Made by a program: the position numbers and the translations under genes
Notes under the pieces: generated by a model
The model's database searches: none
Seen by the model: the letters and a program-made list of their open reading frames with translations, nothing else
Told to the model about the DNA's origin: nothing
Shown: positions 1 through 64,000 of the stretch, one piece after another
How the letters are laid out: each line of letters opens with the position of its first letter
Position numbering within the stretch: position 1 is the stretch's first letter
Source of the DNA: Selaginella moellendorffii
Lineage: Eukaryota; Plantae; Lycopodiophyta
DNA: 64,000 nt
Reading direction: 5' to 3'
Assembly (NCBI RefSeq): GCF_000143415.4
Contig: NW_003314289.1
Location: 1,730,293 to 1,794,292, forward strand

Positions 1-40
1 ATTTTCCTCTTACCAATAGTTTTTTTTTTTTCCCATCTAG

Positions 41-3000
41 AGACGAAGAAGCTTTGGCGAACACGCAGTGTCCGAGGAACTTAGAATTGCGATGGCAGGC
101 AGAAGCGAGCGCAAGCATCTACGCTGCTCCTCTCATCGCAGACATCAACGGGTGAGTATCCTTGTTTCTTTCTCTTGATGCGAAGAAAACTGTGGATTGA
201 TTTGATACAAGGGATGGGAAACTGGACATTGTTGTGCCGTCTTTCGTTCACTACCTCGATGTTCTTGAAGGAGCAGATGGGGAAAAAATGCAAGGTGTGT
301 TGAGTCGTGGAGCTTGATGGTGCTACTGATTTATGCTTGTCCTCGCTGCTTAGGATGGCCGGCTTATCACCAATCCACAGTGCATTCCAGTCCCTTGCTT
401 TACGATATTGACAAGGATGGATATAAGGAAATTCTTTTGCCGACTTACAACGGAGAAGTTCTTATGTTCCGGTAACTTGAAGCAAAAGTTTGAAGCTCAA
501 AACAAGTTTTGCTCTTTTTTGCTTTGTCAAGTTCGTCGGGCTATCCGATAAATGAGAAGATCACAGTTCCAAGGTTACGGGTTCGAAAGGACTGGTATGT
601 TGGATTGAGTCCTGACCATGTGGACCGATCTCATCCTGATGTTCACGATGATGGTTTAGTGATTCCTTCTCCTCCTGGTACGTATCAATGTCTCTGTGTA
701 AAATCCATTCGCTCTTGTTTAGCTCTTGCGGCTTGCAGGCGTGTCAAGTGACCACGCGGTAGCGAATGCTTCTAGTACCATCGCCACGAAGGATGGACAG
801 AACGGTTCTAGTACTATCGAGACGAAGGATGGACAGAACGGTAGCTCTCCCGGCAATGTTTCGGGAAAACTGGACAACTCAACCTTAAGCAACACTCCGG
901 AGACATTGAACGTTTCAGCAACTGCAACTGCAGGGAATGGATCGGCTACTTTGAAAGTTAGTGACGTCGCTGAAGCTGGGTCAGAACTTCGCATGGGTAC
1001 TACAAGTCCGAATAACACGCAGGGAACACAGAGACGGCTTCTCCAACAGGAAGCCACAGCCGGTGACAACCGAGAGAAACTGGAAGCGGATGCAGAGGCC
1101 ACGTTTGATGTTTTCCGTGATAAGGGAGGGCTGAGTGACGAGTATGCTTACGATTATGACGACTACGTAGACGAATCGATGTGGACCGATGATCACTGGG
1201 TTCAGGCTGTCCACGAAAGGGAAGAAGACTTTATCGACATAGACGCACATATTCTTTGCACACCGGTAAGTGTGTCTTGTTTGGTTTTTGGCAGATGGCT
1301 AATATTGCCACTGTCTCCAGGTGATTGCAGACATTGACAAGGATGGAGTCGACGAACTTATTGTTGCTGCTTCCTTTTTCTTTGATCGTGAGTAAGCTCT
1401 CCTGCCGCTTTTCAACCTTGCATTTGGTAGCACAGGTATTCATTCTTTCTTTGCAGGTATTACGAAGCAAATCCTGACTTGCTCAGCAAGGATGTCGATA
1501 TTAGCAAATACGTTGCTGGAGCCATCTTCGTTTTTAGTTTGGACACGAAACAAGTCAAGTGGAAAATACATTTCGACCTTAGTACCGATTCTGTGGCGTT
1601 CCGTGCGTATATCTATTCATCGCCGACGGTAGTCGACCTGGATGGCGATGGATACCTCAGTATCGTAGTTGGGACATCCTTCGGATTCGTTTATGCTCTG
1701 CATTACAACGGTAATACTTGGTTTTTTTTTCTGTTCTCTCGCAGGCCTCAGAAACTTTTCCTTAACTTGTTTTGTTTGCAATCCAGGTATTGTAAGGAAA
1801 AACTTCCCGCTACAAATGGGAGAGATTCACGCCCAGGTTGTTGCGGCTGACGTAAACGACGATGGGAAAGTCGAGATTGTCACCGCTGACACAAGAGGCA
1901 ATGTTGTTGCCTGGGAGACCGATGGCAAGCTATTGTGGGAAGTTCATCTCAAGAGTATGATAGCTCAAGTAAGTTTTTGATTCGTTTCTCTAGTTTTTGA
2001 AACAAACTTGTCTTTGCAGGCGCCGACTGTGGGCGATGTGAATGGCGATGGAATAACTGACGTGGTTGTTCCGACTGCTTCAGGCAACATCTACGTTTTG
2101 AAGGGCACCGACGGCTCATATGTTCCCCCGTTTCCGTTCCGTACGCACGGCCGGATCATGGCTTCGGTGTTGCTACTTGATTTTGGTAACAAGGAATCGG
2201 AGCAAGCCGACGTGGTCTTGGTTGCAACTTCGTTCGATGGCTACCTGTACATTATCGATGGGAAAACTGGCTGTGCCGACGCAACAGATATTGGAGAAAC
2301 ATCGTAAGCCTCGAGAGCTGCTCGTGATTACGTACTGTTTCTTTTTTTCGTTACAGATATACCATGGTTTTAGTGGAGAATGTTGACGGAGGCGACGATC
2401 TCGATCTGATAGTTACAACCATGAATGGAAACGTCTACTGTTTCCAAACCCCAGTGAAACACCACCCCTTGAAGGTATGAATGTGCATTGCCTCGTGTAT
2501 TCAAAGTGATCTTATCTCCATTTGCAGGCATGGCCGACAGCAAACCAGGGGAGGAACGTCCTGTCACCTCGCTACAATCGCGAAGGCGTTTATGCTCTAC
2601 CTTCGTCCAGAAAGTTTCGAGACGAAGCCGGCGAGAGCTTCTGGGTGGTGTTTAAAATCGTGGATCAGCACAACTTGCACGGGCCTTACAACGTGACTGT
2701 AAGTTCCTCCTCGAAGCTCGGCCTTTCCATTTCTCCAAAACTTATCCTTTGTTTCTCTCGCACAGCTGACGCTCTTGGTCCCGGGGAACTACCACGAGCC
2801 TCGAAGGATCACGCAGTGGCATCGCTACGATCAACCGGGGGTCCAGAAGCTCAAAGTCCCGTGCGTGCCAATCCGGAGCACTGGAACAGTGACGCTGGAG
2901 ATGGTGGACAGGCACGGCCTCGCTTTCACCGACGAATTCTCGCTAACGTTCCATATGCACTACTATCGACTCCTCAAATGGTTCGTGGTTCTACCATTGC

Positions 3001-3089
3001 TGGGAATGCTTGTAGCCATCGTTGGTCTTCATCCCGAAGATCACGTCTCGCTACCTTCTTTCTCTTCCAATGGTAGGCACCAAATGTAG
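41..3089 (+). CDS. DEX1: DEFECTIVE IN EXINE FORMATION 1 (FG-GAP-repeat membrane protein), multi-exon, 5' end outside window
   Basis: Spliced exons translate to [87 protein letters not shown] repeats and C-terminal [21 protein letters not shown] (TM helix), all matching plant DEX1. GT-AG introns are ~50-80 bp. Stop TAG at 3087-3089. Confidence 0.95.
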
Positions 3090-3150
3090 GAACCATGGTT
3101 GAAGTTAACTCTTGTCAAGGATTAAAAGTAAACTCTAGTTAATTTTCCTA

Positions 3151-3158
3151 AAACCCTA
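3151..3158 (+). promoter_or_regulatory. Telo-box (AAACCCTA) upstream of eIF2A
   Basis: AAACCCTAG lies 50 bp before the eIF2A ATG. Telo-boxes are typical of plant translation-machinery promoters. Confidence 0.55.
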
Positions 3159-3200
3159 GCTATGGCGGCCATTTGACGAGCGCTCTCTCTGGCGGTCGTG

Positions 3201-5715
3201 ATGGCGCCTCTCCCACTTATCGGTGAGTTTCTTCGCAGATTTCTCGAGGTTAAGTTGATTCGTCGCGGCGATCGCAGTGCGGAGCGCCGAAGGGCTGACG
3301 CTGCTAGGCGGCGAGAGCGAGAAGCTGCAGAGGTAGAATTTTGGTTTCTTGACGTTTCTTAGCTCTCACACATTCTTCGCATTCTTCCATTTGCGAAGGC
3401 TTGCTTGCGCTGGAGCATCGGTTAGCAAGGATGGAAGCGAGCTAGCTGTGATCACTGGCGATGGAGTGGATGTCTTTGATCCAGTGACTTGCAACAAAAT
3501 CCAATCTTTTCGGTTGGACGTTGTTGTTGCTGCTGTCTTCTCGTCGGCCGGATCGTTTCTACAGATCTTTCGAAAGGCAACCGGTCCGGAAGACAAGAAT
3601 GTTGGCATCTGGGACGTGAAAACTGGGGAGGCAGTGGTTCTCTTCTATCAGAAAAACTTTTCAAAGTCAAGCTGGTAAGAAAACTTTTTTCTTCCTTTCT
3701 TCTTGTTTATAGTCTTGAATTCTTTTGGTTGTGTTTACAGGCCGATTCTCCAGTTCAGCGACGACGATTCTGTGGCTTGCCGGCTTGCAACCAACTCGGT
3801 CCAGATCTACGATGCCAAAAACTTTGCAAAGGGTGCTGTCGATCATTTGCGTTTGCCTGGAATTCAAGCTGTGAAACTTTCTCCAGCTTCTCCGTCCTAT
3901 CTCGCAACGTTTATTCCGGAGAGCAAGGTTTTAACTTACGACGATCTTTCTCATATCTTACATGGTTTTCTGGTTTTATCAGGGACAACCGGCCGTGGTG
4001 CAAATATATGATCGTAAAGAGGCTAGCAAATGTCAAGCACTGGCTCGACGTAGCTTCTTTAAGTCGAGTAGCGTCACCATGACTTGGAACGCGGGCTCGA
4101 CCGGATTGCTTGTGCTAGCGGTCACTGACGACGATAAATCCAACCAAAGCTACTACGGCGACACCAAATTGTATTACTTGAAAAGCGATGGGACTTGTGA
4201 AGGGACGGTTCCTCTGAGTAAGTTCATGTTTGTTCTAGCTCTTTAATGTGATGAATCTTGTGCAGACAAAGAGGGGCCTATCCATGACGCTCAGTGGTCC
4301 CCGACCGGCAAAGAGTTTATTGTCGTCTATGGCTGTATCCTTTCAACCGTTTTATATCTATACTGTATCACTTAACGAGACGTCCAGACATGCCTGCTAA
4401 AGCTGCTCTCTTCGATACACAATGCCGGCAGGTTTTTGATTTTGGATCTGGACCTTATAACACCGTGCGGTGGAATCCCTTTGGAAGCTGTATCCTTGTG
4501 GCGTTTCTTTTCTTTTTTGTACTTTGGCTAGTTCTTCCTGACAGGTTCAAGTTATCTGTTTGGCTGGGTTCGGGAATCTTCCGGGTGATATGGTAAGCAA
4601 TAAGTGTTTTATGATACACTGCTTATCTTTGCCACTTCTTCTTCAGGTGTTTTGGGACCGGAACACGCTAAAATCGATTGGAAACACGAAATCTCCCTGC
4701 TCAGTAACGTGTGAATGGGCACCCGATGGCCGGCTACTGATGACGGCCACGACCGCTCCTCGAATGCGAGTCGATAACGGGTATATGTTTGCTATTTTAC
4801 GTGAGTGGCGATTACCTCGACTTGCAACATCAGGATAAGGATCTTCAAGTACACGGGAGCTCTGTTGGAGGAACAAAAGATCAACGATCTTTATCAAGTG
4901 AGTGCTTGGTTATATTTTGCTTTAGATGTAATATTTCCTCGTTTGTTTCATCAGGCGGACTGGCTGCCTGGACAGTATGTTGAGAGGCCAGCTTCGCCAG
5001 TTTCTGCCAAGAGTTCACAAAAAGAAAAACAACCATCTGGTATGTTTTTGATTATAAAAAAAAATAAAATTCTTTACTCGGTTTGTTCTATGCTTTTTAG
5101 CGGCTGCTATAGCCAAACCTGCAGCTTACCGTCCACCTCATTCAAGCATGTCGGCGTCAGTGCGTGCTCAGGTAAGTAATCAGAACAAATCGGGCTGTAT
5201 TACGTGATGGAAAACTCTGTTGCAGCTATTTGGTGAAGAGGACTCCAATGCTGGAAGGTTTGGAGCAAATCCTTTTGTCTGAACTTTTTCTAACTTTTTT
5301 TTTTTTTGCGAACCCAGTGGGTTGAGCAAATCGGCTCTTAAGAACAAAAAGCGACGTGAGAAACAGAAAGAAAAGTCTGAAACACTTCCCGACGCACCAG
5401 TGAGTAGTAGTTCATTCTTTTTCTGCAGCTAACTCCTTTCATCCCTGGTTCTAGGAAGTCGTGAAGGAGGTCAACAGTGAGACATCTTCAGGTGAGACTG
5501 AGAGTCGTTTAAACTGCCTTTTGCTGTGCTCAGAAATTTAGCTTACAGGAGATGAGTTTGCGAAGAAAATTCGAGCTCTGAACAAGAAGCTGCGGCAGAT
5601 AGAGGAACTCAAGAACAAGTTAAGTGGGCAGACGCCATCTCAAGAACAGAAGAGCAAGCTTCAGCAGGAGGCGTTATTGAGGGAAGAAATCAGGAAATTG
5701 GAGCTCTCTTCATAG
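3201..5715 (+). CDS. eIF2A: Eukaryotic translation initiation factor 2A (beta-propeller), multi-exon
   Basis: ATG at 3201. Exons give FYQKNFSKSSWPILQFSDDD, ARRSFFKSS, DKSNQSYYGDTKLYYL, EGPIHDAQWSP, VYGYMPAKA, GPYNTVRWNPFG, LAGFGNLPGDM, TATTAPRMRVDNG, KPAAYRPPH and KKIRALNKKLRQIEELK. Stop TAG at 5713-5715. Confidence 0.95.
4335..4387 (+). other. U12-type (minor spliceosome) GT-AG intron in eIF2A
   Basis: 5' site GTATCCTTT; branch point TCACTTAAC about 11 nt before the AG; removal restores VYGYMPAKA. Confidence 0.85.
4490..4551 (+). other. Second U12-type GT-AG intron in eIF2A
   Basis: 5' site GTATCCTTG; branch-like TTCCTGAC shortly before CAAG; removal restores NPFGSFICLAGFGNLPGDM. Confidence 0.75.
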
Positions 5716-6250
5716 ATGGTTCTGCCTGGAATGAAGTTTTGTTTCGACAGTTAAACGCTGGTGATTCGGAAACTCAAACGCGATCAAGCGTGTACAGGTT
5801 CTTGAATTTCTTTCGCTGTCTTTATTCATTCTTATGGTTTGTTTATTGTTCAGGATGAAGCAGCGCGTCCTAGTACCAATCTGCAAAGCTGAAGAGAGAT
5901 TTCTAATGACATAGCCTTTTCAATTCGAACAATTTTTAGTCATTACAGCTTGACTTGGCTGGTTCTCATTTTGGTTTTAGCTTGCCTGGCAGGTCCAAAA
6001 GTTCTTGTACCATGGAGCACTAGTCGAGGTAGAGATCGATTCATGGAAGGCTTCTCAATTGTTTTTTCTCCCTTTTTCCAGTGCAAGGATACTACTCTCC
6101 AGGAAGTGACAACACTCATGTTAGTTTTTTAAGTCAACGGGATTTTATTCGCAAGGAAAAAAGATCGTACTGCCTTCCCAGGTCGGTAGGGTTTGATAGT
6201 TTTTGATATGAAGAGGTGCTAGCTCGACTGATTTTTCCATTGGCAGTGCT

Positions 6251-7691
6251 ATGGCGATTGTAGGAACGACGAGCTTTCCTCGTGTTTACGCAAATGGAGA
6301 TAAGGGGAGAATTAGGGAAAGTGGTAGCATGGCGGTGACAAGTCGTCCGCGAACTTCATGGCTGTCGGTCTACAAGATCTCCGACACCATCTGGAAGAGG
6401 ATCATCCACTTCCGGGGGCAGCCAACTTCGTCGAGCGTCACAATTGTCGCGGACAAGAGGAGCAAGAGCGATGAGAAGCAGGAGGACAAGATTGCGGCAG
6501 TGGTAGCCGACCAAGCCGACCCTTCGGTCGCTTGGGAGCAAAGGGTCAAAGACGTGGAAGCCGAGAAGCGGCGTCGAGCGCTGCTCAACCCGGGATTTAG
6601 CTTCTCAGCTGCTGGGCTTTTGTTCCCTTACCACCTGGGCGTGTGCCAGTGCCTCATGGAGCGGAACTATATCACGGTACGATCGAGCTCCAACTCTTCT
6701 CCATTTTCTGCTTTTCTATCTTCGCAGGAGGATACTCCTTTAGCTGGATCGTCGGCTGGAGCGCTCGTTTGCGCTGTTGTAGCGGCAGGGATGAGCATGC
6801 AAGACGCACTGGTCGCAACCAAGGATCTAGCACAAGATTGTCGTGCCAACGGGACCGCTTTCAGGCTCGGGGTAAGAGAGATCTCTCGAGGTACTGAGTC
6901 TGTGTCTAGTTTGCTCAGAGCTCCTCTTTATTGTCTCCGTCACTAGGCTGTGCTGAGGAGAGTTTTGTACAAAGTTATGCCCGATGACGCGCACGTTAAG
7001 GCGAGCGGGAGGATCAGAGGTATGGAGCTGTCTCTTTTCTCTCTCCCTTGTGTCATGCTAAGTTCACTACTTCTCTCTGCAGTTGCAATCACGCAACTCT
7101 TTCGAGTACCAAGAGGCCTGCTCGTTGACCAGTTTGATTCCAAAGAAGATCTGATCAACGCGTTGCTTACGTCGTGTTTCATTCCCGGGTAAGTAGTTTG
7201 CTCTTGCGTTCCATTAAGATGGGAGCTTGACTGGTTTTTAGTTATCTAGCACCACGACCTGTTACCGTCTTCAAGAACAGACTGTGCATCGACGGCGGGT
7301 TCACGCTCTTCATGCCCCCTTCAGCTGCTGAAACAACGGTTCTTTCGTGTCACTTGCTAAGATTCGAGTTGGCTTCTGAAACTTTCGCTTTGCTTTTACA
7401 CAGGTACGAGTGTGTGCCTTTTCTGCCAAGCGCCTCGGTCTTCAAGACACAGTGGGTATCAGCCCGGACTGTAATCCCGACAACCGAGCCTCTCCAAGAC
7501 AGGTACAGAAATAATAAAGGTATTTAGTAAATTTCTCGACTGTTTTGCAGCTTTTAAACTGGGCTTTAGAACCGGCTGGAGATGCAGTATTAGATGAGCT
7601 CTATGTCCTGGGCTACAAGGATGCTGCAGTGTGGGCAAATGCAAATCCTTTGATCAATTTTAGAGGCAAGGCAGCAGCTGCTCCAGTTTGA
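6251..7691 (+). CDS. Patatin-like phospholipase-domain protein (PNPLA/ATGL-like lipase), multi-exon
   Basis: Oxyanion-like FSFSAAGLLFPYHLGV, nucleophile GSSAG, SCFIPGYLAPRP, catalytic IDGG, and last exon LLNWALEPAGDAVLDELYVLGYKDAAVWA. Stop TGA at 7689-7691. Confidence 0.92.
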
Positions 7692-7864
7692 AGATGCAAC
7701 AAACGATTGCTGTATCATACTAGAGGCATTCATGCGAAGGTAAGAAAGGAAATATAGAGATTCTTTGGGACACCATTCTCTAGAGACTAGCATTTGTACA
7801 CAAAAGTTCCTTGTTCTACATGGTTGTCAAAAGAATCAAACGTTGTCAAAAGAAACAAACAAGA

Positions 7865-7994
7865 AACTACGTGTGAAGCTTCATGGTCAGTTGTGTGACT
7901 TTGTCAATCGCGTTCTATTTTCCCAGCCCACGTTTGAGAATTTTCCAGTCAAGCGCGTAGGTACCGGGAAGGCGGGCGGCTTCCTGGTATAAAA
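7865..7994 (+). promoter_or_regulatory. Proximal promoter of the isocyanide synthase (repeated before all four copies)
   Basis: TATAAAA at 7988-7994, ~100 bp before the ATG. Also GCC-box (GGCGGCT 7975-7981), W-box (AGTCAA 7947-7952), CGCGTT 7909-7914 and CACGTT 7929-7934. Confidence 0.6.
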
Positions 7995-8093
7995 GCCCAA
8001 CCAGGGAAACCCAGACAATTCATCGATCCCAGTCTGCAATCTTCCATCCTCTAGCCTGAAATTTGAGATTTTCTCTTTTTCTTCATAACACCC

Positions 8094-9659
8094 ATGGCAA
8101 GTTCATATCCAAAGGACAAGATTGCATTCCTGTACATCCACAGAGAGAGTGGTGAGATTGGCTTCGTCTCACAATCTGCGTCCAGGCATGTCCCAGTACT
8201 AGCAGCAAAGTGTGATTTCTTGTTCTCCTCCATGGTCGCGAGTGACAAGGCGGAAGATTTAGAGGCTGCTAAGCAGGCCACACGCTCAGTTGCTCCAGAG
8301 ATGAACAAGTACACCATTTCCATGCTTGGAGCAGCAGCTGACCAGGAGTGGACAGCCACCGTCTACGAGAGATACATTGGGAACGGGTTCGAGGGCGTGG
8401 TTTTCATCCAGGATCCCAATCTCCAGGAGGAGGACAGCGAGAGCATGAGCTATCTGGCCTCTCTGCTGCTGGACAACGGCGTCATGACCAGAGATTGCCT
8501 TCTGGAGCCCTCCAGCTCGCACACACCTCAAGAGGTGGACGACATCACCTCCCAAGTTGTGGACATCATCGAGAAGAATTACATCCACTTCCCAAAGCAC
8601 GACCAGTGGTTCACAAGTGGGGGCAAGCAGAGGTTTGCGGACAAGGTGAGGTACCACGTCGCAAGAAACATTCCACTCGAGTTCGTCTTGCCCGCATTTC
8701 CAGTCAAGTCGTGCAATCCCGACAAGACTCTGGGAAAGTGCCCGGACAAGGCCGAGGAGCTGGCCATCCATTCCATGAAGATTGTTGCGGATCTCATCAA
8801 GGCCGTGTATGCTCCAGGCGTGCACTACAACGTCGCCTCGGATGGCCATGTCTTCTCTGATCTCGTCGGCTCGGACGACGCTGCTGTGGATTCTTACGGC
8901 GAGATGTTTTGGGAGATGGCACACAATCTGTATCCCGGCCTTGTCAATTTCTTTCGCCTGGATGAGTTTCTGCTGGACAACCACAGTGACAAAGACATTG
9001 CAAAGCTTATCTCCAACACCACCGTGGAGCATCCCGTTGCGACTGAGCTCACCGCCAATGCAGAGAATGCCAGGCGAGCTCTCATGTGCTTGTTTGGATG
9101 TGACGAGTCAACCGTCACCAAGGAGATCAAGGAGGACCCGGAGACACGCAATCTATATCGTGGCTTCTCCAGGTTCATGCTCGAGGACTTGTACGAACAC
9201 AAGAGCTGCAAGAATCTCCCGTCAAAGTCGGCCAAGAAGAAGCTGTGCAGCCAGGTTGCCTTCCTCATGATCCTCAGGAACCGTGCATACTCGGCCATGG
9301 TGGAGTGGCTCTTCCCTTTGCAGCTGCGCATTTCCATCCACCCGCATCCAAACAGAGGTCCCAAGTATGGCATCAACATCATCCATTCCTCTCTAGTGGC
9401 AGCGCAGCGTTCTTCCGAGGAGAAGAACTTCCACATCCCAACACCATGGCACAACGCGGTGGTGGAGCTGGCAGATGGCAAGTTCATGCTGCTGCACTCC
9501 AAAGTCATCCGAGGTTCGAGTATGCAGGCCACAGAAATGGCCTGTGAGCAGCTCGAGTTGAGTCAACAGTTGGTTCTCAAGCGTCAAGGCTACAGAATGA
9601 CGCTGGTGACATATCCAGACGGCAGACCCAGCCACTACAGGCAGGTCAGTGTCTGCTAA
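8094..9659 (+). CDS. Isocyanide synthase, DIT1/PvcA family (Dit1-like), copy 1, intronless, 521 aa
   Basis: Family motifs occur in the canonical order: FVLPAFPVKSCNPDKTLGKCPDKAEELA, SDGHVFSDLVG, LYRGFSRFMLEDL, VAFLMILRNRAYSAMV, LRISIHPHPNRGPKYGI, HIPTPWHNAVV. Confidence 0.93.
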   Translation: MASSYPKDKIAFLYIHRESGEIGFVSQSASRHVPVLAAKCDFLFSSMVASDKAEDLEAAKQATRSVAPEMNKYTISMLGAAADQEWTATVYERYIGNGFEGVVFIQDPNLQEEDSESMSYLASLLLDNGVMTRDCLLEPSSSHTPQEVDDITSQVVDIIEKNYIHFPKHDQWFTSGGKQRFADKVRYHVARNIPLEFVLPAFPVKSCNPDKTLGKCPDKAEELAIHSMKIVADLIKAVYAPGVHYNVASDGHVFSDLVGSDDAAVDSYGEMFWEMAHNLYPGLVNFFRLDEFLLDNHSDKDIAKLISNTTVEHPVATELTANAENARRALMCLFGCDESTVTKEIKEDPETRNLYRGFSRFMLEDLYEHKSCKNLPSKSAKKKLCSQVAFLMILRNRAYSAMVEWLFPLQLRISIHPHPNRGPKYGINIIHSSLVAAQRSSEEKNFHIPTPWHNAVVELADGKFMLLHSKVIRGSSMQATEMACEQLELSQQLVLKRQGYRMTLVTYPDGRPSHYRQVSVC

Positions 9660-12429
9660 TATGTGATAGACGGTTTTGATTCTGGGTAAATTCCCTCAGG
9701 CCCATTTTTTTGTAAATTTTAAAAAGAGTAAATACCATTTTCTCTCTCACTTCTTTGTCTCCATCTGGAATTCTAAAAATGAACCGTACAAACAGAAGAA
9801 ATAGAGAACATATTGTTGACTGTATAGTGCTTCCTCTGTTACTACAAATATATGAATACCATTACAGCAGTATAGGGGTCACTACTAACTTTGACAATCT
9901 TTTACTTCCGCTCCTTCTCTGGATCAATGTTGTGAAGAAGAAGCCCTGGATTGAAAATTCCTCAATACCGACACTATTCACCGCCTAAGTTTTACGCTGT
10001 GTATATTTCAGTCCAATTTTGTAAGCGGCTCAAGCTGCACAACACGTTACATGCTTCGCTCCAGCGTAGGCCATCCTGTCTCCATAAGGACGAGACGTGG
10101 TCTTTGGCAACTTGAGAACTTTAGGATGTGTTTGACAAGCCTTCTTTTTGAAACAAAGGTTTTTGCAGGACAATGTCATACGTCATCTATAGTCAAGTGG
10201 AATTTGTGGTCAAAGAATGTTTGCTACTCGTTTTGCGTTATACGGTATTTATGCATCATTTTAAACACGTGTTTTAAGAGCAGGAAAGCAGCAAGAAGCT
10301 ACCTGTTTTCTTTATGCAAAGTCTCAACCGTCTGATATATAAAATGTAACTATGGTTCTTGTCAGAATTAGATGGCCTGACTTTCTATGGCAAGTTTGGA
10401 TTCACATCAGATTCTCTTCTTTTTATGGAGCTTGCTTCCCTGGTATTTGTTTTCTTCTTTGTTGACTTACATAGTTCAAGTATACATTACCATGGTAAAG
10501 GAGTTCCAGTGCAAACTATCAGAGCGAGATATGTACTGTAGGCCCGTGCTTTGCCACCATTGCCTCCATCATACCAGTGCTTCACCCTTGCATTCAGCTC
10601 CATCGTTGTACAACTCAGACCACTCGCTAACCAAAATTCGAATGACTGCATACTAGGTAAAGTCATGCCGCTGCCAATGGCTAACCTGTTCATTCTTTTT
10701 CTTGGCCGTACATCATGTACCTCCTCATGATTAACAATTTTATTCATAAACATTCACATGGTTTTGTTTGTGTGGCTTATATTAAATTACTATGAATATA
10801 CCTTGAAAGCAACCTGGGGGTTGTAACGTATGGCTGTGCTAAACACCCATGACTGGATTTCCATGGAAATAGCAGACATTTTGTGTCATCAAGATGCCAG
10901 GTATGTGAAGCACTCAATGTGGAATCAAAAGTCAAGTGGGGCTTCCCAGGGACATGAGGAGTGGCCTCGTTTGCATTGAGGACTGGGGCCCCCAGTATGC
11001 TTGACCTCATGCCACAGACAACACTCTCAATGCTGTTGGAGAAAAACTTTTGTCCTTCTGCTATGCAGTATAGGAATGTCAGTGGCCTGGACACACACTG
11101 GGAGGCTACACTTGTGAGGCATGGATCCTTGCAAGGCTTACATGGTCTCATACTGTGTGCTGCCTCAGAAACTCTGGATGAGGAGCTCAGCGCGGCCTAG
11201 ATCAGGGTGCAAGGATTCTCAATGTGAGCGGTGTTATTGCTGAGATCTTAGGCAATTGCACTGCATACAATGGCAAATCCAGCGTGAGCTGGAGTGGACT
11301 TGCTGCAAGCTGCAGCTCGTCTCACTGCAGGCTCCAGCTTTGGAGAGCTGCCTCCTGCGAGCTGCACCGCTCGGGGCAGGAGTGCTGTGCCTTCACAGAG
11401 ATTCATGCGTGTGGCTACAAGCTCTAGTAGATCCAACAATGAGGTATCCTTGGAACATGGCCTATGTCCACACGCCAGCTCCACTCAAACTTCTAGCACC
11501 ACCCAAGAGCTGTCTTGAGATGGGACCAGTTCCCCAGGACCCTTGGAGTGAGAGAGATTTCCCTGCCAACCAAGGGGTTTCCCACCACCTCTCTACCTAT
11601 GCAAAACAGAAGAAATTCATCTACCCTTTGGCAGAAAAACATGTATTATTATTCATTATACTATTTATAACATTATAATATCCAAACAACAGATCCCTGA
11701 GAAGAATGTGAAGCCACTAGCAACTGCAGGATTCTGGAGCCAACTCTCCTTCTTGTGGCTGAATCCACTGCTCAACTTTGGCCATTCCAGGCTGCTAGAG
11801 CTCCAAAACATCCTCAATCTTCCACTAGAGTATAGATTAGATTTTAGAGTAAAGGTGTAATAATATATATGTGAGTGTGTGGAATATGAAAATAGAATAT
11901 AGAAATATGCATATCAATTAACCCAAAAACACTAATTTAAATATAATAGCGGGTGGTCAAGATTGAAACCAATCTAATGGATATCAAAATCCCAATATGT
12001 TAATAATAGTATATGGCATTGTAGTTGTACATTTGGACTTCAAAGCATTGCCTCCTTTTAGAAGGATAGAAGACAGTTAAAGTCTTTTGGTGGATGGGCC
12101 GGGATTTAGAAGAATATCAAAAGCAAGCATTTATGGATCTATAAGTGGTGTCAATTGTTCTTGATCCCTTTGTACAAAGCATTTTAATCGCTGCATATAC
12201 ATAATTTTTAAAGGATCAACTTGTTTAACGTTATGTTGAACCTTATAAACTTGTAACACCTGATATGGTCCTTTCTATTAAGTAAGGAGCGCTTTAGATA
12301 AACTGTATACTGTAAGATTGGAAATAGATTAACACCAAAACATCCACTTTGTAATTTATAGATGGATGATGATGGGAGTTATAGCACCGTTATTGTTCCA
12401 TTTATATGTGGCTCAAATGTTTGGTAGAC

Positions 12430-13968
12430 TCTGCTCAGACTAGTGGAAGAATGCTCATCAAATACTGATCTTAAGATATAATATCAACAGTTCGTGGCAA
12501 TTGCGAAAGTAAACTCAACTTTGTTAACAATATCATATCATGACCATATAAAAGTTTATATAGTGAAAACTTAATAGAACTTTGCACCACTGTAATATAT
12601 GCATACCAAAAGGATAGCAAATAACCATCTCAATTCGAATGTTAAAAGTTCATGTATTTTGCAATTATCTTTTTGAAGGTTTGTATAAGTTGTTCCACCA
12701 AACCATTTGACTATGGATGATAAACACTTGTAAATAGGTGGCATATCCCCAACCAAGATATTAAAACATAAAATGCTTAATCTATAAATGCAAGACTATT
12801 ATTCAGAGAACCTAGAATGGCAAAGTTCAACCTAGCTCAAGCCTCTATCATTGTCTCCCACAAGATCCACATCCAGGCGATAGTAGAGATCTCCAAAAGA
12901 ATCCACTCCGGACAATAATGCTGAAACACTATTCGATTGAGGAAGAAGTATTTAACAACAATTGCAAACACACTAGTAAAAGCACCAACTTCACCTAGTG
13001 AGGTAAGTAGTCAGAAGTAATATTAACATACTTATTGCTAATAGTCAAATGTGGAAAAGGCCCTATCAAGTTAAACGCCACTAACTTAAATGGACAAAAA
13101 ATTACAATTGACTCTAATTGTCCTTCTATAACACGAAGGGTAGTATTATGAGTTTAGTACCAAATACAACTACACATATATTAGATAACATTATGTCACA
13201 TATCTAACTAATAGAAAAACTTGTGCAACTTCTTAGTCATACAACGATGTTCTATATGCCCACATAGAATAAGAAAATCATGGTACATATGAAAAAAGTG
13301 TGGAATAATGATTAAAGGCACCACCAGCTGTAAATGATTATCAGAATCCGTCTTTACAAAATTAAAAAGGTCATTTTTAAGGTGATTTTAAGAATGTAAA
13401 TGCTAACATAGCAAGTTATTAGCAAGTGATATAAAATTTTTAAACTTATTGTGAAGCCTTTAGATCAACAGTTTAATCTTTTGAGCCTCACGAACCTTGT
13501 CAAGAGAAGGTAACTCTAGCTCCGCACTTTATGGACACTAAACATCAAGTACAACAAATGCTAATAGCATTGAATCCTTATCCAAAAAATTTACAAATGC
13601 TAGAATAATAAACTTATAAAAATATGAGAAGTGAAAAAGGAATAGGAGCTTAGGAAAGGGCATTAACATTAGTCATAAAACTCCTTGGGTGATGAAAATA
13701 TCAAAATCATATATCTGAAGCTTTAATGCCCACAAAGCAGTATGACCAACCAATAACAAAGTAATTGCGATATGATCATTTTGTAATAATGTCCAAGAAC
13801 TATATAGATATGTATAAAGTTTCTTGAAACCCCAAACTATTGTTAAACACTCTTTTTTTATTGTAGAGTAGTTCATCTCCACTAGTTGTAATGTACGGTT
13901 GATATATACAATAAAATGGTATTGACTAGGCACACTTAAGCTTTCTTGCATCAACATACCTTTAAAAC
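12430..13968 (-). mobile_element. Heavily decayed Ty3/gypsy pol fragment (RNase H-integrase), old family
   Basis: Minus-strand remnants such as YINRTLQLVEMNYSTIKKECLTIVWGFKKLYTYL...WALKLQIYDFDI, with many stops. Homologous to 60650-62770. Confidence 0.75.
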
Positions 13969-15263
13969 CTTGCGTCCTTATTACTTGCTCTTACGTGCAT
14001 TGAGGATGCCTTCAACTTCGTTTTTTTTTTTCCCTTAGATAACCTCAGCTAAAGGTTTTATTTGGTCCTTGCGAAATGGATCCTTAAAGTATAGCTTGAG
14101 TAAGTTCATGTGGAACACAAGGTGCATCTTCCCCATCTCCCGAGGAAGTCGAAGGCGATAAGCTGCCTTACCAATTCGAGCCTCAATATCATAAGACCCC
14201 ACGAACCTGTTTAAAGAACTCAAGATCAATTCATTTCCAAAAATGCATGCATTTTACCTTTGGGTCAACTTCTACCTAATCCCACTTGATAACCTTAGGT
14301 TCTTGGTATTTAGCCACACTTTATCCCTAGGTTAAAACTCTACATCTAGGTGCTTTTGATTCACATATTTAATTTACATTTGTTGAGTCCGTTCTAAGGA
14401 ATCCCTCACTAAATTCTAAATGTTGAGTCTTTCTACTGTGAACGCCTCCACTACAGGTAACTCTCCATGATACTCAGCCATATTGAATTTCACAGGACCT
14501 TCAATAACTCGCCCATTGATGACTTCTCATGGACTCACCCCAATACTCGAATGTGGTGAGCTATTATAGCACATTTTTGCAAGTCCCAAATGACTTACCC
14601 AATCAATTTGGTTTCCAAAGACATACCATCGCAAATAATCCTCCAGCTACCTATTTACACTTTCTATTTTTTCATCTGTCAAGAAGTGTTAGTGCCATCA
14701 AACTTGACTTAATACCCATTACCTGTCTGTGGATGATAGACTATGCTAAATTTCAACTTGGTGCGATATTGTTTTAGGAGAGTTCTTTAGAACCTACTGG
14801 TGAAGATCTTATCTAGATTTGAGATAATCTCTTTTGGCCTTCTTTGCACTTGAACCACTTGTTTAAAGAACAACTTCACCACACTTTCTACATCCACTTC
14901 TGTTGTGATGGGTATGCCATTTTCAAAAATCAATCAATCACTACGAATATTGCATCAAACCTCTCATTTGAGGGGAGTTCTGTGATGAAGTCCATTATAA
15001 GATATTTCACAAACGATCTAGAATTATGAGGCTTTGTAATAAGCTCTCACTAGCCTTAGTCACGGCTTGACCACTGACATATTAGACATCNNNNNNNNNN
15101 NNNNNNNNNNNNNNNNNNNNNNNNNNNNNNNNNNNNNNNNNNNNNNNNNNNNNNNNNNNNNNNNNNNNNNNNNNNNNNNNNNNNNNNNNNATCTTTAGCC
15201 ATATTTAGCTAGTGATACTTCCTCTTAAGTAAGCCCATCGTTTTGGGCACTCCACCATATCCT
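13969..15263 (-). mobile_element. Decayed chromovirus-type gypsy integrase/chromodomain fragment (spans the 100-N gap)
   Basis: RFVGSYDIEARIGKAAYRLRLP...HLVFHMNLLKLY. Near-identical to 28009-29224 and homologous to 48000-49200. Confidence 0.8.
15091..15190. other. Assembly gap (100 N)
   Basis: A run of exactly 100 N. The paralogous position (29130-29151) has only ~20 bp, so the gap size is a placeholder. Confidence 0.95.
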
Positions 15264-15496
15264 GGTCATAGTCTATGGACCAAATGAGAGATGATGTTGA
15301 CAAGTTCAACAATACTCACAACAGGTTTTGTATAATAAAAAAAATGATCAATGAAACAACTAAGATATTGCATCTTGCCTAAAAAGGGTTGCACATCATT
15401 CACACACTTTAGAGTAAGGAACTTAAGAATAACTACAAATTTTTCAAGATCAACTTGCAAACCTTCACGAGAAATACAGTACCCAAGATAAGTAGT

Positions 15497-15890
15497 TGTG
15501 AGACACAAAATCCCTAGGCCCCAAAGTGGAGCTGAAAGGGCACAACGTGGTAGTGGCCGAAGCGAAAGCTAAATGAGCATAACACGTTTGGACTAAAAGC
15601 TCTGACTTGAAAAGGTTGAGAGTTGGAGTGGAACTCCCAACAAAGTGCTCGAGGAACAAGCACGAGGCGAGCCATGAGTGAGTCTCTAGAAAAGGGGACA
15701 CAAGAGGACCAAAACATGACACGTGGAAGTGTCCAAGATGGAGTCTGAGGTGGAGTCTAAGGTGGAGTCCGAGATGGAGTCCGAGGTGGAGTCCGAGGTG
15801 GACCCGAGATGGAGTTCGAGATAGACCTGAGATGGAGTCTGAGATGGAGTCCGAGATGGACCCAAAATGGAATCCGAGATGGAGTCCGAG
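15497..15890. repeat. LTR-like fragment ending in a (GAGATGGAGTCC)n-type tandem array; copy at 29457-29850
   Basis: Begins TGTGAGACAC and is homologous to 16795-17250. It replaces ~0.5 kb of RT that is still present in the inverted paralog (59790-60310). Confidence 0.55.
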
Positions 15891-16794
15891 AATTTATATA
15901 TAAAATTTTGATTTGATTGGTGATCAATGATAAGTAGGAACTATGATTGGACAAACATCTCCAATGGAATAAAATGATGTGTTGCAATCTTAGCCCCAGA
16001 CGATAAATCAAATTCAAAGAGATTAGCATACTCCTTCATGAGTCGGTCAACCACTACAACACAAAAATCATTGAAGGGATCTAAAGAGGGAATAAAGGAA
16101 CAAAATAGAAACATAAGAGGAAATAATGAAGCGACAAAAGTGATAAAGGCAAAAGGACAAAAAAGAACAGAAATGAGAGGAATACAAAAAATATAAGGAA
16201 GTATAAGACAATAGGAAAAGTAGTAAAGTCACATTTGACATGATTGTGCTGTAACCAATCCATATAAAGGATGAGGGCAAAAACTTGACTCAGCAGCACC
16301 CGCAACAACTACAGTTTAAGCTCGAGATCTCCCACACGCATAACTAAGTCTACCTTATTCCATGGACATGCATATGTACAACTGTTGTCATAAAGAATGA
16401 AAACTAACTCTGCCACATGACATAAATGTAGATAGCAACATGTGACCATAAACTAAGCAATAGAAGATAAACTCAAGCTTATATTAACTAATATAGATAG
16501 AATAATATGAGACATCTTATTATAAAAATGAGCTTGGAAAGTAAATACTGGATGAGCTTGTGCCAAATAAACCCCTTGATAATACTCTCGAAAAAAAAAT
16601 GGAAGGGTCACAGATTTATTCACACAAGGACCCTCTACTACTTGTATGACTCCTTGTTTCTCAAAAACATCTTGGTGTCCTGACCTTCCACTGCAGCAGC
16701 ACCAACAGGTTGTTGTTAACGCCAGGGTTTCCACCCAGAAAATAAAGGTTGCTAATCCGAAAAATGCTAACATGACCAATTTCATCACATGTTT

Positions 16795-18300
16795 ATGAGA
16801 CACAAATCCCTAAGCCCCAAAGTGTCACAAATACCTAATCCCCAAAGTGGAGCCGAAAGGGTGCCACATGGTAGTGGCCAAAGCAGAAGCCACGAGCATA
16901 ACACATTTGGGACTAAAAGCTCTGACTTGGACAGTCGAAAGTGGGAGTGGAAATACCAATGAAGTGCTCGAGAAACGAGCATGAAGCAAGCAGTAAGTGA
17001 GTCTCTAGGAAAGGGATACAAAAGGACCAATACATGACACATGGAAGTGTTAAAATGTAGTCTAAAATGGACCCGAGACGGAGTTTGAGATGAAGTCCAA
17101 GATGGAGTCTGAGAAGAAGTTTGAGATAAACCCAAGATGGAGTTTGATATGGACCTGAGATGGAGTCTAATATGGACCTAAAAGGGACTTGAGATGGAGT
17201 CTAAGATGGACCTAAGATGGATCCAAGATGGACCTAAGATGGAACCGAGATGGAGTTCGAGGTCGAGTCTGAGATGGACTTGAGAGAGAGTCTAAGGTTG
17301 AGGTTGAGAAAGAGATTGAGACCGAGACTAAGAAAGAGACCGAGACCGAGACCGAGATCGAGATTGAGATTGAGACTGAGACCGAGATCAAAACCAAAAT
17401 CGAAACCGAAACCAAGACCAAGTCTGAGTCTAAGTCCAAGTTTGAGTCCGAGGGTGAAAGCCCAAAGCATTCATCTCCTAAACCCTAAGGGGTTTGGTGA
17501 GCTCCAAAAGTATAGTAAGGGGAGGATTTTAATGGAACTAGTTTAGCTAGGAAAGGTTAGTGTGACCAAGGAAGGTTATACCCATGTGTTGGGTGATGAT
17601 ATATCCACTAAAGCTTGAGTGAATACAGATAGACAAGCAGGGTAGTTTGGTGAAATGTTCAAAAACCGGCTTTAGCTCCCTTGGGAGATCAAATGGTCAA
17701 TACTCTCAATCCAGGTTTGAGTGGCATTACCTATTTAGATACCTAGTGTGGCTTATTAAAACCTCACTCTAGCCACATGGTTAGGCACCTAAGGGTGAAA
17801 GGTGGGGAGAGTACCTATGAAGCTTGTGTAAGGTTGCGGTGTTTCGAAATATTGTCTTAAAGTCAAAGACTATAGAAAGGAAGAGGAGCAATAGTGACTA
17901 AAGACACGATCACATGGTGAAGAAGTCCCAAAGAACAGTGGGATTTAGTGGTTAGGCTTTTGATCCTTGACATACTGATGGGGTTGATGAGCATAGCCCT
18001 GGATGAAAAAGCACTTGGTAGGGACAAAAGAAGGGATATTGGGGAAGGGTGTTTCACATGTTTCTGAGCATCTTAAGGGTGCTAAAGTGTGGTCAAAGGA
18101 TGACCATTCATGGATGGATGGCTTAATCTTTGAGAGATAAGATTGTGATGTAGGTGATCTTGGATTACTGATATGATAAAGGTGAATGGGTATGGCCTTA
18201 GTATAATAAGTGGATATATCAATAGTACCTTTGGGTGTTAGTTATGAGATCAGAAATATATACTACTTAAACCAAGTGCAAAGGTTAAATGCCATATATA
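16795..18300. mobile_element. Probable LTR-like element of a third family with degenerate 6/12-mer arrays (copies 30755-32260 and inverted 56800-58290)
   Basis: TGTGAGA-like terminus and GAGATGGAGTCC/GAGACC arrays at 17060-17450. No coding capacity. Right boundary uncertain. Confidence 0.4.
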
Positions 18301-18986
18301 CCATTCACGAGGCTAGCATATCCCCAAGTCCTAAATAAGACTTATGGAGGTTGTGAGTGAGACTCCTCCAAATAGTTAAAGGTGTGGTTAAATGATTAAA
18401 GTAGAATGGAAAAATTAATCACTTATAATGCCTAGCAGCAGACATCATGACCATGACCATATCCTTGCCTTTGTCTATAAACTCGGGAAGTAATAGCATC
18501 ACTATTAAAATAGAACCATTTCCCATAGAAAGAGAAGAAGAAGTGATGCACTATAACATTGTGCCAAGCAAAGAGTATTATTTGGCTCTACATAAAGCAA
18601 GAAGCTCGAAAATAAATGCTAAATTGCATCATTAACTTAGATGGTCCTTGATGAAGACAAACCAATTGTTAAAATACATCATCATAATCATCGACATGTT
18701 CAAATATGCATTTCAAAATGTTTAGGAAAATGCTCCAATCTACATGTGTGTTGTTGATTTTTGGGATGATATTCAGCATTTACGTGAGTTTCCCACATAT
18801 CTCCAATGGACAGTGTTGCAATAATATAATGATTTGAGCACCAAAAGATGATTGCTATCTTCATTGGGAAGTGTATGATTGCCAGAATATAAAGAATATT
18901 AGTGGGCAATGCATCAAAGTAATTAAACCTCCAAGGATTAGACCATTCTCTAGTACAAAAATTTTAGATGAAATAGTTAGCATCTG

Positions 18987-19577
18987 TCTCTCTGCAGTTG
19001 CAATCATGCAACGCTTTTTTGAGTGCCAAGAGGCCTGCCTGTTGACCAGTTTGACTCCAAGGAAGATCTGATGAACACATTGCTTACATTGTGTTTCAGA
19101 GCAGTTTGCTCTTGCATTCCGTTCAGATGGGAGCTTGACTGGTTTTTAGTTATCTAGCACCACAATCTGTTACCGTCTTTAACAACAGACTGTGCATCGA
19201 CGGCAGGTTCACGCTCTTCATGCCCCCTTCAGCTGCTGAAACAACAGTTCTTTTGTGTCACTCACTAAGATTTTAGTTTTGGCTTTTGAAGCTTTCGTTT
19301 TGCTTTTACACGGGTAAGAGTATGTGCCTTTTCTGCCAAGCACCTCGGTCTGCAAGACACAGTGGGTATCAGCCCGGACTGTAATCCCGACAACCGAGCC
19401 TCTCCAAATAATAAGAAGTTAAAAGGTACATACCTAAGTTCTTGCAGCTTTTAAACTGCCGGCTGGAGATGCAGTATTAGATGAGCTCTATTTGTTGGCT
19501 ACAAGGATGCTGCAGTGTGGGAAAATACAAATCCTTTGATCAATTTTAAAGGCAAGGCAGCAGCTGCTCCAGTTTGA
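18987..19577 (+). pseudogene. 3' fragment of the patatin gene co-duplicated with ICS copy 2
   Basis: Homologous to 7071-7691, with frameshifts, deletions (e.g. loss of GGGCTTTAGAA in the last exon) and damaged splice sites. Confidence 0.9.
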
Positions 19578-19980
19578 AGATGCAACAAACGATTGCTGTA
19601 TCATACTAGAGGCATTCATGCGAAGGCAAGAAAGGAAATATAGAGATTCTTTGGGACACCATTCTCTAGAGACTAGCATTTGTACACAAAAAGTTCCTTG
19701 TTCTACATGGTTGTGAAAAGAATCAAACGTTGTCAAAAGAAACAAACAAGAAACTACGTGTGAAGCTTCATGGTCAGTTGTGTGACTTTGTCAATCGCGT
19801 TCTATTTTCCCAGCCCACGTTTGAGAATTTTCCAGTCAAGCGCGTAGGTACCGGGAAGGCGGGCGGCTTCCTGGTATAAAAGCCCAACCAGGGAAACCCA
19901 GACAATTCATCGATCCCAGTCTGCAATCTTCCATCCTCTAGCCTGAAATTTGAGATTTTCTCTTTTTCTTCATAACACCC

Positions 19981-21546
19981 ATGGCAAGTTCATATCCAAA
20001 GGACAAGATTGCATTCCTGTACATCCACAGAGAGAGTGGTGAGATTGGCTTCGTCTCACAATCTGCGTCCAGGCATGTCCCAGTACTAGCAGCAAAGTGT
20101 GATTTCTTGTTCTCCTCCATGGTCGCGAGTGACAAGGCGGAAGATTTAGAGGCGGCTAAGCAGGCCACACGCTCAGTTGCTCCAGAGATGAACAAGTACA
20201 CCATTTCCATGCTTGGAGCAGCAGCTGACCAGGAGTGGACAGCCACCGTCTACGAGAGATACATTGGGAACGGGTTCGAGGGCGTGGTTTTCATCCAGGA
20301 TCCCAATCTCCAGGAGGAGGACGGCGAGAGCATGAGCTATCTGGCCTCTCTGCTGCTGGACAACGGCGTCATGACCAGAGATTGCCTTCTGGAGCCCTCC
20401 AGCTCGCACACACCTCAAGAGGTGGACGACATCACCTCCCAAGTTGTGGACATCATCGAGAAGAATTACATCCACTTCCCAAAGCACGACCAGTGGTTCA
20501 CAAGTGGGGGCAAGCAGAGGTTTGCGGACAAGGTGAGGTACCACGTCGCAAGAAACATTCCACTCGAGTTCGTCTTGCCCGCATTTCCAGTCAAGTCGTG
20601 CAATCCCGACAAGACTCTGGGAAAGTGCCCGGACAAGGCCGAGGAGCTGGCCATCCATTCCATGAAGATTGTTGCGGATCTCATCAAGGCCGTGTATGCT
20701 CCAGGCGTGCACTACAACGTCGCCTCGGATGGCCATGTCTTCTCTGATCTCGTCGGCTCGGACGACGCTGCTGTGGATTCTTACGGCGAGATGTTTTGGG
20801 AGATGGCACACAATCTGTATCCCGGCCTTGTCAATTTCTTTCGCCTGGATGAGTTTCTGCTGGACAACCACAGTGACAAAGACATTGCAAAGCTTATCTC
20901 CAACACCACCGTGGAGCATCCCGTTGCGACTGAGCTCACCGCCAATGCAGAGAATGCCAGGCGAGCTCTCATGTGCTTGTTTGGATGTGACGAGTCAACC
21001 GTCACCAAGGAGATCAAGGAGGACCCGGAGACACGCAATCTATATCGTGGCTTCTCCAGGTTCATGCTCGAGGACTTGTACGAACACAAGAGCTGCAAGA
21101 ATCTCCCGTCAAAGTCGGCCAAGAAGAAGCTGTGCAGCCAGGTTGCCTTCCTCATGATCCTCAGGAACCGTGCATACTCGGCCATGGTGGAGTGGCTCTT
21201 CCCTTTGCAGCTGCGCATTTCCATCCACCCGCATCCAAACAGAGGTCCCAAGTATGGCATCAACATCATCCATTCCTCTCTAGTGGCAGCGCAGCGTTCT
21301 TCCGAGGAGAAGAACTTCCACATCCCAACACCATGGCACAACGCGGTGGTGGAGCTGGCAGATGGCAAGTTCATGCTGCTGCACTCCAAAGTCATCCGAG
21401 GTTCGAGTATGCAGGCCACAGAAATGGCCTGTGAGCAGCTCGAGTTGAGTCAACAGTTGGTTCTCAAGCGTCAAGGCTACAGAATGACGCTGGTGACATA
21501 TCCAGACGGCAGACCCAGCCACTACAGGCAGGTCAGTGTCTGCTAA
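19981..21546 (+). CDS. Isocyanide synthase, DIT1/PvcA family, copy 2 (521 aa; S115G vs copy 1)
   Basis: Intact ORF with the same motifs as copy 1. Confidence 0.93.
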   Translation: MASSYPKDKIAFLYIHRESGEIGFVSQSASRHVPVLAAKCDFLFSSMVASDKAEDLEAAKQATRSVAPEMNKYTISMLGAAADQEWTATVYERYIGNGFEGVVFIQDPNLQEEDGESMSYLASLLLDNGVMTRDCLLEPSSSHTPQEVDDITSQVVDIIEKNYIHFPKHDQWFTSGGKQRFADKVRYHVARNIPLEFVLPAFPVKSCNPDKTLGKCPDKAEELAIHSMKIVADLIKAVYAPGVHYNVASDGHVFSDLVGSDDAAVDSYGEMFWEMAHNLYPGLVNFFRLDEFLLDNHSDKDIAKLISNTTVEHPVATELTANAENARRALMCLFGCDESTVTKEIKEDPETRNLYRGFSRFMLEDLYEHKSCKNLPSKSAKKKLCSQVAFLMILRNRAYSAMVEWLFPLQLRISIHPHPNRGPKYGINIIHSSLVAAQRSSEEKNFHIPTPWHNAVVELADGKFMLLHSKVIRGSSMQATEMACEQLELSQQLVLKRQGYRMTLVTYPDGRPSHYRQVSVC

Positions 21547-23439
21547 TATGTGATAGACGGTTTTGATTCTGGGTAAATTCCCTCAGGCCCATTTTTTTGT
21601 AAATTTTAAAAAGAGTAAATACCATTTTCTCTCTCACTTCTTTGTCTCCATCTGGAATTCTAAAAATGAACCGTACAAACAGAAGAAATAGAGAACATAT
21701 TGTTGACTGTATAGTGCTTCCTCTGTTACTACAAATATATGAATACCATTACAGCAGTATAGGGGTCACTACTAACTTTGACAATCTTTTACTTCCGCTC
21801 CTTCTCTGGATCAATGTTGTGAAGAAGAAGCCCTGGATTGAAAATTCCTCAATACTGACACTATTCACCGCCTAAGTTTTACGCTGTGTATATTTCAGTC
21901 CAATTTTGTAAGCGGCTCAAGCTGCACAACACGTTACATGCTTCGCTCCAGCGTAGGCCATCCTGTCTCCAAAAGGACGAGACGTGGTCTTTGGCAACTT
22001 GAGAACTTTAGGATGTGTTTGACAAGCCTTCTTTTTGAAACAAAGGTTTTTGCAGGACAATGTCATACGTCATCTATAGTCAAGTGGAATTTGTGGTCAA
22101 AGAATGTTTGCTACTTGTTTTGCGTTAAACACGTGTTTTAAGAGCAGGAAAGCAGCAAGAAGCTACCTGTTTTCTTTATGCAAAGTCTCAACCGTCTGAT
22201 ATATAAAATGTAACTATGGTTCTTGTCAGAATTAGATGGCCTGACTTTCTATGGCAAGTTTGGATTCACATCAGATTCTCTTCTTTTTATGGAGCTTGCT
22301 TCCCTGGTATTTGTTTTCTTCTTTGTTGACTTACATAGTTCAAGTATACATTACCATGGTAAAGGAGTTCCAGCGCAAACTATCAGAGCGAGATATGTAC
22401 TGTAGGCCCGTGCTTTGCCACCATTGCCTCCATCATACCAGTGCTTCACCCTTGCATTCAGCTCCATCGTTGTACGACTCAGACCACTCGCTAGCCAAAA
22501 TTCGAACGACTGCATACTAGGTAAAGTCATGCCGCTGCCAATGGCTGACCTGTTCATTCTTTTTCTTGGCCGTACATCATGTACCTCCTCATGATTAACA
22601 ATTTTATTCATAAACATTCACATGGTTTTGTTTGTGTGGCTTATATTAAATTACTATGAATATACCTTGAAAGCATACACACCTGGGGGTTGTAACGTAT
22701 GGCTGTGCTAAACACCCATGACTGGATTTCCATGGAAATAGCAGACATTTTGTGTCATCAAGATGCCAGGTATGTGAAGCACTCAATGTGGAATCAAAAG
22801 TCAAGTGGGGCTTCCCAGGGACATGAGGAGTGGCCTCGTTTGCATTGAGGACTGGGGACCCCAGTATGCTCGACGTCATGTCACAGACAACACTCTCAAT
22901 GCTGTTGGAGAAAAACTTTTGTCCTTCTGCTATGCAGTATAGGAATGTCAGTGGCCTGGACACACACTGGGAGGCTACACTTGTGAGGCATGGATCCTTG
23001 CAAGGCTTACATGGTCTCATACTGTGTGCTGCCTCAGAAACTCTGGATGAGGAGCTCAGCACGGCCTGACTTTCTATGGCAAGTTTGGATTCACATCAAA
23101 TTCTCTTCTTTTTATGGAGCTTGCTTCCCTTGTTGACTTACATAGTTCAAGTGTACATGGTAAGGCTTACCATGGTAGGAGTTCCAGTGCAAACTATCAG
23201 AGTGAGATATGTACTGTAGACCCATGCTTTGACACCATTGCCTCTATCATACCAGTGCTTCACTGTTGCATAGAGGAGATATGTGCTGTATGGCCAAGAA
23301 AAAGAATGCCATTGGCAGTGGCATGACGTTATCTGATATGCCGTTGTTTGAATTTTGGCGAGCGAGTGGTCTGAGTTGTACCATGATTCTTTTTCTTGGC
23401 TGTAGAACATGTATCCAAGCATAACTCACAAACATTCTT

Positions 23440-25900
23440 CTATTCCCTTTTTAAATCCCTTTGATAATTTTTGTGTTGCAATAGTTGATTAGCTCATGAA
23501 GGAGTATGCTGATCTCTTTGAATTTAGCTTATCATCTAGGGCTAAGATTGCAATATGTTATCCTATTTTAATTAAGGATGCTTATTCAATCAAAAGTCCT
23601 ATTTATTATTGATCACTAAAAAAGATCTCAAGGAGATGTTGGAAAAGGGTGTTATTTAAAAGTTGTAGAGTATTTGGGTGTGTGAACATCATCTTGTAAC
23701 AAAGTTTAATAAGAGTATTCATTTCTACATTAACTATCGTTCATAAAATGAAGTTTTGATCCCGAATGTGTACCTTCTTACTTACACTACTAATGTCCTA
23801 GATCGTCTGGGGGGAAGTTGATTCACTAAGTTAGATTTTGCCTCTAGGTATTAGTAAGTGTTGATGGTTGAAGAAGATATTTCCAAGACTATTTTTTGTA
23901 CATTATTTGGTTTGTACGAATTCTTGGTGATGTCGTTTGGTTTTAACAATGTTCCATCGACTTTTTAATGGATGATGAACAAATTTTTTTGTGATATACC
24001 GAAAATGATTGCTGACTTCATCAATGATGTCTTGATTCACTTGGAAGGGATGTAGGAGGAACACATTTATGATGTTCATAAGGTGTTGCAATGATTGGCC
24101 GAGGGAAGTTATTTAAAGTTAAAACAATCAAAGAGCATATTTAGGTCCAAGAACACTATTTATTTTGGGTATTATATTTCTCATGAAAGTTTGCAAGTTG
24201 ATTCTAACAAATTTATAGTTATTCTCAAGTTCCCTACTCTAAAATATGTGAATGATGTGGCAATATCTTAGCCATTTCATTGATCATCTTTTTAATCATA
24301 TTGCACTATTGTGAGCATTGTTGAAGTTGTTAACATTATCTTTCATTTGGTCTATGGATCAGGCATTTAGGGATCTCAAAGAGTTGTTGATAACTTTTTT
24401 AGTTTTGGTGTATCCTCATTACACCACTTTATGTATGGATGTTTCTAATATCGATTTTAGAGGTGTGTTGATACAAAAAAGCTTGAGTATACCTGATCAA
24501 TACCATCCCATTACATATATCAATCTTACATTACAACCAATAGAGGTGAATTAATCCACAATAAAGGAGTGTTTAACAGTAATTTAGGGTTTTGAGAAAC
24601 TTCATACATATCTGGTTCTCAAACATTATTACAAGTTGATCATGTAGCAATTACTTCATTATTGAAGTGGAAGAACTTGACTAATCATACTGTTTGGTGG
24701 GCATTGAAGTTTTAAATATATAATTTTGATGTTATTCATTGCTTAAGGAGTTTTATAACTGATGCTAATGCCCTTTCTCGAACTCTTCTTCCTTTTTCAC
24801 TCTCTTCTTATATTTTTTACAAGCTTGTTATTTCAGCATTTATAGATTTTTTGGATAAGGATTCAATGTTGTTGGCGATTGTTATAATTGATGTTTAGTG
24901 TCCACAAGGTGCAGAGCTAGATTTACCTTCTTTTGACAAGGTTTGTGAGGCTCAAAAGATTGAGCTATGGATCTGAAGGCTTCACAATAGGTTTGAGAAT
25001 CTTACATCACTTGCTAATGACTTGCCATGTTTATTTACATTCTCAATATTGTCTTAAAAACTACCTTTTTTATTTTGTAGGGACGGATCTTGATGATTAT
25101 TTATGGCTAGTGGTGCTTTCAATTATTATTCCATACTTTCTCCATGCCTACCATAATTCTCCTATTCTAAATAGGCATATGGAACATCATCGTGTGATTG
25201 AGAAGATGCACAGATTTTTCTATTAGCTGAAGATGTGATATGATATTATCTTGTATAAACGTAGTTGTATTTGGTGCTAAACTCATAATATTACCCTTCA
25301 TGCTACAGAAGAACAATTATAATCAATTGTAGTTTCTTGTCCATTTAAGTTGGTGGCATTTAACTTGATAGAGCCTTTTTTATAGTCAATTGTTGGCAAT
25401 AAGTATGTCATTATTACTTCTGACTACCTAACTCACTAGGTAAAAGTTGATGCTTTTGCTAATGGTGTTCCAACTTTACTATCCAAAGTGGATTCTTTTA
25501 GAGATCTCTACTATAGCTTAGATGTGGATCTTGTGGGACACAATGATGGAGGCTTGGGCTAGGCTAGACTTTGGTGTTCCAAGTTCTCTAGATTATGGTC
25601 TTGCACTTATGGATTAGGTATTTCATATTTTAATGTCTTGGTTAAAAATACACCAAACTTTCATGAATGCTTATTATCTATAGTTAAATGGTTTATTAGA
25701 ATAATTTATTTGGACCTTTAAAGGGATGATTGTGAAGTACGTGAATTTTCAATATTCGGATTAAAATAGTTATTTGGCATTTCTTTGGTATATATATGTT
25801 ACAAATGTGCAAAGTTCTATTGGTGTTTTACTATATAAACTCCTATATAGTCATGATTCAATACTACTAATAGAGTTGACTTTACCTTTGCAATTGCTAT
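23440..25900 (+). mobile_element. Decayed Ty3/gypsy pol (RT-RNase H-integrase), old family
   Basis: RT remnants [20 protein letters not shown] and DFINDVLIH, plus RNase H and integrase remnants. Multiple stops and frameshifts. Confidence 0.8.
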
Positions 25901-25904
25901 AAAT

Positions 25905-26074
25905 TATTGATATTAGGTTTTAAGATCAGTATTTGATGAGCATTCTTCCACTAGTTTGAGTATTGATATTAGGTTTTAAGATCAGTATTTGATGAGCATT
26001 CTTCCACTAGTTTGAGTATTGATATTAGGTTTTAAGATCAGTATTTGATGAACATTCTTCCATTGGTCTGAGTA
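25905..26074 (+). repeat. 56-bp head-to-tail tandem repeat x3 (copy at 39865-40034)
   Basis: TATTGATATTAGGTTTTAAGATCAG... starts at 25905, 25961 and 26017. Single-copy in the paralog near 62720. Confidence 0.9.
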
Positions 26075-26092
26075 GAGTCTACAAAACACCTA

Positions 26093-29000
26093 TGCAAACT
26101 CCTGAATTTAGACTTCCTAAGAGGTCACCCAACCCAGTATTATTTAAACCCAAAGACATTTAACCCAAGTATCTCAAGACCTTTAACCAATTGAAAAAGG
26201 GAGTGCATTCTTATTCATGGGCCCTTTCCCTTTATATTTGAACCTCATGAATTGTCTCTCAAGTCATTCTCTTTAGTTACTTATAATCCATCACACTTCC
26301 CTGCAAGTTAACGCCCTTGTGAATAAAAGCTAAGAGCCGTAGCTCTCCCGAGAGCCCCACTCTCTTAACACCCTACCGCTCAAGTCAAGCTCAGTCGGAG
26401 GCAAATTGGACCTGCCAGATGTCAACATATGGTGTGATTCCTCTAAGCAATCAATAGAGTTAAACTCGAGACCTGTTCTAATACCAAATTGTAAGCCACA
26501 AATTTTTCTTTTCTAATTTATTAGCTTATCTTGTTTATTCGACCACCACAGCCTTTGCCTTAGTTAAGTTCCCTTGCCAAGGTTCCTGCTTATTGTAGTA
26601 GCTCCTACTTGGTCCTATTTGGTTTCAACAATTCATTATACAAATAACGAAGAGTTAGCCATCCATCCATGGATTTCTAAATTCTCTCCCAATCCCCCTC
26701 CCTAGGTTAGATTGGACTTAAGGTTTAGCTACATTCCCTGCAAACATAAGCAGCCAAACACACCAAGCCTCCATCCCTTAGTACAACAAGACTTAATTAT
26801 AAGACCTTTTAAATCCTAAGCCTTGGATGCAACACTTACTTTGGGACATCGGGGGAAAACACTATGGTTTAATAGCCTGATATGGGTACCCTTACTCCCC
26901 CACTTCCAGGCCCAAGCCCCTAAAAAGGGTAAGGACTAATGAGCCACAAGGTACTCTATGAGCCGAGAGCATCATAGTCATTTTCCCTTTTGAGAGTGGG
27001 AGTTGTTCCTGAGCACTTCTTTGGGTGGCCTCTCCAGTACCACCCAAGTCCATGCTCACTCCCACCCAAGGCCCCTCAGCCCCAACCTCAACCTCAAGTC
27101 ATTTTAGAAGCACTATTGGAAAGTTCTTTCAAGACTATTTCTTAGACCTCACTATCCCTATTATACTTTTGGAACCCCCTATAGCACCCCCCCCAGGGAA
27201 ACACATGATTTGGCTTTTCACCCCATGAATTGTATTATTATTTGAACTCGGTCTCGGACCCGATCTCGGACTCAACCTCTAACTTGGACTCTGTTTCAGA
27301 CTCGATCTCGAACTCAGTTTCAGACTCGATCTTGGACTCGGTCTCAAACTCAGTATCAGAGTCGGTCTTAGACTCAGTCTCATCCGATAAACTCTTTATT
27401 ATTTTGGTCATGATTTCAGGGATCCTTTAGCCTATAACACATTGAAGATTTGGTTCCTTATAACTCCACTACCCATAGAAGAAGTTCGATGCCCACATCA
27501 AACTTCTCATTTTTATCCTATGACTTGTTGACCATGTCTCCGGGGGCATCCCCCCACTTAACAGTGTGCCTAAGTTAGCGTCCCTAGCCAAGAGCCCATG
27601 ACAACAAAGTATAGATGTCCTTATACGCCTCACTTCAGCACGCCCTAGTACGGGGTTAGGACTTGAACCCAACCTTGCTTTACTAGAGGGTTGGGACTTG
27701 AACCCAACTTCCATAAAATATGTCTACAGATTCGACATCTCTGTGGGGAGTCGAGCATAGTTCCCTACTTTTGGTTGACCTAGCTAACCCATGCTCATTA
27801 GCTTACCTTCAGCGTGCCTTTGGGTCCCAACATATCACATTGCTCAATTTCTCAAATAGATTCTTTAATTGAATTTTGCATAAGTACATAGAATTCTACC
27901 TTGCAAAAATTCCTCCACTAAATCTTGTGCATTCACTAGGTTTTCCTCCGGTTCCTATGTTACTTCGCAATGTGGAAATTCTTTCCACTTCACATAGAAC
28001 TCCCTCACCTTGCGTCCTTATTACTTGCTCTTACGTGCATTGAGGATGCCTTCAACTTCGTATTCCTTTTTCCCTTAGATAACCTCAGCGAAAGGTTTTA
28101 TTTGGTCCTTGCGAAATGGATCCTTAAAGTACAGCTTGAGTAAGTTCATGTGGAACACAAGGTGCATCTTCCCCATCTCCCGAGGAAGTCGAAGGCGATA
28201 AGCTGCCTTACCAATTCGAGCCTCAATATCATAAGACCCCACGAACCTGTTTAAAGAACTCAAGATCAGTTCATTTCCAAAAATGCATGCATTTTACCTT
28301 TGGGTCAACTTCTACCTAATCCCACTTGATAACCTTAGGTTCTTGGTATTTAGCCACACTTTATCCCTAGGTTAAAACTCTACATCTAGGTGCTTTTGAT
28401 TCACATATTTAATTTACATTTGCTGAGTCCGTTCTAAGGAATCCCTCACTAAATTCTAAATGTTGAGTCTTTCTGCTGTGAACGCCTCCACTACAGGTAA
28501 CTCTCCATGATACTCAGCCATATTGAATTTCACAGGACCTTCAATAACTCGCCCATTGATGACTTCTCATGGACTCACCCCAATACTCGAATGTGGTGAG
28601 CTATTATAACACATTTTTGCAAGTCCCAAATGACTTACCCAATCAATTTGGTTTCCAAAGACATACCATCGCAAATAATCCTCCAGCTACCTATTTACAC
28701 TTTCTATTTTTTCATCTATCAAAAAGTGTTAGTGCCATCAAACTTGATTTAATACCCATTACCTGTCTGTGGATGATAAACTATGCTAAATTTCAACTTG
28801 GTGCGATATTGTTTTAGGAGAGTTCTTTAGAACCTACTAGTGAAGATCTTATCTAGATTTGAGATAATCTCTTTTGGCCTTCTTTGCACTTGAACCACTT
28901 GTTTAAAGAACAACTTCACCACACTTTCTACATCCACTTCTGTTGTGATGGGTATGCCATTTTCAAAAATCAATCCATCACTACGAATATTGCATCAAAC

Positions 29001-29224
29001 CTCTCATTTGAGGGGAGTCCTGTGATGAAGTCCATTATAAGATATTTCATAAACGATCTAGAATTATGAGGCTTTGTAATAAGCTCTCACTAGCCTTAGT
29101 CACGGCTTTGACCTACTGACATATTAGACATGTCTTTACATAATCCTAGATATCTTTAGCCATATTTAGCTAGTGATACTTCCTCTTAAGTAAGCCCATC
29201 GTTTTGGGCACTCCACCATATCCT
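26093..29224 (-). mobile_element. Truncated duplicate of the Cassandra/chromovirus composite element
   Basis: Cassandra LTR and internal domain (26093-26489), chromovirus LTR from 26490, then 3' region, chromodomain and integrase. Equals 40053-43184 at offset 13,960. Confidence 0.8.
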
Positions 29225-32200
29225 GCTCATAGTCTATGGACCAAATGAAAGATGATGTTGACAAGTTCAACAATACTCACAACGGTTTTGTATAATAAAA
29301 AAAATGATCAATGAAACAACTAAGATATTGCATCTTGCCTAAAAAGTGTTGCACATCATTCACACACTTTAGAGTAAGGAACTTAAGAATAACTACAAAT
29401 TTTTCAAGATCAACTTGCAAACCTTCATGAGAAATACAGTACCCAAGATAACTAGTTGTGAGACACAAAATCCCTAGGCCCCAAAGTGGAGCTGAAAGGG
29501 CACAACGTGGTAGTGGCCGAAGCGAAAGCTAAATGAGCATAACACGTTTGGACTAAAAGCTCTGACTTGAAAAGGTTGAGAGTTGGAGTGGAACTCCCAA
29601 CAAAGTGCTCGAGGAACAAGCACGAGGCGAGCCATGAGTGAGTCTCTAGAAAAGGGGACACAAGAGGACCAAAACATGACACGTGGAAGTGTCTGAGATG
29701 GAGTCCGAGGTGGAGTCTAAGGTGGAGTCCGAGATGGAGTCCGAGGTGGAGTCCGAGGTGGACCCAAGATGGAGTTCGAGATAGACCCGAGATGGAGTCT
29801 GAGATGGAGTCTGAGATGGACCCAAAATGGAATCCGAGATGGAGTCCGAGAATTTATATATAAAATTTTGATTTGATTGGTGATCAATGATAAGTAGGAA
29901 TTATGATTGGACAAACATCTCCAATGGAATAAAATGATGTGTTGCAATCTTAGCCCCAGACGACAAATCAAATTCAAAGAGATTAGCATACTCCTTCATG
30001 AGTCGGTCAACCACTACAACACAAAAATCATTGAAGGGATCTAAAGAGGGAATAAAGGAACAAAATAGAAACATAAGAGGAAATAATGAAGCGACAAAAG
30101 TGATAAAGGCAAAAGGACAAAAAAGAACAGAAATGAGAGGAATACAAAAAATATAAGGAAGTATAAGACAATGGGAAAAGTAATAAAGTCACATTTGACA
30201 TGATTGTGCTGTAACCAATCCATATAAAGGATGAGGGCAAAAACTTGACTCAGCAGCACCCGCAACAACTACAGTTTAAGCTCGAGATCTCCCACACGCA
30301 TAACTAAGTCTACCTTATTCCATGGACATGCATATGTACAACTGTTGTCATAAAGAATGAAAACTAACTCTGCCACATGACATAAATGTAGATAGCAACA
30401 TGTGACCATAAACTAAGCAATAGAAGATAAACTCAAGCTTATATTAACTAATATAGATAGAATAATATGAGACATCTTATTATAAAAATGAGCTTGGAAA
30501 GTAAATACTGGATGAGCTTGTGCCAAATAAACCCCTTGATAATACTCTCGAAAAAAAAATGGAAGGGTCACAGATTTATTCACACAAGGACCCTCTACTA
30601 CTTGTACGACTCCTTGTTTCTCAAAAACATCTTGGTGTCCTGACCTTCCACTGCAGCAGCACCAACAGGTTGTTGTTAACGCCAGGGTTTCCACCCAGAA
30701 AATAAAGGTTGCTAATCCGAAAAATGCTAACATGACCAATTTCATCACATGTTTATGAGACACAAATCCCTAAGCCCCAAAGTGTCACAAATCCCTAATC
30801 CCCAAAGTGGAGCTGAAAGGGTGCCATATGGTAGTGGCCAAAGCAGAAGCCACGAGCATAACACATTTGGGACTAAAAGCTCTGACTTGGACAGTCGAAA
30901 GTGGGAGTGGAAATACCAATGAAGTGCTCGAGAAACAAGCATGAAGCAAGCAGTAAGTGAGTCTCTAGGAAAGGGATACAAAAGGACCAATACATGACAC
31001 ATGGAAGTGTTAAAATGTAGTCTAAAATGGACCCGAGACGGAGTTTGAGATGAAGTCCAAGATGGAGTCTGAGAAGAAGTTTGAGATAGACCCAAGATGG
31101 AGTTTGATATGGACCTGAGATGGAGTCTAATATGGACCTAAAAGGGACTTGAGATGGAGTCTAAGATGGACCTAAGATGGATCCAAGATGGACCTAAGAT
31201 GGAACCGAGATGGAGTTCGAGGTCGAGTCTGAGATGGACTTGAGAGAGAGTCTAAGGTTGAGGCTGAGAAAGAGATTGAGACCGAGACTAAGAAAGAGAC
31301 CGAGGCCGAGACCGAGATCGAGATTGAGATTGAGACTGAGATCGAGATCAAAACCGAAATCGAAACCGAAACCAAGACCAAGTCTGAGTCTAAGTCCAAG
31401 TTCGAGTCCGAGGGTGAAAGCCCAAAGCATTCATCTCCTAAACCCTAGGGGGTTTGGTGAGCTCCAAAAGTATAGTAAGGGGAGGATTTTAATAGAACTA
31501 GTTTAGCTAGGAAAGGTTAGTGTGACCAAGGAAGGTTATACCCATGTGTTGGGTGATGATATATCCACTAAAGCTTGAGTGAATACAAATAGACAAGCAG
31601 GGTAATTTGGTGAAATGTTCAAAAACCGGCTTTAGCTCCCTTGGGAGATCAAATGGTCAATACTCTCAATCCAGGTTTGAGTGGCATTACCTATTTAGAT
31701 ACCTAGTGTGGCTTATTAAAACCTCACTCTAGCCACATGGTTAGGCACCTAAGGGCGAAAGGTGGGGAGAGTACCTATGAAGCTTGTGTAAGGTTGCGGT
31801 GTTTCGAAATGTTGTCTTAAAGTCAAAGACTATAGAAAGGAAGAGGAGCAATAGTGACTAAAGACACGATCACATGGTGAGGAAGTCCCAAAGGACAGTG
31901 GGATTTAGTGGTTAGGCTTTTGATCCTTGACATACTGATGGGGTTGATGAGCATAGCCCTGGATGAAAAAGCACTTGGTAGGGACAAAAGAAGGGATATT
32001 GGGGAAGGGTGTTTCACATGTTTCTGAGCATCCTAAGGGTGCTAAAGTGTGGTCAAAGGATGACCATTCATGGATGAATGGCTTAATCTTTGAGAGATAA
32101 GATTGTGATGTAGGTGATCTTGGATTACTGATATGATAAAGGTGAATGGGTATGGCCTTAGTATAATAAGTGGATATATCAATAGTACCTTTGGGTGTTA

Positions 32201-32946
32201 GTTATGAGATCAGAAATATATACTACTTAAACCAAGTGCAAAGGTTAAATGCCATATATACTATTCACGAGGCTAGCATATCCCCAAGTCCTAAATAAGA
32301 CTTATGGAGGTTGTGAGTGAGACTCCTCCAAATAGTTAAAGGTGTGGTTAAATGATTAAAGTAGAATGGAAAAATTAATCACTTATAATGCCTAGCAGCA
32401 GACATCATGACCATGACTATATCCTTGCCTTTGTCTATAAACTCGGGAAGTAATAGCATCACTATTAAAATAGAACCATTTCCCATAGAAAGAGAAGAAG
32501 AAATGATGCACTATAACATTGTGCCAAGCAAAGAGTATTATTTGGCTCTACATAAAGCAAGAAGCTCAAAAATAAATGCTAAATTGCATCATTAACTTAG
32601 ATAGTCCTTGATGAAGACAAACCAATTGTTAAAATACATCATCATAATCATTGACATGTTCAAATATGCATTTCAAAATGTTTAGGAAAATGCTCCAATC
32701 TACATGTGTGTGGTTGATTTTTGGGATGATATTCAGCATTTACGTGAGTTTCCCACATATCTCCAATGGACAGTGTTGCAATAATATAATGATTTGAGCA
32801 CCAAAAGATGATTGCTATCTTCATTGGGAAGTGTATGATTGCCAGAATATAAAGAATATTAGTGGGCAATGCATCAAAGTAATTAAACCTCCAAGGATTA
32901 GACCATTCTCTAGTACAAAAATTCTAGATGAAATAGTTAGCATCTG

Positions 32947-33537
32947 TCTCTCTGCAGTTGCAATCATGCAACGCTTTTTTGAGTGCCAAGAGGCCTGCCT
33001 GTTGACCAGTTTGACTCCAAGGAAGATCTGATGAACACATTGCTTACATTGTGTTTCAGAGCAGTTTGCTCTTGCATTCCGTTCAGATGGGAGCTTGACT
33101 GGTTTTTAGTTATCTAGCACCACAATCTGTTACCGTCTTTAACAACAGACTGTGCATCGACGGCAGGTTCATGCTCTTCATGCCCCCTTCAGCTGCTGAA
33201 ACAACAGTTCTTTTGTGTCACTCACTAAGATTTTAGTTTTGGCTTTTGAAGCTTTCGTTTTGCTTTTACACGGGTAAGAGTATGTGCCTTTTCTGCCAAG
33301 CACCTCGGTCTGCAAGACACAGTGGGTATCAGCCCGGACTGTAATCCCAACAACCGAGCCTCTCCAAATAATAAGAAGTTAAAAGGTACATACCTAAGTT
33401 CTTGCAGCTTTTAAACTGCCGGCTGGAGATGCAGTATTAGATGAGCTCTATGTGTTGGCTACAAGGATGCTGCAGTGTGGGAAAATACAAATCCTTTGAT
33501 CAATTTTAAAGGCAAGGCAGCAGCTGCTCCAGTTTGA
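32947..33537 (+). pseudogene. 3' fragment of the patatin gene co-duplicated with ICS copy 3
   Basis: Near-identical to 18987-19577 and carries the same lesions. Confidence 0.9.
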
Positions 33538-33940
33538 AGATGCAACAAACGATTGCTGTATCATACTAGAGGCATTCATGCGAAGGCAAGAAAGGAAATA
33601 TAGAGATTCTTTGGGACACCATTCTCTAGAGACTAGCATTTGTACACAAAAAGTTCCTTGTTCTACATGGTTGTGAAAAGAATCAAACGTTGTCAAAAGA
33701 AACAAACAAGAAACTGCGTGTGAAGCTTCATGGTCAGTTGTGTGACTTTGTCAATCGCGTTCTATTTTCCCAGCCCACGTTTGAGAATTTTCCAGTCAAG
33801 CGCGTAGGTACCGGGAAGGCGGGCGGCTTCCTGGTATAAAAGCCCAACCAGGGAAACCCAGACAATTCATCGATCCCAGTCTGCAATCTTCCATCCTCTA
33901 GCCTGAAATTTGAGATTTTCTCTTTTTCTTCATAACACCC

Positions 33941-35506
33941 ATGGCAAGTTCATATCCAAAGGACAAGATTGCATTCCTGTACATCCACAGAGAGAGTGGT
34001 GAGATTGGCTTCGTCTCACAATCTGCGTCCAGGCATGTCCCAGTACTAGCAGCAAAGTGTGATTTCTTGTTCTCCTCCATGGTCGCGAGTGACAAGGCGG
34101 AAGATTTAGAGGCTGCTAAGCAGGCCACACGCTCAGTTGCTCCAGAGATGAACAAGTACACCATTTCCATGCTTGGAGCAGCAGCTGACCAGGAGTGGAC
34201 AGCCACCGTCTACGAGAGATACATTGGGAACGGGTTCGAGGGCGTGGTTTTCATCCAGGATCCCAATCTCCAGGAGGAGGACGGCGAGAGCATGAGCTAT
34301 CTGGCCTCTCTGCTGCTGGACAACGGCGTCATGACCAGAGATTGCCTTCTGGAGCCCTCCAGCTCGCACACACCTCAAGAGGTGGACGACATCACCTCCC
34401 AAGTTGTGGACATCATCGAGAAGAATTACATCCACTTCCCAAAGCACGACCAGTGGTTCACAAGTGGGGGCAAGCAGAGGTTTGCGGACAAGGTGAGGTA
34501 CCACGTCGCAAGAAACATTCCACTCGAGTTCGTCTTGCCCGCATTTCCAGTCAAGTCGTGCAATCCCGACAAGACTCTGGGAAAGTGCCCGGACAAGGCC
34601 GAGGAGCTGGCCATCCATTCCATGAAGATTGTTGCGGATCTCATCAAGGCCGTGTATGCTCCAGGCGTGCACTACAACGTCGCCTCGGATGGCCATGTCT
34701 TCTCTGATCTCGTCGGCTCGGACGACGCTGCTGTGGATTCTTACGGCGAGATGTTTTGGGAGATGGCACACAATCTGTATCCCGGCCTTGTCAATTTCTT
34801 TCGCCTGGATGAGTTTCTGCTGGACAACCACAGTGACAAAGACATTGCAAAGCTTATCTCCAACACCACCGTGGAGCATCCCGTTGCGACTGAGCTCACC
34901 GCCAATGCAGAGAATGCCAGGCGAGCTCTCATGTGCTTGTTTGGATGTGACGAGTCAACCGTCACCAAGGAGATCAAGGAGGACCCGGAGACACGCAATC
35001 TATATCGTGGCTTCTCCAGGTTCATGCTCGAGGACTTGTACGAACACAAGAGCTGCAAGAATCTCCCGTCAAAGTCGGCCAAGAAGAAGCTGTGCAGCCA
35101 GGTTGCCTTCCTCATGATCCTCAGGAACCGTGCATACTCGGCCATGGTGGAGTGGCTCTTCCCTTTGCAGCTGCGCATTTCCATCCACCCGCATCCAAAC
35201 AGAGGTCCCAAGTATGGCATCAACATCATCCATTCCTCTCTAGTGGCAGCGCAGCGTTCTTCCGAGGAGAAGAACTTCCACATCCCAACACCATGGCACA
35301 ACGCGGTGGTGGAGCTGGCAGATGGCAAGTTCATGCTGCTGCACTCCAAAGTCATCCGAGGTTCGAGTATGCAGGCCACAGAAATGGCCTGTGAGCAGCT
35401 CGAGTTGAGTCAACAGTTGGTTCTCAAGCGTCAAGGCTACAGAATGACGCTGGTGACATATCCAGACGGCAGACCCAGCCACTACAGGCAGGTCAGTGTC
35501 TGCTAA
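33941..35506 (+). CDS. Isocyanide synthase, DIT1/PvcA family, copy 3 (521 aa; protein identical to copy 2)
   Basis: Intact ORF with the same motifs. Confidence 0.92.
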   Translation: MASSYPKDKIAFLYIHRESGEIGFVSQSASRHVPVLAAKCDFLFSSMVASDKAEDLEAAKQATRSVAPEMNKYTISMLGAAADQEWTATVYERYIGNGFEGVVFIQDPNLQEEDGESMSYLASLLLDNGVMTRDCLLEPSSSHTPQEVDDITSQVVDIIEKNYIHFPKHDQWFTSGGKQRFADKVRYHVARNIPLEFVLPAFPVKSCNPDKTLGKCPDKAEELAIHSMKIVADLIKAVYAPGVHYNVASDGHVFSDLVGSDDAAVDSYGEMFWEMAHNLYPGLVNFFRLDEFLLDNHSDKDIAKLISNTTVEHPVATELTANAENARRALMCLFGCDESTVTKEIKEDPETRNLYRGFSRFMLEDLYEHKSCKNLPSKSAKKKLCSQVAFLMILRNRAYSAMVEWLFPLQLRISIHPHPNRGPKYGINIIHSSLVAAQRSSEEKNFHIPTPWHNAVVELADGKFMLLHSKVIRGSSMQATEMACEQLELSQQLVLKRQGYRMTLVTYPDGRPSHYRQVSVC

Positions 35507-37399
35507 TATGTGATAGACGGTTTTGATTCTGGGTAAATTCCCTCAGGCCCATTTTTTTGTAAATTTTAAAAAGAGTAAATACCATTTTCTCTCTCACTTC
35601 TTTGTCTCCATCTGGAATTCTAAAAATGAACCGTACAAACAGAAGAAATAGAGAACATATTGTTGACTGTATAGTGCTTCCTCTGTTACTACAAATATAT
35701 GAATACCATTACAGCAGTATAGGGGTCACTACTAACTTTGACAATCTTTTACTTCCGCTCCTTCTCTGGATCAATGTTGTGAAGAAGAAGCCCTGGATTG
35801 AAAATTCCTCAATACTGACACTATTCACCGCCTAAGTTTTACGCTGTGTATATTTCAGTCCAATTTTGTAAGCGGCTCAAGCTGCACAACACGTTACATG
35901 CTTCGCTCCAGCGTAGGCCATCCTGTCTCCAAAAGGACGAGACGTGGTCTTTGGCAACTTGAGAACTTTAGGATGTGTTTGACAAGCCTTCTTTTTGAAA
36001 CAAAGGTTTTTGCAGGACAATGTCATACGTCATCTATAGTCAAGTGGAATTTGTGGTCAAAGAATGTTTGCTACTTGTTTTGCGTTAAACACGTGTTTTA
36101 AGAGCAGGAAAGCAGCAAGAAGCTACCTGTTTTCTTTATGCAAAGTCTCAACCGTCTGATATATAAAATGTAACTATGGTTCTTGTCAGAATTAGATGGC
36201 CTGACTTTCTATGGCAAGTTTGGATTCACATCAGATTCTCTTCTTTTTATGGAGCTTGCTTCCCTGGTATTTGTTTTCTTCTTTGTTGACTTACATAGTT
36301 CAAGTATACATTACCATGGTAAAGGAGTTCCAGCGCAAACTATCAGAGCGAGATATGTACTGTAGGCCCGTGCTTTGCCACCATTGCCTCCATCATACCA
36401 GTGCTTCACCCTTGCATTCAGCTCCATCGTTGTACGACTCAGACCACTCGCTAGCCAAAATTCGAACGACTGCATACTAGGTAAAGTCATGCCGCTGCCA
36501 ATGGCTGACCTGTTCATTCTTTTTCTTGGCCGTACATCATGTACCTCCTCATGATTAACAATTTTATTCATAAACATTCACATGGTTTTGTTTGTGTGGC
36601 TTATATTAAATTACTATGAATATACCTTGAAAGCATACACACCTGGGGGTTGTAACGTATGGCTGTGCTAAACACCCATGACTGGATTTCCATGGAAATA
36701 GCAGACATTTTGTGTCATCAAGATGCCAGGTATGTGAAGCACTCAATGTGGAATCAAAAGTCAAGTGGGGCTTCCCAGGGACATGAGGAGTGGCCTCGTT
36801 TGCATTGAGGACTGGGGACCCCAGTATGCTCGACGTCATGTCACAGACAACACTCTCAATGCTGTTGGAGAAAAACTTTTGTCCTTCTGCTATGCAGTAT
36901 AGGAATGTCAGTGGCCTGGACACACACTGGGAGGCTACACTTGTGAGGCATGGATCCTTGCAAGGCTTACATGGTCTCATACTGTGTGCTGCCTCAGAAA
37001 CTCTGGATGAGGAGCTCAGCACGGCCTGACTTTCTATGGCAAGTTTGGATTCACATCAAATTCTCTTCTTTTTATGGAGCTTGCTTCCCTTGTTGACTTA
37101 CATAGTTCAAGTGTACATGGTAAGGCTTACCATGGTAGGAGTTCCAGTGCAAACTATCAGAGTGAGATATGTACTGTAGACCCATGCTTTGACACCATTG
37201 CCTCTATCATACCAGTGCTTCACTGTTGCATAGAGGAGATATGTGCTGTATGGCCAAGAAAAAGAATGCCATTGGCAGTGGCATGACGTTATCTGATATG
37301 CCGTTGTTTGAATTTTGGCGAGCGAGTGGTCTGAGTTGTACCATGATTCTTTTTCTTGGCTGTAGAACATGTATCCAAGCATAACTCACAAACATTCTT

Positions 37400-39860
37400 C
37401 TATTCCCTTTTTAAATCCCTTTGATAATTTTTGTGTTGCAATAGTTGATTAGCTCATGAAGGAGTATGCTGATCTCTTTGAATTTAGCTTATCATCTAGG
37501 GCTAAGATTGCAATATGTTATCCTATTTTAATTAAGGATGCTTATTCAATCAAAAGTCCTATTTATTATTGATCACTAAAAAAGATCTCAAGGAGATGTT
37601 GGAAAAGGGTGTTATTTAAAAGTTGTAGAGTATTTGGGTGTGTGAACATCATCTTGTAACAAAGTTTAATAAGAGTATTCATTTCTACATTAACTATCGT
37701 TCATAAAATGAAGTTTTGATCCCGAATGTGTACCTTCTTACTTACACTACTAATGTCCTAGATCGTCTGGGGGGAAGTTGATTCACTAAGTTAGATTTTG
37801 CCTCTAGGTATTAGTAAGTGTTGATGGTTGAAGAAGATATTTCCAAGACTATTTTTTGTACATTATTTGGTTTGTACGAATTCTTGGTGATGTCGTTTGG
37901 TTTTAACAATGTTCCATCGACTTTTTAATGGATGATGAACAAATTTTTTTGTGATATACCGAAAATGATTGCTGACTTCATCAATGATGTCTTGATTCAC
38001 TTGGAAGGGATGTAGGAGGAACACATTTATGATGTTCATAAGGTGTTGCAATGATTGGCCGAGGGAAGTTATTTAAAGTTAAAACAATCAAAGAGCATAT
38101 TTAGGTCCAAGAACACTATTTATTTTGGGTATTATATTTCTCATGAAAGTTTGCAAGTTGATTCTAACAAATTTATAGTTATTCTCAAGTTCCCTACTCT
38201 AAAATATGTGAATGATGTGGCAATATCTTAGCCATTTCATTGATCATCTTTTTAATCATATTGCACTATTGTGAGCATTGTTGAAGTTGTTAACATTATC
38301 TTTCATTTGGTCTATGGATCAGGCATTTAAGGATCTCAAAGAGTTGTTGATAACTTTTTTAGTTTTGGTGTATCCTCATTACACCACTTTATGTATGGAT
38401 GTTTCTAATATCGATTTTAGAGGTGTGTTGATACAAAAAAGCTTGAGTATACCTGATCAATGCCATCCCATTACATATATCAATCTTACATTACAACNNN
38501 NNNNNNNNNNNNNNNNNNNNNNNNNNNNNNNNNNNNNNNNNNNNNNNNNNNNNNNNNNNNNNNNNNNNNNNNNNNNNNNNNNNNNNNNNNNNNNNNNNNN
38601 NNNNNNNNNNNNNNNNNNNNNNNNNNNNNNNNNNNNNNNNNNNNNNNNNNNNNNNNNNNNNNNNNNNNNNNNNNNNNNNNNNNNNNNNNNNNNNNNNNNN
38701 NNNNNNNNNNNNNNNNNNNNNNNNNNNNNNNNNNNNNNNNNNNNNNNNNNNNNNNNNNNNNNNNNNNNNNNNNNNNNNNNNNNNNNNNNNNNNNNNNNNN
38801 NNNNGATTTTTTGGATAAGGATTCAATGTTGTTGGCGATTGTTATAATTGATGTTTAGTGTCCACAAGGTGCAGAGCTAGATTTACCTTCTTTTGACAAG
38901 GTTTGTGAGGCTCAAAAGATTGAGCTATGGATCTGAAGGCTTCACAATAGGTTTGAGAATCTTACATCACTTGCTAATGACTTGCCATGTTTATTTACAT
39001 TCTCAATATTGTCTTAAAAACTACCTTTTTTATTTTGTAGGGACGGATCTTGATGATTATTTATGGCTAGTGGTGCTTTCAATTATTATTCCATACTTTC
39101 TCCATGCCTACCATAATTCTCCTATTCTAGATAGGCATATGGAACATCATCGTGTGATTGAGAAGATGCACAGATTTTTCTATTAGCTGAAGATGTGATA
39201 TGATATTATCTTGTATAAACGTAGTTGTATTTGGTGCTAAACTCATAATATTACCCTTCATGCTACAGAAGAACAATTATAATCAATTGTAGTTTCTTGT
39301 CCATTTAAGTTGGTGGCATTTAACTTGATAGAGCCTTTTTTATAGTCAATTGTTGGCAATAAGTATGTCATTATTACTTCTGACTACCTAACTCACTAGG
39401 TAGAAGTTGATGCTTTTGCTAATGGTGTTCCAACTTTACTATCCAAAGTGGATTCTTTTAGAGATCTCTACTATAGCTTAGATGTGGATCTTGTGGGACA
39501 CAATGATGGAGGCTTGGGCTAGGCTAGACTTTGGTGTTCCAAGTTCTCTAGATTATGGTCTTGCACTTATGGATTAGGTATTTCATATTTTAATGTCTTG
39601 GTTAAAAATACACCAAACTTTCATGAATGCTTATTATCTATAGTTAAATGGTTTATTAGAATAATTTATTTGGACCTTTAAAGGGATGATTGTGAAGTAC
39701 GTGAATTTTCAATATTCGGATTAAAATAGTTATTTGGCATTTCTTTGGTATATATATGTTACAAATGTGCAAAGTTCTATTGGTGTTTTACTATATAAAC
39801 TCCTATATAGTCATGATTCAATACTACTAATAGAGTTGACTTTACCTTTGCAATTGCTAT
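37400..39860 (+). mobile_element. Decayed Ty3/gypsy pol, duplicate of 23440-25900 (contains N gap 38498-38804)
   Basis: Duplicate at offset 13,960. Confidence 0.8.
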
Positions 39861-40052
39861 AAATTATTGATATTAGGTTTTAAGATCAGTATTTGATGAG
39901 CATTCTTCCACTAGTTTGAGTATTGATATTAGGTTTTAAGATCAGTATTTGATGAGCATTCTTCCACTAGTTTGAGTATTGATATTAGGTTTTAAGATCA
40001 GTATTTGATGAACATTCTTCCATTGGTCTGAGTAGAGTCTACAAAACACCTA

Positions 40053-43000
40053 TGTAAGCTCCTGAATTTAGACTTCTTAAGAGGTCACCCAACCCAGTAT
40101 TATTTAAACCCAAAGACATTTAACCCAAGTATCTCAAGACCTTTAACCAATTGAAAAAGGGAGTGCATTCTTATTCATGGGCCCTTTCCCTTTATATTTG
40201 AACCTCATGAATTGTCTCTCAAGTCATTCTCTTTAGTTACTTACAATCCATCACACTTCCCTGCAAGTTAACGCCCTTGTGAATAAAAGCTAAGAGCCGT
40301 AGCTCTCCCGAGAGCCCCGCTCTCTTAACACCCTACCACTCAGGTCAAGCTCAGTCGGAGGCAAATTGGACCTGCCAGATGTCAACATATGGTGTGATTC
40401 CTCTAAGCAATCAATAGAGTTAGACTCGAGACCTGTTCTAATACCAAATTGTAAGCCACAAATTTTTCTTTTCCAATTTATTAGCTTATCTTGTTTATTC
40501 AACCACCACAGCCTTTGCCTTAGTTAAGTTCCCTTTGCCAAGGTTCCTGCTTATTGTAGTAGCTCCTACTTGGTCCTATTTGGTTTCACAATTCATTATA
40601 CAAATAACGAAGAGTTAGCCATCCATCCATGGATTTCTAAATTCTCTCCCAATCCCCCTCCCTAGGTTAGATTGGACTTAAGGTTTAGTTACATTCCCTG
40701 CAAGCATAAGCAGCCAAACACACCAAGCCTNNNNNNNNNNNNNNNNNNNNNNNNNNNNNNNNNNNNNNNNNNNNNNNNNNNNNNNNNNNNNNNNNNNNNN
40801 NNNNNNNNNNNNNNNNNNNNNNNNNNNNNNNNNNNNNNNNNNNNNNNNNNNNNNNNNNNNNNNNTCCAGGCCCAAGCCCCTAAAAAGGGTAAGGACTAAT
40901 GAGCCACAATGTACTCCATGAGCCGAGAGCATCATAGTCATTTTCCCTTTTGAGAGTGGGAGTTGTTCCTGAGCACTTCTTTGGGTGGCCTCTCCAGTAC
41001 CACCCAAGTCCATGCTCACTCCCACCCAAGGCCCCTCAGCCCCAACCTCAACCTCAAGTCATTTTAGAAGCACTATTGGAGAGTTCTTTCAAGACTAGTT
41101 CTTAGACCTCACTATCCCTACTATACTTTTGGAACCCCCTATAGCACCCCCCCCAGGGAAACACATGATTTGGCTTTTCACCCCATGAATTGTATTATTA
41201 TTTGAACTCGGTCTCGGACCCGATCTCGGACTCAACCTCTAACTTGGACTCTGTTTCAGACTCGATCTCGAACTCAGTTTCAGACTCGATCTTGGACTCG
41301 GTCTCAAACTCAGTATCAGAGTCGGTCTTAGACTCAGTCTCATCCGATAAACTCTTTATTATTTTGGTCATGATTTCAGGGATCCTTTAGCCTATAACAC
41401 ATTGAAGAGTTGGTTCCTTATAACTCCACTACCCATAGAAGAAGTTCAATGCCCACATCAAACTTCTCATTTTAATCCTATGACTTGTTGACCATGTCTC
41501 CGGGGGCATCCCCCCACTTAACAGTGTGCCTAAGTTAGCGTCCCTAGCCAAGAGCCCATGACAACAAAGTATAGATGTCCTTATACGCCTCACTTCAGCA
41601 CGCCCTAGTACGGGGTTAGGACTTGAACCCAACCTTGCTTTACTAGAGGGTTGGGACTTGAACCCAACTTCCATAAAATATGTCTACAGATTTGATATCT
41701 CTGTGGGGAGTCGAGCATAGTTCCCTACTTTTGGTTGACCTAGCTAACCCATGCTCATTAGCTTACCTTCGGCGTGCCTTTGGGTCCCAACATATCACAT
41801 TGCTCAATTTCTCAAATAGATTCTTTAATTGAATTTTGCATAAGTACATAGAGTTCTACCTTGCAAAAATTCCTCCACTAAATCTTGTGCATTCACTAGG
41901 TTTTCCTCCGGTTCCCATGTTACTTCGCAATGTGGAAATTCTTTCCACTTCACATAGAACTCCCTCACCTTGCATCCTTATTACTTGCTCTTACGTGCAT
42001 TGAGGATGCCTTCAACTTCGTATTCCTTTTTCCCTTAGATAACCTCAGCTAAAGGTTTTATTTAGTCCTTGCGAAATGGATCCTTAAAGTACAGCTTGAG
42101 TAAGTTCATGTGGAACACAAGGTGCATCTTCCCCATCTCCCGAGGAAGTCGAAGGCGATAAGCTGCCTTACCAATTCGAGCCTCAATATCATAAGACCCC
42201 ACGAGCCTGTTTAAAGAACTCAAGATCAATTCATTTCCAAAAATGCATGCATTTTACCTTTGGGTCAACTTCTACCTAATCCCACTTGATAACCTTAGGT
42301 TCTTGGTATTTAGCCACACTTTATCCCTAGGTTAAAACTCTACATCTAGGTGCTTTTGATTCACATATTTAATTTATATTTGTTGAGTCCGTTCTAAGGA
42401 ATCCCTCACTAAATTCTAAATGTTAAGTCTTTCTGCTGTGAACGCCTCCACTACAGGTAACTCTCCATGATACTCAGCCATATTGAATTTCACAGGACCT
42501 TCAATAACTTGCCCATTGATGACTTCTCATGGACTCACCCCAATACTCGAATGTGGTGAGCTATTATAGCACATTTTTGCAAGTCCCAAATGACTTACCC
42601 AATCAATTTGGTTTCCAAAGACATACCATCGCAAATAATCCTCCAGCTACCTATTTACACTTTCTATTTTTTCATCTATCAAGAAGTGTTAGTGCCATCA
42701 AACTTGACTTAATACCCATTACCTGTCTGTGGATGATAGACTATGCTAAATTTCAACTTGGTGCGATATTGTTTTAAGAAAGTTCTTTAGAACCTACTGG
42801 TGAAGATCTTATCTAGATTTGAGATAATCTCTTTTGGCCTTCTTTGCACTTGAACCACTTGTTTAAAGAACAACTTCACCACACTTTCTACATCCACTTC
42901 TGTTGTGATGGGTATGCCATTTTCAAAAATCAATCCATCATTACGAATATTGCATCAAACCTCTCATTTGAGGGGAGTCCTGTGATGAAGTCCATTATAA

Positions 43001-45771
43001 GATATTTCACAAACGATCTAGAATTATGAGGCTTTGTAATAAGCTCTCACTAGCCTTAGTCACGGCTTTGACCTACTGACATATTAGACATGTCTTTATA
43101 TAATCCTAGATATCTTTAGCCATATTTAGCTAGTGATACTTCCTCTTAAGTAAGCCCATCGTTTTGGGCACTCCACCATATCCTACAAGAAGCTCATCAT
43201 GACACTCTTCTAAAGCTACCTTAACTCCCTTTGTGGAACATACACCCTCATCTATTTATAATAAATGAGTCCATTGCATTCTACATAACCTGTCTTCTTT
43301 TCTGTAGGTGGCTCCCCTCTTTGGTGAGCATCCTGCACTTCTTGGTTCCTTAGCAACACTTCTTATGCTAGACCATTGTTCTCATACGTTATCGATACAT
43401 CATCCTAAAATGTTGCTATCACATTGGATATCGCAAACTTCAAGTTTACCTTTTGACTTAAAGCATCTGCCATGATGTTGCTCTTCCTAGGTTTATACAA
43501 AATCTTACAATCAAACTCGGCCAAAGCATTAGCCCACTGACCCTATTTCCCTCTTATATCGGGCTGTAATAAGAAGTGTTTCATTGCTACATTATCCGTG
43601 TAAACTTTGAAGTGTCTCCCAAGATAGTGTCGCCACTCCTTGAGTGCATTGACCACCCCAAACAGTTCCTTCTCATGGGCATGCCATTTTCATTGAGCTT
43701 TGTTCAACTTTTTCGAGAAGAATGATACTGGGTGGTTGTCTTGCTTCAAAACTATGCCCTAGCATTTGTCCTCCTCAAAGGGAAGTTGAGAAAGGCTCCC
43801 ATGTTAGTGTTACTAAACTTTGGTAAGAACTTTAAGGTATAAATAAATGCTTCAGAATTTGCATTGGGCATAGTACTTCACATTCTACTGTTTATACTAT
43901 CTTCTTTTTTTCTGTTTGGTTCGTTAAAGGCAAGGCTACCCTCATATAGTGTTTGATAAACTTTTGTTAGTAGTTGTATAGCCTCAAGAATGCCCTTACC
44001 TCATGTACATTTGATGGTTGTTCTCATTCCTAGAGCTACCACAAATCAATTGAACCAATCCATCCGGAAGATCACTTTAAATTTTGCTATATCCAACACA
44101 GTAAAATTCATGTCTACTTTCCATGTCCCTACTTCGATTCTTGCTTGTCGAAGTACCTTATTGGTGTTTTGGTTATCTTAAATAAACTCTATAGTCATTT
44201 GTTCACCCAACCACAGCACTGTTAGTCTAACTTGCCAGACTATATTTGCAACCACAAAATTATCTGAAGCACCCATGTCAATAAGGATCTTAACAAAGAT
44301 ACCTTTGAGCTTCCCTCAAAGGGTTACTAGATATTGTGATTGACTCTCTACCAAAATTGCTCGCATAATGAGTCACTTTGAGATAGGGATTAAATCACAT
44401 ACCTTAATTTGAATTTCACCTTATTTAATGGTTATATTGACTCTGGCCTTTTTCAGTTAGGGACATTCCTTCGAAAAGTGTTCCACTTCACCATAGTTGA
44501 AATGTATATTGTTTCCCATGCTATTAGTAGACTTGACCTTTTTATCAATGGGTTTGTCCCTTTTCGCTTGACTCCCTCATATACTTGTTTGTTGGCCACT
44601 GGATCTACCTTTCCAAAACCCTAAAAACTTATTTTTCGAGAAACTTTTTTTTGAATCTCCCTTTGCTATATATCCCCTTTGGTTTAGCTCTTTTGCTAAA
44701 TGTGGACCTCAACCCAGTTGTGTTCCCCTTTCGTAGGTTATTATTAAAATGCACCTTAATAGCTACATCTAATACTTCCTTGTAGTTAGTCGGGTTTTAA
44801 TGCATCACCTCGTCTCGAGCCTAGGTCTACAAGATTGATATGAAGGTATGGAACACATCCATATTGCCCATATTTGTGATAAGGATCCTTTTCGCCATGA
44901 ATGCATTCACATACTCTTGAATGGTTCTCATTTGCTTCAGCTTACTCAGCTCATTCCTTAGGTACAAAGTAGCATTCAGAGGAACATAGATTGCACAAAT
45001 CCTCGCCTTCATTATTTTTGAAGTGGCCACCAATCCTTCATTAGCCTTTGTTGTTCTCCACTAAGACTTAGCATTATCTGCCAAGTATGGTTTAGTACAT
45101 GAGACTTTCTCCAAACTTGGTAACCACAATGTTTAGAAATAATCTTCTATATTGTAAAATCAATCCTCCACCACCTTATAGTCATTCACTCCCTTGAAGA
45201 CTAGTGAGAGTTTTGGTTTGTACTTAGGAACTACTTGAGGGATTGATTCCACTTCAATTTGTTCGACCTTATTCGATTTGGCCTTAGTCCACTCCAAAAG
45301 GTCCATGCCTTTTGCATTGCTAGCCTTTGTAGTCTTTTACTTTTTCTTATGCTTCTTGTCACACTTTAGCTTGCGTATGAGAGTCTCTAGTAGGGCATTT
45401 GTTTGTACCAATTTTCCTTCTAGAATGTCCAATCAAGCCTTGGACAATTAAACCTCTCCATCAGACTCTTGTTTGGAAGATTCCTCATCTTGTGCAAGGA
45501 TTCCTTATCCATAGCTTTTAGTTCAACTAGTTCCGCTTCTATCCTTTGCTAGAATTGAGGAAAAGACTTTGATACCAAATTATAAGCTCCTAAATTTGAA
45601 CTTCCCAAAAGTCACCCAACCCAGTACTATTCAAACCCAAAAACGCTTAATCCCAAGTATCTTAAAACTTTTAACCAATTAAAAACAGTGGGCACTCTTA
45701 TTTATAGGCTTTTTTTCTTTATATTTGAACTGATGGACTATATCTCAAGTTATTCTTTTTGGTTGTTTACA
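40053..45771 (-). mobile_element. Composite retroelement: Cassandra LTR - PBS - chromovirus gag/PR/RH/INT/chromodomain - chromovirus LTR - PBS - Cassandra internal - Cassandra LTR
   Basis: 5S-bearing LTRs at 45581-45771 and 40053-40245. Perfect 5-bp TSD ACCTA at 40048-40052 and 45772-45776. Met-tRNA-type PBS next to 45581 and next to 40450. Decayed gag (ORF 44827-45033), protease, RNase H, integrase and chromodomain remnants. Confidence 0.85.
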
Positions 45772-46494
45772 ACCTAAGCCACATATAAATGGGACAATAA
45801 TGACGCTACAACTTTTATCATCCATCATCCACCTGCAGATTACAAAATGGATGTTTTAGTGTTAGTCTATTTTCCCAATCTTACAGTACATAGTTTATTT
45901 AAAGGGCTCTTTGCTCAATGGAAAGGACTTTATCGGGTGTTGTGGCAAGTTAGACTATAAGTTTATAAAGTTTGGCATGACATCGAACAAGTTAATCCTC
46001 CAAATATTATACATGTGCAATAATTAAACGCTTCGTACAAGGGATCAAGAATAATTAGCAACACCTACAGATCCATGAATTTTGATATTCTCTTAATATT
46101 CTAAATCCCAGCCCATTCACCACGAAAACCCTGATTGTCTTCCATCAAGAGGTGGCAGTCCAAGTGTACGGTGACAATGCTATATACTATTATTAGTGTA
46201 TTATGATTTTGATAATTGTTGAATTAGTTTTAATCTGGACCACTCACTCTTTTATATAAGCTAGTGTTTTTGGGATAATTGATATGCACATTTTTATTTT
46301 CCATTTCATATTCCATGCACTCAACATATAATATTATTACACCTTTAATTTAAAATTTAATTTAAATCATTAAGTGGTACTCCAGTGGAAGATCGGGGAT
46401 ATCCTAAAGCTCCAGTAGCCTGGAATGGCCAAAGTTGAGCAGTGGATTCAGCCATGAGAAGGAGAGCTGGCTCAAGAATCCTACAATTGCTTTC

Positions 46495-49400
46495 TGGAGA
46501 ACGACAGAGGCCAATGAAGGACCAGTGGCCACTTGGGACATGATGAAGGCAAGGATCCGCATGACTTACGTTCCTCCGAATGCTACTCTGCATCTAAGAG
46601 ACGAGCTGAGTAGGCTGAAGCAAACCGGAACCATTCAGGAGTATGTGAATGGGTTTATGGCAAAGAGGATACTTGTCACGGACATGGGGGATATGGATGC
46701 ATTCCATGCCTTCATATCGGGCTTGCAAACCTGTGCTCACGGCGAGGTGATGCATTGGAACCCGAACAATTACAAAGAAGTGTTGGATGCGGCTATCAAG
46801 GTGCATTTTAACGATAACCTGCGAAAGGGGAACATGACGGGGTCGGGGTCCACGTTTAGGAAAGGGGCCAAACCAAGGGGAACATATAGCAAAGGGAAAT
46901 TCAAGAAAAGTTTCTTTAAGAATGAGTTCTCGGGGTTCCCGAAAGGCAAATCTAGTGGCCAGCGAGCAAATATGTGGGGGAGTCAAGCAAAAAGAGACAA
47001 ACCCATGGATAAGAAGGTCAAGTCATTTAGTAGCGTGGGAAACAACATATGCTACAACTGCAGTGAAGCGGGACACTTTTCAAGGGAATGTCCCTACCCA
47101 AAGAAGGCCAGAGTCAATATGGCCATTAAGTCAGGTGAAGTCCAAATTGAGATATGTGATCTAGTCCCTAGCTCAAAATTACTCATTACATAAGCAACTT
47201 TGGTAGAGAGTCGTTCGCGACATCTACTAGCCCTCCAAGGGAAGCTCGGAGATAACTTTATTAAGATCCTTATTGACACGGGTGCTCTGGATAATTTTGT
47301 GGCTGCAGACATAATCTGGCAAGTCGAACTAACGGTGTAGCAGCTGGGTGAACCAAGGACTATATAGTTTGTTCAAGGTAGCCAAAGCACCGATGAGGTA
47401 CTTCGACAAGTGAGAGTCGAAGTAGGGACTTGGAAAGTAGACATGGATTTCACCATGTTGGACATGGCGGGATTTGATGTGATCTTCGGGATGGATTGGT
47501 TCAATCGATTCGTGGTAGCTCTACATGGACAAGGTAGGAACCTTGTGGTACTAGCGAATGCCCAAGGAAGAAGATCTAGGGTGGAGGCCCAGGATCTAAA
47601 GGTAGGGCAATGCAAGGCCAAAGATTCGTACCTAAACCTGGTGTCCACGAGAGGACAACTCACTAAAGGGACCAAGGCTGCATTTTTGTGCTTACTCTCG
47701 GTGAGGAGTGACAAAAAGATAGGAACGGAAGAAGTACCTTTAGTGATCCAGCAGGTGTTGGACCAATTCCAGGATACTATGCTAGAGGAGCTACCGGTGG
47801 GGTTGCCCCCCGCACAACCGATAGAGCATAAGATTGAGCTGGTCGAGGGTGCTGAGGCGGTGGTTCATCCCCCCTATCGTTTGAACGAAAAAGAACTCAC
47901 GGAGCTCAAGCGCTAACTAGAGGAGTTGGTGGACAAAGGGTATGTTAGGTTAAGCAAGTCCCCTTAAAAGAGTGTCATGACAAACTTTTTGCGGGACACG
48001 GTGGAGTGCCCAAGACAATGGGCTTACTCAAGAGGAAGTACCACTGGCCAGATATGGCTAAGGACGTCCAAGACTATGTAAAGACATGTCTAACATGTCA
48101 GCAGGTCAAAGCCATGACTAAGGCTAATGGGGGCTTGTTACAAAGCATCCCAATTCTAGATCGTCCGTGGAAATGTTTTACGATGGACTTCATCACGGGA
48201 CTCCTCTTAAGCAAGGGGTTCAATGCGATATTCGTGGTGGTGGATTGATTTTCGAAGATGGCACATTTCATACCCACCACAACGGAAGTGGATGCGGAAG
48301 GTGTGGCAAAGCTGTTCTTTGAACAAGTGGTTTGAGTGCAGGGAAGGCCAGAAAAGATTATCCCAGATCGAGATAAGATCTTCACTAATAAGTTTTGGAG
48401 AACACTCTTGGAACAATATTGCACCAAGTTGAAATTCAGCATAGCCTATCACCCATAGACAGATAATGGGTATTAAGTCAAGTTTGATGGCACTAACACT
48501 TCTTGACAGACGGGCAAACGGAAAGGGTGAATAGGTAGCTAGAGGATTATTTGCGATGTTATGTCTCGGGAGACCAAACTGATTGGGTAAGTCATTTGGG
48601 ACTTGCAAAAATGTGTTATAACAACTCACCACATTCGAGTATCGGGGTGAGTCCATAGGAAGTTATCAATGGGCGAGCTATTGAAGGTCCTGTGGAACTC
48701 GGCGTGGCCAACTATCATGGAGAGTTACCTGCAGTGGAGGCATTCACGGCGGAAAAACTCAACATTTGGAATCTAGTGAGGGATTCCTTAGAACGGGCTC
48801 AACAAAGGCAAACCAAGTACGCGAACCAGAAGTGTCGGGATGTAGAGTTCCAAGTTGGGGAGAAGGTATGACTGAACACCAAGAACCTCAGGCTACCAAG
48901 TGGGATCAGCCGGAAGTTGACCCAAAGGTAAAAATGCATGTATTCCTGTAAATGAATTGATCTTGAGTTCCTTACGCAAGTTTGCAGGGCCTTATGAGAT
49001 TGAGGCTTGAATCGGTAAAGTGGCTTACCGTCTCCGACTTCCTTGAGAGATGGGGAAGATGCACCCCGTGTTCCACGTGAACTTACTCAAGCCATATTTT
49101 GAGGATCCGCTTCGCAAGGACCAAGTAAGACCTTTACCTGAGGTTATCCAAGGGGAAGAGGAATACGAAGTCGAAGCCATCCTCAATGCGCGCAAGAGCA
49201 AGCGACAAGAACGCAAAGTGAGAAAGTTCCATGTGAAGTGGAAAGGATTTCCACACTACAAAGTAACATGGGAACCAGAAGAGAACCTAGCAAACGCGCA
49301 AGATCTAGTGGAGGAATTTCTGCAAGGCAGAACTCTATGTACTTATGCAAAGTTCAATTAAAGTATCAATTTGTGAAGTTGAGCAATGGCATATGTTGAG

Positions 49401-50375
49401 ACCCAAAGGCGCGCCGAAAGTAAGCTAATTAGCATGGGTTAGCTAGGTCAACCAAGTGTAGGGAACTATGCCCGACTCCCTACGGGGATATCAAATCCGT
49501 AGACGTATTCTACGGAGGTTGGGTTCGAGTCCCAACCCCGTAGTAAAGCAAGGCTGGGTTCAAGTCCCGACCCCATACTAGGCCGTGGTGAGGTGAGGAG
49601 TATAGGGACACCTATATTCTGTTGTCATGGGCTCTTGGCCGGGGAGGCTAACTTAGGCACACCGCTAAATGGGGGGATGCCCCCAGAGACATGGTCAACA
49701 AGTCATAGGATAAAAAAGAGACGTTCGATGTGGGCATCGAACTTCTTCTATGGGTGGTGGAGTTGTAAGGAACCAATTCACCAAGGTGTCGTAGGCTAAA
49801 GGATCCCCGAAAGCATGACCAAAATGACAAAGAGTTCATCGGATGGGACCAAGTCGAAGATCGAGTCCAAGACTGACTCTAAGACAGAGTCTGGGATCGA
49901 GTCCGAGGCCAAATCGGAGAACGAGTTCAAGACCGAGTTCAAGACCGAGTTCGAGACAGAGTCCGAGATCCAAATCAGGTCCAAGACCGAGTCCAAGGTC
50001 GAGTCCAAAGTCGAGTCCGAGATCGGGTCTGAGATCGAGTCCGAGATCAAGTCCGAGACCGAGTCCGAAGTCGGATCTGAGATCAAGTTCGAGACCGAGT
50101 CTGAGTACTTGGCTGCTTGTGTTTGCGGGGAGTGTAGCCGAACCTTAAGTCCAGTCTAACCCAGAGAGGGGGATTGAGAGAAATTTGGGAATCCGTGGAT
50201 GGATGGCTAACGCTCTGTTGCTCGTGCAGTGAGTAGCTGAAACCAAGTAGGACCAAGTAAAAGCTGGTACCATAGGCGAGAATCTTGGTGAGGGAATTTA
50301 GCAAAAGTCAATGCAATGTTGGACGGATAGACGAGGTAAACTGGCAAATTGGAAAGGAAAAATTTGTGGCTTACA
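46495..50375 (+). mobile_element. Chromovirus-type Ty3/gypsy element, 3' part (gag C-terminus, protease, integrase, chromodomain, 3' LTR remnant); RT/RNase H deleted
   Basis: Zinc knuckle CYNCSEAGHFSREC; protease LIDTGA; jump from the RT start (..SKSP) to the integrase HHCC at ~47965; MDFITGL; chromodomain EYEVEAIL...FHVKWKGFPHYKVTWEPEENL; LTR ends GGCTTACA at 50375. Confidence 0.9.
49850..50105 (+). repeat. Degenerate hexamer array (GAGTCC/GAGACC/GAGATC)n in the element's 3' region
   Basis: Visible 6/12-bp periodicity. Related arrays at 27245-27380, 41205-41340 and 57660-58030. Confidence 0.85.
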
Positions 50376-50692
50376 CACTTATTCAAATGGTCTTTGACAA
50401 AGATGATGCAATTATTAGAATGCATCATTACAATCATTGGCATGTTCAAATATATATTTAAAAATGTTTGAGAGGATGATCAAATTTACTATGTGGTTGA
50501 TTCTTGGGATGATATTTAGCATTTACGTGAGTTTCCCACATGTCTCCAAGGGACAGTGTTGCAATGGTATAATAGTTTGAGTGCCAAAAAATGATTGCTA
50601 TCTTTGTTGGGAAGTGTATAATTATCTCAAGTGATTTGCCAAAATATAAAGAATATTAGCAGAAAGAAGGGGCAATCCACCGAAGTAATTCA

Positions 50693-51142
50693 ATGGGAGC
50701 TTGACTGGTTTTTAGTTATCTAGCACCACAATCTGTTACCATCTTTAACAACAGATTGTGCATCGACGGCAGGTTCACACTCTTCATGCCCCTTTCAGTT
50801 GCTGAAACAACAGTTCTTTCGTGTCACTCACTAAGATTTTAGTTTTGGCTTTTGAAGCTTTTGTTTTGCTTTTACACGGGTAAGAGTATGTGCCTTTTCT
50901 GCCAAGCACCTCGGTTTGCAAGACACAGTGGGTATCAGCCCGGACTGTAATCCCGACAACCGAGCCTCTCCAAATAATAAGAAGTTAAAAGGTACATACC
51001 TAAGTTCTTGCAGCTTTTAAACTGCCGGCTGGAGATGCAGTATTAGATGAGCTCTATGTGTTGGCTACAAGGATGCTGCAGTGTGGGAAAATACAAATCC
51101 TTGATCAATTTTAAAGGCAAGGCAGCAGCTGCTCCAGTTTGA
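50693..51142 (+). pseudogene. Shorter 3' patatin fragment upstream of ICS copy 4
   Basis: Homologous to 7219-7691. Shares lesions with the copy 2/3 fragments. Confidence 0.88.
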
Positions 51143-51544
51143 AGATGCAACAAACGATTGCTGTATCATACTAGAGGCATTCATGCGAAGGCAAGAAAGG
51201 AAATATAGAGATTCTTTGGGACACCATTCTCTAGAGACTAGCATTTGTACACAAAAGTTCCTTGTTCTACATGGTTGTGAAAAGAATCAAACGTTGTCAA
51301 AAGAAACAAACAAGAAACTACGTGTGAAGCTTCATGGTCAGTTGTGTGACTTTGTCAATCGCGTTCTATTTTCCCAGCCCACGTTTGAGAATTTTCCAGT
51401 CAAGCGCGTAGGTACCGGGAAGGCGGGCGGCTTCCTGGTATAAAAGCCCAACCAGGGAAACCCAGACAATTCATCGATCCCAGTCTGCAATCTTCCATCC
51501 TCTAGCCTGAAATTTGAGATTTTCTCTTTTTCTTCATAACACCC

Positions 51545-53110
51545 ATGGCAAGTTCATATCCAAAGGACAAGATTGCATTCCTGTACATCCACAGAGAGAG
51601 TGGTGAGATTGGCTTCGTCTCACAATCTGCGTCCAGGCATGTCCCAGTACTAGCAGCAAAGTGTGATTTCTTGTTCTCCTCCATGGTCGCGAGTGACAAG
51701 GCGGAAGATTTAGAGGCGGCTAAGCAGGCCACACGCTCAGTTGCTCCAGAGATGAACAAGTACACCATTTCCATGCTTGGAGCAGCAGCTGACCAGGAGT
51801 GGACAGCCACCGTCTACGAGAGATACATTGGGAGCGGGTTCGAGGGCGTGGTTTTCATCCAGGATCCCAATCTCCAGGAGGAGGACAGCGAGAGCATGAG
51901 CTATCTGGCCTCTCTGCTGCTGGACAACGGCGTCATGACCAGAGATTGCCTTCTGGAGCCCTTCAGCTCGCACACACCTCAAGAGGTGGACGACATCACC
52001 TCCCAAGTTGTGGACATCATCGAGAAGAATTACATCCACTTCCCAAAGCACGACCAGTGGTTCACAAGTGGGGGCAAGCAGAGGTTTGCGGACAAGGTGA
52101 GGTACCACGTCGCAAGAAACATTCCACTCGAGTTCGTCTTGCCCGCATTTCCAGTCAAGTCGTGCAATCCCGACAAGACTCTGGGAAAGTGCCCGGACAA
52201 GGCCGAGGAGCTGGCCATCCATTCCATGAAGATTGTTGCGGATCTCATCAAGGCCGTGTATGCTCCAGGCGTGCACTACAACGTCGCCTCGGATGGCCAT
52301 GTCTTCTCTGATCTCGTCGGCTCGGACGACGCTGCTGTGGATTCTTACGGCGAGATGTTTTGGGAGATGGCACACAATCTGTATCCCGGCCTTGTCAATT
52401 TCTTTCGCCTGGATGAGTTTCTGCTGGACAACCACAGTGACAAAGACATTGCAAAGCTTATCTCCAACACCACCGTGGAGCATCCCGTTGCGACTGAGCT
52501 CACCGCCAATGCAGAGAATGCCAGGCGAGCTCTCATGTGCTTGTTTGGATGTGACGAGTCAACCGTCACCAAGGAGATCAAGGAGGACCCGGAGACACGC
52601 AATCTATATCGTGGCTTCTCCAGGTTCATGCTCGAGGACTTGTACGAACACAAGAGCTGCAAGAATCTCCCGTCAAAGTCGGCCAAGAAGAAGCTGTGCA
52701 GCCAGGTTGCCTTCCTCATGATCCTCAGGAACCGTGCATACTCGGCCATGGTGGAGTGGCTCTTCCCTTTGCAGCTGCGCATTTCCATCCACCCGCATCC
52801 AAACAGAGGTCCCAAGTATGGCATCAACATCATCCATTCCTCTCTAGTGGCAGCGCAGCGTTCTTCCGAGGAGAAGAACTTCCACATCCCAACACCATGG
52901 CACAACGCGGTGGTGGAGCTGGCAGATGGCAAGTTCATGCTGCTGCACTCCAAAGTCATCCGAGGTTCGAGTATGCAGGCCACAGAAATGGCCTGTGAGC
53001 AGCTCGAGTTGAGTCAACAGTTGGTTCTCAAGCGTCAAGGCTACAGAATGACGCTGGTGACATATCCAGACGGCAGACCCAGCCACTACAGGCAGGTCAG
53101 TGTCTGCTAA
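51545..53110 (+). CDS. Isocyanide synthase, DIT1/PvcA family, copy 4 (521 aa; N97S and S140F vs copy 1)
   Basis: Intact ORF; catalytic-domain motifs unchanged. Confidence 0.93.
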   Translation: MASSYPKDKIAFLYIHRESGEIGFVSQSASRHVPVLAAKCDFLFSSMVASDKAEDLEAAKQATRSVAPEMNKYTISMLGAAADQEWTATVYERYIGSGFEGVVFIQDPNLQEEDSESMSYLASLLLDNGVMTRDCLLEPFSSHTPQEVDDITSQVVDIIEKNYIHFPKHDQWFTSGGKQRFADKVRYHVARNIPLEFVLPAFPVKSCNPDKTLGKCPDKAEELAIHSMKIVADLIKAVYAPGVHYNVASDGHVFSDLVGSDDAAVDSYGEMFWEMAHNLYPGLVNFFRLDEFLLDNHSDKDIAKLISNTTVEHPVATELTANAENARRALMCLFGCDESTVTKEIKEDPETRNLYRGFSRFMLEDLYEHKSCKNLPSKSAKKKLCSQVAFLMILRNRAYSAMVEWLFPLQLRISIHPHPNRGPKYGINIIHSSLVAAQRSSEEKNFHIPTPWHNAVVELADGKFMLLHSKVIRGSSMQATEMACEQLELSQQLVLKRQGYRMTLVTYPDGRPSHYRQVSVC

Positions 53111-54838
53111 TATGTGATAGACGGTTTTGATTCTGGGTAAATTCCCTCAGGCCCATTTTTTTGTAAATTTTAAAAAGAGTAAATACCATTTTCTCTCTCA
53201 CTTCTTTGTCTCCATCTGGAATTCTAAAATGAACCGTACAAACAGAAGAAATAGAGAACATATTGTTGACTGTATAGTGCTTCCTCTGTTACTACAAATA
53301 TATGAATACCATTACAGCAGTATAGGGGTCACTACTAACTTTGACAATCTTTTACTTCCGCTCCTTCTCTGGATCAATGTTGTGAAGAAGAAGCCCTGGA
53401 TTGAAAATTCTTCAATACCGACACTATTCACCGCCTAAGTTTTACGCTGTGTATATTTCAGTCCAATTTTGTAAGCGGCTCAAGCTGCACAACACGTTAC
53501 ATGCTTCGCTCCAGCGTAGGCCATCCTGTCTCCAAAAGGACGAGACGTGGTCTTTGGCAACTTGAGAACTTTAGGATGTGTTTGACAAGCCTTCTTTTTG
53601 AAACAAAGGTTTTTGCAGGACAATGTCATAGTCAAGTGGAATTTGTGGTCAAAGAATGTTTGCTACTTGTTTTGTGTTAAACACGTGTTTTAAGAGAAGG
53701 AAAGCAGCAAGAAGCTACCTGTTTTCTTTATGCAAAGTCTCAACCGCCTGATATATAAAATGTAACTATGGTTCTTGTTAGAATTAGATGGCCTGACTTT
53801 CTGTGGCAAGTTTGGATTCACATCAGATTCTCTTCTTTTTATGGAGCTTGCTTCCCTGGTATTTGTTTTCTTCCTTGTTGACTTACATAGTTCAAGTATA
53901 CATGGTAAGGCTTACCATGGTAAAGGAGTTCCAGCGCAAACTATCAGAGCGAGATATGTACTGTAGGCCCGTGCTTTGCCACCATCGCCTCCATCATACC
54001 AGTGCTTCACCCTTGCATTCAACTCAATCGTCATATGACTCAGACCACTCGCTAGCCAAAATTCGAACGACTGCATACTAGGTAAAGTCATGCCAATGGC
54101 TGACCTGTCCATTCTTTTTCTTGGCCATACATCATGTACCTCCTCCATGATTAACAATTTTATTCATAAACATTCACATGGTTTTGTTTGTGTAAATTAC
54201 TATGAATATACCTTGAAAGCATACACACCTGGGGGTTGTAACGTATGGCTGTGCCAAACATCCATGACTGGATTTCCATGGAAATAGCAGACATTTTGTG
54301 TCATCAAGATGCCAGATATGTGAAGCACTCAGTGTGGAATCAAAAGTCAAGTGGGGCTTCCCAGAGACATGAGGAGTGGCCCTGTTTGCATTGAGGACTA
54401 GGGGCCCCAGTATGCTTGACCCAGCAGCTCGTCTCCAGCAGCTCCAGCAGGTCGTCTCACTGCAGACTCCAGCTTTGGAGCGCTGCCTCCTGCGAGCTGC
54501 ACCGCTCGGGGCAGGAGTGCTGTGCCTTCACAGAGATTCATGCGTGTGGCTACAAGCTCTAGTAGATCCAACAATGAGGTATCCTTGGAACATGGCTTAT
54601 GTCCACATGCCAGCTCCACTCAAACTTCCAGCACCACCCAAGAGCTGTCTTGAGATGGGACCAGTTCCCCAGGACCCTTGGAGTGAGAGAGATTTCCCTG
54701 CCAACCAAGGGGTTTCCCACCACCTCTCTACCTATGCAAAACAGAAGAAATTCATCTACCCTTTGGCAGAAAAAACATGTATTAGTATTCATTATACTAT
54801 TTATAACATTATAGTATCCAAACAACAGATCCCTGAGA

Positions 54839-55908
54839 CCAAGACATGGCATTATCTACCAAGTATGGTTTTGCACATGGGACCTTCTCCGAACTCGGTA
54901 ACCGCAATGCTCGAAAATAGTCCTGCATATCATAAAACCAATCCTCCACCACCTTATAGTCGTTCACTCCCTTGAAAACTGGTGGGGGCTTTGGTTTGTA
55001 CTTGGGAACTACCTGAGGGACTGATTCCACTTCGGTCTGTTCGACCTTGTTTGGTTCTGCCTCAGTCCCTACCGAAGGGTCTGCACCTTCTACGCTGCTA
55101 GCATCCGCAGTCTTTCGCTTTTTTTTTCCACTTCTCGTCACGCTTTAGCTTGCGTACGAGAGTCTCCAGTAGGGCATTGGTCTGTGCCAACTGTCCTTCT
55201 AGCACGTCCAATCGAGCCTTGGACGACCGAACCTCGCCACCGGACTCCTGTTTGGAGGTTTCCTCACTAGAGTCCTCCTCATGCAAGGATTTCTCATCCA
55301 TAGCCTCTTGTTCGGCCGGAGGCTCGAGCTCTGGAGGAGGTCCATCTTTGCCTTGGTTCGTTTCCACTTTGCCTTTGCCATCTCCCAGCAATCCACCTCT
55401 ATCCTTCGCTAGAACTGAGGAAAAGGCTCCAATACCAAATTGTAAGCCATAAATTTTTCCTTTTCAATTTGCCAACTTACCTCGTCTATCCGTCCAACAC
55501 TACCTTGACTTTTGTTAAGTTCCCTCGCCAAGATTCCCACCTATGGTACCAGCTCTTACTTGGTCCTACTTGGTTTCAGCTACTCACTACACGAGCAATA
55601 GAGTGTTAGCCATCCATCCACGGATTCCCAAATCTTTCCCAATCCCCCTCCCCGGGTTAGACTGGACTTAAGGTTCGGCTGCACTCCCCGCAGGCACAAG
55701 CAGCCAAGCACACCAAGCCTCTAGGTTCCTAACATGATCATGAGACCCTCTATATCCCAAGTCTTGGGTGCAACACTTGCTTCGGGACGTTGGGGCGAAA
55801 CACTGTGGCCTAACAGCCCAGTATGGGTACCTCTACCCCCCACTTCCATCCCGAAGGAAGGCACAAGCCCCTAGGAAGGGCGAGGACCAATGAGCCGTAT
55901 AGTACTCA
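54839..55908 (-). mobile_element. Chromovirus element 5' part: truncated 5' LTR (55441-55908), PBS, gag N-terminus
   Basis: On the minus strand the LTR end ...GGCTTACA is followed by PBS TGGTATTGGAGCC. gag ...PPPVFKGVNDYKVVEDWFYDMQDYF...KPYLVDNAMSW breaks at 54839. Confidence 0.88.
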
Positions 55909-56097
55909 GACGTTAACAGATTGTGGTGCTAGATAACTAAAAACCAGTCAAGCTCCCATCTGAACGGAATGCAAGAGCAAATTGCTCTAAAACACAATGT
56001 AAGCAATGTGTTCATCAGATCTTCCTTGGAATCAAATTGGTTAACAGGCAGGCCTCTTGGCCCTCAAAAGCGTTGCATGATTGCAACTGTAGAGAGA
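55909..56097 (-). pseudogene. Inverted patatin 3' fragment, truncated at the LTR junction
   Basis: Reverse complement of the 18987-19180 / 7071-7270 region. Confidence 0.8.
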
Positions 56098-58730
56098 CAG
56101 ATGCTAGCCATTTCATCTAGAATTTTTGTACTAGAGAATGGTCTAATCCTTGGAGGTTTAATTACTTTGGTGGATTGCCCACTAATATTCTTTATATTTT
56201 GGCAAATCACTTGAGATAATCATACACTTCCCTAGCAATCATCTTTTGGCCCTCAAATTATTATATTATTGCAACATTGTCCCTCGGAGACACGTGGGAA
56301 ACTCACGTAAATGCTGAATATCATCCCAAAAATCAACCACACACATGTAGATTGGAGCATTCTCCTAAACATTTTCAAATGCATATTTGAACATGTCAAT
56401 AATTATGATGATGTATTTTAATAATTGGTTTGTCTTCATCAAGGACCATTTGAGTTAATGATGCAATTTAGCATTTATTTCTGAGCCTCTTGCTTTATGT
56501 AGAGCCAAATAATACTCTTTGCTTGGCACAATGTTATAAGACATTACTTCTTCTTCTCTTTCTATGGGAGATAGTCCTATTTTAATAAAGGTTGATGCTA
56601 TTGCTTCCCGAGTTTATAGACAAAGGCAAGGATGTGGTCATGGTCATGATATCTGCTGCTAGGCATTATAAGTGACTAATTTTTCCATTCTACTTTAATC
56701 ATTTAACCACACTTTTAACTATTTGGAAGAGTCTCACTCACAACCTCCATAAGTCCTATTTAGGACTTGGGGATATGCTAGCCTCGTGAATGGTATATAT
56801 GCCACTTAACCTTTGCACTTGGTTTAAGTGGTATATATTCCCGATCTCATAACTAACACCCAAAGGTACTATTGATATATCAACTTATTATACTAAGGCC
56901 ATGCTCATTCACTTTTATCATATCAATAGTCCAAGACCACCTACATCACGATCCTATCTCTCAAAGATTAAGCCATCCATCTATGAATGGTTATCCCTTG
57001 ACCACACTTTAGCACTTTTAGGATGCCCAGAAACATGCAAAACACCTTTCCCCAATGTCCTTTCTTCTGTCCCCACTAAGTGCTTCTTCATCCAAAGCCA
57101 TACTCACCAACCCCACCACTAAGTCAAGGCCCAAAAGCTTGACCACTAAATCCCATTGTCCTTTGGGACTTCCTCACTATGTGATTGTGTCTTTGGTCAC
57201 TACACTAGAGGACTGTTCCTCTTCATTTTTATAGTCTGGGACTTTAGGACAACATTTCGAAACACCACAACCCTACACGAGCTTCATAGGTACTCTCCCC
57301 ACCTTTCACCCTTAAATGCCTAACCATGTGGCTAGAGTGAGGTCCCAATGAGCCACACCAGGTATCTAAGTAGGTAGTGCCACTCACACCTAAATTGGGA
57401 GTATTGACCATTCGATCTCTCGGGGGAGCTAGAGCCGGCTTTTGAACACTTCACCAAGCTACCTTGCTTGTCTATCTGTATTCACTCAAGCTTTGGACTC
57501 CTCAGTGGATATACCATCACCCAACACATGGGTATAACCTTCCTTGGTCACACTAGCCTTTCTTAGCCAAACTAGTTCCATTAAAGTCCTCCCCTTGCTA
57601 TACTTTTGGAGCTCACTAAACCCCCTAGGGTTTAGGAGATGAACGCTTTGGGCTTTCACCCTCGGACTCGAACTTGGACTTGGACTCAGACTCGGTCTCG
57701 ATTTTGGTTTCAGTCTCGGTCTCGGTCTCGGTCTCAGTTTCAGTCTCGGTCTCGATCTTAGTCTTGATCTCTTTCTTAGTCTTGGTCTCAATCTCTTTCT
57801 CAGCCCAACCTCAGACTCTATCTCAGGTTCATCTAAGACTCGACCTCGGACTCCATCTCAGTTCCATCTTAGGTCCATCTTGGATCCATCTTAGGTCCAT
57901 CTTAGACTCCATCTTGGGTCCATATTAGACTCCATCTCGAGTCCATTTCGGGTCCATATTAAACTCCATCTCGGGTCCATATCAGACTCCATCTTGAACT
58001 TCGTCTTGGGTCTATCTTGGACTCCATTTTGACACTTCCACGTGTCATGTATTGGTCATTTTGTGTCCCTTTCCTAAAAACTTACTTACTGCTTGCTTCG
58101 TGCTCGTTCCTCGAGCACTTCATTGGGATTTCCACTCCCACTTTCGATTGTCCAAGTAAGAGGTTTTAGTCCAAATGTGTTATGCTTATTTGACTTCTGC
58201 TTTGGCTACTACCATGTGGCACCCTTTCGGCTCCACTTTAGGGATTAGGGATTTATGACACTTTGGGGTTTAGGGATTTGTATCTCACAAATGTGTGATG
58301 AAATTGGTCATGTTAGCATTTTCCAGATTAGCAACCTCTATTTTCTGGGTGGGGACCTTGGTGTCAACAACAACCTGTTGATATTGCTGCAATGGAAGGT
58401 CAGGACACCAAGATGTTTTTGAGAAACAAGGAGTCATACAAGTAGTAGAGGGTCTTTGTGTGAATAAATCTGTGACCCCTCCATTTTTCTTTCAGGAGTA
58501 TTATCAAAGGGTTTATTTGGCATAAGTTCATCTAGTATTTACTTTCCAAGCTCATTTTTATAATAAAATGTCTCATATTATTCTATCCATATTAGTTAAT
58601 ATAAACTTGAGTTTATCTTCTATTGCTCAATCTATGGTCACATGTTGCTATCTACATTTATGTCATGTGGCAAAATTAGTTTTCATTCTTTATAGCAACA
58701 GTTGTACATATGCATGTGCATGGAATAAGG

Positions 58731-59325
58731 TGTAAGCTCCTGAGTTTGGACTTCCCGGGAGGTCACCCATCCCAGTACTACTCAAACCCAAAGACGCTTA
58801 ACTCCAACTATCCCAAGACCCTTTACCGATTGAAAAAGGGGGTGCACTCTTATTCATGGGCCCTTTCCCTCTATATTTGAACCCCTATGGATCGTCTCTC
58901 GAGTTGTTCTCTTTGGTTGCTTACAATCCACCATGCTTCCTTGCAAGTTCACGCCCTCGTGAACGGAAGCTGAGAGCCGCAGCTCTCCCGAGAGCCCCGC
59001 TCTCTTGACACCCTACCCCTCGGGTCGAACCCAGCGGGAGCAAATTGGACCAGCCAGATGTCAATCAACATGTGGTGTGATTCCCCTAGCCAACCAACAG
59101 AGTCGGACCCGAGACCTCTATAATACCAAATGTAAGCTTCTGAGTTTGGACTTCCCAGGAGGTCACCCATCCCAGTACTACTCAAACCCAAGGACGCTTA
59201 ACTCCAACTATCCCAAGACCCTTAACCGATTGAAAAAGGGGGTGCACTCTTATTCATGAGCCCTTTCCCTCTATATTTGAACCCCTATGGATCGTCTCTC
59301 GAGTCGTTCCCTTTGGTTGCTTACA
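58731..59325 (-). mobile_element. Complete Cassandra-type TRIM (5S rRNA-derived segment in LTRs)
   Basis: 195-bp LTRs at 58731-58925 and 59131-59325 (TGTAAGC...GCTTACA; 7 mismatches) around a 205-bp non-coding interior. PBS-like TGGTATT. TSD TAAGG/TAAAG. The LTR minus strand reads AGTTAAGCGTCTTTGGGTTTGAGTAGTACTGGGATGGGTGACCTCCCGGGAAGTCC, matching the 5S internal control region. Confidence 0.92.
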
Positions 59326-59599
59326 TAAAGTAGACTTAATTATGCGTGTGGGAGATCTCGAGCTTAAACTGTAGTTGTTGCAGGTGCTACTAAGTCAAGT
59401 TTTTGCCCTCATCCTTTATATGGATTGGTTACAGCACAATCATGTTGAGTGTGACTTTATTACTTTTCCCATTGTCTTATACTTCTTTATATTTCTTGTA
59501 TTCCTCTCATTTCTGTTCTTTTTTGTCCTTTTGCCTTAATCACTTTTGTCACTTCATTATTTCCTCCTATGTTTCTGTTTTGTTCCTCTATTCCCTCTT

Positions 59600-62500
59600 T
59601 AGATCCCTTCAATGATTTTTGTGCTGTAGTGGTTGACTGACTTATGAAGGAGTATACCAATCTCTTTGAATTTGACTTGTCATCTGGGGCTAAAATTGCA
59701 ACACATCATTTTATTCCATTGGGGATGTTTGTCCAATCATAGTTCCTACTTATCATTGACCACCAATTAGATCAAATTTTATACATAAATGTCAAAGAGG
59801 TTGGAAAAGGGTGTTATCCAAAAGTTGTGAAGTCCTTGGGAGTGTGAATTTCATCTTGTGACAAAGTTTGATAGGAGTATTTATTTCTGCATCGATTATC
59901 ATCCATTAAATGGAGTGATGATCCCACCCTCTTTCTCACATTCCTGATCTTCTGGACTGTTTGGGGATAAATTGTTGGTTCACCAAGTTAAATCTTGCTT
60001 GTAGGTACTAGCAAGTGCCGATAGCCGAAGAAGATATTCTTAAAATTACTTTTGTACACCATTTAGTTTGTATGAGTTCTTGATCATGCCATTTGGTTTG
60101 AACAATGCTTCAACAATTTTCCAATGGATGATAAATAATGTTTTTTGTGATATGCTAGAGGTAACTGTTGACTTCATCAATGATGTCTTGATCTACTCAG
60201 AAGGGATATAGGAGGAACATGTTTGTGATATTCATAAAGTGTTAGATCGACTGTAGGAAGTTGATTTAAAGTTCAAGTGGTCAAATTGCATGTTTGGGTC
60301 CAAGAACACTACTTATCTTGGGTACCGTATTTCTCGTGAAGGTTTGCAAGTTGATCTTGAAAAATTTATAGCTATTCTCAAGTTCCCTACTTTAAAGTGT
60401 GTGAATGATGTGCAACGCTTTTTAGGCAAGGTGCAATATCTCAACCGTTTCATTGATCATTTTTTTTATTGTACAAAACCGTTATGAATATTGTTGAACT
60501 TGTTAATATTATCTTTCATTTGGTCCATAGATTGTGAGCAGGCATTTACAGATCTCAAAGAGTTGTTGATAGCTCCTCTAATTTTGGTATATCTTGATTA
60601 TACTATTTTGCATATGGATGCTTTTAATATTAGTTTTAGAGGTATGTTGATGCAAAAGAGCCTAAGTGTGCCTGGTCAATGCCATTTTATTGTATATATC
60701 AACCATACATTACAACTAATAGAGGCGAACTACTCTAAAATAGAAAAGGAGTGTTTAGCAATAGTTTGGGGTTTCAAGAAACTTTATACATATTTACATG
60801 GTTCTTGGACATTATTACAAAATGATCATATCGCAATTACTTTGTTATTGGTTGGTCATACTGCTTCGTGGGCATTAAAGCTTCAGATATATAATTTCGA
60901 TATTTTTTATCACCCAAAGAGTTTTATGACTAATATTAATGCCCTTTCTTGAGCTCCTATTCCTTTTTCACTTCTCATATTTTTATAAGTTTATTATTCT
61001 AGCATTTGTGAATTTTTTGAACAAGGATTCAATGCTATTAGCATTTGTTGTACTTGATGTTTAGTGTCCACAAAGTGTGGAGCTAGATTTACCTTATCTT
61101 GACAAAGTTCATGAGGCTCAAAAGATTAAACTGTTGATCTAAAGGTTTCACAATAGGTTTGAGAATTCCATATCACTTGTTAATAACTTGTTATGTCAAC
61201 ATTTACATTCTCAATATCACCTTAAAAATTACCTTTTTTATTTTGTAAAGATGGATTCTGATAATCATTTATGGCTGGTGGTGACTTCAATCATTATTCC
61301 ACACTTTCTTCATGTCTACCATGATTCTCTTATTCTAAGTGGGCATATAGGACATTATTGTATGACTAAGAAGTTGCACAAGTTTTTCTATTAGTTGGAT
61401 ATATGATATGATGCTATCTAGTATGTGTACTTGTATTTAGTACTAAGCTCATAATACTACCCTTTGTGCTACAAAAGGGCAATTAGAGTCAATTGTAATT
61501 TCTTGTCCATTTGTCCATTTGAGTTGGTGGCATTTAACTTGATAGAGCCTTTTCCACATTTGACTATTAGCAATAAGTATATCAATATTACTTCGGATTA
61601 CTTACCTCACTAGGTGGAGGTTGGTGGTTTTGTTAATGTGTTTGCAATTGCTGTTAAATACTTCTTCCTTAATCGAGTAGTTGTAAGCTCTTGAGTTTGG
61701 ACTTCCCAGGAGGTCACCCAGCTCAGTACTATTCAAACTCAATGACGCCTAACCCCAAATATCCCAAAACCCTTAACCGATTGGAAAAAAGGGGTGCACT
61801 TTTGTTCATGGGCCTTTTCCCTTTATTTTTGAATCTCATGGACTATCTCTCAAATCGTTCTCTTTGGTTGCTTACAATCCACCATGCTTCCCTGCAAGTT
61901 CACACCCTCGTGAACGGAAGCTGAGAGCCATAGCTCTCCCGAAAGCCCTGCTCTCTTGACACCCTACCCCTCGAGTCGAGCCCAATGCGAACAAACTAGA
62001 CCAACCAGATGTCAATCAACATGTGGTGTGATTCCCTAGCCAACCAATAGAGTCGGACCCAAGACCGCTCCAATACCAAATGTAAGCTCCTAAATTTGGA
62101 CTTCCTAGGAGGTCACCCAACCCAGTACTATTCAAACCCAAGGACATTTAATCCCAAATATCCTAAAACCCTTAATCGATTGGAAAAAAAGGTGCACTTT
62201 TATTCATGGGCCCTTTCCCTTTATATTTGAACCCTATGGACCATATCTCAAGTCGTTCTCTTTGGTTGCTTATAGTAGTGTTTCAGTATTACTGTCTGGA
62301 GTGGATTCTTTTGGAGATCTCTACTATTGCTTGGATGTGGATCTTGTGGGAGACAATGATGGAGGCCTAAGCTAGGTTGGACTTTGCCATTCTAGGTTCT
62401 CCGGATAATAGTCCTGCATTTATGGATTAAGCATTTTATGTTTTAATGTTTTGGTTGGGGATATACCACCCGTTTACAAGTGTTTATTATCCATAGTCAA

Positions 62501-62770
62501 ATGGTTTGGTGGAATGGCTCATACAAACCTTCAAAAAGATAATTGCAAAATATATGAACTTTTAACATTCGAATTAAGATGGTTATTTGCTATCCTTTTG
62601 GTATGCATATGTTATAGGGGTGCAAAGTTCTATTAGTTTTTCACGATATAAACTCCTATATGGTCATAATCTGATATTGTTAACAAAGTTGAGTTTACTT
62701 TCGCAATTGCCACGAGTTGTTGATATTAGGTCTTAAGATTAGTATTTGATGAGCATTCTTCCACTAGTGT
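59600..62770 (+). mobile_element. Decayed Ty3/gypsy pol (RT-RNase H-integrase), old family, interrupted by a TRIM
   Basis: YEFLIMPFGLNNASTIFQW, YLGYRISREGLQVD...VQRFLGKVQYLNRFI, EANYSKIEKECLAIVWGFKK. Many stops. Confidence 0.82.
61682..62274 (-). mobile_element. Complete Cassandra-type TRIM, older copy
   Basis: LTRs at 61682-61876 and 62081-62274 carry the 5S segment. PBS TGGTATTGGAGC. Perfect TSD GTAGT (61677-61681, 62275-62279). Confidence 0.9.
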
Positions 62771-62921
62771 AAGTAGAGTCTACCAAACATTTGAGCCACA
62801 TATAAATGGGACAATAACAGTGCTATATTACTTAGTGGAAAGGACCGTATTAGGTGTTGTGGCAAGTTGGACCACAAGTTTATGAGGTTCAGCATAACGT
62901 CAAACAAGTTGATCCTTTAAA

Positions 62922-62926
<5 letters not shown>

Positions 62927-62956
<30 letters not shown>
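62927..62956. repeat. (TA)n microsatellite
   Basis: About 15 TA units. Confidence 0.9.
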
Positions 62957-62957
<1 letters not shown>

Positions 62958-64000
62958 CAAATAAAATGTTTTGTACAAAGGGATCAAGAACAATTGACAC
63001 CACCTATAGATCCATAAATGCTTGCTTTTGATATTCCTCTAAATCCTGGCCCATCCACCAAAAGACCTTAGCTATCTTCTATCCTTCTAAAAGGAAGTAA
63101 TGCTTTGAAGTTCAAATGTACAACTACAATGCAATATACTATTATTAGCATATTAGGATTTTGATAGCCATCAGATTAGTTTCAATCTTGACCACCCGCT
63201 ATTGTATTTAAATTAGGGTTTTTGGGTTAATTGATATGCATATTTCTATATTCTATTTTCATATTCCACACGCTCACATATATATTATTACACCTTTACT
63301 TTAAAATTTAATCTATACTCTAGTGAAGATTGGGGATGTTCTGGAGCTCAGCCAAAGTTGAGCAGTGGATTCATCCACAAGAAGGAGAGCTAGCTCCAGA
63401 ATCCTGCAGTTGCTAGTGGCTTCACATTCTTCTCAGGGATCTGTTGTTTGGATACTATAATGTTATAAATAGTATAATGAATAATAATACATGTTTTTCT
63501 GCCAAAGGGTAAATGAATTTCTTCTGTTTTGCATAGGTAGCGAGGTGGTGGGAAACCCCTTGGTTGGCAGGGAAATCTCTCTCACTCCAAGGGTCCTGGG
63601 GAACTGGTCCCATCTCAAGACAGCTCTTGGGTGGTGCTAGAAGTTTGAGTGGAGCTGGCGTGTGGACATAGGCCATGTTCCAAGGATACCTCATTGTTGG
63701 ATCTACTAGAGCTTGTAGCCACACTCATGAATCTCTGTGAAGGCACAGCACTCCTACCCCAAGCGGTGCAACTCGCAGGAGGCAGCGCTCCAAAGCTGGA
63801 GCCTGCAGTGAGACGAGCTGCAGCTTGAAGCAAGTCCACTCCAGCTCACGCTGGATTTGCCATTGTATGCAGCGCAATTGCCTAAGATCTCAGCAATAAC
63901 ACCGCTCACATTGAGAATCCTTGCACCCTGATCTAGGCCGTGCTGAGCTCCTCATCCAGAGTTTCTGAGGCAGCACACAGTATGAGACCATGTAAGCCTT

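What the first reader, a model, noticed from the sequence alone, without database searches (positions are those of the whole stretch)
8094..9659. Fungal Dit1-type isocyanide synthase embedded in a land-plant genome: candidate horizontally acquired isocyanide pathway
Seen: an intact, intronless, GC3-rich 521-aa ORF begins 402 bp after a spliced plant patatin gene. It carries every DIT1/PvcA hallmark (LPAFPxKSxN..K.LG..PDKAEELA, SDGHVFSD, RxSIHxH, TPWH). Established: this family converts an amino-acid amine to an isocyanide using ribulose-5-phosphate (bacterial PvcA/IsnA, fungal XanB/CrmA); yeast Dit1 yields N-formyltyrosine for the spore wall. It is not a standard plant family. From memory, the ~140-aa N-terminal extension and the blocks LYRGFSRFMLEDL, VAF.MI.RN.AYS and HIPTPWHN resemble fungal Dit1-type enzymes more than the shorter bacterial PvcA. 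Inference: fungus-to-plant gene transfer that gave the plant isocyanide (metal-chelating, antimicrobial) or N-formyl amino-acid chemistry. Physical linkage to DEX1/eIF2A/patatin, and co-duplication with patatin exons, argue against contamination.
Basis: partly seen in the sequence, partly recalled or inferred. Interest (0 to 1): 0.96.

Follow-up and report, generated by a model that had tools for sequence, protein, structure and literature searches.

The report
Fungal-type isonitrile synthase genes in Selaginella
A spikemoss (Selaginella moellendorffii) carries four near-identical, transcribed tandem copies of a yeast-Dit1-type isonitrile synthase gene, part of a family of about 20 that most likely came from a chytrid-like fungus; its presence in this plant was already listed in a 2018 paper, but its origin and function were never studied.

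Summary
The 521-aa ORF at 8094-9659 is a strong DIT1_PvcA match (Pfam E 7e-83). It lies 402 bp after a spliced patatin gene, in the order DEX1, eIF2A, patatin, DIT1. The window holds four copies differing by 1-4 nt. The genome is Selaginella moellendorffii (scaffold GL377593.1).

Contamination is excluded. Paralogues sit on at least 10 large scaffolds among plant-specific genes. Three RNA libraries hold an unspliced transcript (about 8042-9803) with silent flanks.

A fungal origin is well supported:
- In an ML tree the nine Selaginella paralogues form one clade (100/100) that groups with Chytridiomycota (99/94), inside the fungal Dit1 clade (100/98).
- The predicted structure matches yeast Dit1 over residues 5-521. 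Other isonitrile synthases match only from about residue 140.
- Two basal paralogues keep a phase-1 intron at the same codon as three chytrids and an ascomycete.

Caveat: an AU test does not reject placing Selaginella outside all fungi (p 0.16).

Paralogues show purifying selection (dN/dS 0.13-0.19).

Lim et al. 2018 (mBio) already listed 23 Selaginella PF05141 gene models, calling the plant "one species of moss", without analysing them. This is a new member of a known family. Product and partner enzymes are unknown.

The parts
8094..9659 (+). DIT1-type isonitrile synthase gene, copy 1 (521 aa, intronless)
   Evidence: ORF; Pfam PF05141 E 7e-83; AlphaFold pLDDT 87 with a full-length match to yeast Dit1
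19981..21546 (+). DIT1 copy 2 (2 nt and 1 aa different from copy 1)
   Evidence: exact protein P0001 at GL377593.1
33941..35506 (+). DIT1 copy 3 (same protein as copy 2; flanks also nearly identical to copy 2)
51545..53110 (+). DIT1 copy 4 (3 nt and 2 aa different from copy 1)
8042..9803 (+). Extent of unspliced RNA contigs over the gene (5'UTR about 50 nt, 3'UTR about 145 nt). RNA depth is zero or near zero upstream of the contigs (about 7804-8040) and zero beyond 9808
   Evidence: read laying on three RNA runs, X2, X10 and X16
7990..7997 (+). TATAAAAG box about 45-50 bp upstream of the first RNA contig base. It lies in the 300 bp that are identical in all four copies
   Evidence: sequence; repeat family D1, 7802-8101, 100% in four copies
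7072..11198 (+). About 4.1 kb duplicated unit, copy 1 (patatin 3' exons plus DIT1 plus downstream). The other copies are at 18987-23067, 32947-37027 and 50689-54421
   Evidence: self-BLAST, 95.6-97.9% identity; flanks 0.9-7% diverged against ORF 0.06-0.26%
15191..43184 (+). Two tandem units of 13,960 bp at 98.6-99.4% identity, carrying copies 2 and 3. They are interrupted by N gaps at 38498-38804 and 40731-40864, with another gap at 15091-15190 at the left edge
   Evidence: A real recent duplication cannot be told from haplotypes joined by the assembler
5847..7782 (+). Patatin-like phospholipase gene, spliced; stop at 7689-7691
   Evidence: RNA junctions; Pfam Patatin hit below the curated cut-off (22.7 vs 27.7 bits); reconstructed CDS with a GSSAG motif
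3935..4835 (+). eIF2A gene exons
   Evidence: Pfam PF08662 on three ORF pieces
1431..3073 (+). DEX1 gene exons (FG-GAP repeats, DEX1 beta-sandwich)
46408..47913 (+). LTR-retrotransposon gag/protease fragment between copies 3 and 4. An RT-RNaseH fragment lies at 60488-60949
   Evidence: Pfam Retrotrans_gag, zf-CCHC, RVP_2, RT_RNaseH

Best explanation
These are resident, transcribed nuclear genes of Selaginella moellendorffii. They encode a two-domain enzyme of the fungal Dit1 type: an N-terminal PAS-like domain followed by a PvcA/IsnA-type isonitrile synthase domain. The family entered the Selaginella lineage once, by horizontal transfer of an intron-bearing gene from a fungus, most likely a chytrid-like one. 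It then expanded to about 20 gene models on many scaffolds. The window's subclade lost the intron and was amplified in tandem, and its four ORFs are kept nearly identical by gene conversion or very recent duplication. Inferred mechanism, from what is established for PvcA/IsnA and yeast Dit1: the alpha-amino group of an aromatic amino acid (probably L-tyrosine) condenses with C2 of ribulose-5-phosphate to give an alpha-isocyano acid. That product may hydrate to N-formyl-tyrosine, as in yeast, and feed an unknown downstream pathway (a defence or metal-binding metabolite, or a wall cross-link). Shown here: the gene, its copies, its context, transcription, family membership, fold, phylogenetic position, the shared intron and purifying selection. 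Inferred: enzyme activity, substrate, product and biological role.
For: Family and fold:
- Pfam PF05141, E 7e-83.
- All 21 residues that are invariant across bacterial, fungal and plant sequences are present.
- Sequence hits to PIsnA (9DH4, 9DHM) and PvcA (3E59).
- AlphaFold model with pLDDT 87 and pTM 0.89. Foldseek TM 0.84-0.88 by target to PIsnA with L-Tyr or product bound, and to PvcA.
- Best Swiss-Prot model is yeast Dit1, aligned over residues 5-521 (TM 0.77/0.75). PvcA, AmbI, XanB and CrmA align only from about residue 140.

Plant residence:
- The gene order is DEX1, eIF2A, patatin, DIT1 on a 1.97 Mb scaffold.
- Paralogues are flanked by PPR-DYW, CesA, LSD1, BAHD and 2OG-oxygenase genes.

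Expression:
- RNA contigs from three runs cover 8042-9803 without splicing. Intergenic DNA is silent and patatin is correctly spliced in the same libraries.

Origin:
- The nearest non-Selaginella relatives are chytrids at 44-50% identity; bacteria are at 28-35%.
- ML tree: Selaginella clade 100/100, with chytrids 99/94, inside the Dit1 clade 100/98.
- The phase-1 intron at SDL|VG in paralogues P0005 and P0006 has the same position and phase as in Geranomyces, Phlyctochytrium, Cladochytrium and Colletotrichum.
- The N-terminal M..YPKD start is shared only with chytrids among 254 homologues.

Constraint:
- dN/dS is 0.13-0.19 at dS 0.37-1.09 among paralogues.
- The four window ORFs are 0.06-0.26% diverged, against 0.9-7% for the flanks.
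Against: - The AU test does not reject a tree in which all Dit1-type fungi form a clade that excludes Selaginella (lnL difference 13.6, p 0.163). Nesting within fungi rests on branch support plus rare characters.
- The Selaginella stem branch is long (0.76).
- No Dit2-type P450 or Dtr1-type transporter lies beside any of the five loci examined. No Selaginella protein is among the top 120 relatives of yeast Dit2. The yeast pathway is therefore not simply copied.
- No plant isonitrile or bis-formyl-dityrosine product is known to me.
- Expression cannot be assigned to one copy, because the contigs match all near-identical copies.
- The absence of other lycophytes from the hit lists may reflect database coverage.
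Confidence: 0.78

Rival explanations
1. Vertical inheritance: a Dit1-type gene was present in an early eukaryotic ancestor and was lost from all plants except the Selaginella lineage. The shared intron would then be an ancient eukaryotic intron.
For: The AU test does not reject Selaginella lying outside the fungal clade. The stem branch is long. The G[RK]PSH[YF] C-terminal motif is also seen in some outgroup sequences, so it is ancestral.
Against: No other Viridiplantae sequence appears among 134 and 1277 significant homologues in the two large searches. The ML tree groups Selaginella with chytrids at 99/94, and the fungal part follows the fungal species tree. This rival needs very many independent losses.
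Confidence: 0.1
2. The genes are real and fungal-derived, but they no longer make an isonitrile. They have been recruited to another reaction or role, or many copies are non-functional relics.
For: No Dit2/Dtr1 or PvcB-type partner lies beside them. Several Selaginella models are fragments (P0012, P0099, P0104, P0125, P0172). Even yeast Dit1 yields N-formyl-tyrosine rather than a free isonitrile (my knowledge, and the 2023 preprint read).
Against: All family-invariant residues are kept. dN/dS is 0.13-0.19. The gene is transcribed. The fold is retained, with a confident model around the active-site core.
Confidence: 0.1
3. Contamination or assembly artefact: the ORF belongs to a fungal associate and was mis-joined to plant DNA, and the four copies are assembler duplicates.
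For: Copies 2 and 3 lie in 13.96 kb units that are 99% identical and interrupted by N gaps. The v1 assembly holds two haplotypes, so that one duplication could be artificial.
Against: Copies 1, 2/3 and 4 have clearly different flanks (3-7% upstream), so there are at least three loci. Paralogues lie among plant-specific genes on at least 10 scaffolds of 0.6-6 Mb. Two paralogues have 55-57 nt introns, comparable in length to the 48-75 nt patatin introns next to the window gene. An independent 2024 DNA run holds the ORF at 4-25 times the depth of single-copy patatin sequence. Homologues are only 44-50% identical to any fungal protein.
Confidence: 0.01
4. Bacterial origin: the gene was acquired directly from a PvcA/IsnA-bearing bacterium.
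For: PF05141 is abundant in Actinomycetota, Cyanobacteria and Pseudomonadota.
Against: Bacterial sequences are 28-35% identical and form the outgroup. They lack the N-terminal domain. A spliceosomal intron is shared with fungi.
Confidence: 0.01

Closest known systems
Saccharomyces cerevisiae Dit1 (P21623), the spore-wall maturation enzyme that makes N-formyl-L-tyrosine
   Same: The two-domain architecture is the same. The predicted structures align over residues 5-521 against 42-536 (TM 0.77/0.75). Both belong to the same Dit1-type clade (100/98). The catalytic motifs are the same.
   Different: Only about 29% full-length identity in the alignment, or 41% over the 61% of the query covered by the best local BLASTP alignment. 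There is no adjacent Dit2 P450 or Dtr1 transporter, whereas yeast has DIT2 divergently next to DIT1. It is a multicopy plant family rather than a single sporulation gene.
Chytridiomycota Dit1 homologues (Geranomyces, Phlyctochytrium, Blyttiomyces, Cladochytrium, Zopfochytrium, Irineochytrium)
   Same: These are the nearest relatives: 44-50% identity, and collinear over 98% of the length with Geranomyces P0013. They form a clade with Selaginella at 99/94. They share the phase-1 intron, the N-terminal M..YPKD start and the C-terminal GRPSHY motif.
   Different: The chytrid genes keep two or three further introns. They sit beside OPT and AMP-binding (NRPS-like) genes, or are fused to an MFS transporter next to a P450. 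None of these partners is seen beside the Selaginella genes.
Bacterial isonitrile synthases PvcA (3E59), PIsnA (9DH4, 9DHM), AmbI1/2 and IsnA
   Same: Same catalytic fold (TM by target 0.81-0.88) and the same invariant residues. These enzymes establish the chemistry: an amino-acid amine plus ribulose-5-phosphate.
   Different: They are about 300-330 aa, single-domain, 24-35% identical, and usually paired with a TauD-type oxygenase. The plant protein has an extra domain of about 140 aa.
Fungal XanB, CrmA, IcsA and IcsB isocyanide synthases (Aspergillus fumigatus)
   Same: They share the PF05141 domain. They are listed together with the Selaginella models in the Lim et al. 2018 table.
   Different: They are fused to a dioxygenase or to NRPS modules and match only residues of about 137-519. 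They lie in a different part of the ICS tree, because the Dit clade is deeply diverged from other fungal ICSs (2023 preprint).

Membership tests
DIT1_PvcA isonitrile synthase family (PF05141) | Profile match above the curated threshold | tested here: met
   278.6 bits against a cut-off of 26.4, covering 269 of 273 profile positions
DIT1_PvcA isonitrile synthase family (PF05141) | Family-invariant residues kept (K205, S206, N208, K211, D218, E221, D250, G251, R412, S414, H416, K424, W452, H453 and others) | tested here: met
   21 invariant columns in a 13-sequence bacterial, fungal and plant alignment, and 9 in a 50-sequence alignment. All are present in the window protein
DIT1_PvcA isonitrile synthase family (PF05141) | PvcA/IsnA fold | tested here: met
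   AlphaFold pLDDT 87. Foldseek against 9DH4, 9DHM and 3E59 gives E 1e-21 and TM by target 0.84-0.88
DIT1_PvcA isonitrile synthase family (PF05141) | Catalysis: amino-acid amine plus ribulose-5-phosphate gives an isonitrile | not testable with these tools
   Needs a recombinant enzyme assay
Fungal Dit1-type subfamily | N-terminal domain plus ICS domain, collinear with yeast Dit1 | tested here: met
   Yeast Dit1 model aligned over query residues 5-521, TM 0.77/0.75. All other ICSs align only from about residue 140
Fungal Dit1-type subfamily | Falls inside the Dit1 clade in a phylogeny rooted with bacteria | tested here: met
   Dit1-type clade of 42 rows, including Selaginella, at 100/98
Fungal Dit1-type subfamily | Conserved fungal intron positions | tested here: met
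   One of three conserved fungal introns (phase 1, window aa 257/258) is present in P0005 and P0006. It has been lost in the window copies
Fungal Dit1-type subfamily | Clustered with a Dit2 (CYP56) P450 and/or a Dtr1 MFS transporter | tested here: not met
   No P450 or MFS gene within 10 kb either side of five Selaginella loci, nor among the window ORFs scanned. Genome-wide presence is inconclusive: no Selaginella protein in the top 120 Dit2 relatives
Horizontal gene transfer, fungus to plant | Patchy distribution: absent from other plants | tested here: inconclusive
   Selaginella moellendorffii is the only plant named among the hits. Coverage of other lycophytes in these databases is unknown
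Horizontal gene transfer, fungus to plant | Recipient sequences nested within the donor group | tested here: inconclusive
   Grouped with chytrids at 99/94 inside the fungal clade, but the AU test for the alternative gives p 0.163. The shared intron and N-terminal domain support a fungal source
Horizontal gene transfer, fungus to plant | Integration in the recipient genome, not contamination | tested here: met
   Plant genes flank the gene, introns are short like those of the neighbouring patatin gene, the gene is transcribed, and an independent DNA run holds it

The most novel reading that the evidence does not exclude
Selaginella runs a real isonitrile or N-formyl-amino-acid pathway, which would be the first in a land plant. 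It would be built on about 20 fungus-derived Dit1-type synthases that were captured with an intron from a chytrid-like fungus and then combined with plant tailoring enzymes. BAHD acyltransferases and 2OG oxygenases lie within 2-10 kb of three paralogues. The products would be metal-binding or antimicrobial metabolites, or a cross-linked wall component.
Probability: 0.4. Interest if true: 0.8.

Novelty: new member of a known kind. Interest (0 to 1): 0.62.

Why it matters
To my knowledge, isonitrile natural products and their PvcA/Dit1-type synthases are treated as bacterial and fungal chemistry, and no land-plant pathway is known. Here a vascular plant holds a large, transcribed, selectively constrained family of such enzymes. 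The likely donor group can be named, and an intron was carried across kingdoms, which is unusually direct evidence for eukaryote-to-eukaryote DNA transfer. This makes a concrete question testable: what does a plant do with an isonitrile synthase? It also points to Selaginella as a source of new metal-binding or antimicrobial chemistry. The novelty is tempered because the occurrence was already listed in Lim et al. 2018, and because fungus-to-early-plant transfers are an accepted phenomenon.

Tried and rejected
- Literature. Searches for Selaginella with DIT1, isocyanide synthase, dityrosine plus HGT, spore wall maturation, and pyoverdine found nothing relevant. A search for PIsnA found no paper for the 2025 structures. 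A search for isonitrile synthase structures returned only ScoE papers. All ten literature searches are used, and I could not check large plant-HGT catalogues.
- Dit2 partner. A search with yeast Dit2 returned only ascomycete CYP56 proteins in the top 120, which is inconclusive for Selaginella.
- BAHD transferases next to P0003 and P0006, tested as a possibly co-duplicated cluster. They are only 25% identical to each other and carry plant-type HXXXD and DFGWG motifs, so there is no evidence of co-transfer or a shared duplication.
- The C-terminal GRPSHY motif, tested as a character uniting chytrids and Selaginella. It also occurs in outgroup sequences, so it is ancestral.
- N-terminal domain by BLASTP. 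Similarity to a chytrid is marginal (E 0.001 over 24 aa) and there is none to yeast. Only the structure shows the homology.
- Retrocopy hallmarks for the intronless window copies. There is no poly(A) tract after the 3' end.
- The ESM Atlas search added nothing beyond PF05141 clusters.
- P0228, an unnamed 275-aa relative that covers the N-terminal part, lies next to MFS genes in a metagenome-like contig. It groups with a chytrid-clade sequence and is not a plant sequence.
Full report
**1. The observation**

The ORF at 8094-9659 (+) is intact and encodes 521 aa. It matches Pfam DIT1_PvcA (PF05141) with E 7.3e-83, 278.6 bits against a cut-off of 26.4, over residues 185-476. Its GC3 is 0.695, against 0.524 for the neighbouring patatin coding sequence.

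RNA contigs define the patatin gene by eight short junctions, seven of them with GT..AG ends. Its stop codon is at 7689-7691, exactly 402 bp before the ATG. DEX1 (FG-GAP repeats and the DEX1 beta-sandwich) and eIF2A (PF08662) lie upstream on the same strand.

The copies differ by 1-4 nt and 0-3 residues.

**2. Where it comes from**

The protein is found letter for letter on scaffold GL377593.1 (1.97 Mb) of Selaginella moellendorffii assembly GCA_000143415.2. Further paralogues, at about 50-90% identity, lie on at least nine other scaffolds of 0.6-6.2 Mb. NCBI names several of them "spore wall maturation protein DIT1".

**3. Repeat structure**

- A unit of about 4.1 kb (7072-11198) is present four times. 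It starts inside the patatin 3' exons and includes DIT1.
- Copies 2 and 3 sit in two 13,960-bp tandem units that are 98.6-99.4% identical and contain N gaps.
- The ORFs differ by only 0.06-0.26%. The upstream flanks differ by 3-7% and the downstream flanks by 0.9-5%. The exception is copy 2 against copy 3, which are alike throughout.

There are therefore at least three distinct loci. Synonymous sites are as uniform as the rest of the ORF, so the ORFs are being homogenised, by gene conversion or by very recent spread of the core. Purifying selection alone would not give this pattern. The copy 2/3 duplication could be real, or it could be two haplotypes joined by the assembler. LTR-retrotransposon fragments lie between the copies.

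**4. Not contamination**

- Four other paralogue loci are embedded among plant genes. These include PPR-DYW editing factors, a RING-type cellulose synthase, an LSD1 zinc-finger gene, BAHD acyltransferases and plant-type 2OG oxygenases.
- Two paralogues (P0005, P0006) have a 55-57 nt GT..AG intron, comparable in length to the 48-75 nt patatin introns next to the window gene.
- An independent 2024 DNA run holds the ORF at roughly 4-25 times the summed depth of single-copy patatin sequence, as expected for a multicopy family.

**5. Expression**

Contigs from three RNA libraries splice patatin correctly. They have zero or near-zero depth over about 7804-8040 and zero depth beyond 9808. They cover 8042-9803 continuously with no junction. 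One 994-nt contig matches the window without a single difference.

This is a separate, unspliced mRNA with short UTRs. A TATAAAAG box lies at 7990-7997, about 45-50 bp upstream of the first RNA contig base. It falls in the 300 bp that are identical in all four copies.

Limits: these are assembled contigs without strand information, and they cannot be assigned to one of the near-identical copies.

**6. What the protein is**

- All 21 residues that are invariant in an alignment of bacterial, fungal and plant sequences are present.
- The sequence matches the solved isonitrile synthases PIsnA (9DH4 with L-tyrosine, 9DHM with an isonitrile product) and PvcA (3E59).
- An AlphaFold model built on 50 homologues is confident (pLDDT 87, pTM 0.89). 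Its C-terminal 370 residues superpose on those structures with TM by target of 0.84-0.88.
- Against Swiss-Prot models, the best match by far is yeast Dit1, aligned over residues 5-521 (E 5e-35, TM 0.77/0.75). PvcA, AmbI1/2, XanB, IcsA/B and CrmA align only from about residue 140.

The roughly 140-residue N-terminal extension is therefore the Dit1-type domain. It gives weak PAS/GAF-like matches.

**7. Origin**

*Sequence similarity.* In a word-indexed search of 5.8 billion proteins and an exhaustive HMMER search of 1.84 billion representatives, every hit above 50% identity is from Selaginella moellendorffii. The next hits are Chytridiomycota at 44-50%: Blyttiomyces, Cladochytrium, Zopfochytrium, Geranomyces, Phlyctochytrium and Irineochytrium. 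Dikarya follow. The best bacterial and archaeal loci reach 28-35%. No other plant is named among the hits.

*Phylogeny.* An IQ-TREE analysis (LG+C20, 60 rows, 389 columns) gives these groupings:
- The nine Selaginella paralogues form one clade at 100/100.
- That clade groups with the chytrid lineages at 99/94.
- Its sister is Basidiomycota plus Ascomycota, at 87/68.
- The whole Dit1-type clade has 100/98 support, with bacteria outside.

The fungal part follows the fungal species tree.

*Topology test.* An AU test does not reject the best tree in which all these fungi form a clade without Selaginella (lnL difference 13.6, p 0.163). Strict nesting within fungi is therefore not proven by likelihood alone.

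*Rare characters.* Two characters fill the gap.
- The Dit1-type N-terminal domain is shared. The M..YPKD start is seen only in Selaginella and chytrids among 254 homologues.
- The intron is shared. The early-branching paralogues P0005 and P0006 have a phase-1 intron between SDGHVFSDL and VG, at window residue 257/258. An intron of the same position and phase occurs in Geranomyces, Phlyctochytrium, Cladochytrium and the ascomycete Colletotrichum.

Two further conserved fungal introns (residue 395 phase 0, residue 417 phase 2) are absent from the Selaginella genes. The window copies, P0002 and P0003 form the most derived subclade and have no intron at all, which means intron loss. No poly(A) remnant marks them as retrocopies.

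An intron-bearing fungal gene transferred as DNA is the simplest reading. A bacterial source is excluded.

**8. Constraint and age**

Pairwise dN/dS among the window gene, P0002, P0003, P0005 and P0006 is 0.13-0.19, with dS from 0.37 to about 1.0-1.1. The family is old within this lineage and has stayed under purifying selection.

**9. How it probably works**

This section rests on established family knowledge and is not tested here. PvcA/IsnA-type enzymes condense the alpha-amino group of L-Tyr or L-Trp with C2 of ribulose-5-phosphate and fragment the adduct to an alpha-isocyano acid. In yeast, the Dit1 step yields N-formyl-L-tyrosine, which the P450 Dit2 couples and Dtr1 exports (as summarised in the 2023 preprint).

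The plant enzyme keeps the catalytic core, so the same first step is the best guess. The downstream steps must differ:
- No P450 or MFS gene lies within 10 kb of any of the five loci examined.
- No Selaginella protein is among the top 120 relatives of yeast Dit2 (inconclusive).
- The chytrid relatives do have partners. Geranomyces and Phlyctochytrium have OPT and AMP-binding (NRPS-like) genes beside DIT1. Cladochytrium has a P450 next to a DIT1-MFS fusion.

Tandem amplification with homogenised ORFs is compatible with selection for dosage, as is often seen in specialised or defence metabolism. That is an inference.

**10. What is already known**

Lim et al. 2018 (mBio, PMC5974471) state that ICS proteins occur in "one species of moss" and have "outlier representation in ... 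plants". Their Table S1 lists 23 SELMODRAFT gene models, labelled Streptophyta. The presence of the family in this plant is therefore on record, but not its origin, expression, gene structure or the tandem array. I found no paper treating it as a horizontal transfer. I could not search the supplements of large plant-HGT catalogues.

Earlier first-stage notes of this scan flag more copies on the same scaffold and elsewhere in this genome. I used them only as leads.

**11. Verdict**

This is a new, plant-resident member of the fungal Dit1-type isonitrile synthase family, most likely acquired from a chytrid-like fungus. Activity, substrate, product and role are open. Interest is moderate to high, not extreme.

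Noticed in passing
window 8094-8520 (protein residues 1-140): The N-terminal extension folds confidently into an alpha/beta domain. It gives weak PAS/GAF/LOV-like structural matches and superposes on the N-terminal domain of yeast Dit1. Its function is unknown.
   Followed up: partly
L087:131-13721 (Geranomyces) and L088:1-8101 (Phlyctochytrium): In two chytrids, DIT1 lies next to an OPT oligopeptide transporter and an AMP-binding/NRPS-like gene. This may be a conserved chytrid gene cluster distinct from the yeast dit1/dit2/dtr1 cluster.
   Followed up: no
L089:3899-9247 (Cladochytrium); P0130 (Irineochytrium); P0122/P0254 (ENA metagenome): Dit1 is fused to an MFS (Dtr1-like) transporter in proteins of 881-1108 aa. 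In Cladochytrium a P450 fragment lies just upstream.
   Followed up: no
L086:6346-9133, L084:5858-7239, L085:15331-20999: Plant-type tailoring genes lie near three Selaginella paralogues. BAHD acyltransferases lie 2-4 kb from P0003 and P0006, with a FabA-like gene also beside P0003. Two DIOX_N/2OG-Fe(II) oxygenases lie 4-10 kb from P0005. The two BAHDs are only 25% identical, so the adjacency may be chance.
   Followed up: partly
window 7194-11059 and the three equivalent stretches: The ORFs plus about 300 bp of promoter are 99.7-100% identical among copies, while the outer flanks differ by 0.9-7%. This is a concerted-evolution pattern.
   Followed up: partly
L003 (Candidatus Woesearchaeota MAG, JBLKOK010000004.1): This is the best prokaryote-labelled hit (E 2e-48). 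In the ML tree it falls on the eukaryote-ward side of the main split rather than with the bacteria. It could be a mis-binned contig or a separate transfer.
   Followed up: no
window 16352-19178 vs 55908-58731, and 11133-12203 vs 62945-64000: Long inverted repeats at 89-95% identity flank the array. They are probably transposable-element copies and could mediate rearrangement.
   Followed up: no
runs X1 (organism A) and X10 (organism C): Runs filed under two other coded organism labels hold about 60% of the sampled words of the query stretch (window 7600-10100). I could not tell whether these are relabelled samples of the same species or close relatives.
   Followed up: no

Follow-up and report, generated by a model that had tools for sequence, protein, structure and literature searches.

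Probable concerted evolution of four fungal-type DIT1 genes in the lycophyte Selaginella moellendorffii

Concerted evolution by non-allelic gene conversion is known from repeated genes such as rDNA and the RBCS arrays of plants. The locus described here lies in a window of 64,000 nucleotides of the Selaginella moellendorffii nuclear genome (contig NW_003314289.1, positions 1,730,293 to 1,794,292). It resembles such arrays in that its paralogues are closer to one another than their flanks are, that the flanks are mosaic, and that the tracts include non-coding DNA; at the protein level, the paralogues may also be closer to one another than to the probable allelic array. In contrast to rDNA and RBCS, there are just four copies, irregularly spaced, and one tract end abuts a functional gene.

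The encoded proteins share the Pfam family PF05141 with Saccharomyces Dit1 and the fungal dit1-type proteins, together with the same N-terminal extension of ~180 aa and PvcA-like domain, and RefSeq labels the Selaginella genes “spore wall maturation protein DIT1”. However, the host here is a vascular plant, identity is ~30–40% to yeast and ascomycete proteins and 35–45% to those of chytrids, and, unlike in dit1/dit2, the window showed no P450 partner of the Dit2 type. Fungus-to-plant horizontal gene transfers have reportedly taken place in early land plants, and the Selaginella locus is similar to these, as a fungal-type intronless gene among plant genes, found in a lycophyte only and later expanded. 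The bacterial L-tyrosine isonitrile synthases PvcA and PIsnA (3E59, 9DH4, 9DHM) have the same fold as the window protein, and HMMER alignment shows the motifs LPAFPxKS, SDGHVF, RxSIHP, and TPWH to be conserved between them, but identity is ~25%, the bacterial enzymes have no N-terminal domain, and no PvcB-type dioxygenase adjoins the window genes. The chemistry of yeast Dit1 is itself disputed between formyl-tyrosine and isocyanide (PMC7345447, PMC10153163).

Family, fold, and fungal affinity

The window genes belong to the DIT1/PvcA family and are of the isocyanide synthase type. Pfam DIT1_PvcA matched the protein at residues 185–476 with 278.6 bits (cut-off 26.4), and a sequence search of the PDB matched PIsnA (E 2e-28) and PvcA (E 1e-25). 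The AlphaFold model (pLDDT 82.5) matched 3E59, 9DH4, and 9DHM in Foldseek with E ~1e-20 and target-normalised TM-scores of 0.83–0.87, and all of the 24 invariant and 47 nearly invariant columns among 26 plant and fungal sequences are kept. The NCBIfam equivalog TyIsonSynPvcA (NF045653) scored 119.3 bits against a cut-off of 600, which makes the window protein a relative of bacterial PvcA, not an equivalog. The matches suggest that the window proteins would act as enzymes of this type. Neither a Dit2-type P450 nor a PvcB-type Fe/2OG dioxygenase was present among 47 sampled non-ICS window ORFs of at least 30 aa, a sample that short exons could escape; these ORFs yielded only DEX1-like, eIF2A-like, patatin, and retrotransposon domains.

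In a DIT1 tree that is unrooted, midpoint-drawn, and without a bacterial outgroup, ten Selaginella sequences formed one clade (support 100), sister to six chytrid sequences (support 97) and placed within fungal Dit1. The 120 best matches named no plant other than S. moellendorffii, in a word-index search where other lycophytes are thinly sampled. As far as these sequences go, the family is Selaginella-only among plants, and its nearest relatives are chytrid fungi. A fungal origin of the Selaginella genes appears probable, with direction and donor read from the unrooted tree. The genes are integrated in the host chromosome: copy 1 sits beside a spliced patatin-like gene, on an ungapped contig (1–15090) with plant exons (DEX1-like, eIF2A-like, and patatin), in a scaffold of 1.97 Mb. 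The GC content of the ICS coding sequence (54%) is similar to that of the adjacent patatin exon, and the family numbers at least ten genes on this scaffold, with several other loci elsewhere. The literature searched contained no paper tying Selaginella to isocyanide synthase or to spore-wall DIT1 genes. Literature matches to “DIT1” referred to the plastid dicarboxylate transporter, and the lone mention of Selaginella in a survey of horizontal transfer in early-diverging fungi concerned another gene.

Four near-identical copies in diverged surroundings

An earlier note on this DNA had described four intact ORFs of 1,566 bp, and this was borne out: copies 1 to 4 lie at 8094–9659, 19981–21546, 33941–35506, and 51545–53110, all on the plus strand, and each encodes 521 aa without introns. 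The spacing is irregular (11.9, 14.0, and 17.6 kb), and retrotransposons are interspersed. Copies 2 and 3, both on the ungapped contig 15191–38497, encode the same protein, and a protein identical to that of copy 2 is present in NCBI for S. moellendorffii. The four-copy alignment has exactly the four variable coding sites reported before, namely, in copy-1 coordinates, the synonymous site A58 (8267; T/G/T/G in copies 1/2/3/4) and the non-synonymous sites N97S (8383; S in copy 4), S115G (8436; G in copies 2 and 3), and S140F (8512; F in copy 4). The non-synonymous to synonymous ratio of 3:1 is approximately neutral. All four sites precede the Pfam domain, in agreement with their reported position N-terminal to the catalytic domain, and the reported likeness of the alternative-frame ORFs also holds, merely because the underlying DNA is identical.

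The assembly is a gapped draft in which two haplotypes are present as separate scaffolds. The scaffold that is probably allelic has four gene models with a single protein sequence in common, set apart from every window copy by D348E, T480R, E488D, and V494L (at the protein level, in old 391-aa models); its differing residues number five in total, one being common to copy 4. Identity between the two scaffolds is 97.4–98.8%, an allelic level.

Self-BLAST and four-way alignment delimit a shared unit of ~4 kb, at 7072–11198 for copy 1, 18987–23067 and 32947–37027 for copies 2 and 3, and 50693–54421 for copy 4, the last corresponding to 7219–11006 of copy 1. Within this unit, a core of ~2.5 kb (7742–10228, 19628–22115, 33588–36075, and 51193–53667) takes in the coding sequence and the non-coding 352 bp 5′ and 569 bp 3′ of it, and diverges by 0.08–0.28% in all six copy pairs. 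The truly co-duplicated flanks are 1.2–10% diverged, and 16% farther upstream, where copies 2 and 4 are 83.8% identical. In the upstream part of the unit, copy 1 differs from the others by 9.2–10.2%; in the downstream part, copy 4 differs from the others by 3.4–3.9%, and copy 1 from copy 2 by 1.2%. A single replaced 27-bp intron block (7518–7544) holds 22 of the 46 upstream substitutions of copy 1. Inversion as the origin of this block was rejected on inspection by eye.

Flank and coding divergence, on whose inequality the earlier note had relied, are indeed unequal in a formal alignment (Fisher P 4e-12 to 3e-31 for core versus flank). The longest identical runs, of 1,447–1,532 bp, were matched in 0 of 20,000 simulations, and at most one synonymous difference was observed where flank divergence leads one to expect 12–55. 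The flank groupings conflict across the core, with copy 1 standing apart upstream and copy 4 standing apart downstream, and positions 8267 and 8436 show every one of the four possible allele combinations, a signal that rests on just these two sites.

Copies 2 and 3 are held in a tandem repeat (13967–43213, plus strand; period 13,960 bp, 2.1 units) that is ~1.1% diverged, with 118 substitutions over 14,716 comparable columns. Between its units A and B, a tract of 4,215 bp (20155–24369, equivalent to 34115–38329) contains no difference where 47.4 are expected (P = 2.7e-21). The tract begins within the coding sequence after codon 58 and extends 2.8 kb beyond the stop codon, into DNA that has repeat-like matches and no Pfam-recognisable ORF.

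The patatin-like gene beside copy 1 (6251–7691, plus strand) is spliced, and its exons were searched singly, with no joined model. Pfam Patatin matched 6251–6946 with E 1.3e-4 and 22.7 bits, below the gathering score of 27.7; the exon at 6950–7192 gave a weak Pfam match and the other short exons no significant match, and AG/GT exon borders and a DGG motif can be read from the sequence. The gene appears intact, copy 1 starts ~400 bp after its stop, and a search of the window found no additional copy of the first exon (6251–6946). Upstream of copies 2–4 there are, as previously claimed, frameshifted remnants of the 3′ part of this gene (18987–19577, 32947–33537, and 50693–51142, plus strand), both truncated and broken. 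Relative to copy 1, the last exon (7551–7691) has 10-bp and 1-bp deletions in copies 2–4. A 9-bp deletion removes a splice donor in copies 2 and 3 and in an inverted piece, and the exon concerned is absent altogether from copy 4; the lesions also include a 13-bp deletion and a change of DGG to DGR. These pseudogene fragments are 98–99.5% alike among copies 2–4. The inverted piece is a fifth patatin-fragment stub (55908–56097, minus strand), which has the upstream junction common to copies 2–4 at 84–94% identity. The spacer that separates copies 1 and 2 (11133–19178) recurs as an inverted segmental copy, 88–93% identical, at 55908–64000 on the minus strand; the copy-2-type junction is at least as old as this duplicate.

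The earlier observation thus stands for the ORFs, the variable sites, and the patatin decay, but not for the flank cited for copy 4. The segments 45776–46491 and 11719–12415, proposed to be 80–85% identical, align on opposite strands with 75.1% identity over 734 columns and 15 gap openings, and 45776–46491 adjoins a retrotransposon gag ORF and is not a co-duplicated flank. It is the 5′ part of a degraded chromovirus-type LTR retrotransposon (45777–49400, plus strand) with gag and zf-CCHC (46435–47193), protease (47410–47916), and chromodomain (49047–49358) domains. Because the piece is inverted transposon DNA, it is invalid as flank evidence. An RNase H fragment of a retrotransposon lies in the downstream flank of copy 1, much of the spacer DNA comes from retrotransposons, and no tRNA genes were found in the window.

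Three N gaps interrupt the window: 15091–15190 (100 N, standing for ~20 bp), 38498–38804 (307 N), and 40731–40864 (134 N). None touches the ICS ORFs or the ~4-kb shared unit, and both sides are collinear with the sister unit. The two longer runs have exactly the lengths of the sister stretches 24538–24844 and 26771–26904, which is odd for estimated gaps.

Gene conversion and its alternatives

Concerted evolution of the four ICS copies is strongly supported by these comparisons. From the divergence pattern and the mosaic we infer non-allelic gene conversion as the process and a role for the patatin-like gene in bounding it. Quite probably the duplications are old, and conversion has kept the copies of this Selaginella-specific fungal-type DIT1 family near-identical. 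Copy 1 would occupy the original position, directly after the functional patatin-like gene, and copies 2, 3, and 4 and the inverted stub would descend from one secondary copy that carried the 3′ end of patatin, with a 13.96-kb tandem duplication later separating copies 2 and 3. Flank divergence, ~1% for copies 2 and 3 and 3–16% for the others, suggests that these events are old. Repeated non-allelic gene conversion or unequal crossing-over would then have overwritten the ~2.5-kb core in all copies and longer tracts in particular pairs, with tract ends falling where homology breaks down. The divergence specific to copy 1 ends ~50 bp past the patatin stop codon, and this 5′ tract end was probably fixed by selection against overwriting a working patatin gene. 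The earlier claim that the duplications are not all recent and that conversion homogenises the copies is in this way upheld by the Fisher, run-length, mosaic, and synonymous tests.

The further claim, that selection for enzyme dosage maintains four intact, homogeneous units of promoter and coding sequence on top of conversion, seems to us unlikely. All four ORFs are intact across 521 codons, the probable allelic scaffold likewise has four identical models, the family is expanded, and the core common to all copies corresponds roughly to the gene with 350 bp upstream and 570 bp downstream. However, the copies homogenise one another, and four-copy intactness is therefore not independent evidence. 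The tracts also cover the patatin pseudogene fragments and, between copies 2 and 3, 2.8 kb of repeat-like non-coding DNA in a tract that starts inside the coding sequence, so that homogenisation does not follow promoter plus coding sequence, and the surviving differences are mostly non-synonymous.

An assembly artefact, in which reads of several copies and two haplotypes were mixed into one consensus, is considerably less plausible still. A mixed consensus could yield the four-combination pattern, both haplotypes are present in the assembly, the divergence of copies 2 and 3 is close to the allelic level, and the two N runs of unit B match unit A in length. Nevertheless, unique diverged flanks accompany every copy on its ungapped contig, which is one and the same for copies 2 and 3, and the 2.5-kb core is short relative to those flanks. 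In the overlap of three repeat units (13967–15089, 28007–29131, and 41967–43091), each unit has to itself about as many of the 17–18 pairwise differences as the others do, a pattern that could not arise from two haplotypes. The difference spectrum, with 44 transitions, 7 transversions, and 15 differences at CpG, is that expected of real mutations, and differences between the arrays of the two scaffolds were resolved.

That the core was placed four times very recently into unrelated or transposon DNA, with no conversion, is scarcely credible: the cited flank was indeed a transposon piece and much of the spacer is of retrotransposon origin, but the core is bordered on either side by sequence that is homologous between copies yet 1.2–10% diverged and whose groupings conflict, copies 2–4 and the inverted stub share their old junction, the four-way alignment shows no target-site duplications or transposon ends bounding the core, and precise in-place replacement of an old homologous copy is gene conversion by definition.

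A homogenised array and an expanded family in Selaginella

That small gene arrays evolve in concert is textbook knowledge, and the Selaginella locus is an unusually clean case. Old flanks, a shared junction, pseudogene passengers, and a probable allelic array separate the age of duplication from that of homogenisation, and an adjacent functional gene seems to police one of the tract ends. For users of the annotation, copy identity is uninformative on age, and little can be concluded on selection from ORFs being intact.

The greater interest lies in a fungal-type DIT1/isocyanide synthase family that is integrated and expanded in a lycophyte. To our knowledge, plant metabolism is not known to equip tyrosine with an isonitrile or formyl group. 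We tentatively suggest, as one possibility, that a chytrid-like donor gave rise to well over 12 DIT1 genes, that the homogenised array is active on both haplotypes, and that Selaginella makes a tyrosine-derived isonitrile or N-formyl compound. Such a putative product might perhaps serve spore walls, metal binding, or defence. If true, plants would have a first isonitrile pathway of the PvcA type, apparently undescribed in the literature searched.

Four putative isocyanide synthase copies in a rearranged locus

The four ICS (putative isocyanide synthase, DIT1/PvcA-family) ORFs at 8094-9659, 19981-21546, 33941-35506 and 51545-53110 (copies 1 to 4, all on the + strand) each encode 521 aa. The four-way DNA alignment of these copies contains exactly four variable CDS columns, at copy-1 coordinates 8267 (T/G/T/G in copies 1/2/3/4; A58, synonymous), 8383 (A/A/A/G; N97S, copy 4), 8436 (A/G/G/A; S115G, copies 2 and 3) and 8512 (C/C/C/T; S140F, copy 4), and all four lie N-terminal to the Pfam DIT1_PvcA domain (residues 185-476; 278.6 bits). 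The ORF list and the alignment thus agree with the core observation of an earlier, sequence-only note, namely, four intact ORFs with four variable sites, all before the catalytic domain. The CDS is intronless, with a GC content of 54% and a GC3 of 70%, similar to the adjoining patatin exon. The protein of copies 2 and 3 and that of copy 4 exactly match NCBI S. moellendorffii proteins from a 1,968,525-bp scaffold. No exact match to the copy 1 protein (N97, S115, S140) was found in a collection of 15 billion proteins, and it may be absent from public annotation.

The units holding the four copies span 7072-11198, 18987-23067, 32947-37027 and 50693-54421, the second and third within a tandem repeat at 13967-43213 (period 13,960 bp, 2.1 units). 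One upstream junction sequence is common to copies 2, 3 and 4 and to an inverted stub (55908-56097) and is missing from copy 1, so that copies 2, 3 and 4 and the stub come from a single secondary copy. We take the place of copy 1, which adjoins an apparently intact patatin gene, to be the original one. An inverted copy (55908-64000; 88-93% identical) of the whole spacer between copies 1 and 2 (11133-19178) is cut by the window edge where it would enter an ICS unit, and an additional ICS copy, the fifth and in inverted orientation, may follow just past 64000. We also observed a 392-bp block, 97-98% alike in surroundings far less alike, downstream of copy 1 (11312-11702), downstream of copy 4 (54447-54838) and inside the inverted segment (63431-63821, - strand); this block could be a repeat of recent origin or, alternatively, a further product of conversion. 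Minisatellite arrays with a 12-bp unit (GTCCGAGATGGA and variants) occur on both strands of the spacers (15731-15891, 29691-29851, 17075-17255, 49847-50105 and 57813-58038).

For the spliced neighboring genes, each exon was searched separately, by reference, rather than in a joined model. DEX1-like exons (FG-GAP repeats and DEX1 beta-sandwich; 1396-3076, +) and eIF2A-like exons (3337-4593, +) sit just left of the pair formed by the patatin-like gene (6251-7691, +; stop codon at 7689-7691) and ICS copy 1. DEX1 has a role in exine formation in pollen or spores, and RefSeq names relatives of these ICS genes “spore wall maturation protein DIT1”; the position of a “spore wall” gene beside an exine gene may be a coincidence. 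All three neighbors and copy 1 lie within one ungapped stretch (1-15090), and the fungal-type ICS gene is therefore part of the plant chromosome and not a contaminant.

The first patatin exon is single copy in the window, and copies 2-4 are homologous to copy 1 only from its position 7072 onward, within a later patatin exon. As the earlier note had claimed, the co-duplicated patatin fragments are broken: they carry a 13-bp deletion and a DGG to DGR change in what we read as the catalytic Asp motif, and their last exon (7551-7691 in copy 1) has 10-bp and 1-bp deletions. In addition, a 9-bp deletion in copies 2 and 3 removes a GT splice donor, and copy 4 lacks the exon to which this donor belongs. 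A 27-bp block of the patatin intron (7518-7544 in copy 1, 19415-19441 in copy 2) has 22 positions at which copy 1 departs from copies 2-4; a simple inversion was rejected as its explanation.

Uniform cores within diverged flanks

Divergence was measured over the region common to all four copies (copy-1 coordinates 7219-11006). In a core at 7742-10228, which includes 352 bp 5′ of the ATG and 569 bp 3′ of the stop codon, six of the six pairs differ by only 0.08-0.28%. In the upstream part (7219-7741), copy 1 differs from the others by 9.2-10.2%, a value inflated by the replaced 27-bp intron block and falling to ~5% without it, and copy 4 differs from copy 2 by 1.8%. In the downstream part (10229-11006), copy 4 differs from the others by 3.4-3.9% and several indels, and copies 1 and 2 differ by 1.2%. 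Farther upstream, the junction flank of copy 2 (18641-18986) is 83.8% identical to that of copy 4 and 94% identical to the inverted stub. The difference between core and flank is strongly supported (Fisher tests, P 4e-12 to 3e-31), and no run as long as the longest identical ones (1,447-1,532 bp) arose in 20,000 random placements. Over the ~342 synonymous CDS sites, 12-55 differences would be expected from the flank rates, and at most one was observed (P 1e-4 to 1e-22), so coding constraint does not explain the uniformity of the core. The non-coding parts of the core are as uniform as the coding parts.

The earlier note had concluded that the duplications are not all recent, and the formal alignment upholds this independently of the comparison it relied on, which was wrong. 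What it took for the original flank of copy 4 aligns in opposite orientation (11719-12413 to 46491-45777; 75.1% identity, 15 gap openings) and lies immediately 5′ of a retrotransposon gag/zinc-knuckle ORF (46435-47193) followed by protease and chromodomain pieces; it is thus transposon sequence and cannot serve to date the gene duplication. Degraded chromovirus-type LTR retrotransposon pieces are found at 45777-49400 and 60488-60949 (+), with an RNase H piece in the downstream flank of copy 1 (13676-13990, -). Such pieces (gag, zinc knuckle, protease, chromodomain, RNase H) occupy much of the spacers between the ICS genes.

Conversion, assembly and dosage

No single tree fits both sides of the core, as the outlier is copy 1 upstream and copy 4 downstream, and all four allele combinations of sites 8267 and 8436 are present among the copies. 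Over units of 14 kb, copies 2 and 3 have diverged by 1.12% (118 substitutions in 14,716 columns) and yet share a zero-difference tract of 4,215 bp (20155-24369), where 47 differences were expected (P 2.7e-21). This tract begins within the CDS, after codon 58, and extends 2.8 kb beyond the stop codon into sequence with no recognizable gene. The one long ORF there has no Pfam match, and degraded counterparts of part of this sequence occur at other places in the window. The dead patatin fragments of copies 2-4 are also 98-99.5% alike, whereas their junction flank is only 84% alike. Homogenization therefore ignores functional boundaries.

The best reading is that old duplicates have been overwritten by repeated non-allelic gene conversion, or by unequal crossing-over, with tracts that would end where indels and transposons break homology. 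The copy-1-specific divergence stops at 7741, ~50 bp past the patatin stop codon, and this 5′ limit probably reflects selection against pseudogene sequence overwriting the functional patatin gene. The concerted evolution proposed in the earlier note is supported by the core/flank tests, the incongruent flanks and the zero-difference tract, which are stronger evidence than its own.

That the assembly mixed copies or haplotypes, and so produced the core identity, is improbable. Each copy lies in an ungapped contig with its own diverged flanks (copy 1 in 1-15090, copies 2 and 3 together in 15191-38497, copy 4 in 40865-64000). In the overlap of three repeat units, each unit has about equally many differences of its own. 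The differences also show a biological mutation spectrum; in the contiguous 9.3-kb stretch 15191-24537, the 51 substitutions between copies 2 and 3 comprise 44 transitions and 7 transversions, with 15 at CpG. None of the three N runs overlaps an ICS ORF or a ~4-kb shared unit, and the sequence on either side of each run is collinear with that of the sister unit. The 100-N run (15091-15190) stands for ~20 bp, and the 307-N (38498-38804) and 134-N (40731-40864) runs have exactly the lengths of their sister stretches (24538-24844 and 26771-26904), which is unexpected if gap sizes were estimated. Pure recency of the copies is more improbable still, as the flanks are homologous yet diverged and incongruent.

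A scaffold of 2,094,916 bp, the probable allelic counterpart, carries DIT1 models 97.4-98.8% identical at the protein level to their best partners here, as one would expect of a second haplotype in this two-haplotype assembly. Four of these models (EFJ25267, EFJ25268, EFJ25269 and EFJ25416) are one identical 391-aa protein, which shares F140 with copy 4 and differs from all four window copies by D348E, T480R, E488D and V494L. These substitutions, compared at the protein level only, separate all copies of one array from all copies of the other, and would be a classical signature of concerted evolution. Another model on that scaffold combines N97, S115 and F140 with E69D; these models resemble recombinants of alleles on the other haplotype.

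Selection for enzyme dosage, as proposed in the earlier note, is unsupported, as the differences are three non-synonymous to one synonymous, the tracts include junk DNA, and, among copies that convert one another, an intact ORF is not independent evidence. The copies may stay similar enough for continued conversion partly through purifying selection on the enzyme.

A fungal-type family in a lycophyte

Among solved structures, a sequence search retrieved PIsnA (9DHM, 9DH4; L-Tyr/L-Trp isonitrile synthase; E ~2e-28) and PvcA (3E59; E 1e-25). An AlphaFold model built from a 26-sequence alignment (pLDDT 82.5, pTM 0.85) gave target-normalized TM-scores of 0.83-0.87 against these structures. The protein has all residues that are invariant or nearly so in 26 family members from plants and fungi. 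It scores 119 bits against the bacterial PvcA equivalog, for which the cut-off is 600, and is thus a relative rather than an equivalog. As in fungal Dit1-type proteins, residues 1-130 are modeled as a small beta-rich domain, and the four variable sites are predicted to fall in this N-terminal part or the linker. The chemistry of yeast Dit1 is disputed, with either a formyl-tyrosine or an isocyanide intermediate (PMC7345447; PMC10153163). The sampled ORFs of the window include no partner P450 or dioxygenase.

At least six more DIT1 models (88-96% identity) lie on the window’s scaffold, and a word-index search of proteins retrieved many S. moellendorffii paralogs from at least nine other scaffolds (50-89%). 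After Selaginella, the next matches are the chytrids Blyttiomyces, Cladochytrium, Zopfochytrium and Geranomyces (35-45%), then Ascomycota, with no other named plant among the 120 best matches of that search. In a maximum-likelihood tree (66 sequences, midpoint-drawn without a bacterial outgroup, SH-aLRT support only), the ten Selaginella proteins group in a single clade (support 100), sister to the six chytrid proteins (support 97), within fungal Dit1 diversity. This placement suggests that the gene came long ago from an early-diverging fungus and that the family expanded afterward. A limited literature search, which is no proof of novelty, found nothing linking Selaginella with the DIT1/isocyanide synthase family. 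The mechanism of concerted evolution is of a known kind; more notable is that a fungal-type DIT1/isocyanide synthase family is present and expanded in a lycophyte.

Follow-up and report, generated by a model that had tools for sequence, protein, structure and literature searches.

The window (the whole 64-kb stretch of Selaginella moellendorffii DNA analysed here) contains, on its minus strand at positions 40053–45771, a 5.7-kb (5719 bp) hybrid element in which the body and LTR of a chromovirus lie between Cassandra ends. An SM1-Galahad-like chromovirus likely supplied the enzymes that inserted this hybrid, as a single product of reverse transcription, and the chromovirus family is probably the helper of Cassandra in this lycophyte. 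Cassandra's autonomous partner is called unknown in the excerpted text of PMC7215508, and PMC10886601 found no indication of the family responsible for its mobilisation, in agreement with the preliminary description of this DNA, which had held that no Cassandra helper is firmly established. A hybrid with Cassandra ends and the body of one chromovirus family names a candidate for that role.

Organisation of the hybrid and its relatives in the window

Read 5' to 3', the hybrid consisted of a Cassandra LTR, PBS, chromovirus body, chromovirus LTR, second PBS, Cassandra interior and Cassandra LTR. Alignment and Pfam matches bore out this order and its coordinates as first described, and the start of the central LTR is now set at 41422, giving a length of 973 bp. 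The 5' outer LTR (45581–45771, 191 bp) carried 5S box A with two mismatches and box C with one, 18 nt apart, and was absent from the six Rfam 5S matches in the window. The left joint (45566–45580) comprised a 3-nt spacer, ATT, and a decayed tRNA-Met-type PBS; the chromovirus leader came next. Within the chromovirus internal part (4158 bp), remnants of Gag (44896–45084; PF03732, E = 0.003, under the Pfam cut-off), aspartic protease (44034–44330; PF08284), RNase H (43513–43770; PF17917) and integrase (42089–43219; PF17921 and PF24626) preceded a chromodomain (41864–42022; PF00385, E = 2e-13) and a PPT-like tract (41423–41434). The central LTR (40450–41422) contained 12-bp tandem repeats, a G run and an N run; an alternative start near 40940 was rejected, as the tandem-repeat end upstream of that position is present in both LTRs of a second chromovirus copy, element B. 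At the right joint (40435–40449) the spacer was again ATT, with a second decayed PBS, and the Cassandra interior (40246–40434; 84.4% identity to the interior of the Cassandra copy TRIM A) ended in a PPT, its length being 204 bp with spacer and second PBS included. The 3' outer LTR (40053–40245, 193 bp) had two mismatches in box A and one in box C, and matched Rfam 5S with E = 0.011 and 32 bits, under the gathering score of 38. All LTRs of the hybrid were internally unmixed, and both joints fell at an LTR end/PBS, where the preliminary description had placed the family switches.

Two intact Cassandra copies lay elsewhere on the minus strand. TRIM A (58731–59325, 595 bp) was young, with LTRs 96.4% identical, an LTR of 195 and an interior of 205 bp; its box A had one mismatch, its box C none, and the two stood 18 nt apart, as in the hybrid LTRs. 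TRIM B (61682–62274) was older, with LTRs 86.5% identical and the TSD ACTAC, and in both of its LTRs the best box A match lay elsewhere, with a spacer of 42. Both copies were non-coding and shorter than 1 kb, with two LTRs, a Met-type PBS, a PPT and a 5-bp TSD (exact in TRIM B, one mismatch in TRIM A). Rfam 5S matches were found in six of the seven TRIM LTRs, all under the gathering score, and folding of TRIM A gave no signal (z = –0.63). These features suggest a 5S-bearing TRIM in a lycophyte.

Element B ran from gag to the 3' LTR at 46491–50375 (plus strand), with most of RT and RNase H deleted; its 5' part (54838–55907, minus strand), with a partial LTR, PBS, leader and gag start, was inverted away from the rest. 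In the hybrid the RT core was deleted just after the protease (breakpoint near 44031), and RT was present in the window only as its start in element B and its end in the hybrid, the core being in neither. With RT counted from these pieces, the domain order was gag-PR-RT-RH-INT with a C-terminal chromodomain. Two intron-like GT..AG inserts were predicted in the integrase remnant (~42715–42676 and ~42257–42207). The aromatic cage of the chromodomain was read by eye, from what we take to be the HP1 positions. By description, the family fits SM1-Galahad of the Galadriel clade: like SM1-Galahad in the excerpted account of Novikov 2012 (PMC3350952), it had an LTR near 1 kb with a G tract, a Met-type PBS, a CCHC Gag, a frame broken past the integrase core, a group I chromodomain and many copies. 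The LTR length, also compared by description, was 973 bp against 1076–1146 for SM1-Galahad and 919 for SM2-Galahad, and the same excerpts report no TRIM link. An integrase tree of 55 rows (nine short matches dropped; unconverged and with no labelled clade references) placed the window integrase in no starred group, a gag search returned one match that bore no name, and an Atlas search returned generic chromodomains. The Tcn1 clade was rejected, most of its members being self-priming without a tRNA PBS (PMC6317226), in contrast to the Met-type PBS here.

Insertion site and soundness of the assembly

The hybrid was flanked by ACCTA at 40048–40052 and 45772–45776 (chance ~0.002), the single TSD noted earlier, which thus encloses three LTRs and two interiors. 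Its flanks aligned gap-free through two empty paralogs, over 42/46 and 54/65 columns. One empty target (62789–62793) lies within the site previously proposed near 62781–62810, and the other (12414–12418) is added here; both were three transitions apart from the TSD. The single TSD, the two empty paralogs and the equal decay of both halves (below) support the earlier claim of integration as one unit.

Could two high-copy repeats have been mis-joined within a recently duplicated region? A 134-N gap lies inside the central LTR (40731–40864), duplications of 98–99% identity surround the element, and neither of two sequencing runs yielded a spanning contig. However, the TSD and flanks agree with the two empty paralogs, and a partial copy at 26093–29224 (minus strand, 98–99%), which carries the right joint and a gap-free central LTR, passes the N gap in register: its central LTR (26490–27462) is N-free, and the offset is 13960 on either side of the gap. 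This copy is a segmental duplication and no independent event. In addition, all parts of the hybrid were 14–22% diverged from their relatives, which leaves an assembler no near-identical overlap to mis-join. We consider misassembly hardly credible.

The read contigs came from two runs of one sample and covered 5–6% of words. They included family copies and none that spanned the hybrid, so the locus was neither confirmed nor questioned by them. At the left joint (45538–45605), one contig per run aligned gap-free with 11 differences; the window copies predict 8–11 for another Cassandra-to-leader joint and 15–17 for a plain chromovirus. On the LTR side these contigs extended over 25 letters, fewer than the 31 that the alignment tool demands, both runs represent the one sample, and a less decayed plain chromovirus could approach 11 differences.

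Decay of the two halves and shared terminal signals

GC-to-AT decay had affected 76/298 sites in the Cassandra parts of the hybrid and 422/1717 in the chromovirus parts, a context-adjusted odds ratio of 1.08 (0.81–1.44); the clock is a coarse one, and its reference copies differ between the halves. The same test separated the hybrid from TRIM B (1.88) and from element B (2.25). Equal decay is expected if both halves arrived together. The outer LTRs were 79.5% identical (35 transitions, four transversions), and the 5' outer LTR was nearer another copy (82.0%) than its 3' counterpart; the two had six private shared columns, five of them ordinary decay. This identity appears compatible with independent decay of once-identical LTRs, though at this divergence sisterhood cannot be shown. 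The hybrid represents one old, decayed event.

The preliminary description had linked the two families through a common LTR end and a common PBS variant. The LTR end/PBS was indeed the best match between TRIM A and the 5' piece of element B, at 16/17 columns. The variant TGGTATTGGAGC occurred in the window at positions 55437 and 62078 only, and the PBSs of the hybrid and of TRIM A had other decayed forms. As evidence this variant was set aside: the hybrid lacks it, decayed PBSs of a similar kind occur in published Cassandras, and plant elements prime most often with tRNA-Met (39%), so the argument is weak. Between TRIM A and element B as a whole, the best local match was the PPT/LTR start, at 20/22 columns, with an equal score anywhere in 3/200 shuffles. 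Among 412 TGT[ACT]A anchors in the window, that of element B was the top one outside the TRIMs (27, against 7 for the next). Judged from these alignments, the link between Cassandra and the chromovirus family is stronger than previously described, as the PPT/LTR-start junction is also shared. Patches of ~20 nt suggest a helper link, yet they equally offer DNA recombination a substrate. Both hybrid spacers were ATT, compared to the usual Cassandra TT; we dropped this difference as a discriminator of mechanism, since two contigs (records 8 and 13) suggest that ATT-type Cassandras exist.

Routes to the hybrid and a helper for Cassandra

The mechanism that we favour, tentatively and with somewhat less than even confidence, starts from a single chromovirus RNA with a Cassandra unit already built into it; reverse transcription of this RNA would have been canonical, with the primer at its second PBS. 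The parent template we infer would read R-U5g, PBS, Cassandra interior, Cassandra LTR, PBS, body and U3g-R, with the Cassandra unit in the leader. A tRNA would prime at the second PBS, and the minus strand would copy the Cassandra unit and R-U5g, jump to the 3' R as usual and extend to the PBS. Plus-strand synthesis would begin at the Cassandra PPT and make its usual transfer at the PBS. The result would be a circular permutation that has identical Cassandra LTRs at its ends and keeps the chromovirus LTR internal, and the RNase H and integrase at work on Cassandra's PPT and ends would be those of the chromovirus. On the sense strand, runs of at least four T numbered 18 in the chromovirus body and 0 in the TRIM A interior; those in the body make it unlikely that Pol III read through from the outer LTR, so that the chromovirus LTR is the likelier parent promoter. 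Because priming of one hybrid RNA at the second PBS would yield the layout canonically, this copy can be explained without a switch between co-packaged RNAs. Of the route first proposed, one-unit integration is supported, while template switching between co-packaged RNAs becomes dispensable, two other routes giving the same layout.

One of these routes works at the DNA level: the TSD would stem from the earlier insertion of a plain Cassandra, into which a one-LTR chromovirus circle later recombined by one crossover at the LTR end/PBS. This single step accounts for both joints and the single TSD, a homology patch is present at that place (16/17 columns, ~20 shared bases), and three-LTR elements usually arise by recombination of DNA (PMC1950507, PMC4079214). 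It predicts a younger chromovirus half, however, and decay was equal in both; the equally good PPT patch went unused; and one joint should have kept a TT spacer where both have ATT, an objection weakened by the ATT-type Cassandra contigs. Some 20 bp is also short for homologous recombination. We regard circle recombination as unlikely on balance; if it were true, nothing would be learned about shared particles. Less probable again is the original proposal in its full form, in which Cassandra and chromovirus RNAs were co-packaged and their DNA copies, joined by crossed plus-strand transfers at the shared PBS, integrated via the Cassandra ends. The PBS joints, one TSD, equal decay and shared terminal signals are consistent with it, and template-switch complexes with TSDs have been described (PMC1950507), but it calls for two transfers between molecules and for strand displacement to be suppressed at a long LTR, the switch in the published model occurs at R and yields mixed LTRs within one family, and co-packaged RNAs that are unrelated are considered to recombine only rarely (PMC6894440).

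Ordinary nesting had been dismissed at the outset, with a second TSD named as the sign that would reveal it; that test is not cleanly applicable, as the TSD of an element nested at the LTR end would be identical to the spacer/PBS start. Insertion of a complete chromovirus at the final base of the 5' Cassandra LTR, followed by loss of the chromovirus 5' LTR through a deletion between the similar LTR ends, predicts ATT at both joints, as observed, and microhomology deletions are frequent in the region. Nevertheless, this course of events seems very improbable: it requires a base-exact, same-strand insertion into a 595-bp target plus an exact deletion, and the younger chromovirus half that it predicts was not observed.

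If, as in the second-PBS priming route, Cassandra's PPT and ends were handled by the RNase H and integrase of the chromovirus, this family is likely Cassandra's helper in this plant, and dependence of a TRIM on its helper through ~20 bases per LTR border is suggested. The earlier naming of this chromovirus as mobiliser of the TRIM is thus probably right for this lycophyte and does not extend to plants in general. Cassandra is present in the grasses, in Arabidopsis and in the legumes of the survey table of PMC3350952, yet that table, as excerpted, lists no Galadriel chromodomains for any of them; different lineages must therefore have different helpers. A wider proposal, which we offer as a doubtful possibility, is that an SM1-Galahad-like chromovirus is the Cassandra helper in Selaginella, tied to it by short signals alone (LTR ends, PBS, PPT); that two-PBS hybrids flip between chromovirus-ended and Cassandra-ended forms by primer site; that Cassandra rides in cis; and that Cassandra dates to the split between lycophytes and other vascular plants. 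In the papers searched, neither a Cassandra-chromovirus hybrid nor a named helper of Cassandra nor a Cassandra from Selaginella was reported.

Like Cassandra in the excerpts of Kalendar 2020 (PMC7215508) and Maiwald 2024 (PMC10853983), TRIM A is non-coding, with boxes A and C 18 nt apart and a Met-type PBS. Fern Cassandras in these excerpts measure 565–606 bp with LTRs of 187–208 and interiors of 190–193, close to 595, 195 and 205 in TRIM A, and the TRIM PPT ends in GGTGGAT, as in the Rosaceae and Spartina entries. The supplements as excerpted list no lycophyte. In sizes and PPT the TRIM agrees with the fern and angiosperm tables; it may share descent with those Cassandras or be an independent 5S capture like Ajax. 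A Selaginella TRIM tied to a Ty3-gypsy element, as here, is described in the excerpts of Gao 2016 (PMC4717578), which also give a duplicated 25-bp PBS-containing sequence in rice OsajLTRA10. Identity with that pair, SmoRetroS4/SmoLTRA4, was rejected on size (a 393-bp TRIM whose 104-bp LTRs are 98% like its partner's); its LTRs are near-identical, whereas Cassandra and the chromovirus here share LTR ends only. The complexes of Sabot and Schulman 2007 (PMC1950507) have, like the hybrid, three LTRs, two interiors, one TSD and outer LTRs of one kind, but they join members of one family at R, whereas the hybrid joins two unrelated families at the PBS, and its outer LTRs, unlike theirs, are too decayed to show identity. 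Chimeric non-autonomous elements of sugar beet, as excerpted from PMC13570524, likewise combine tandem copies with LTRs of different families, and template switching was invoked for them; these unite TRIM with TRIM, and the multi-LTR Cassandras described in the excerpts are arrays of Cassandra alone, in contrast to the fusion of Cassandra with a coding chromovirus found here.

Layout and age of the hybrid

The 5719-bp Cassandra/chromovirus hybrid (window 40053–45771, minus strand) is real and old, and it is a single case. Read along the minus strand from its TSD, it begins with a Cassandra LTR (45771–45581), followed by the spacer ATT with a PBS, a chromovirus internal region of 4158 bp and a central chromovirus LTR (41422–40450); then come ATT with a second PBS, the Cassandra interior, a Cassandra LTR (40245–40053) and the TSD. 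Pfam matches run gag (weak), protease, RNase H, integrase, chromodomain, all remnants, and a deletion near 44031 has removed the RT core. Coordinates and Pfam order thus bear out the Cassandra-LTR/chromovirus/Cassandra-LTR order of the preliminary description. Its single TSD and empty site also held up: ACCTA stands on both sides (chance ~0.002), and the flanks continue through two empty paralogs (42/46 and 54/65 columns). An N run sits in the central chromovirus LTR, and a duplicate 13960 bp from the hybrid spans this position gap-free and in register; we regard misassembly as very improbable. Partial copies at 26093–29224 and near 13967–15240 are segmental-duplication pieces (98–99% identical) and not separate hybrid events.

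Had the chromovirus half been added long after Cassandra, it should show less decay. GC-to-AT change affected 76/298 sites in the Cassandra parts versus 422/1717 in the chromovirus parts, an odds ratio of 1.08 (0.81–1.44) on a coarse clock whose reference copies differ between the halves. The same test separates the hybrid from TRIM B, an older intact Cassandra (1.88), and from element B, a second chromovirus copy (2.25). The halves therefore appear about equally old, within this coarse clock. At 79.5% identity, the outer LTRs are consistent with a pair that started out the same and then decayed independently, though this is not proof; the 5' outer LTR is slightly nearer TRIM B, and 6 columns, mostly decay, are private to both. 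Strong GC-to-AT decay in the hybrid and its flanks extends beyond CG and CHG, to ~0.2 of CHH sites.

Sequencing reads came from two runs of one sample, containing 5–6% of words, in which no contig spans the hybrid. Loose contig ends mark the Cassandra LTR edges in both runs, and 505 and 370 contigs were placed at the left joint, between the 5' Cassandra LTR and the chromovirus leader. Among 16 pieces listed, two (one per run) cover 45538–45605 gap-free with 11 differences, their LTR side being 25 letters, under the tool's bar. Window copies predict 8–11 differences for another Cassandra-to-leader joint and 15–17 for plain chromovirus, a hint that a second such joint may exist elsewhere in the sample.

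Routes to the hybrid

Our preferred reading, held tentatively, is that a chromovirus RNA with two PBSs was primed at the second. The template would be a single RNA already bearing a Cassandra interior and LTR within its leader. After priming at the second PBS, the minus strand would make its usual jump at R, and the plus strand would start from Cassandra's PPT with the usual transfer at the PBS, yielding exactly the circular permutation observed. These transfers are standard (PMC6894440, in excerpt); we infer their application to a two-PBS RNA. For the parent RNA itself, the simplest origin would be a single switch of template at the PBS, within a shared particle.

A single crossover of a one-LTR circle into a resident Cassandra is simple, but the inner part would then be expected to be younger, and we consider this route rather unlikely. 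The preliminary description had proposed template switching between co-packaged RNAs. Taken as crossed direct transfers between a Cassandra and a chromovirus RNA, this can produce the layout, but more rare steps are needed than with priming at the second PBS, and we give it still less weight. Nested insertion followed by deletion would require two base-exact events and is improbable. If either the two-PBS RNA or the crossed transfers gave rise to the hybrid, Cassandra's PPT and ends would have been processed by chromovirus enzymes.

Neighbouring genes and repeats

Four near-identical DIT1/PvcA (isocyanide-synthase-like) open frames (8067–9659, 19954–21546, 33914–35506 and 51518–53110) lie in a tandem and inverted duplication block. 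The closest named relatives of this repeated gene, which adjoins the hybrid, are in Selaginella moellendorffii (72–90% identity); the next are fungal, chytrids first at 44–45%; this is possibly a gene that came from a fungus or microbe and was then multiplied in a land plant. An inversion carrying a single DIT1/PvcA unit has split element B (46491–50375, plus; 54838–55907, minus) inside gag, so that the unit now separates its two parts. In both chromovirus copies, the integrase is broken at matching positions by two short GT..AG inserts (hybrid 42715–42676 and 42257–42207; element B near 48470 and 48928, the second acceptor decayed). The duplicated unit includes a Ty3/gypsy relic (~59600–61600, plus, and paralogs) that is older and decayed and has matches to RT and RNase H. 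The stretch at ~57000–58200 (minus; paralogs near 17000–18500 and 31000–32400) carries 12-bp tandem repeats as in the chromovirus LTR, which it weakly resembles, and may be a solo LTR belonging to a related family. Intron-containing host genes, DEX1-like (FG-GAP, PF23722) and eIF2A (PF08662), occupy 1–7100.

Family membership and the helper question

By the Cassandra criteria in the consulted part of PMC7215508, the small element, with 5S boxes A and C 18 nt apart and a Met-type PBS, is a Cassandra; its sizes are near those of fern Cassandras (supplement of PMC10853983, in part). Rfam gave 5S matches in 6/7 Cassandra LTRs, every one under the gathering score. Two intact 5S-bearing TRIMs (58731–59325 and 61682–62274) are present in a lycophyte, and the Cassandra supplements searched do not list Selaginella; they represent either a range extension or an independent 5S capture. 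The large element fits SM1-Galahad as characterized in the available text of PMC3350952, a match of description alone, and a 55-row integrase tree gave it no firm placement. Its tRNA PBS argues against Tcn1 (PMC6317226, excerpt), and the two families are not the SmoRetroS4/SmoLTRA4 pair of PMC4717578, as far as its excerpt goes.

In a comparison of intact copies taken from elsewhere than the hybrid, TRIM A matched element B best at the PPT/LTR start (20/22 columns), a score equalled in 3/200 shuffles; among 412 anchors, this site of element B was the highest non-TRIM one. The best match of TRIM A with element B's 5' piece was the LTR end/PBS (16/17). Cassandra and chromovirus LTRs are otherwise unrelated. 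The hybrid lacks the shared PBS variant previously proposed, which resembles ordinary decay.

Weighed with these shared signals, the chromovirus family is probably Cassandra's helper in S. moellendorffii. Galadriel chromodomains are absent from several Cassandra-bearing plants in the portion of the PMC3350952 table consulted, which argues against the helper claim being general. The preliminary description's remark that the helper is not firmly established agrees with the sections consulted of PMC7215508, which calls Cassandra's partners unknown, and PMC10886601, which gives no indication of a mobilising family. The hybrid is a testable candidate answer to this open question, short of proof. 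A literature search including parts of PMC10946416 and PMC12486564, with Maiwald 2021, Kalendar 2008 and Repbase outside its scope, found no report of a Cassandra/chromovirus hybrid or of a lycophyte Cassandra. Within families, elements that have three LTRs and a single TSD are already known (PMC1950507; likewise PMC4079214, in excerpt), and beet chimeras, in the available part of PMC13570524, join TRIM with TRIM.
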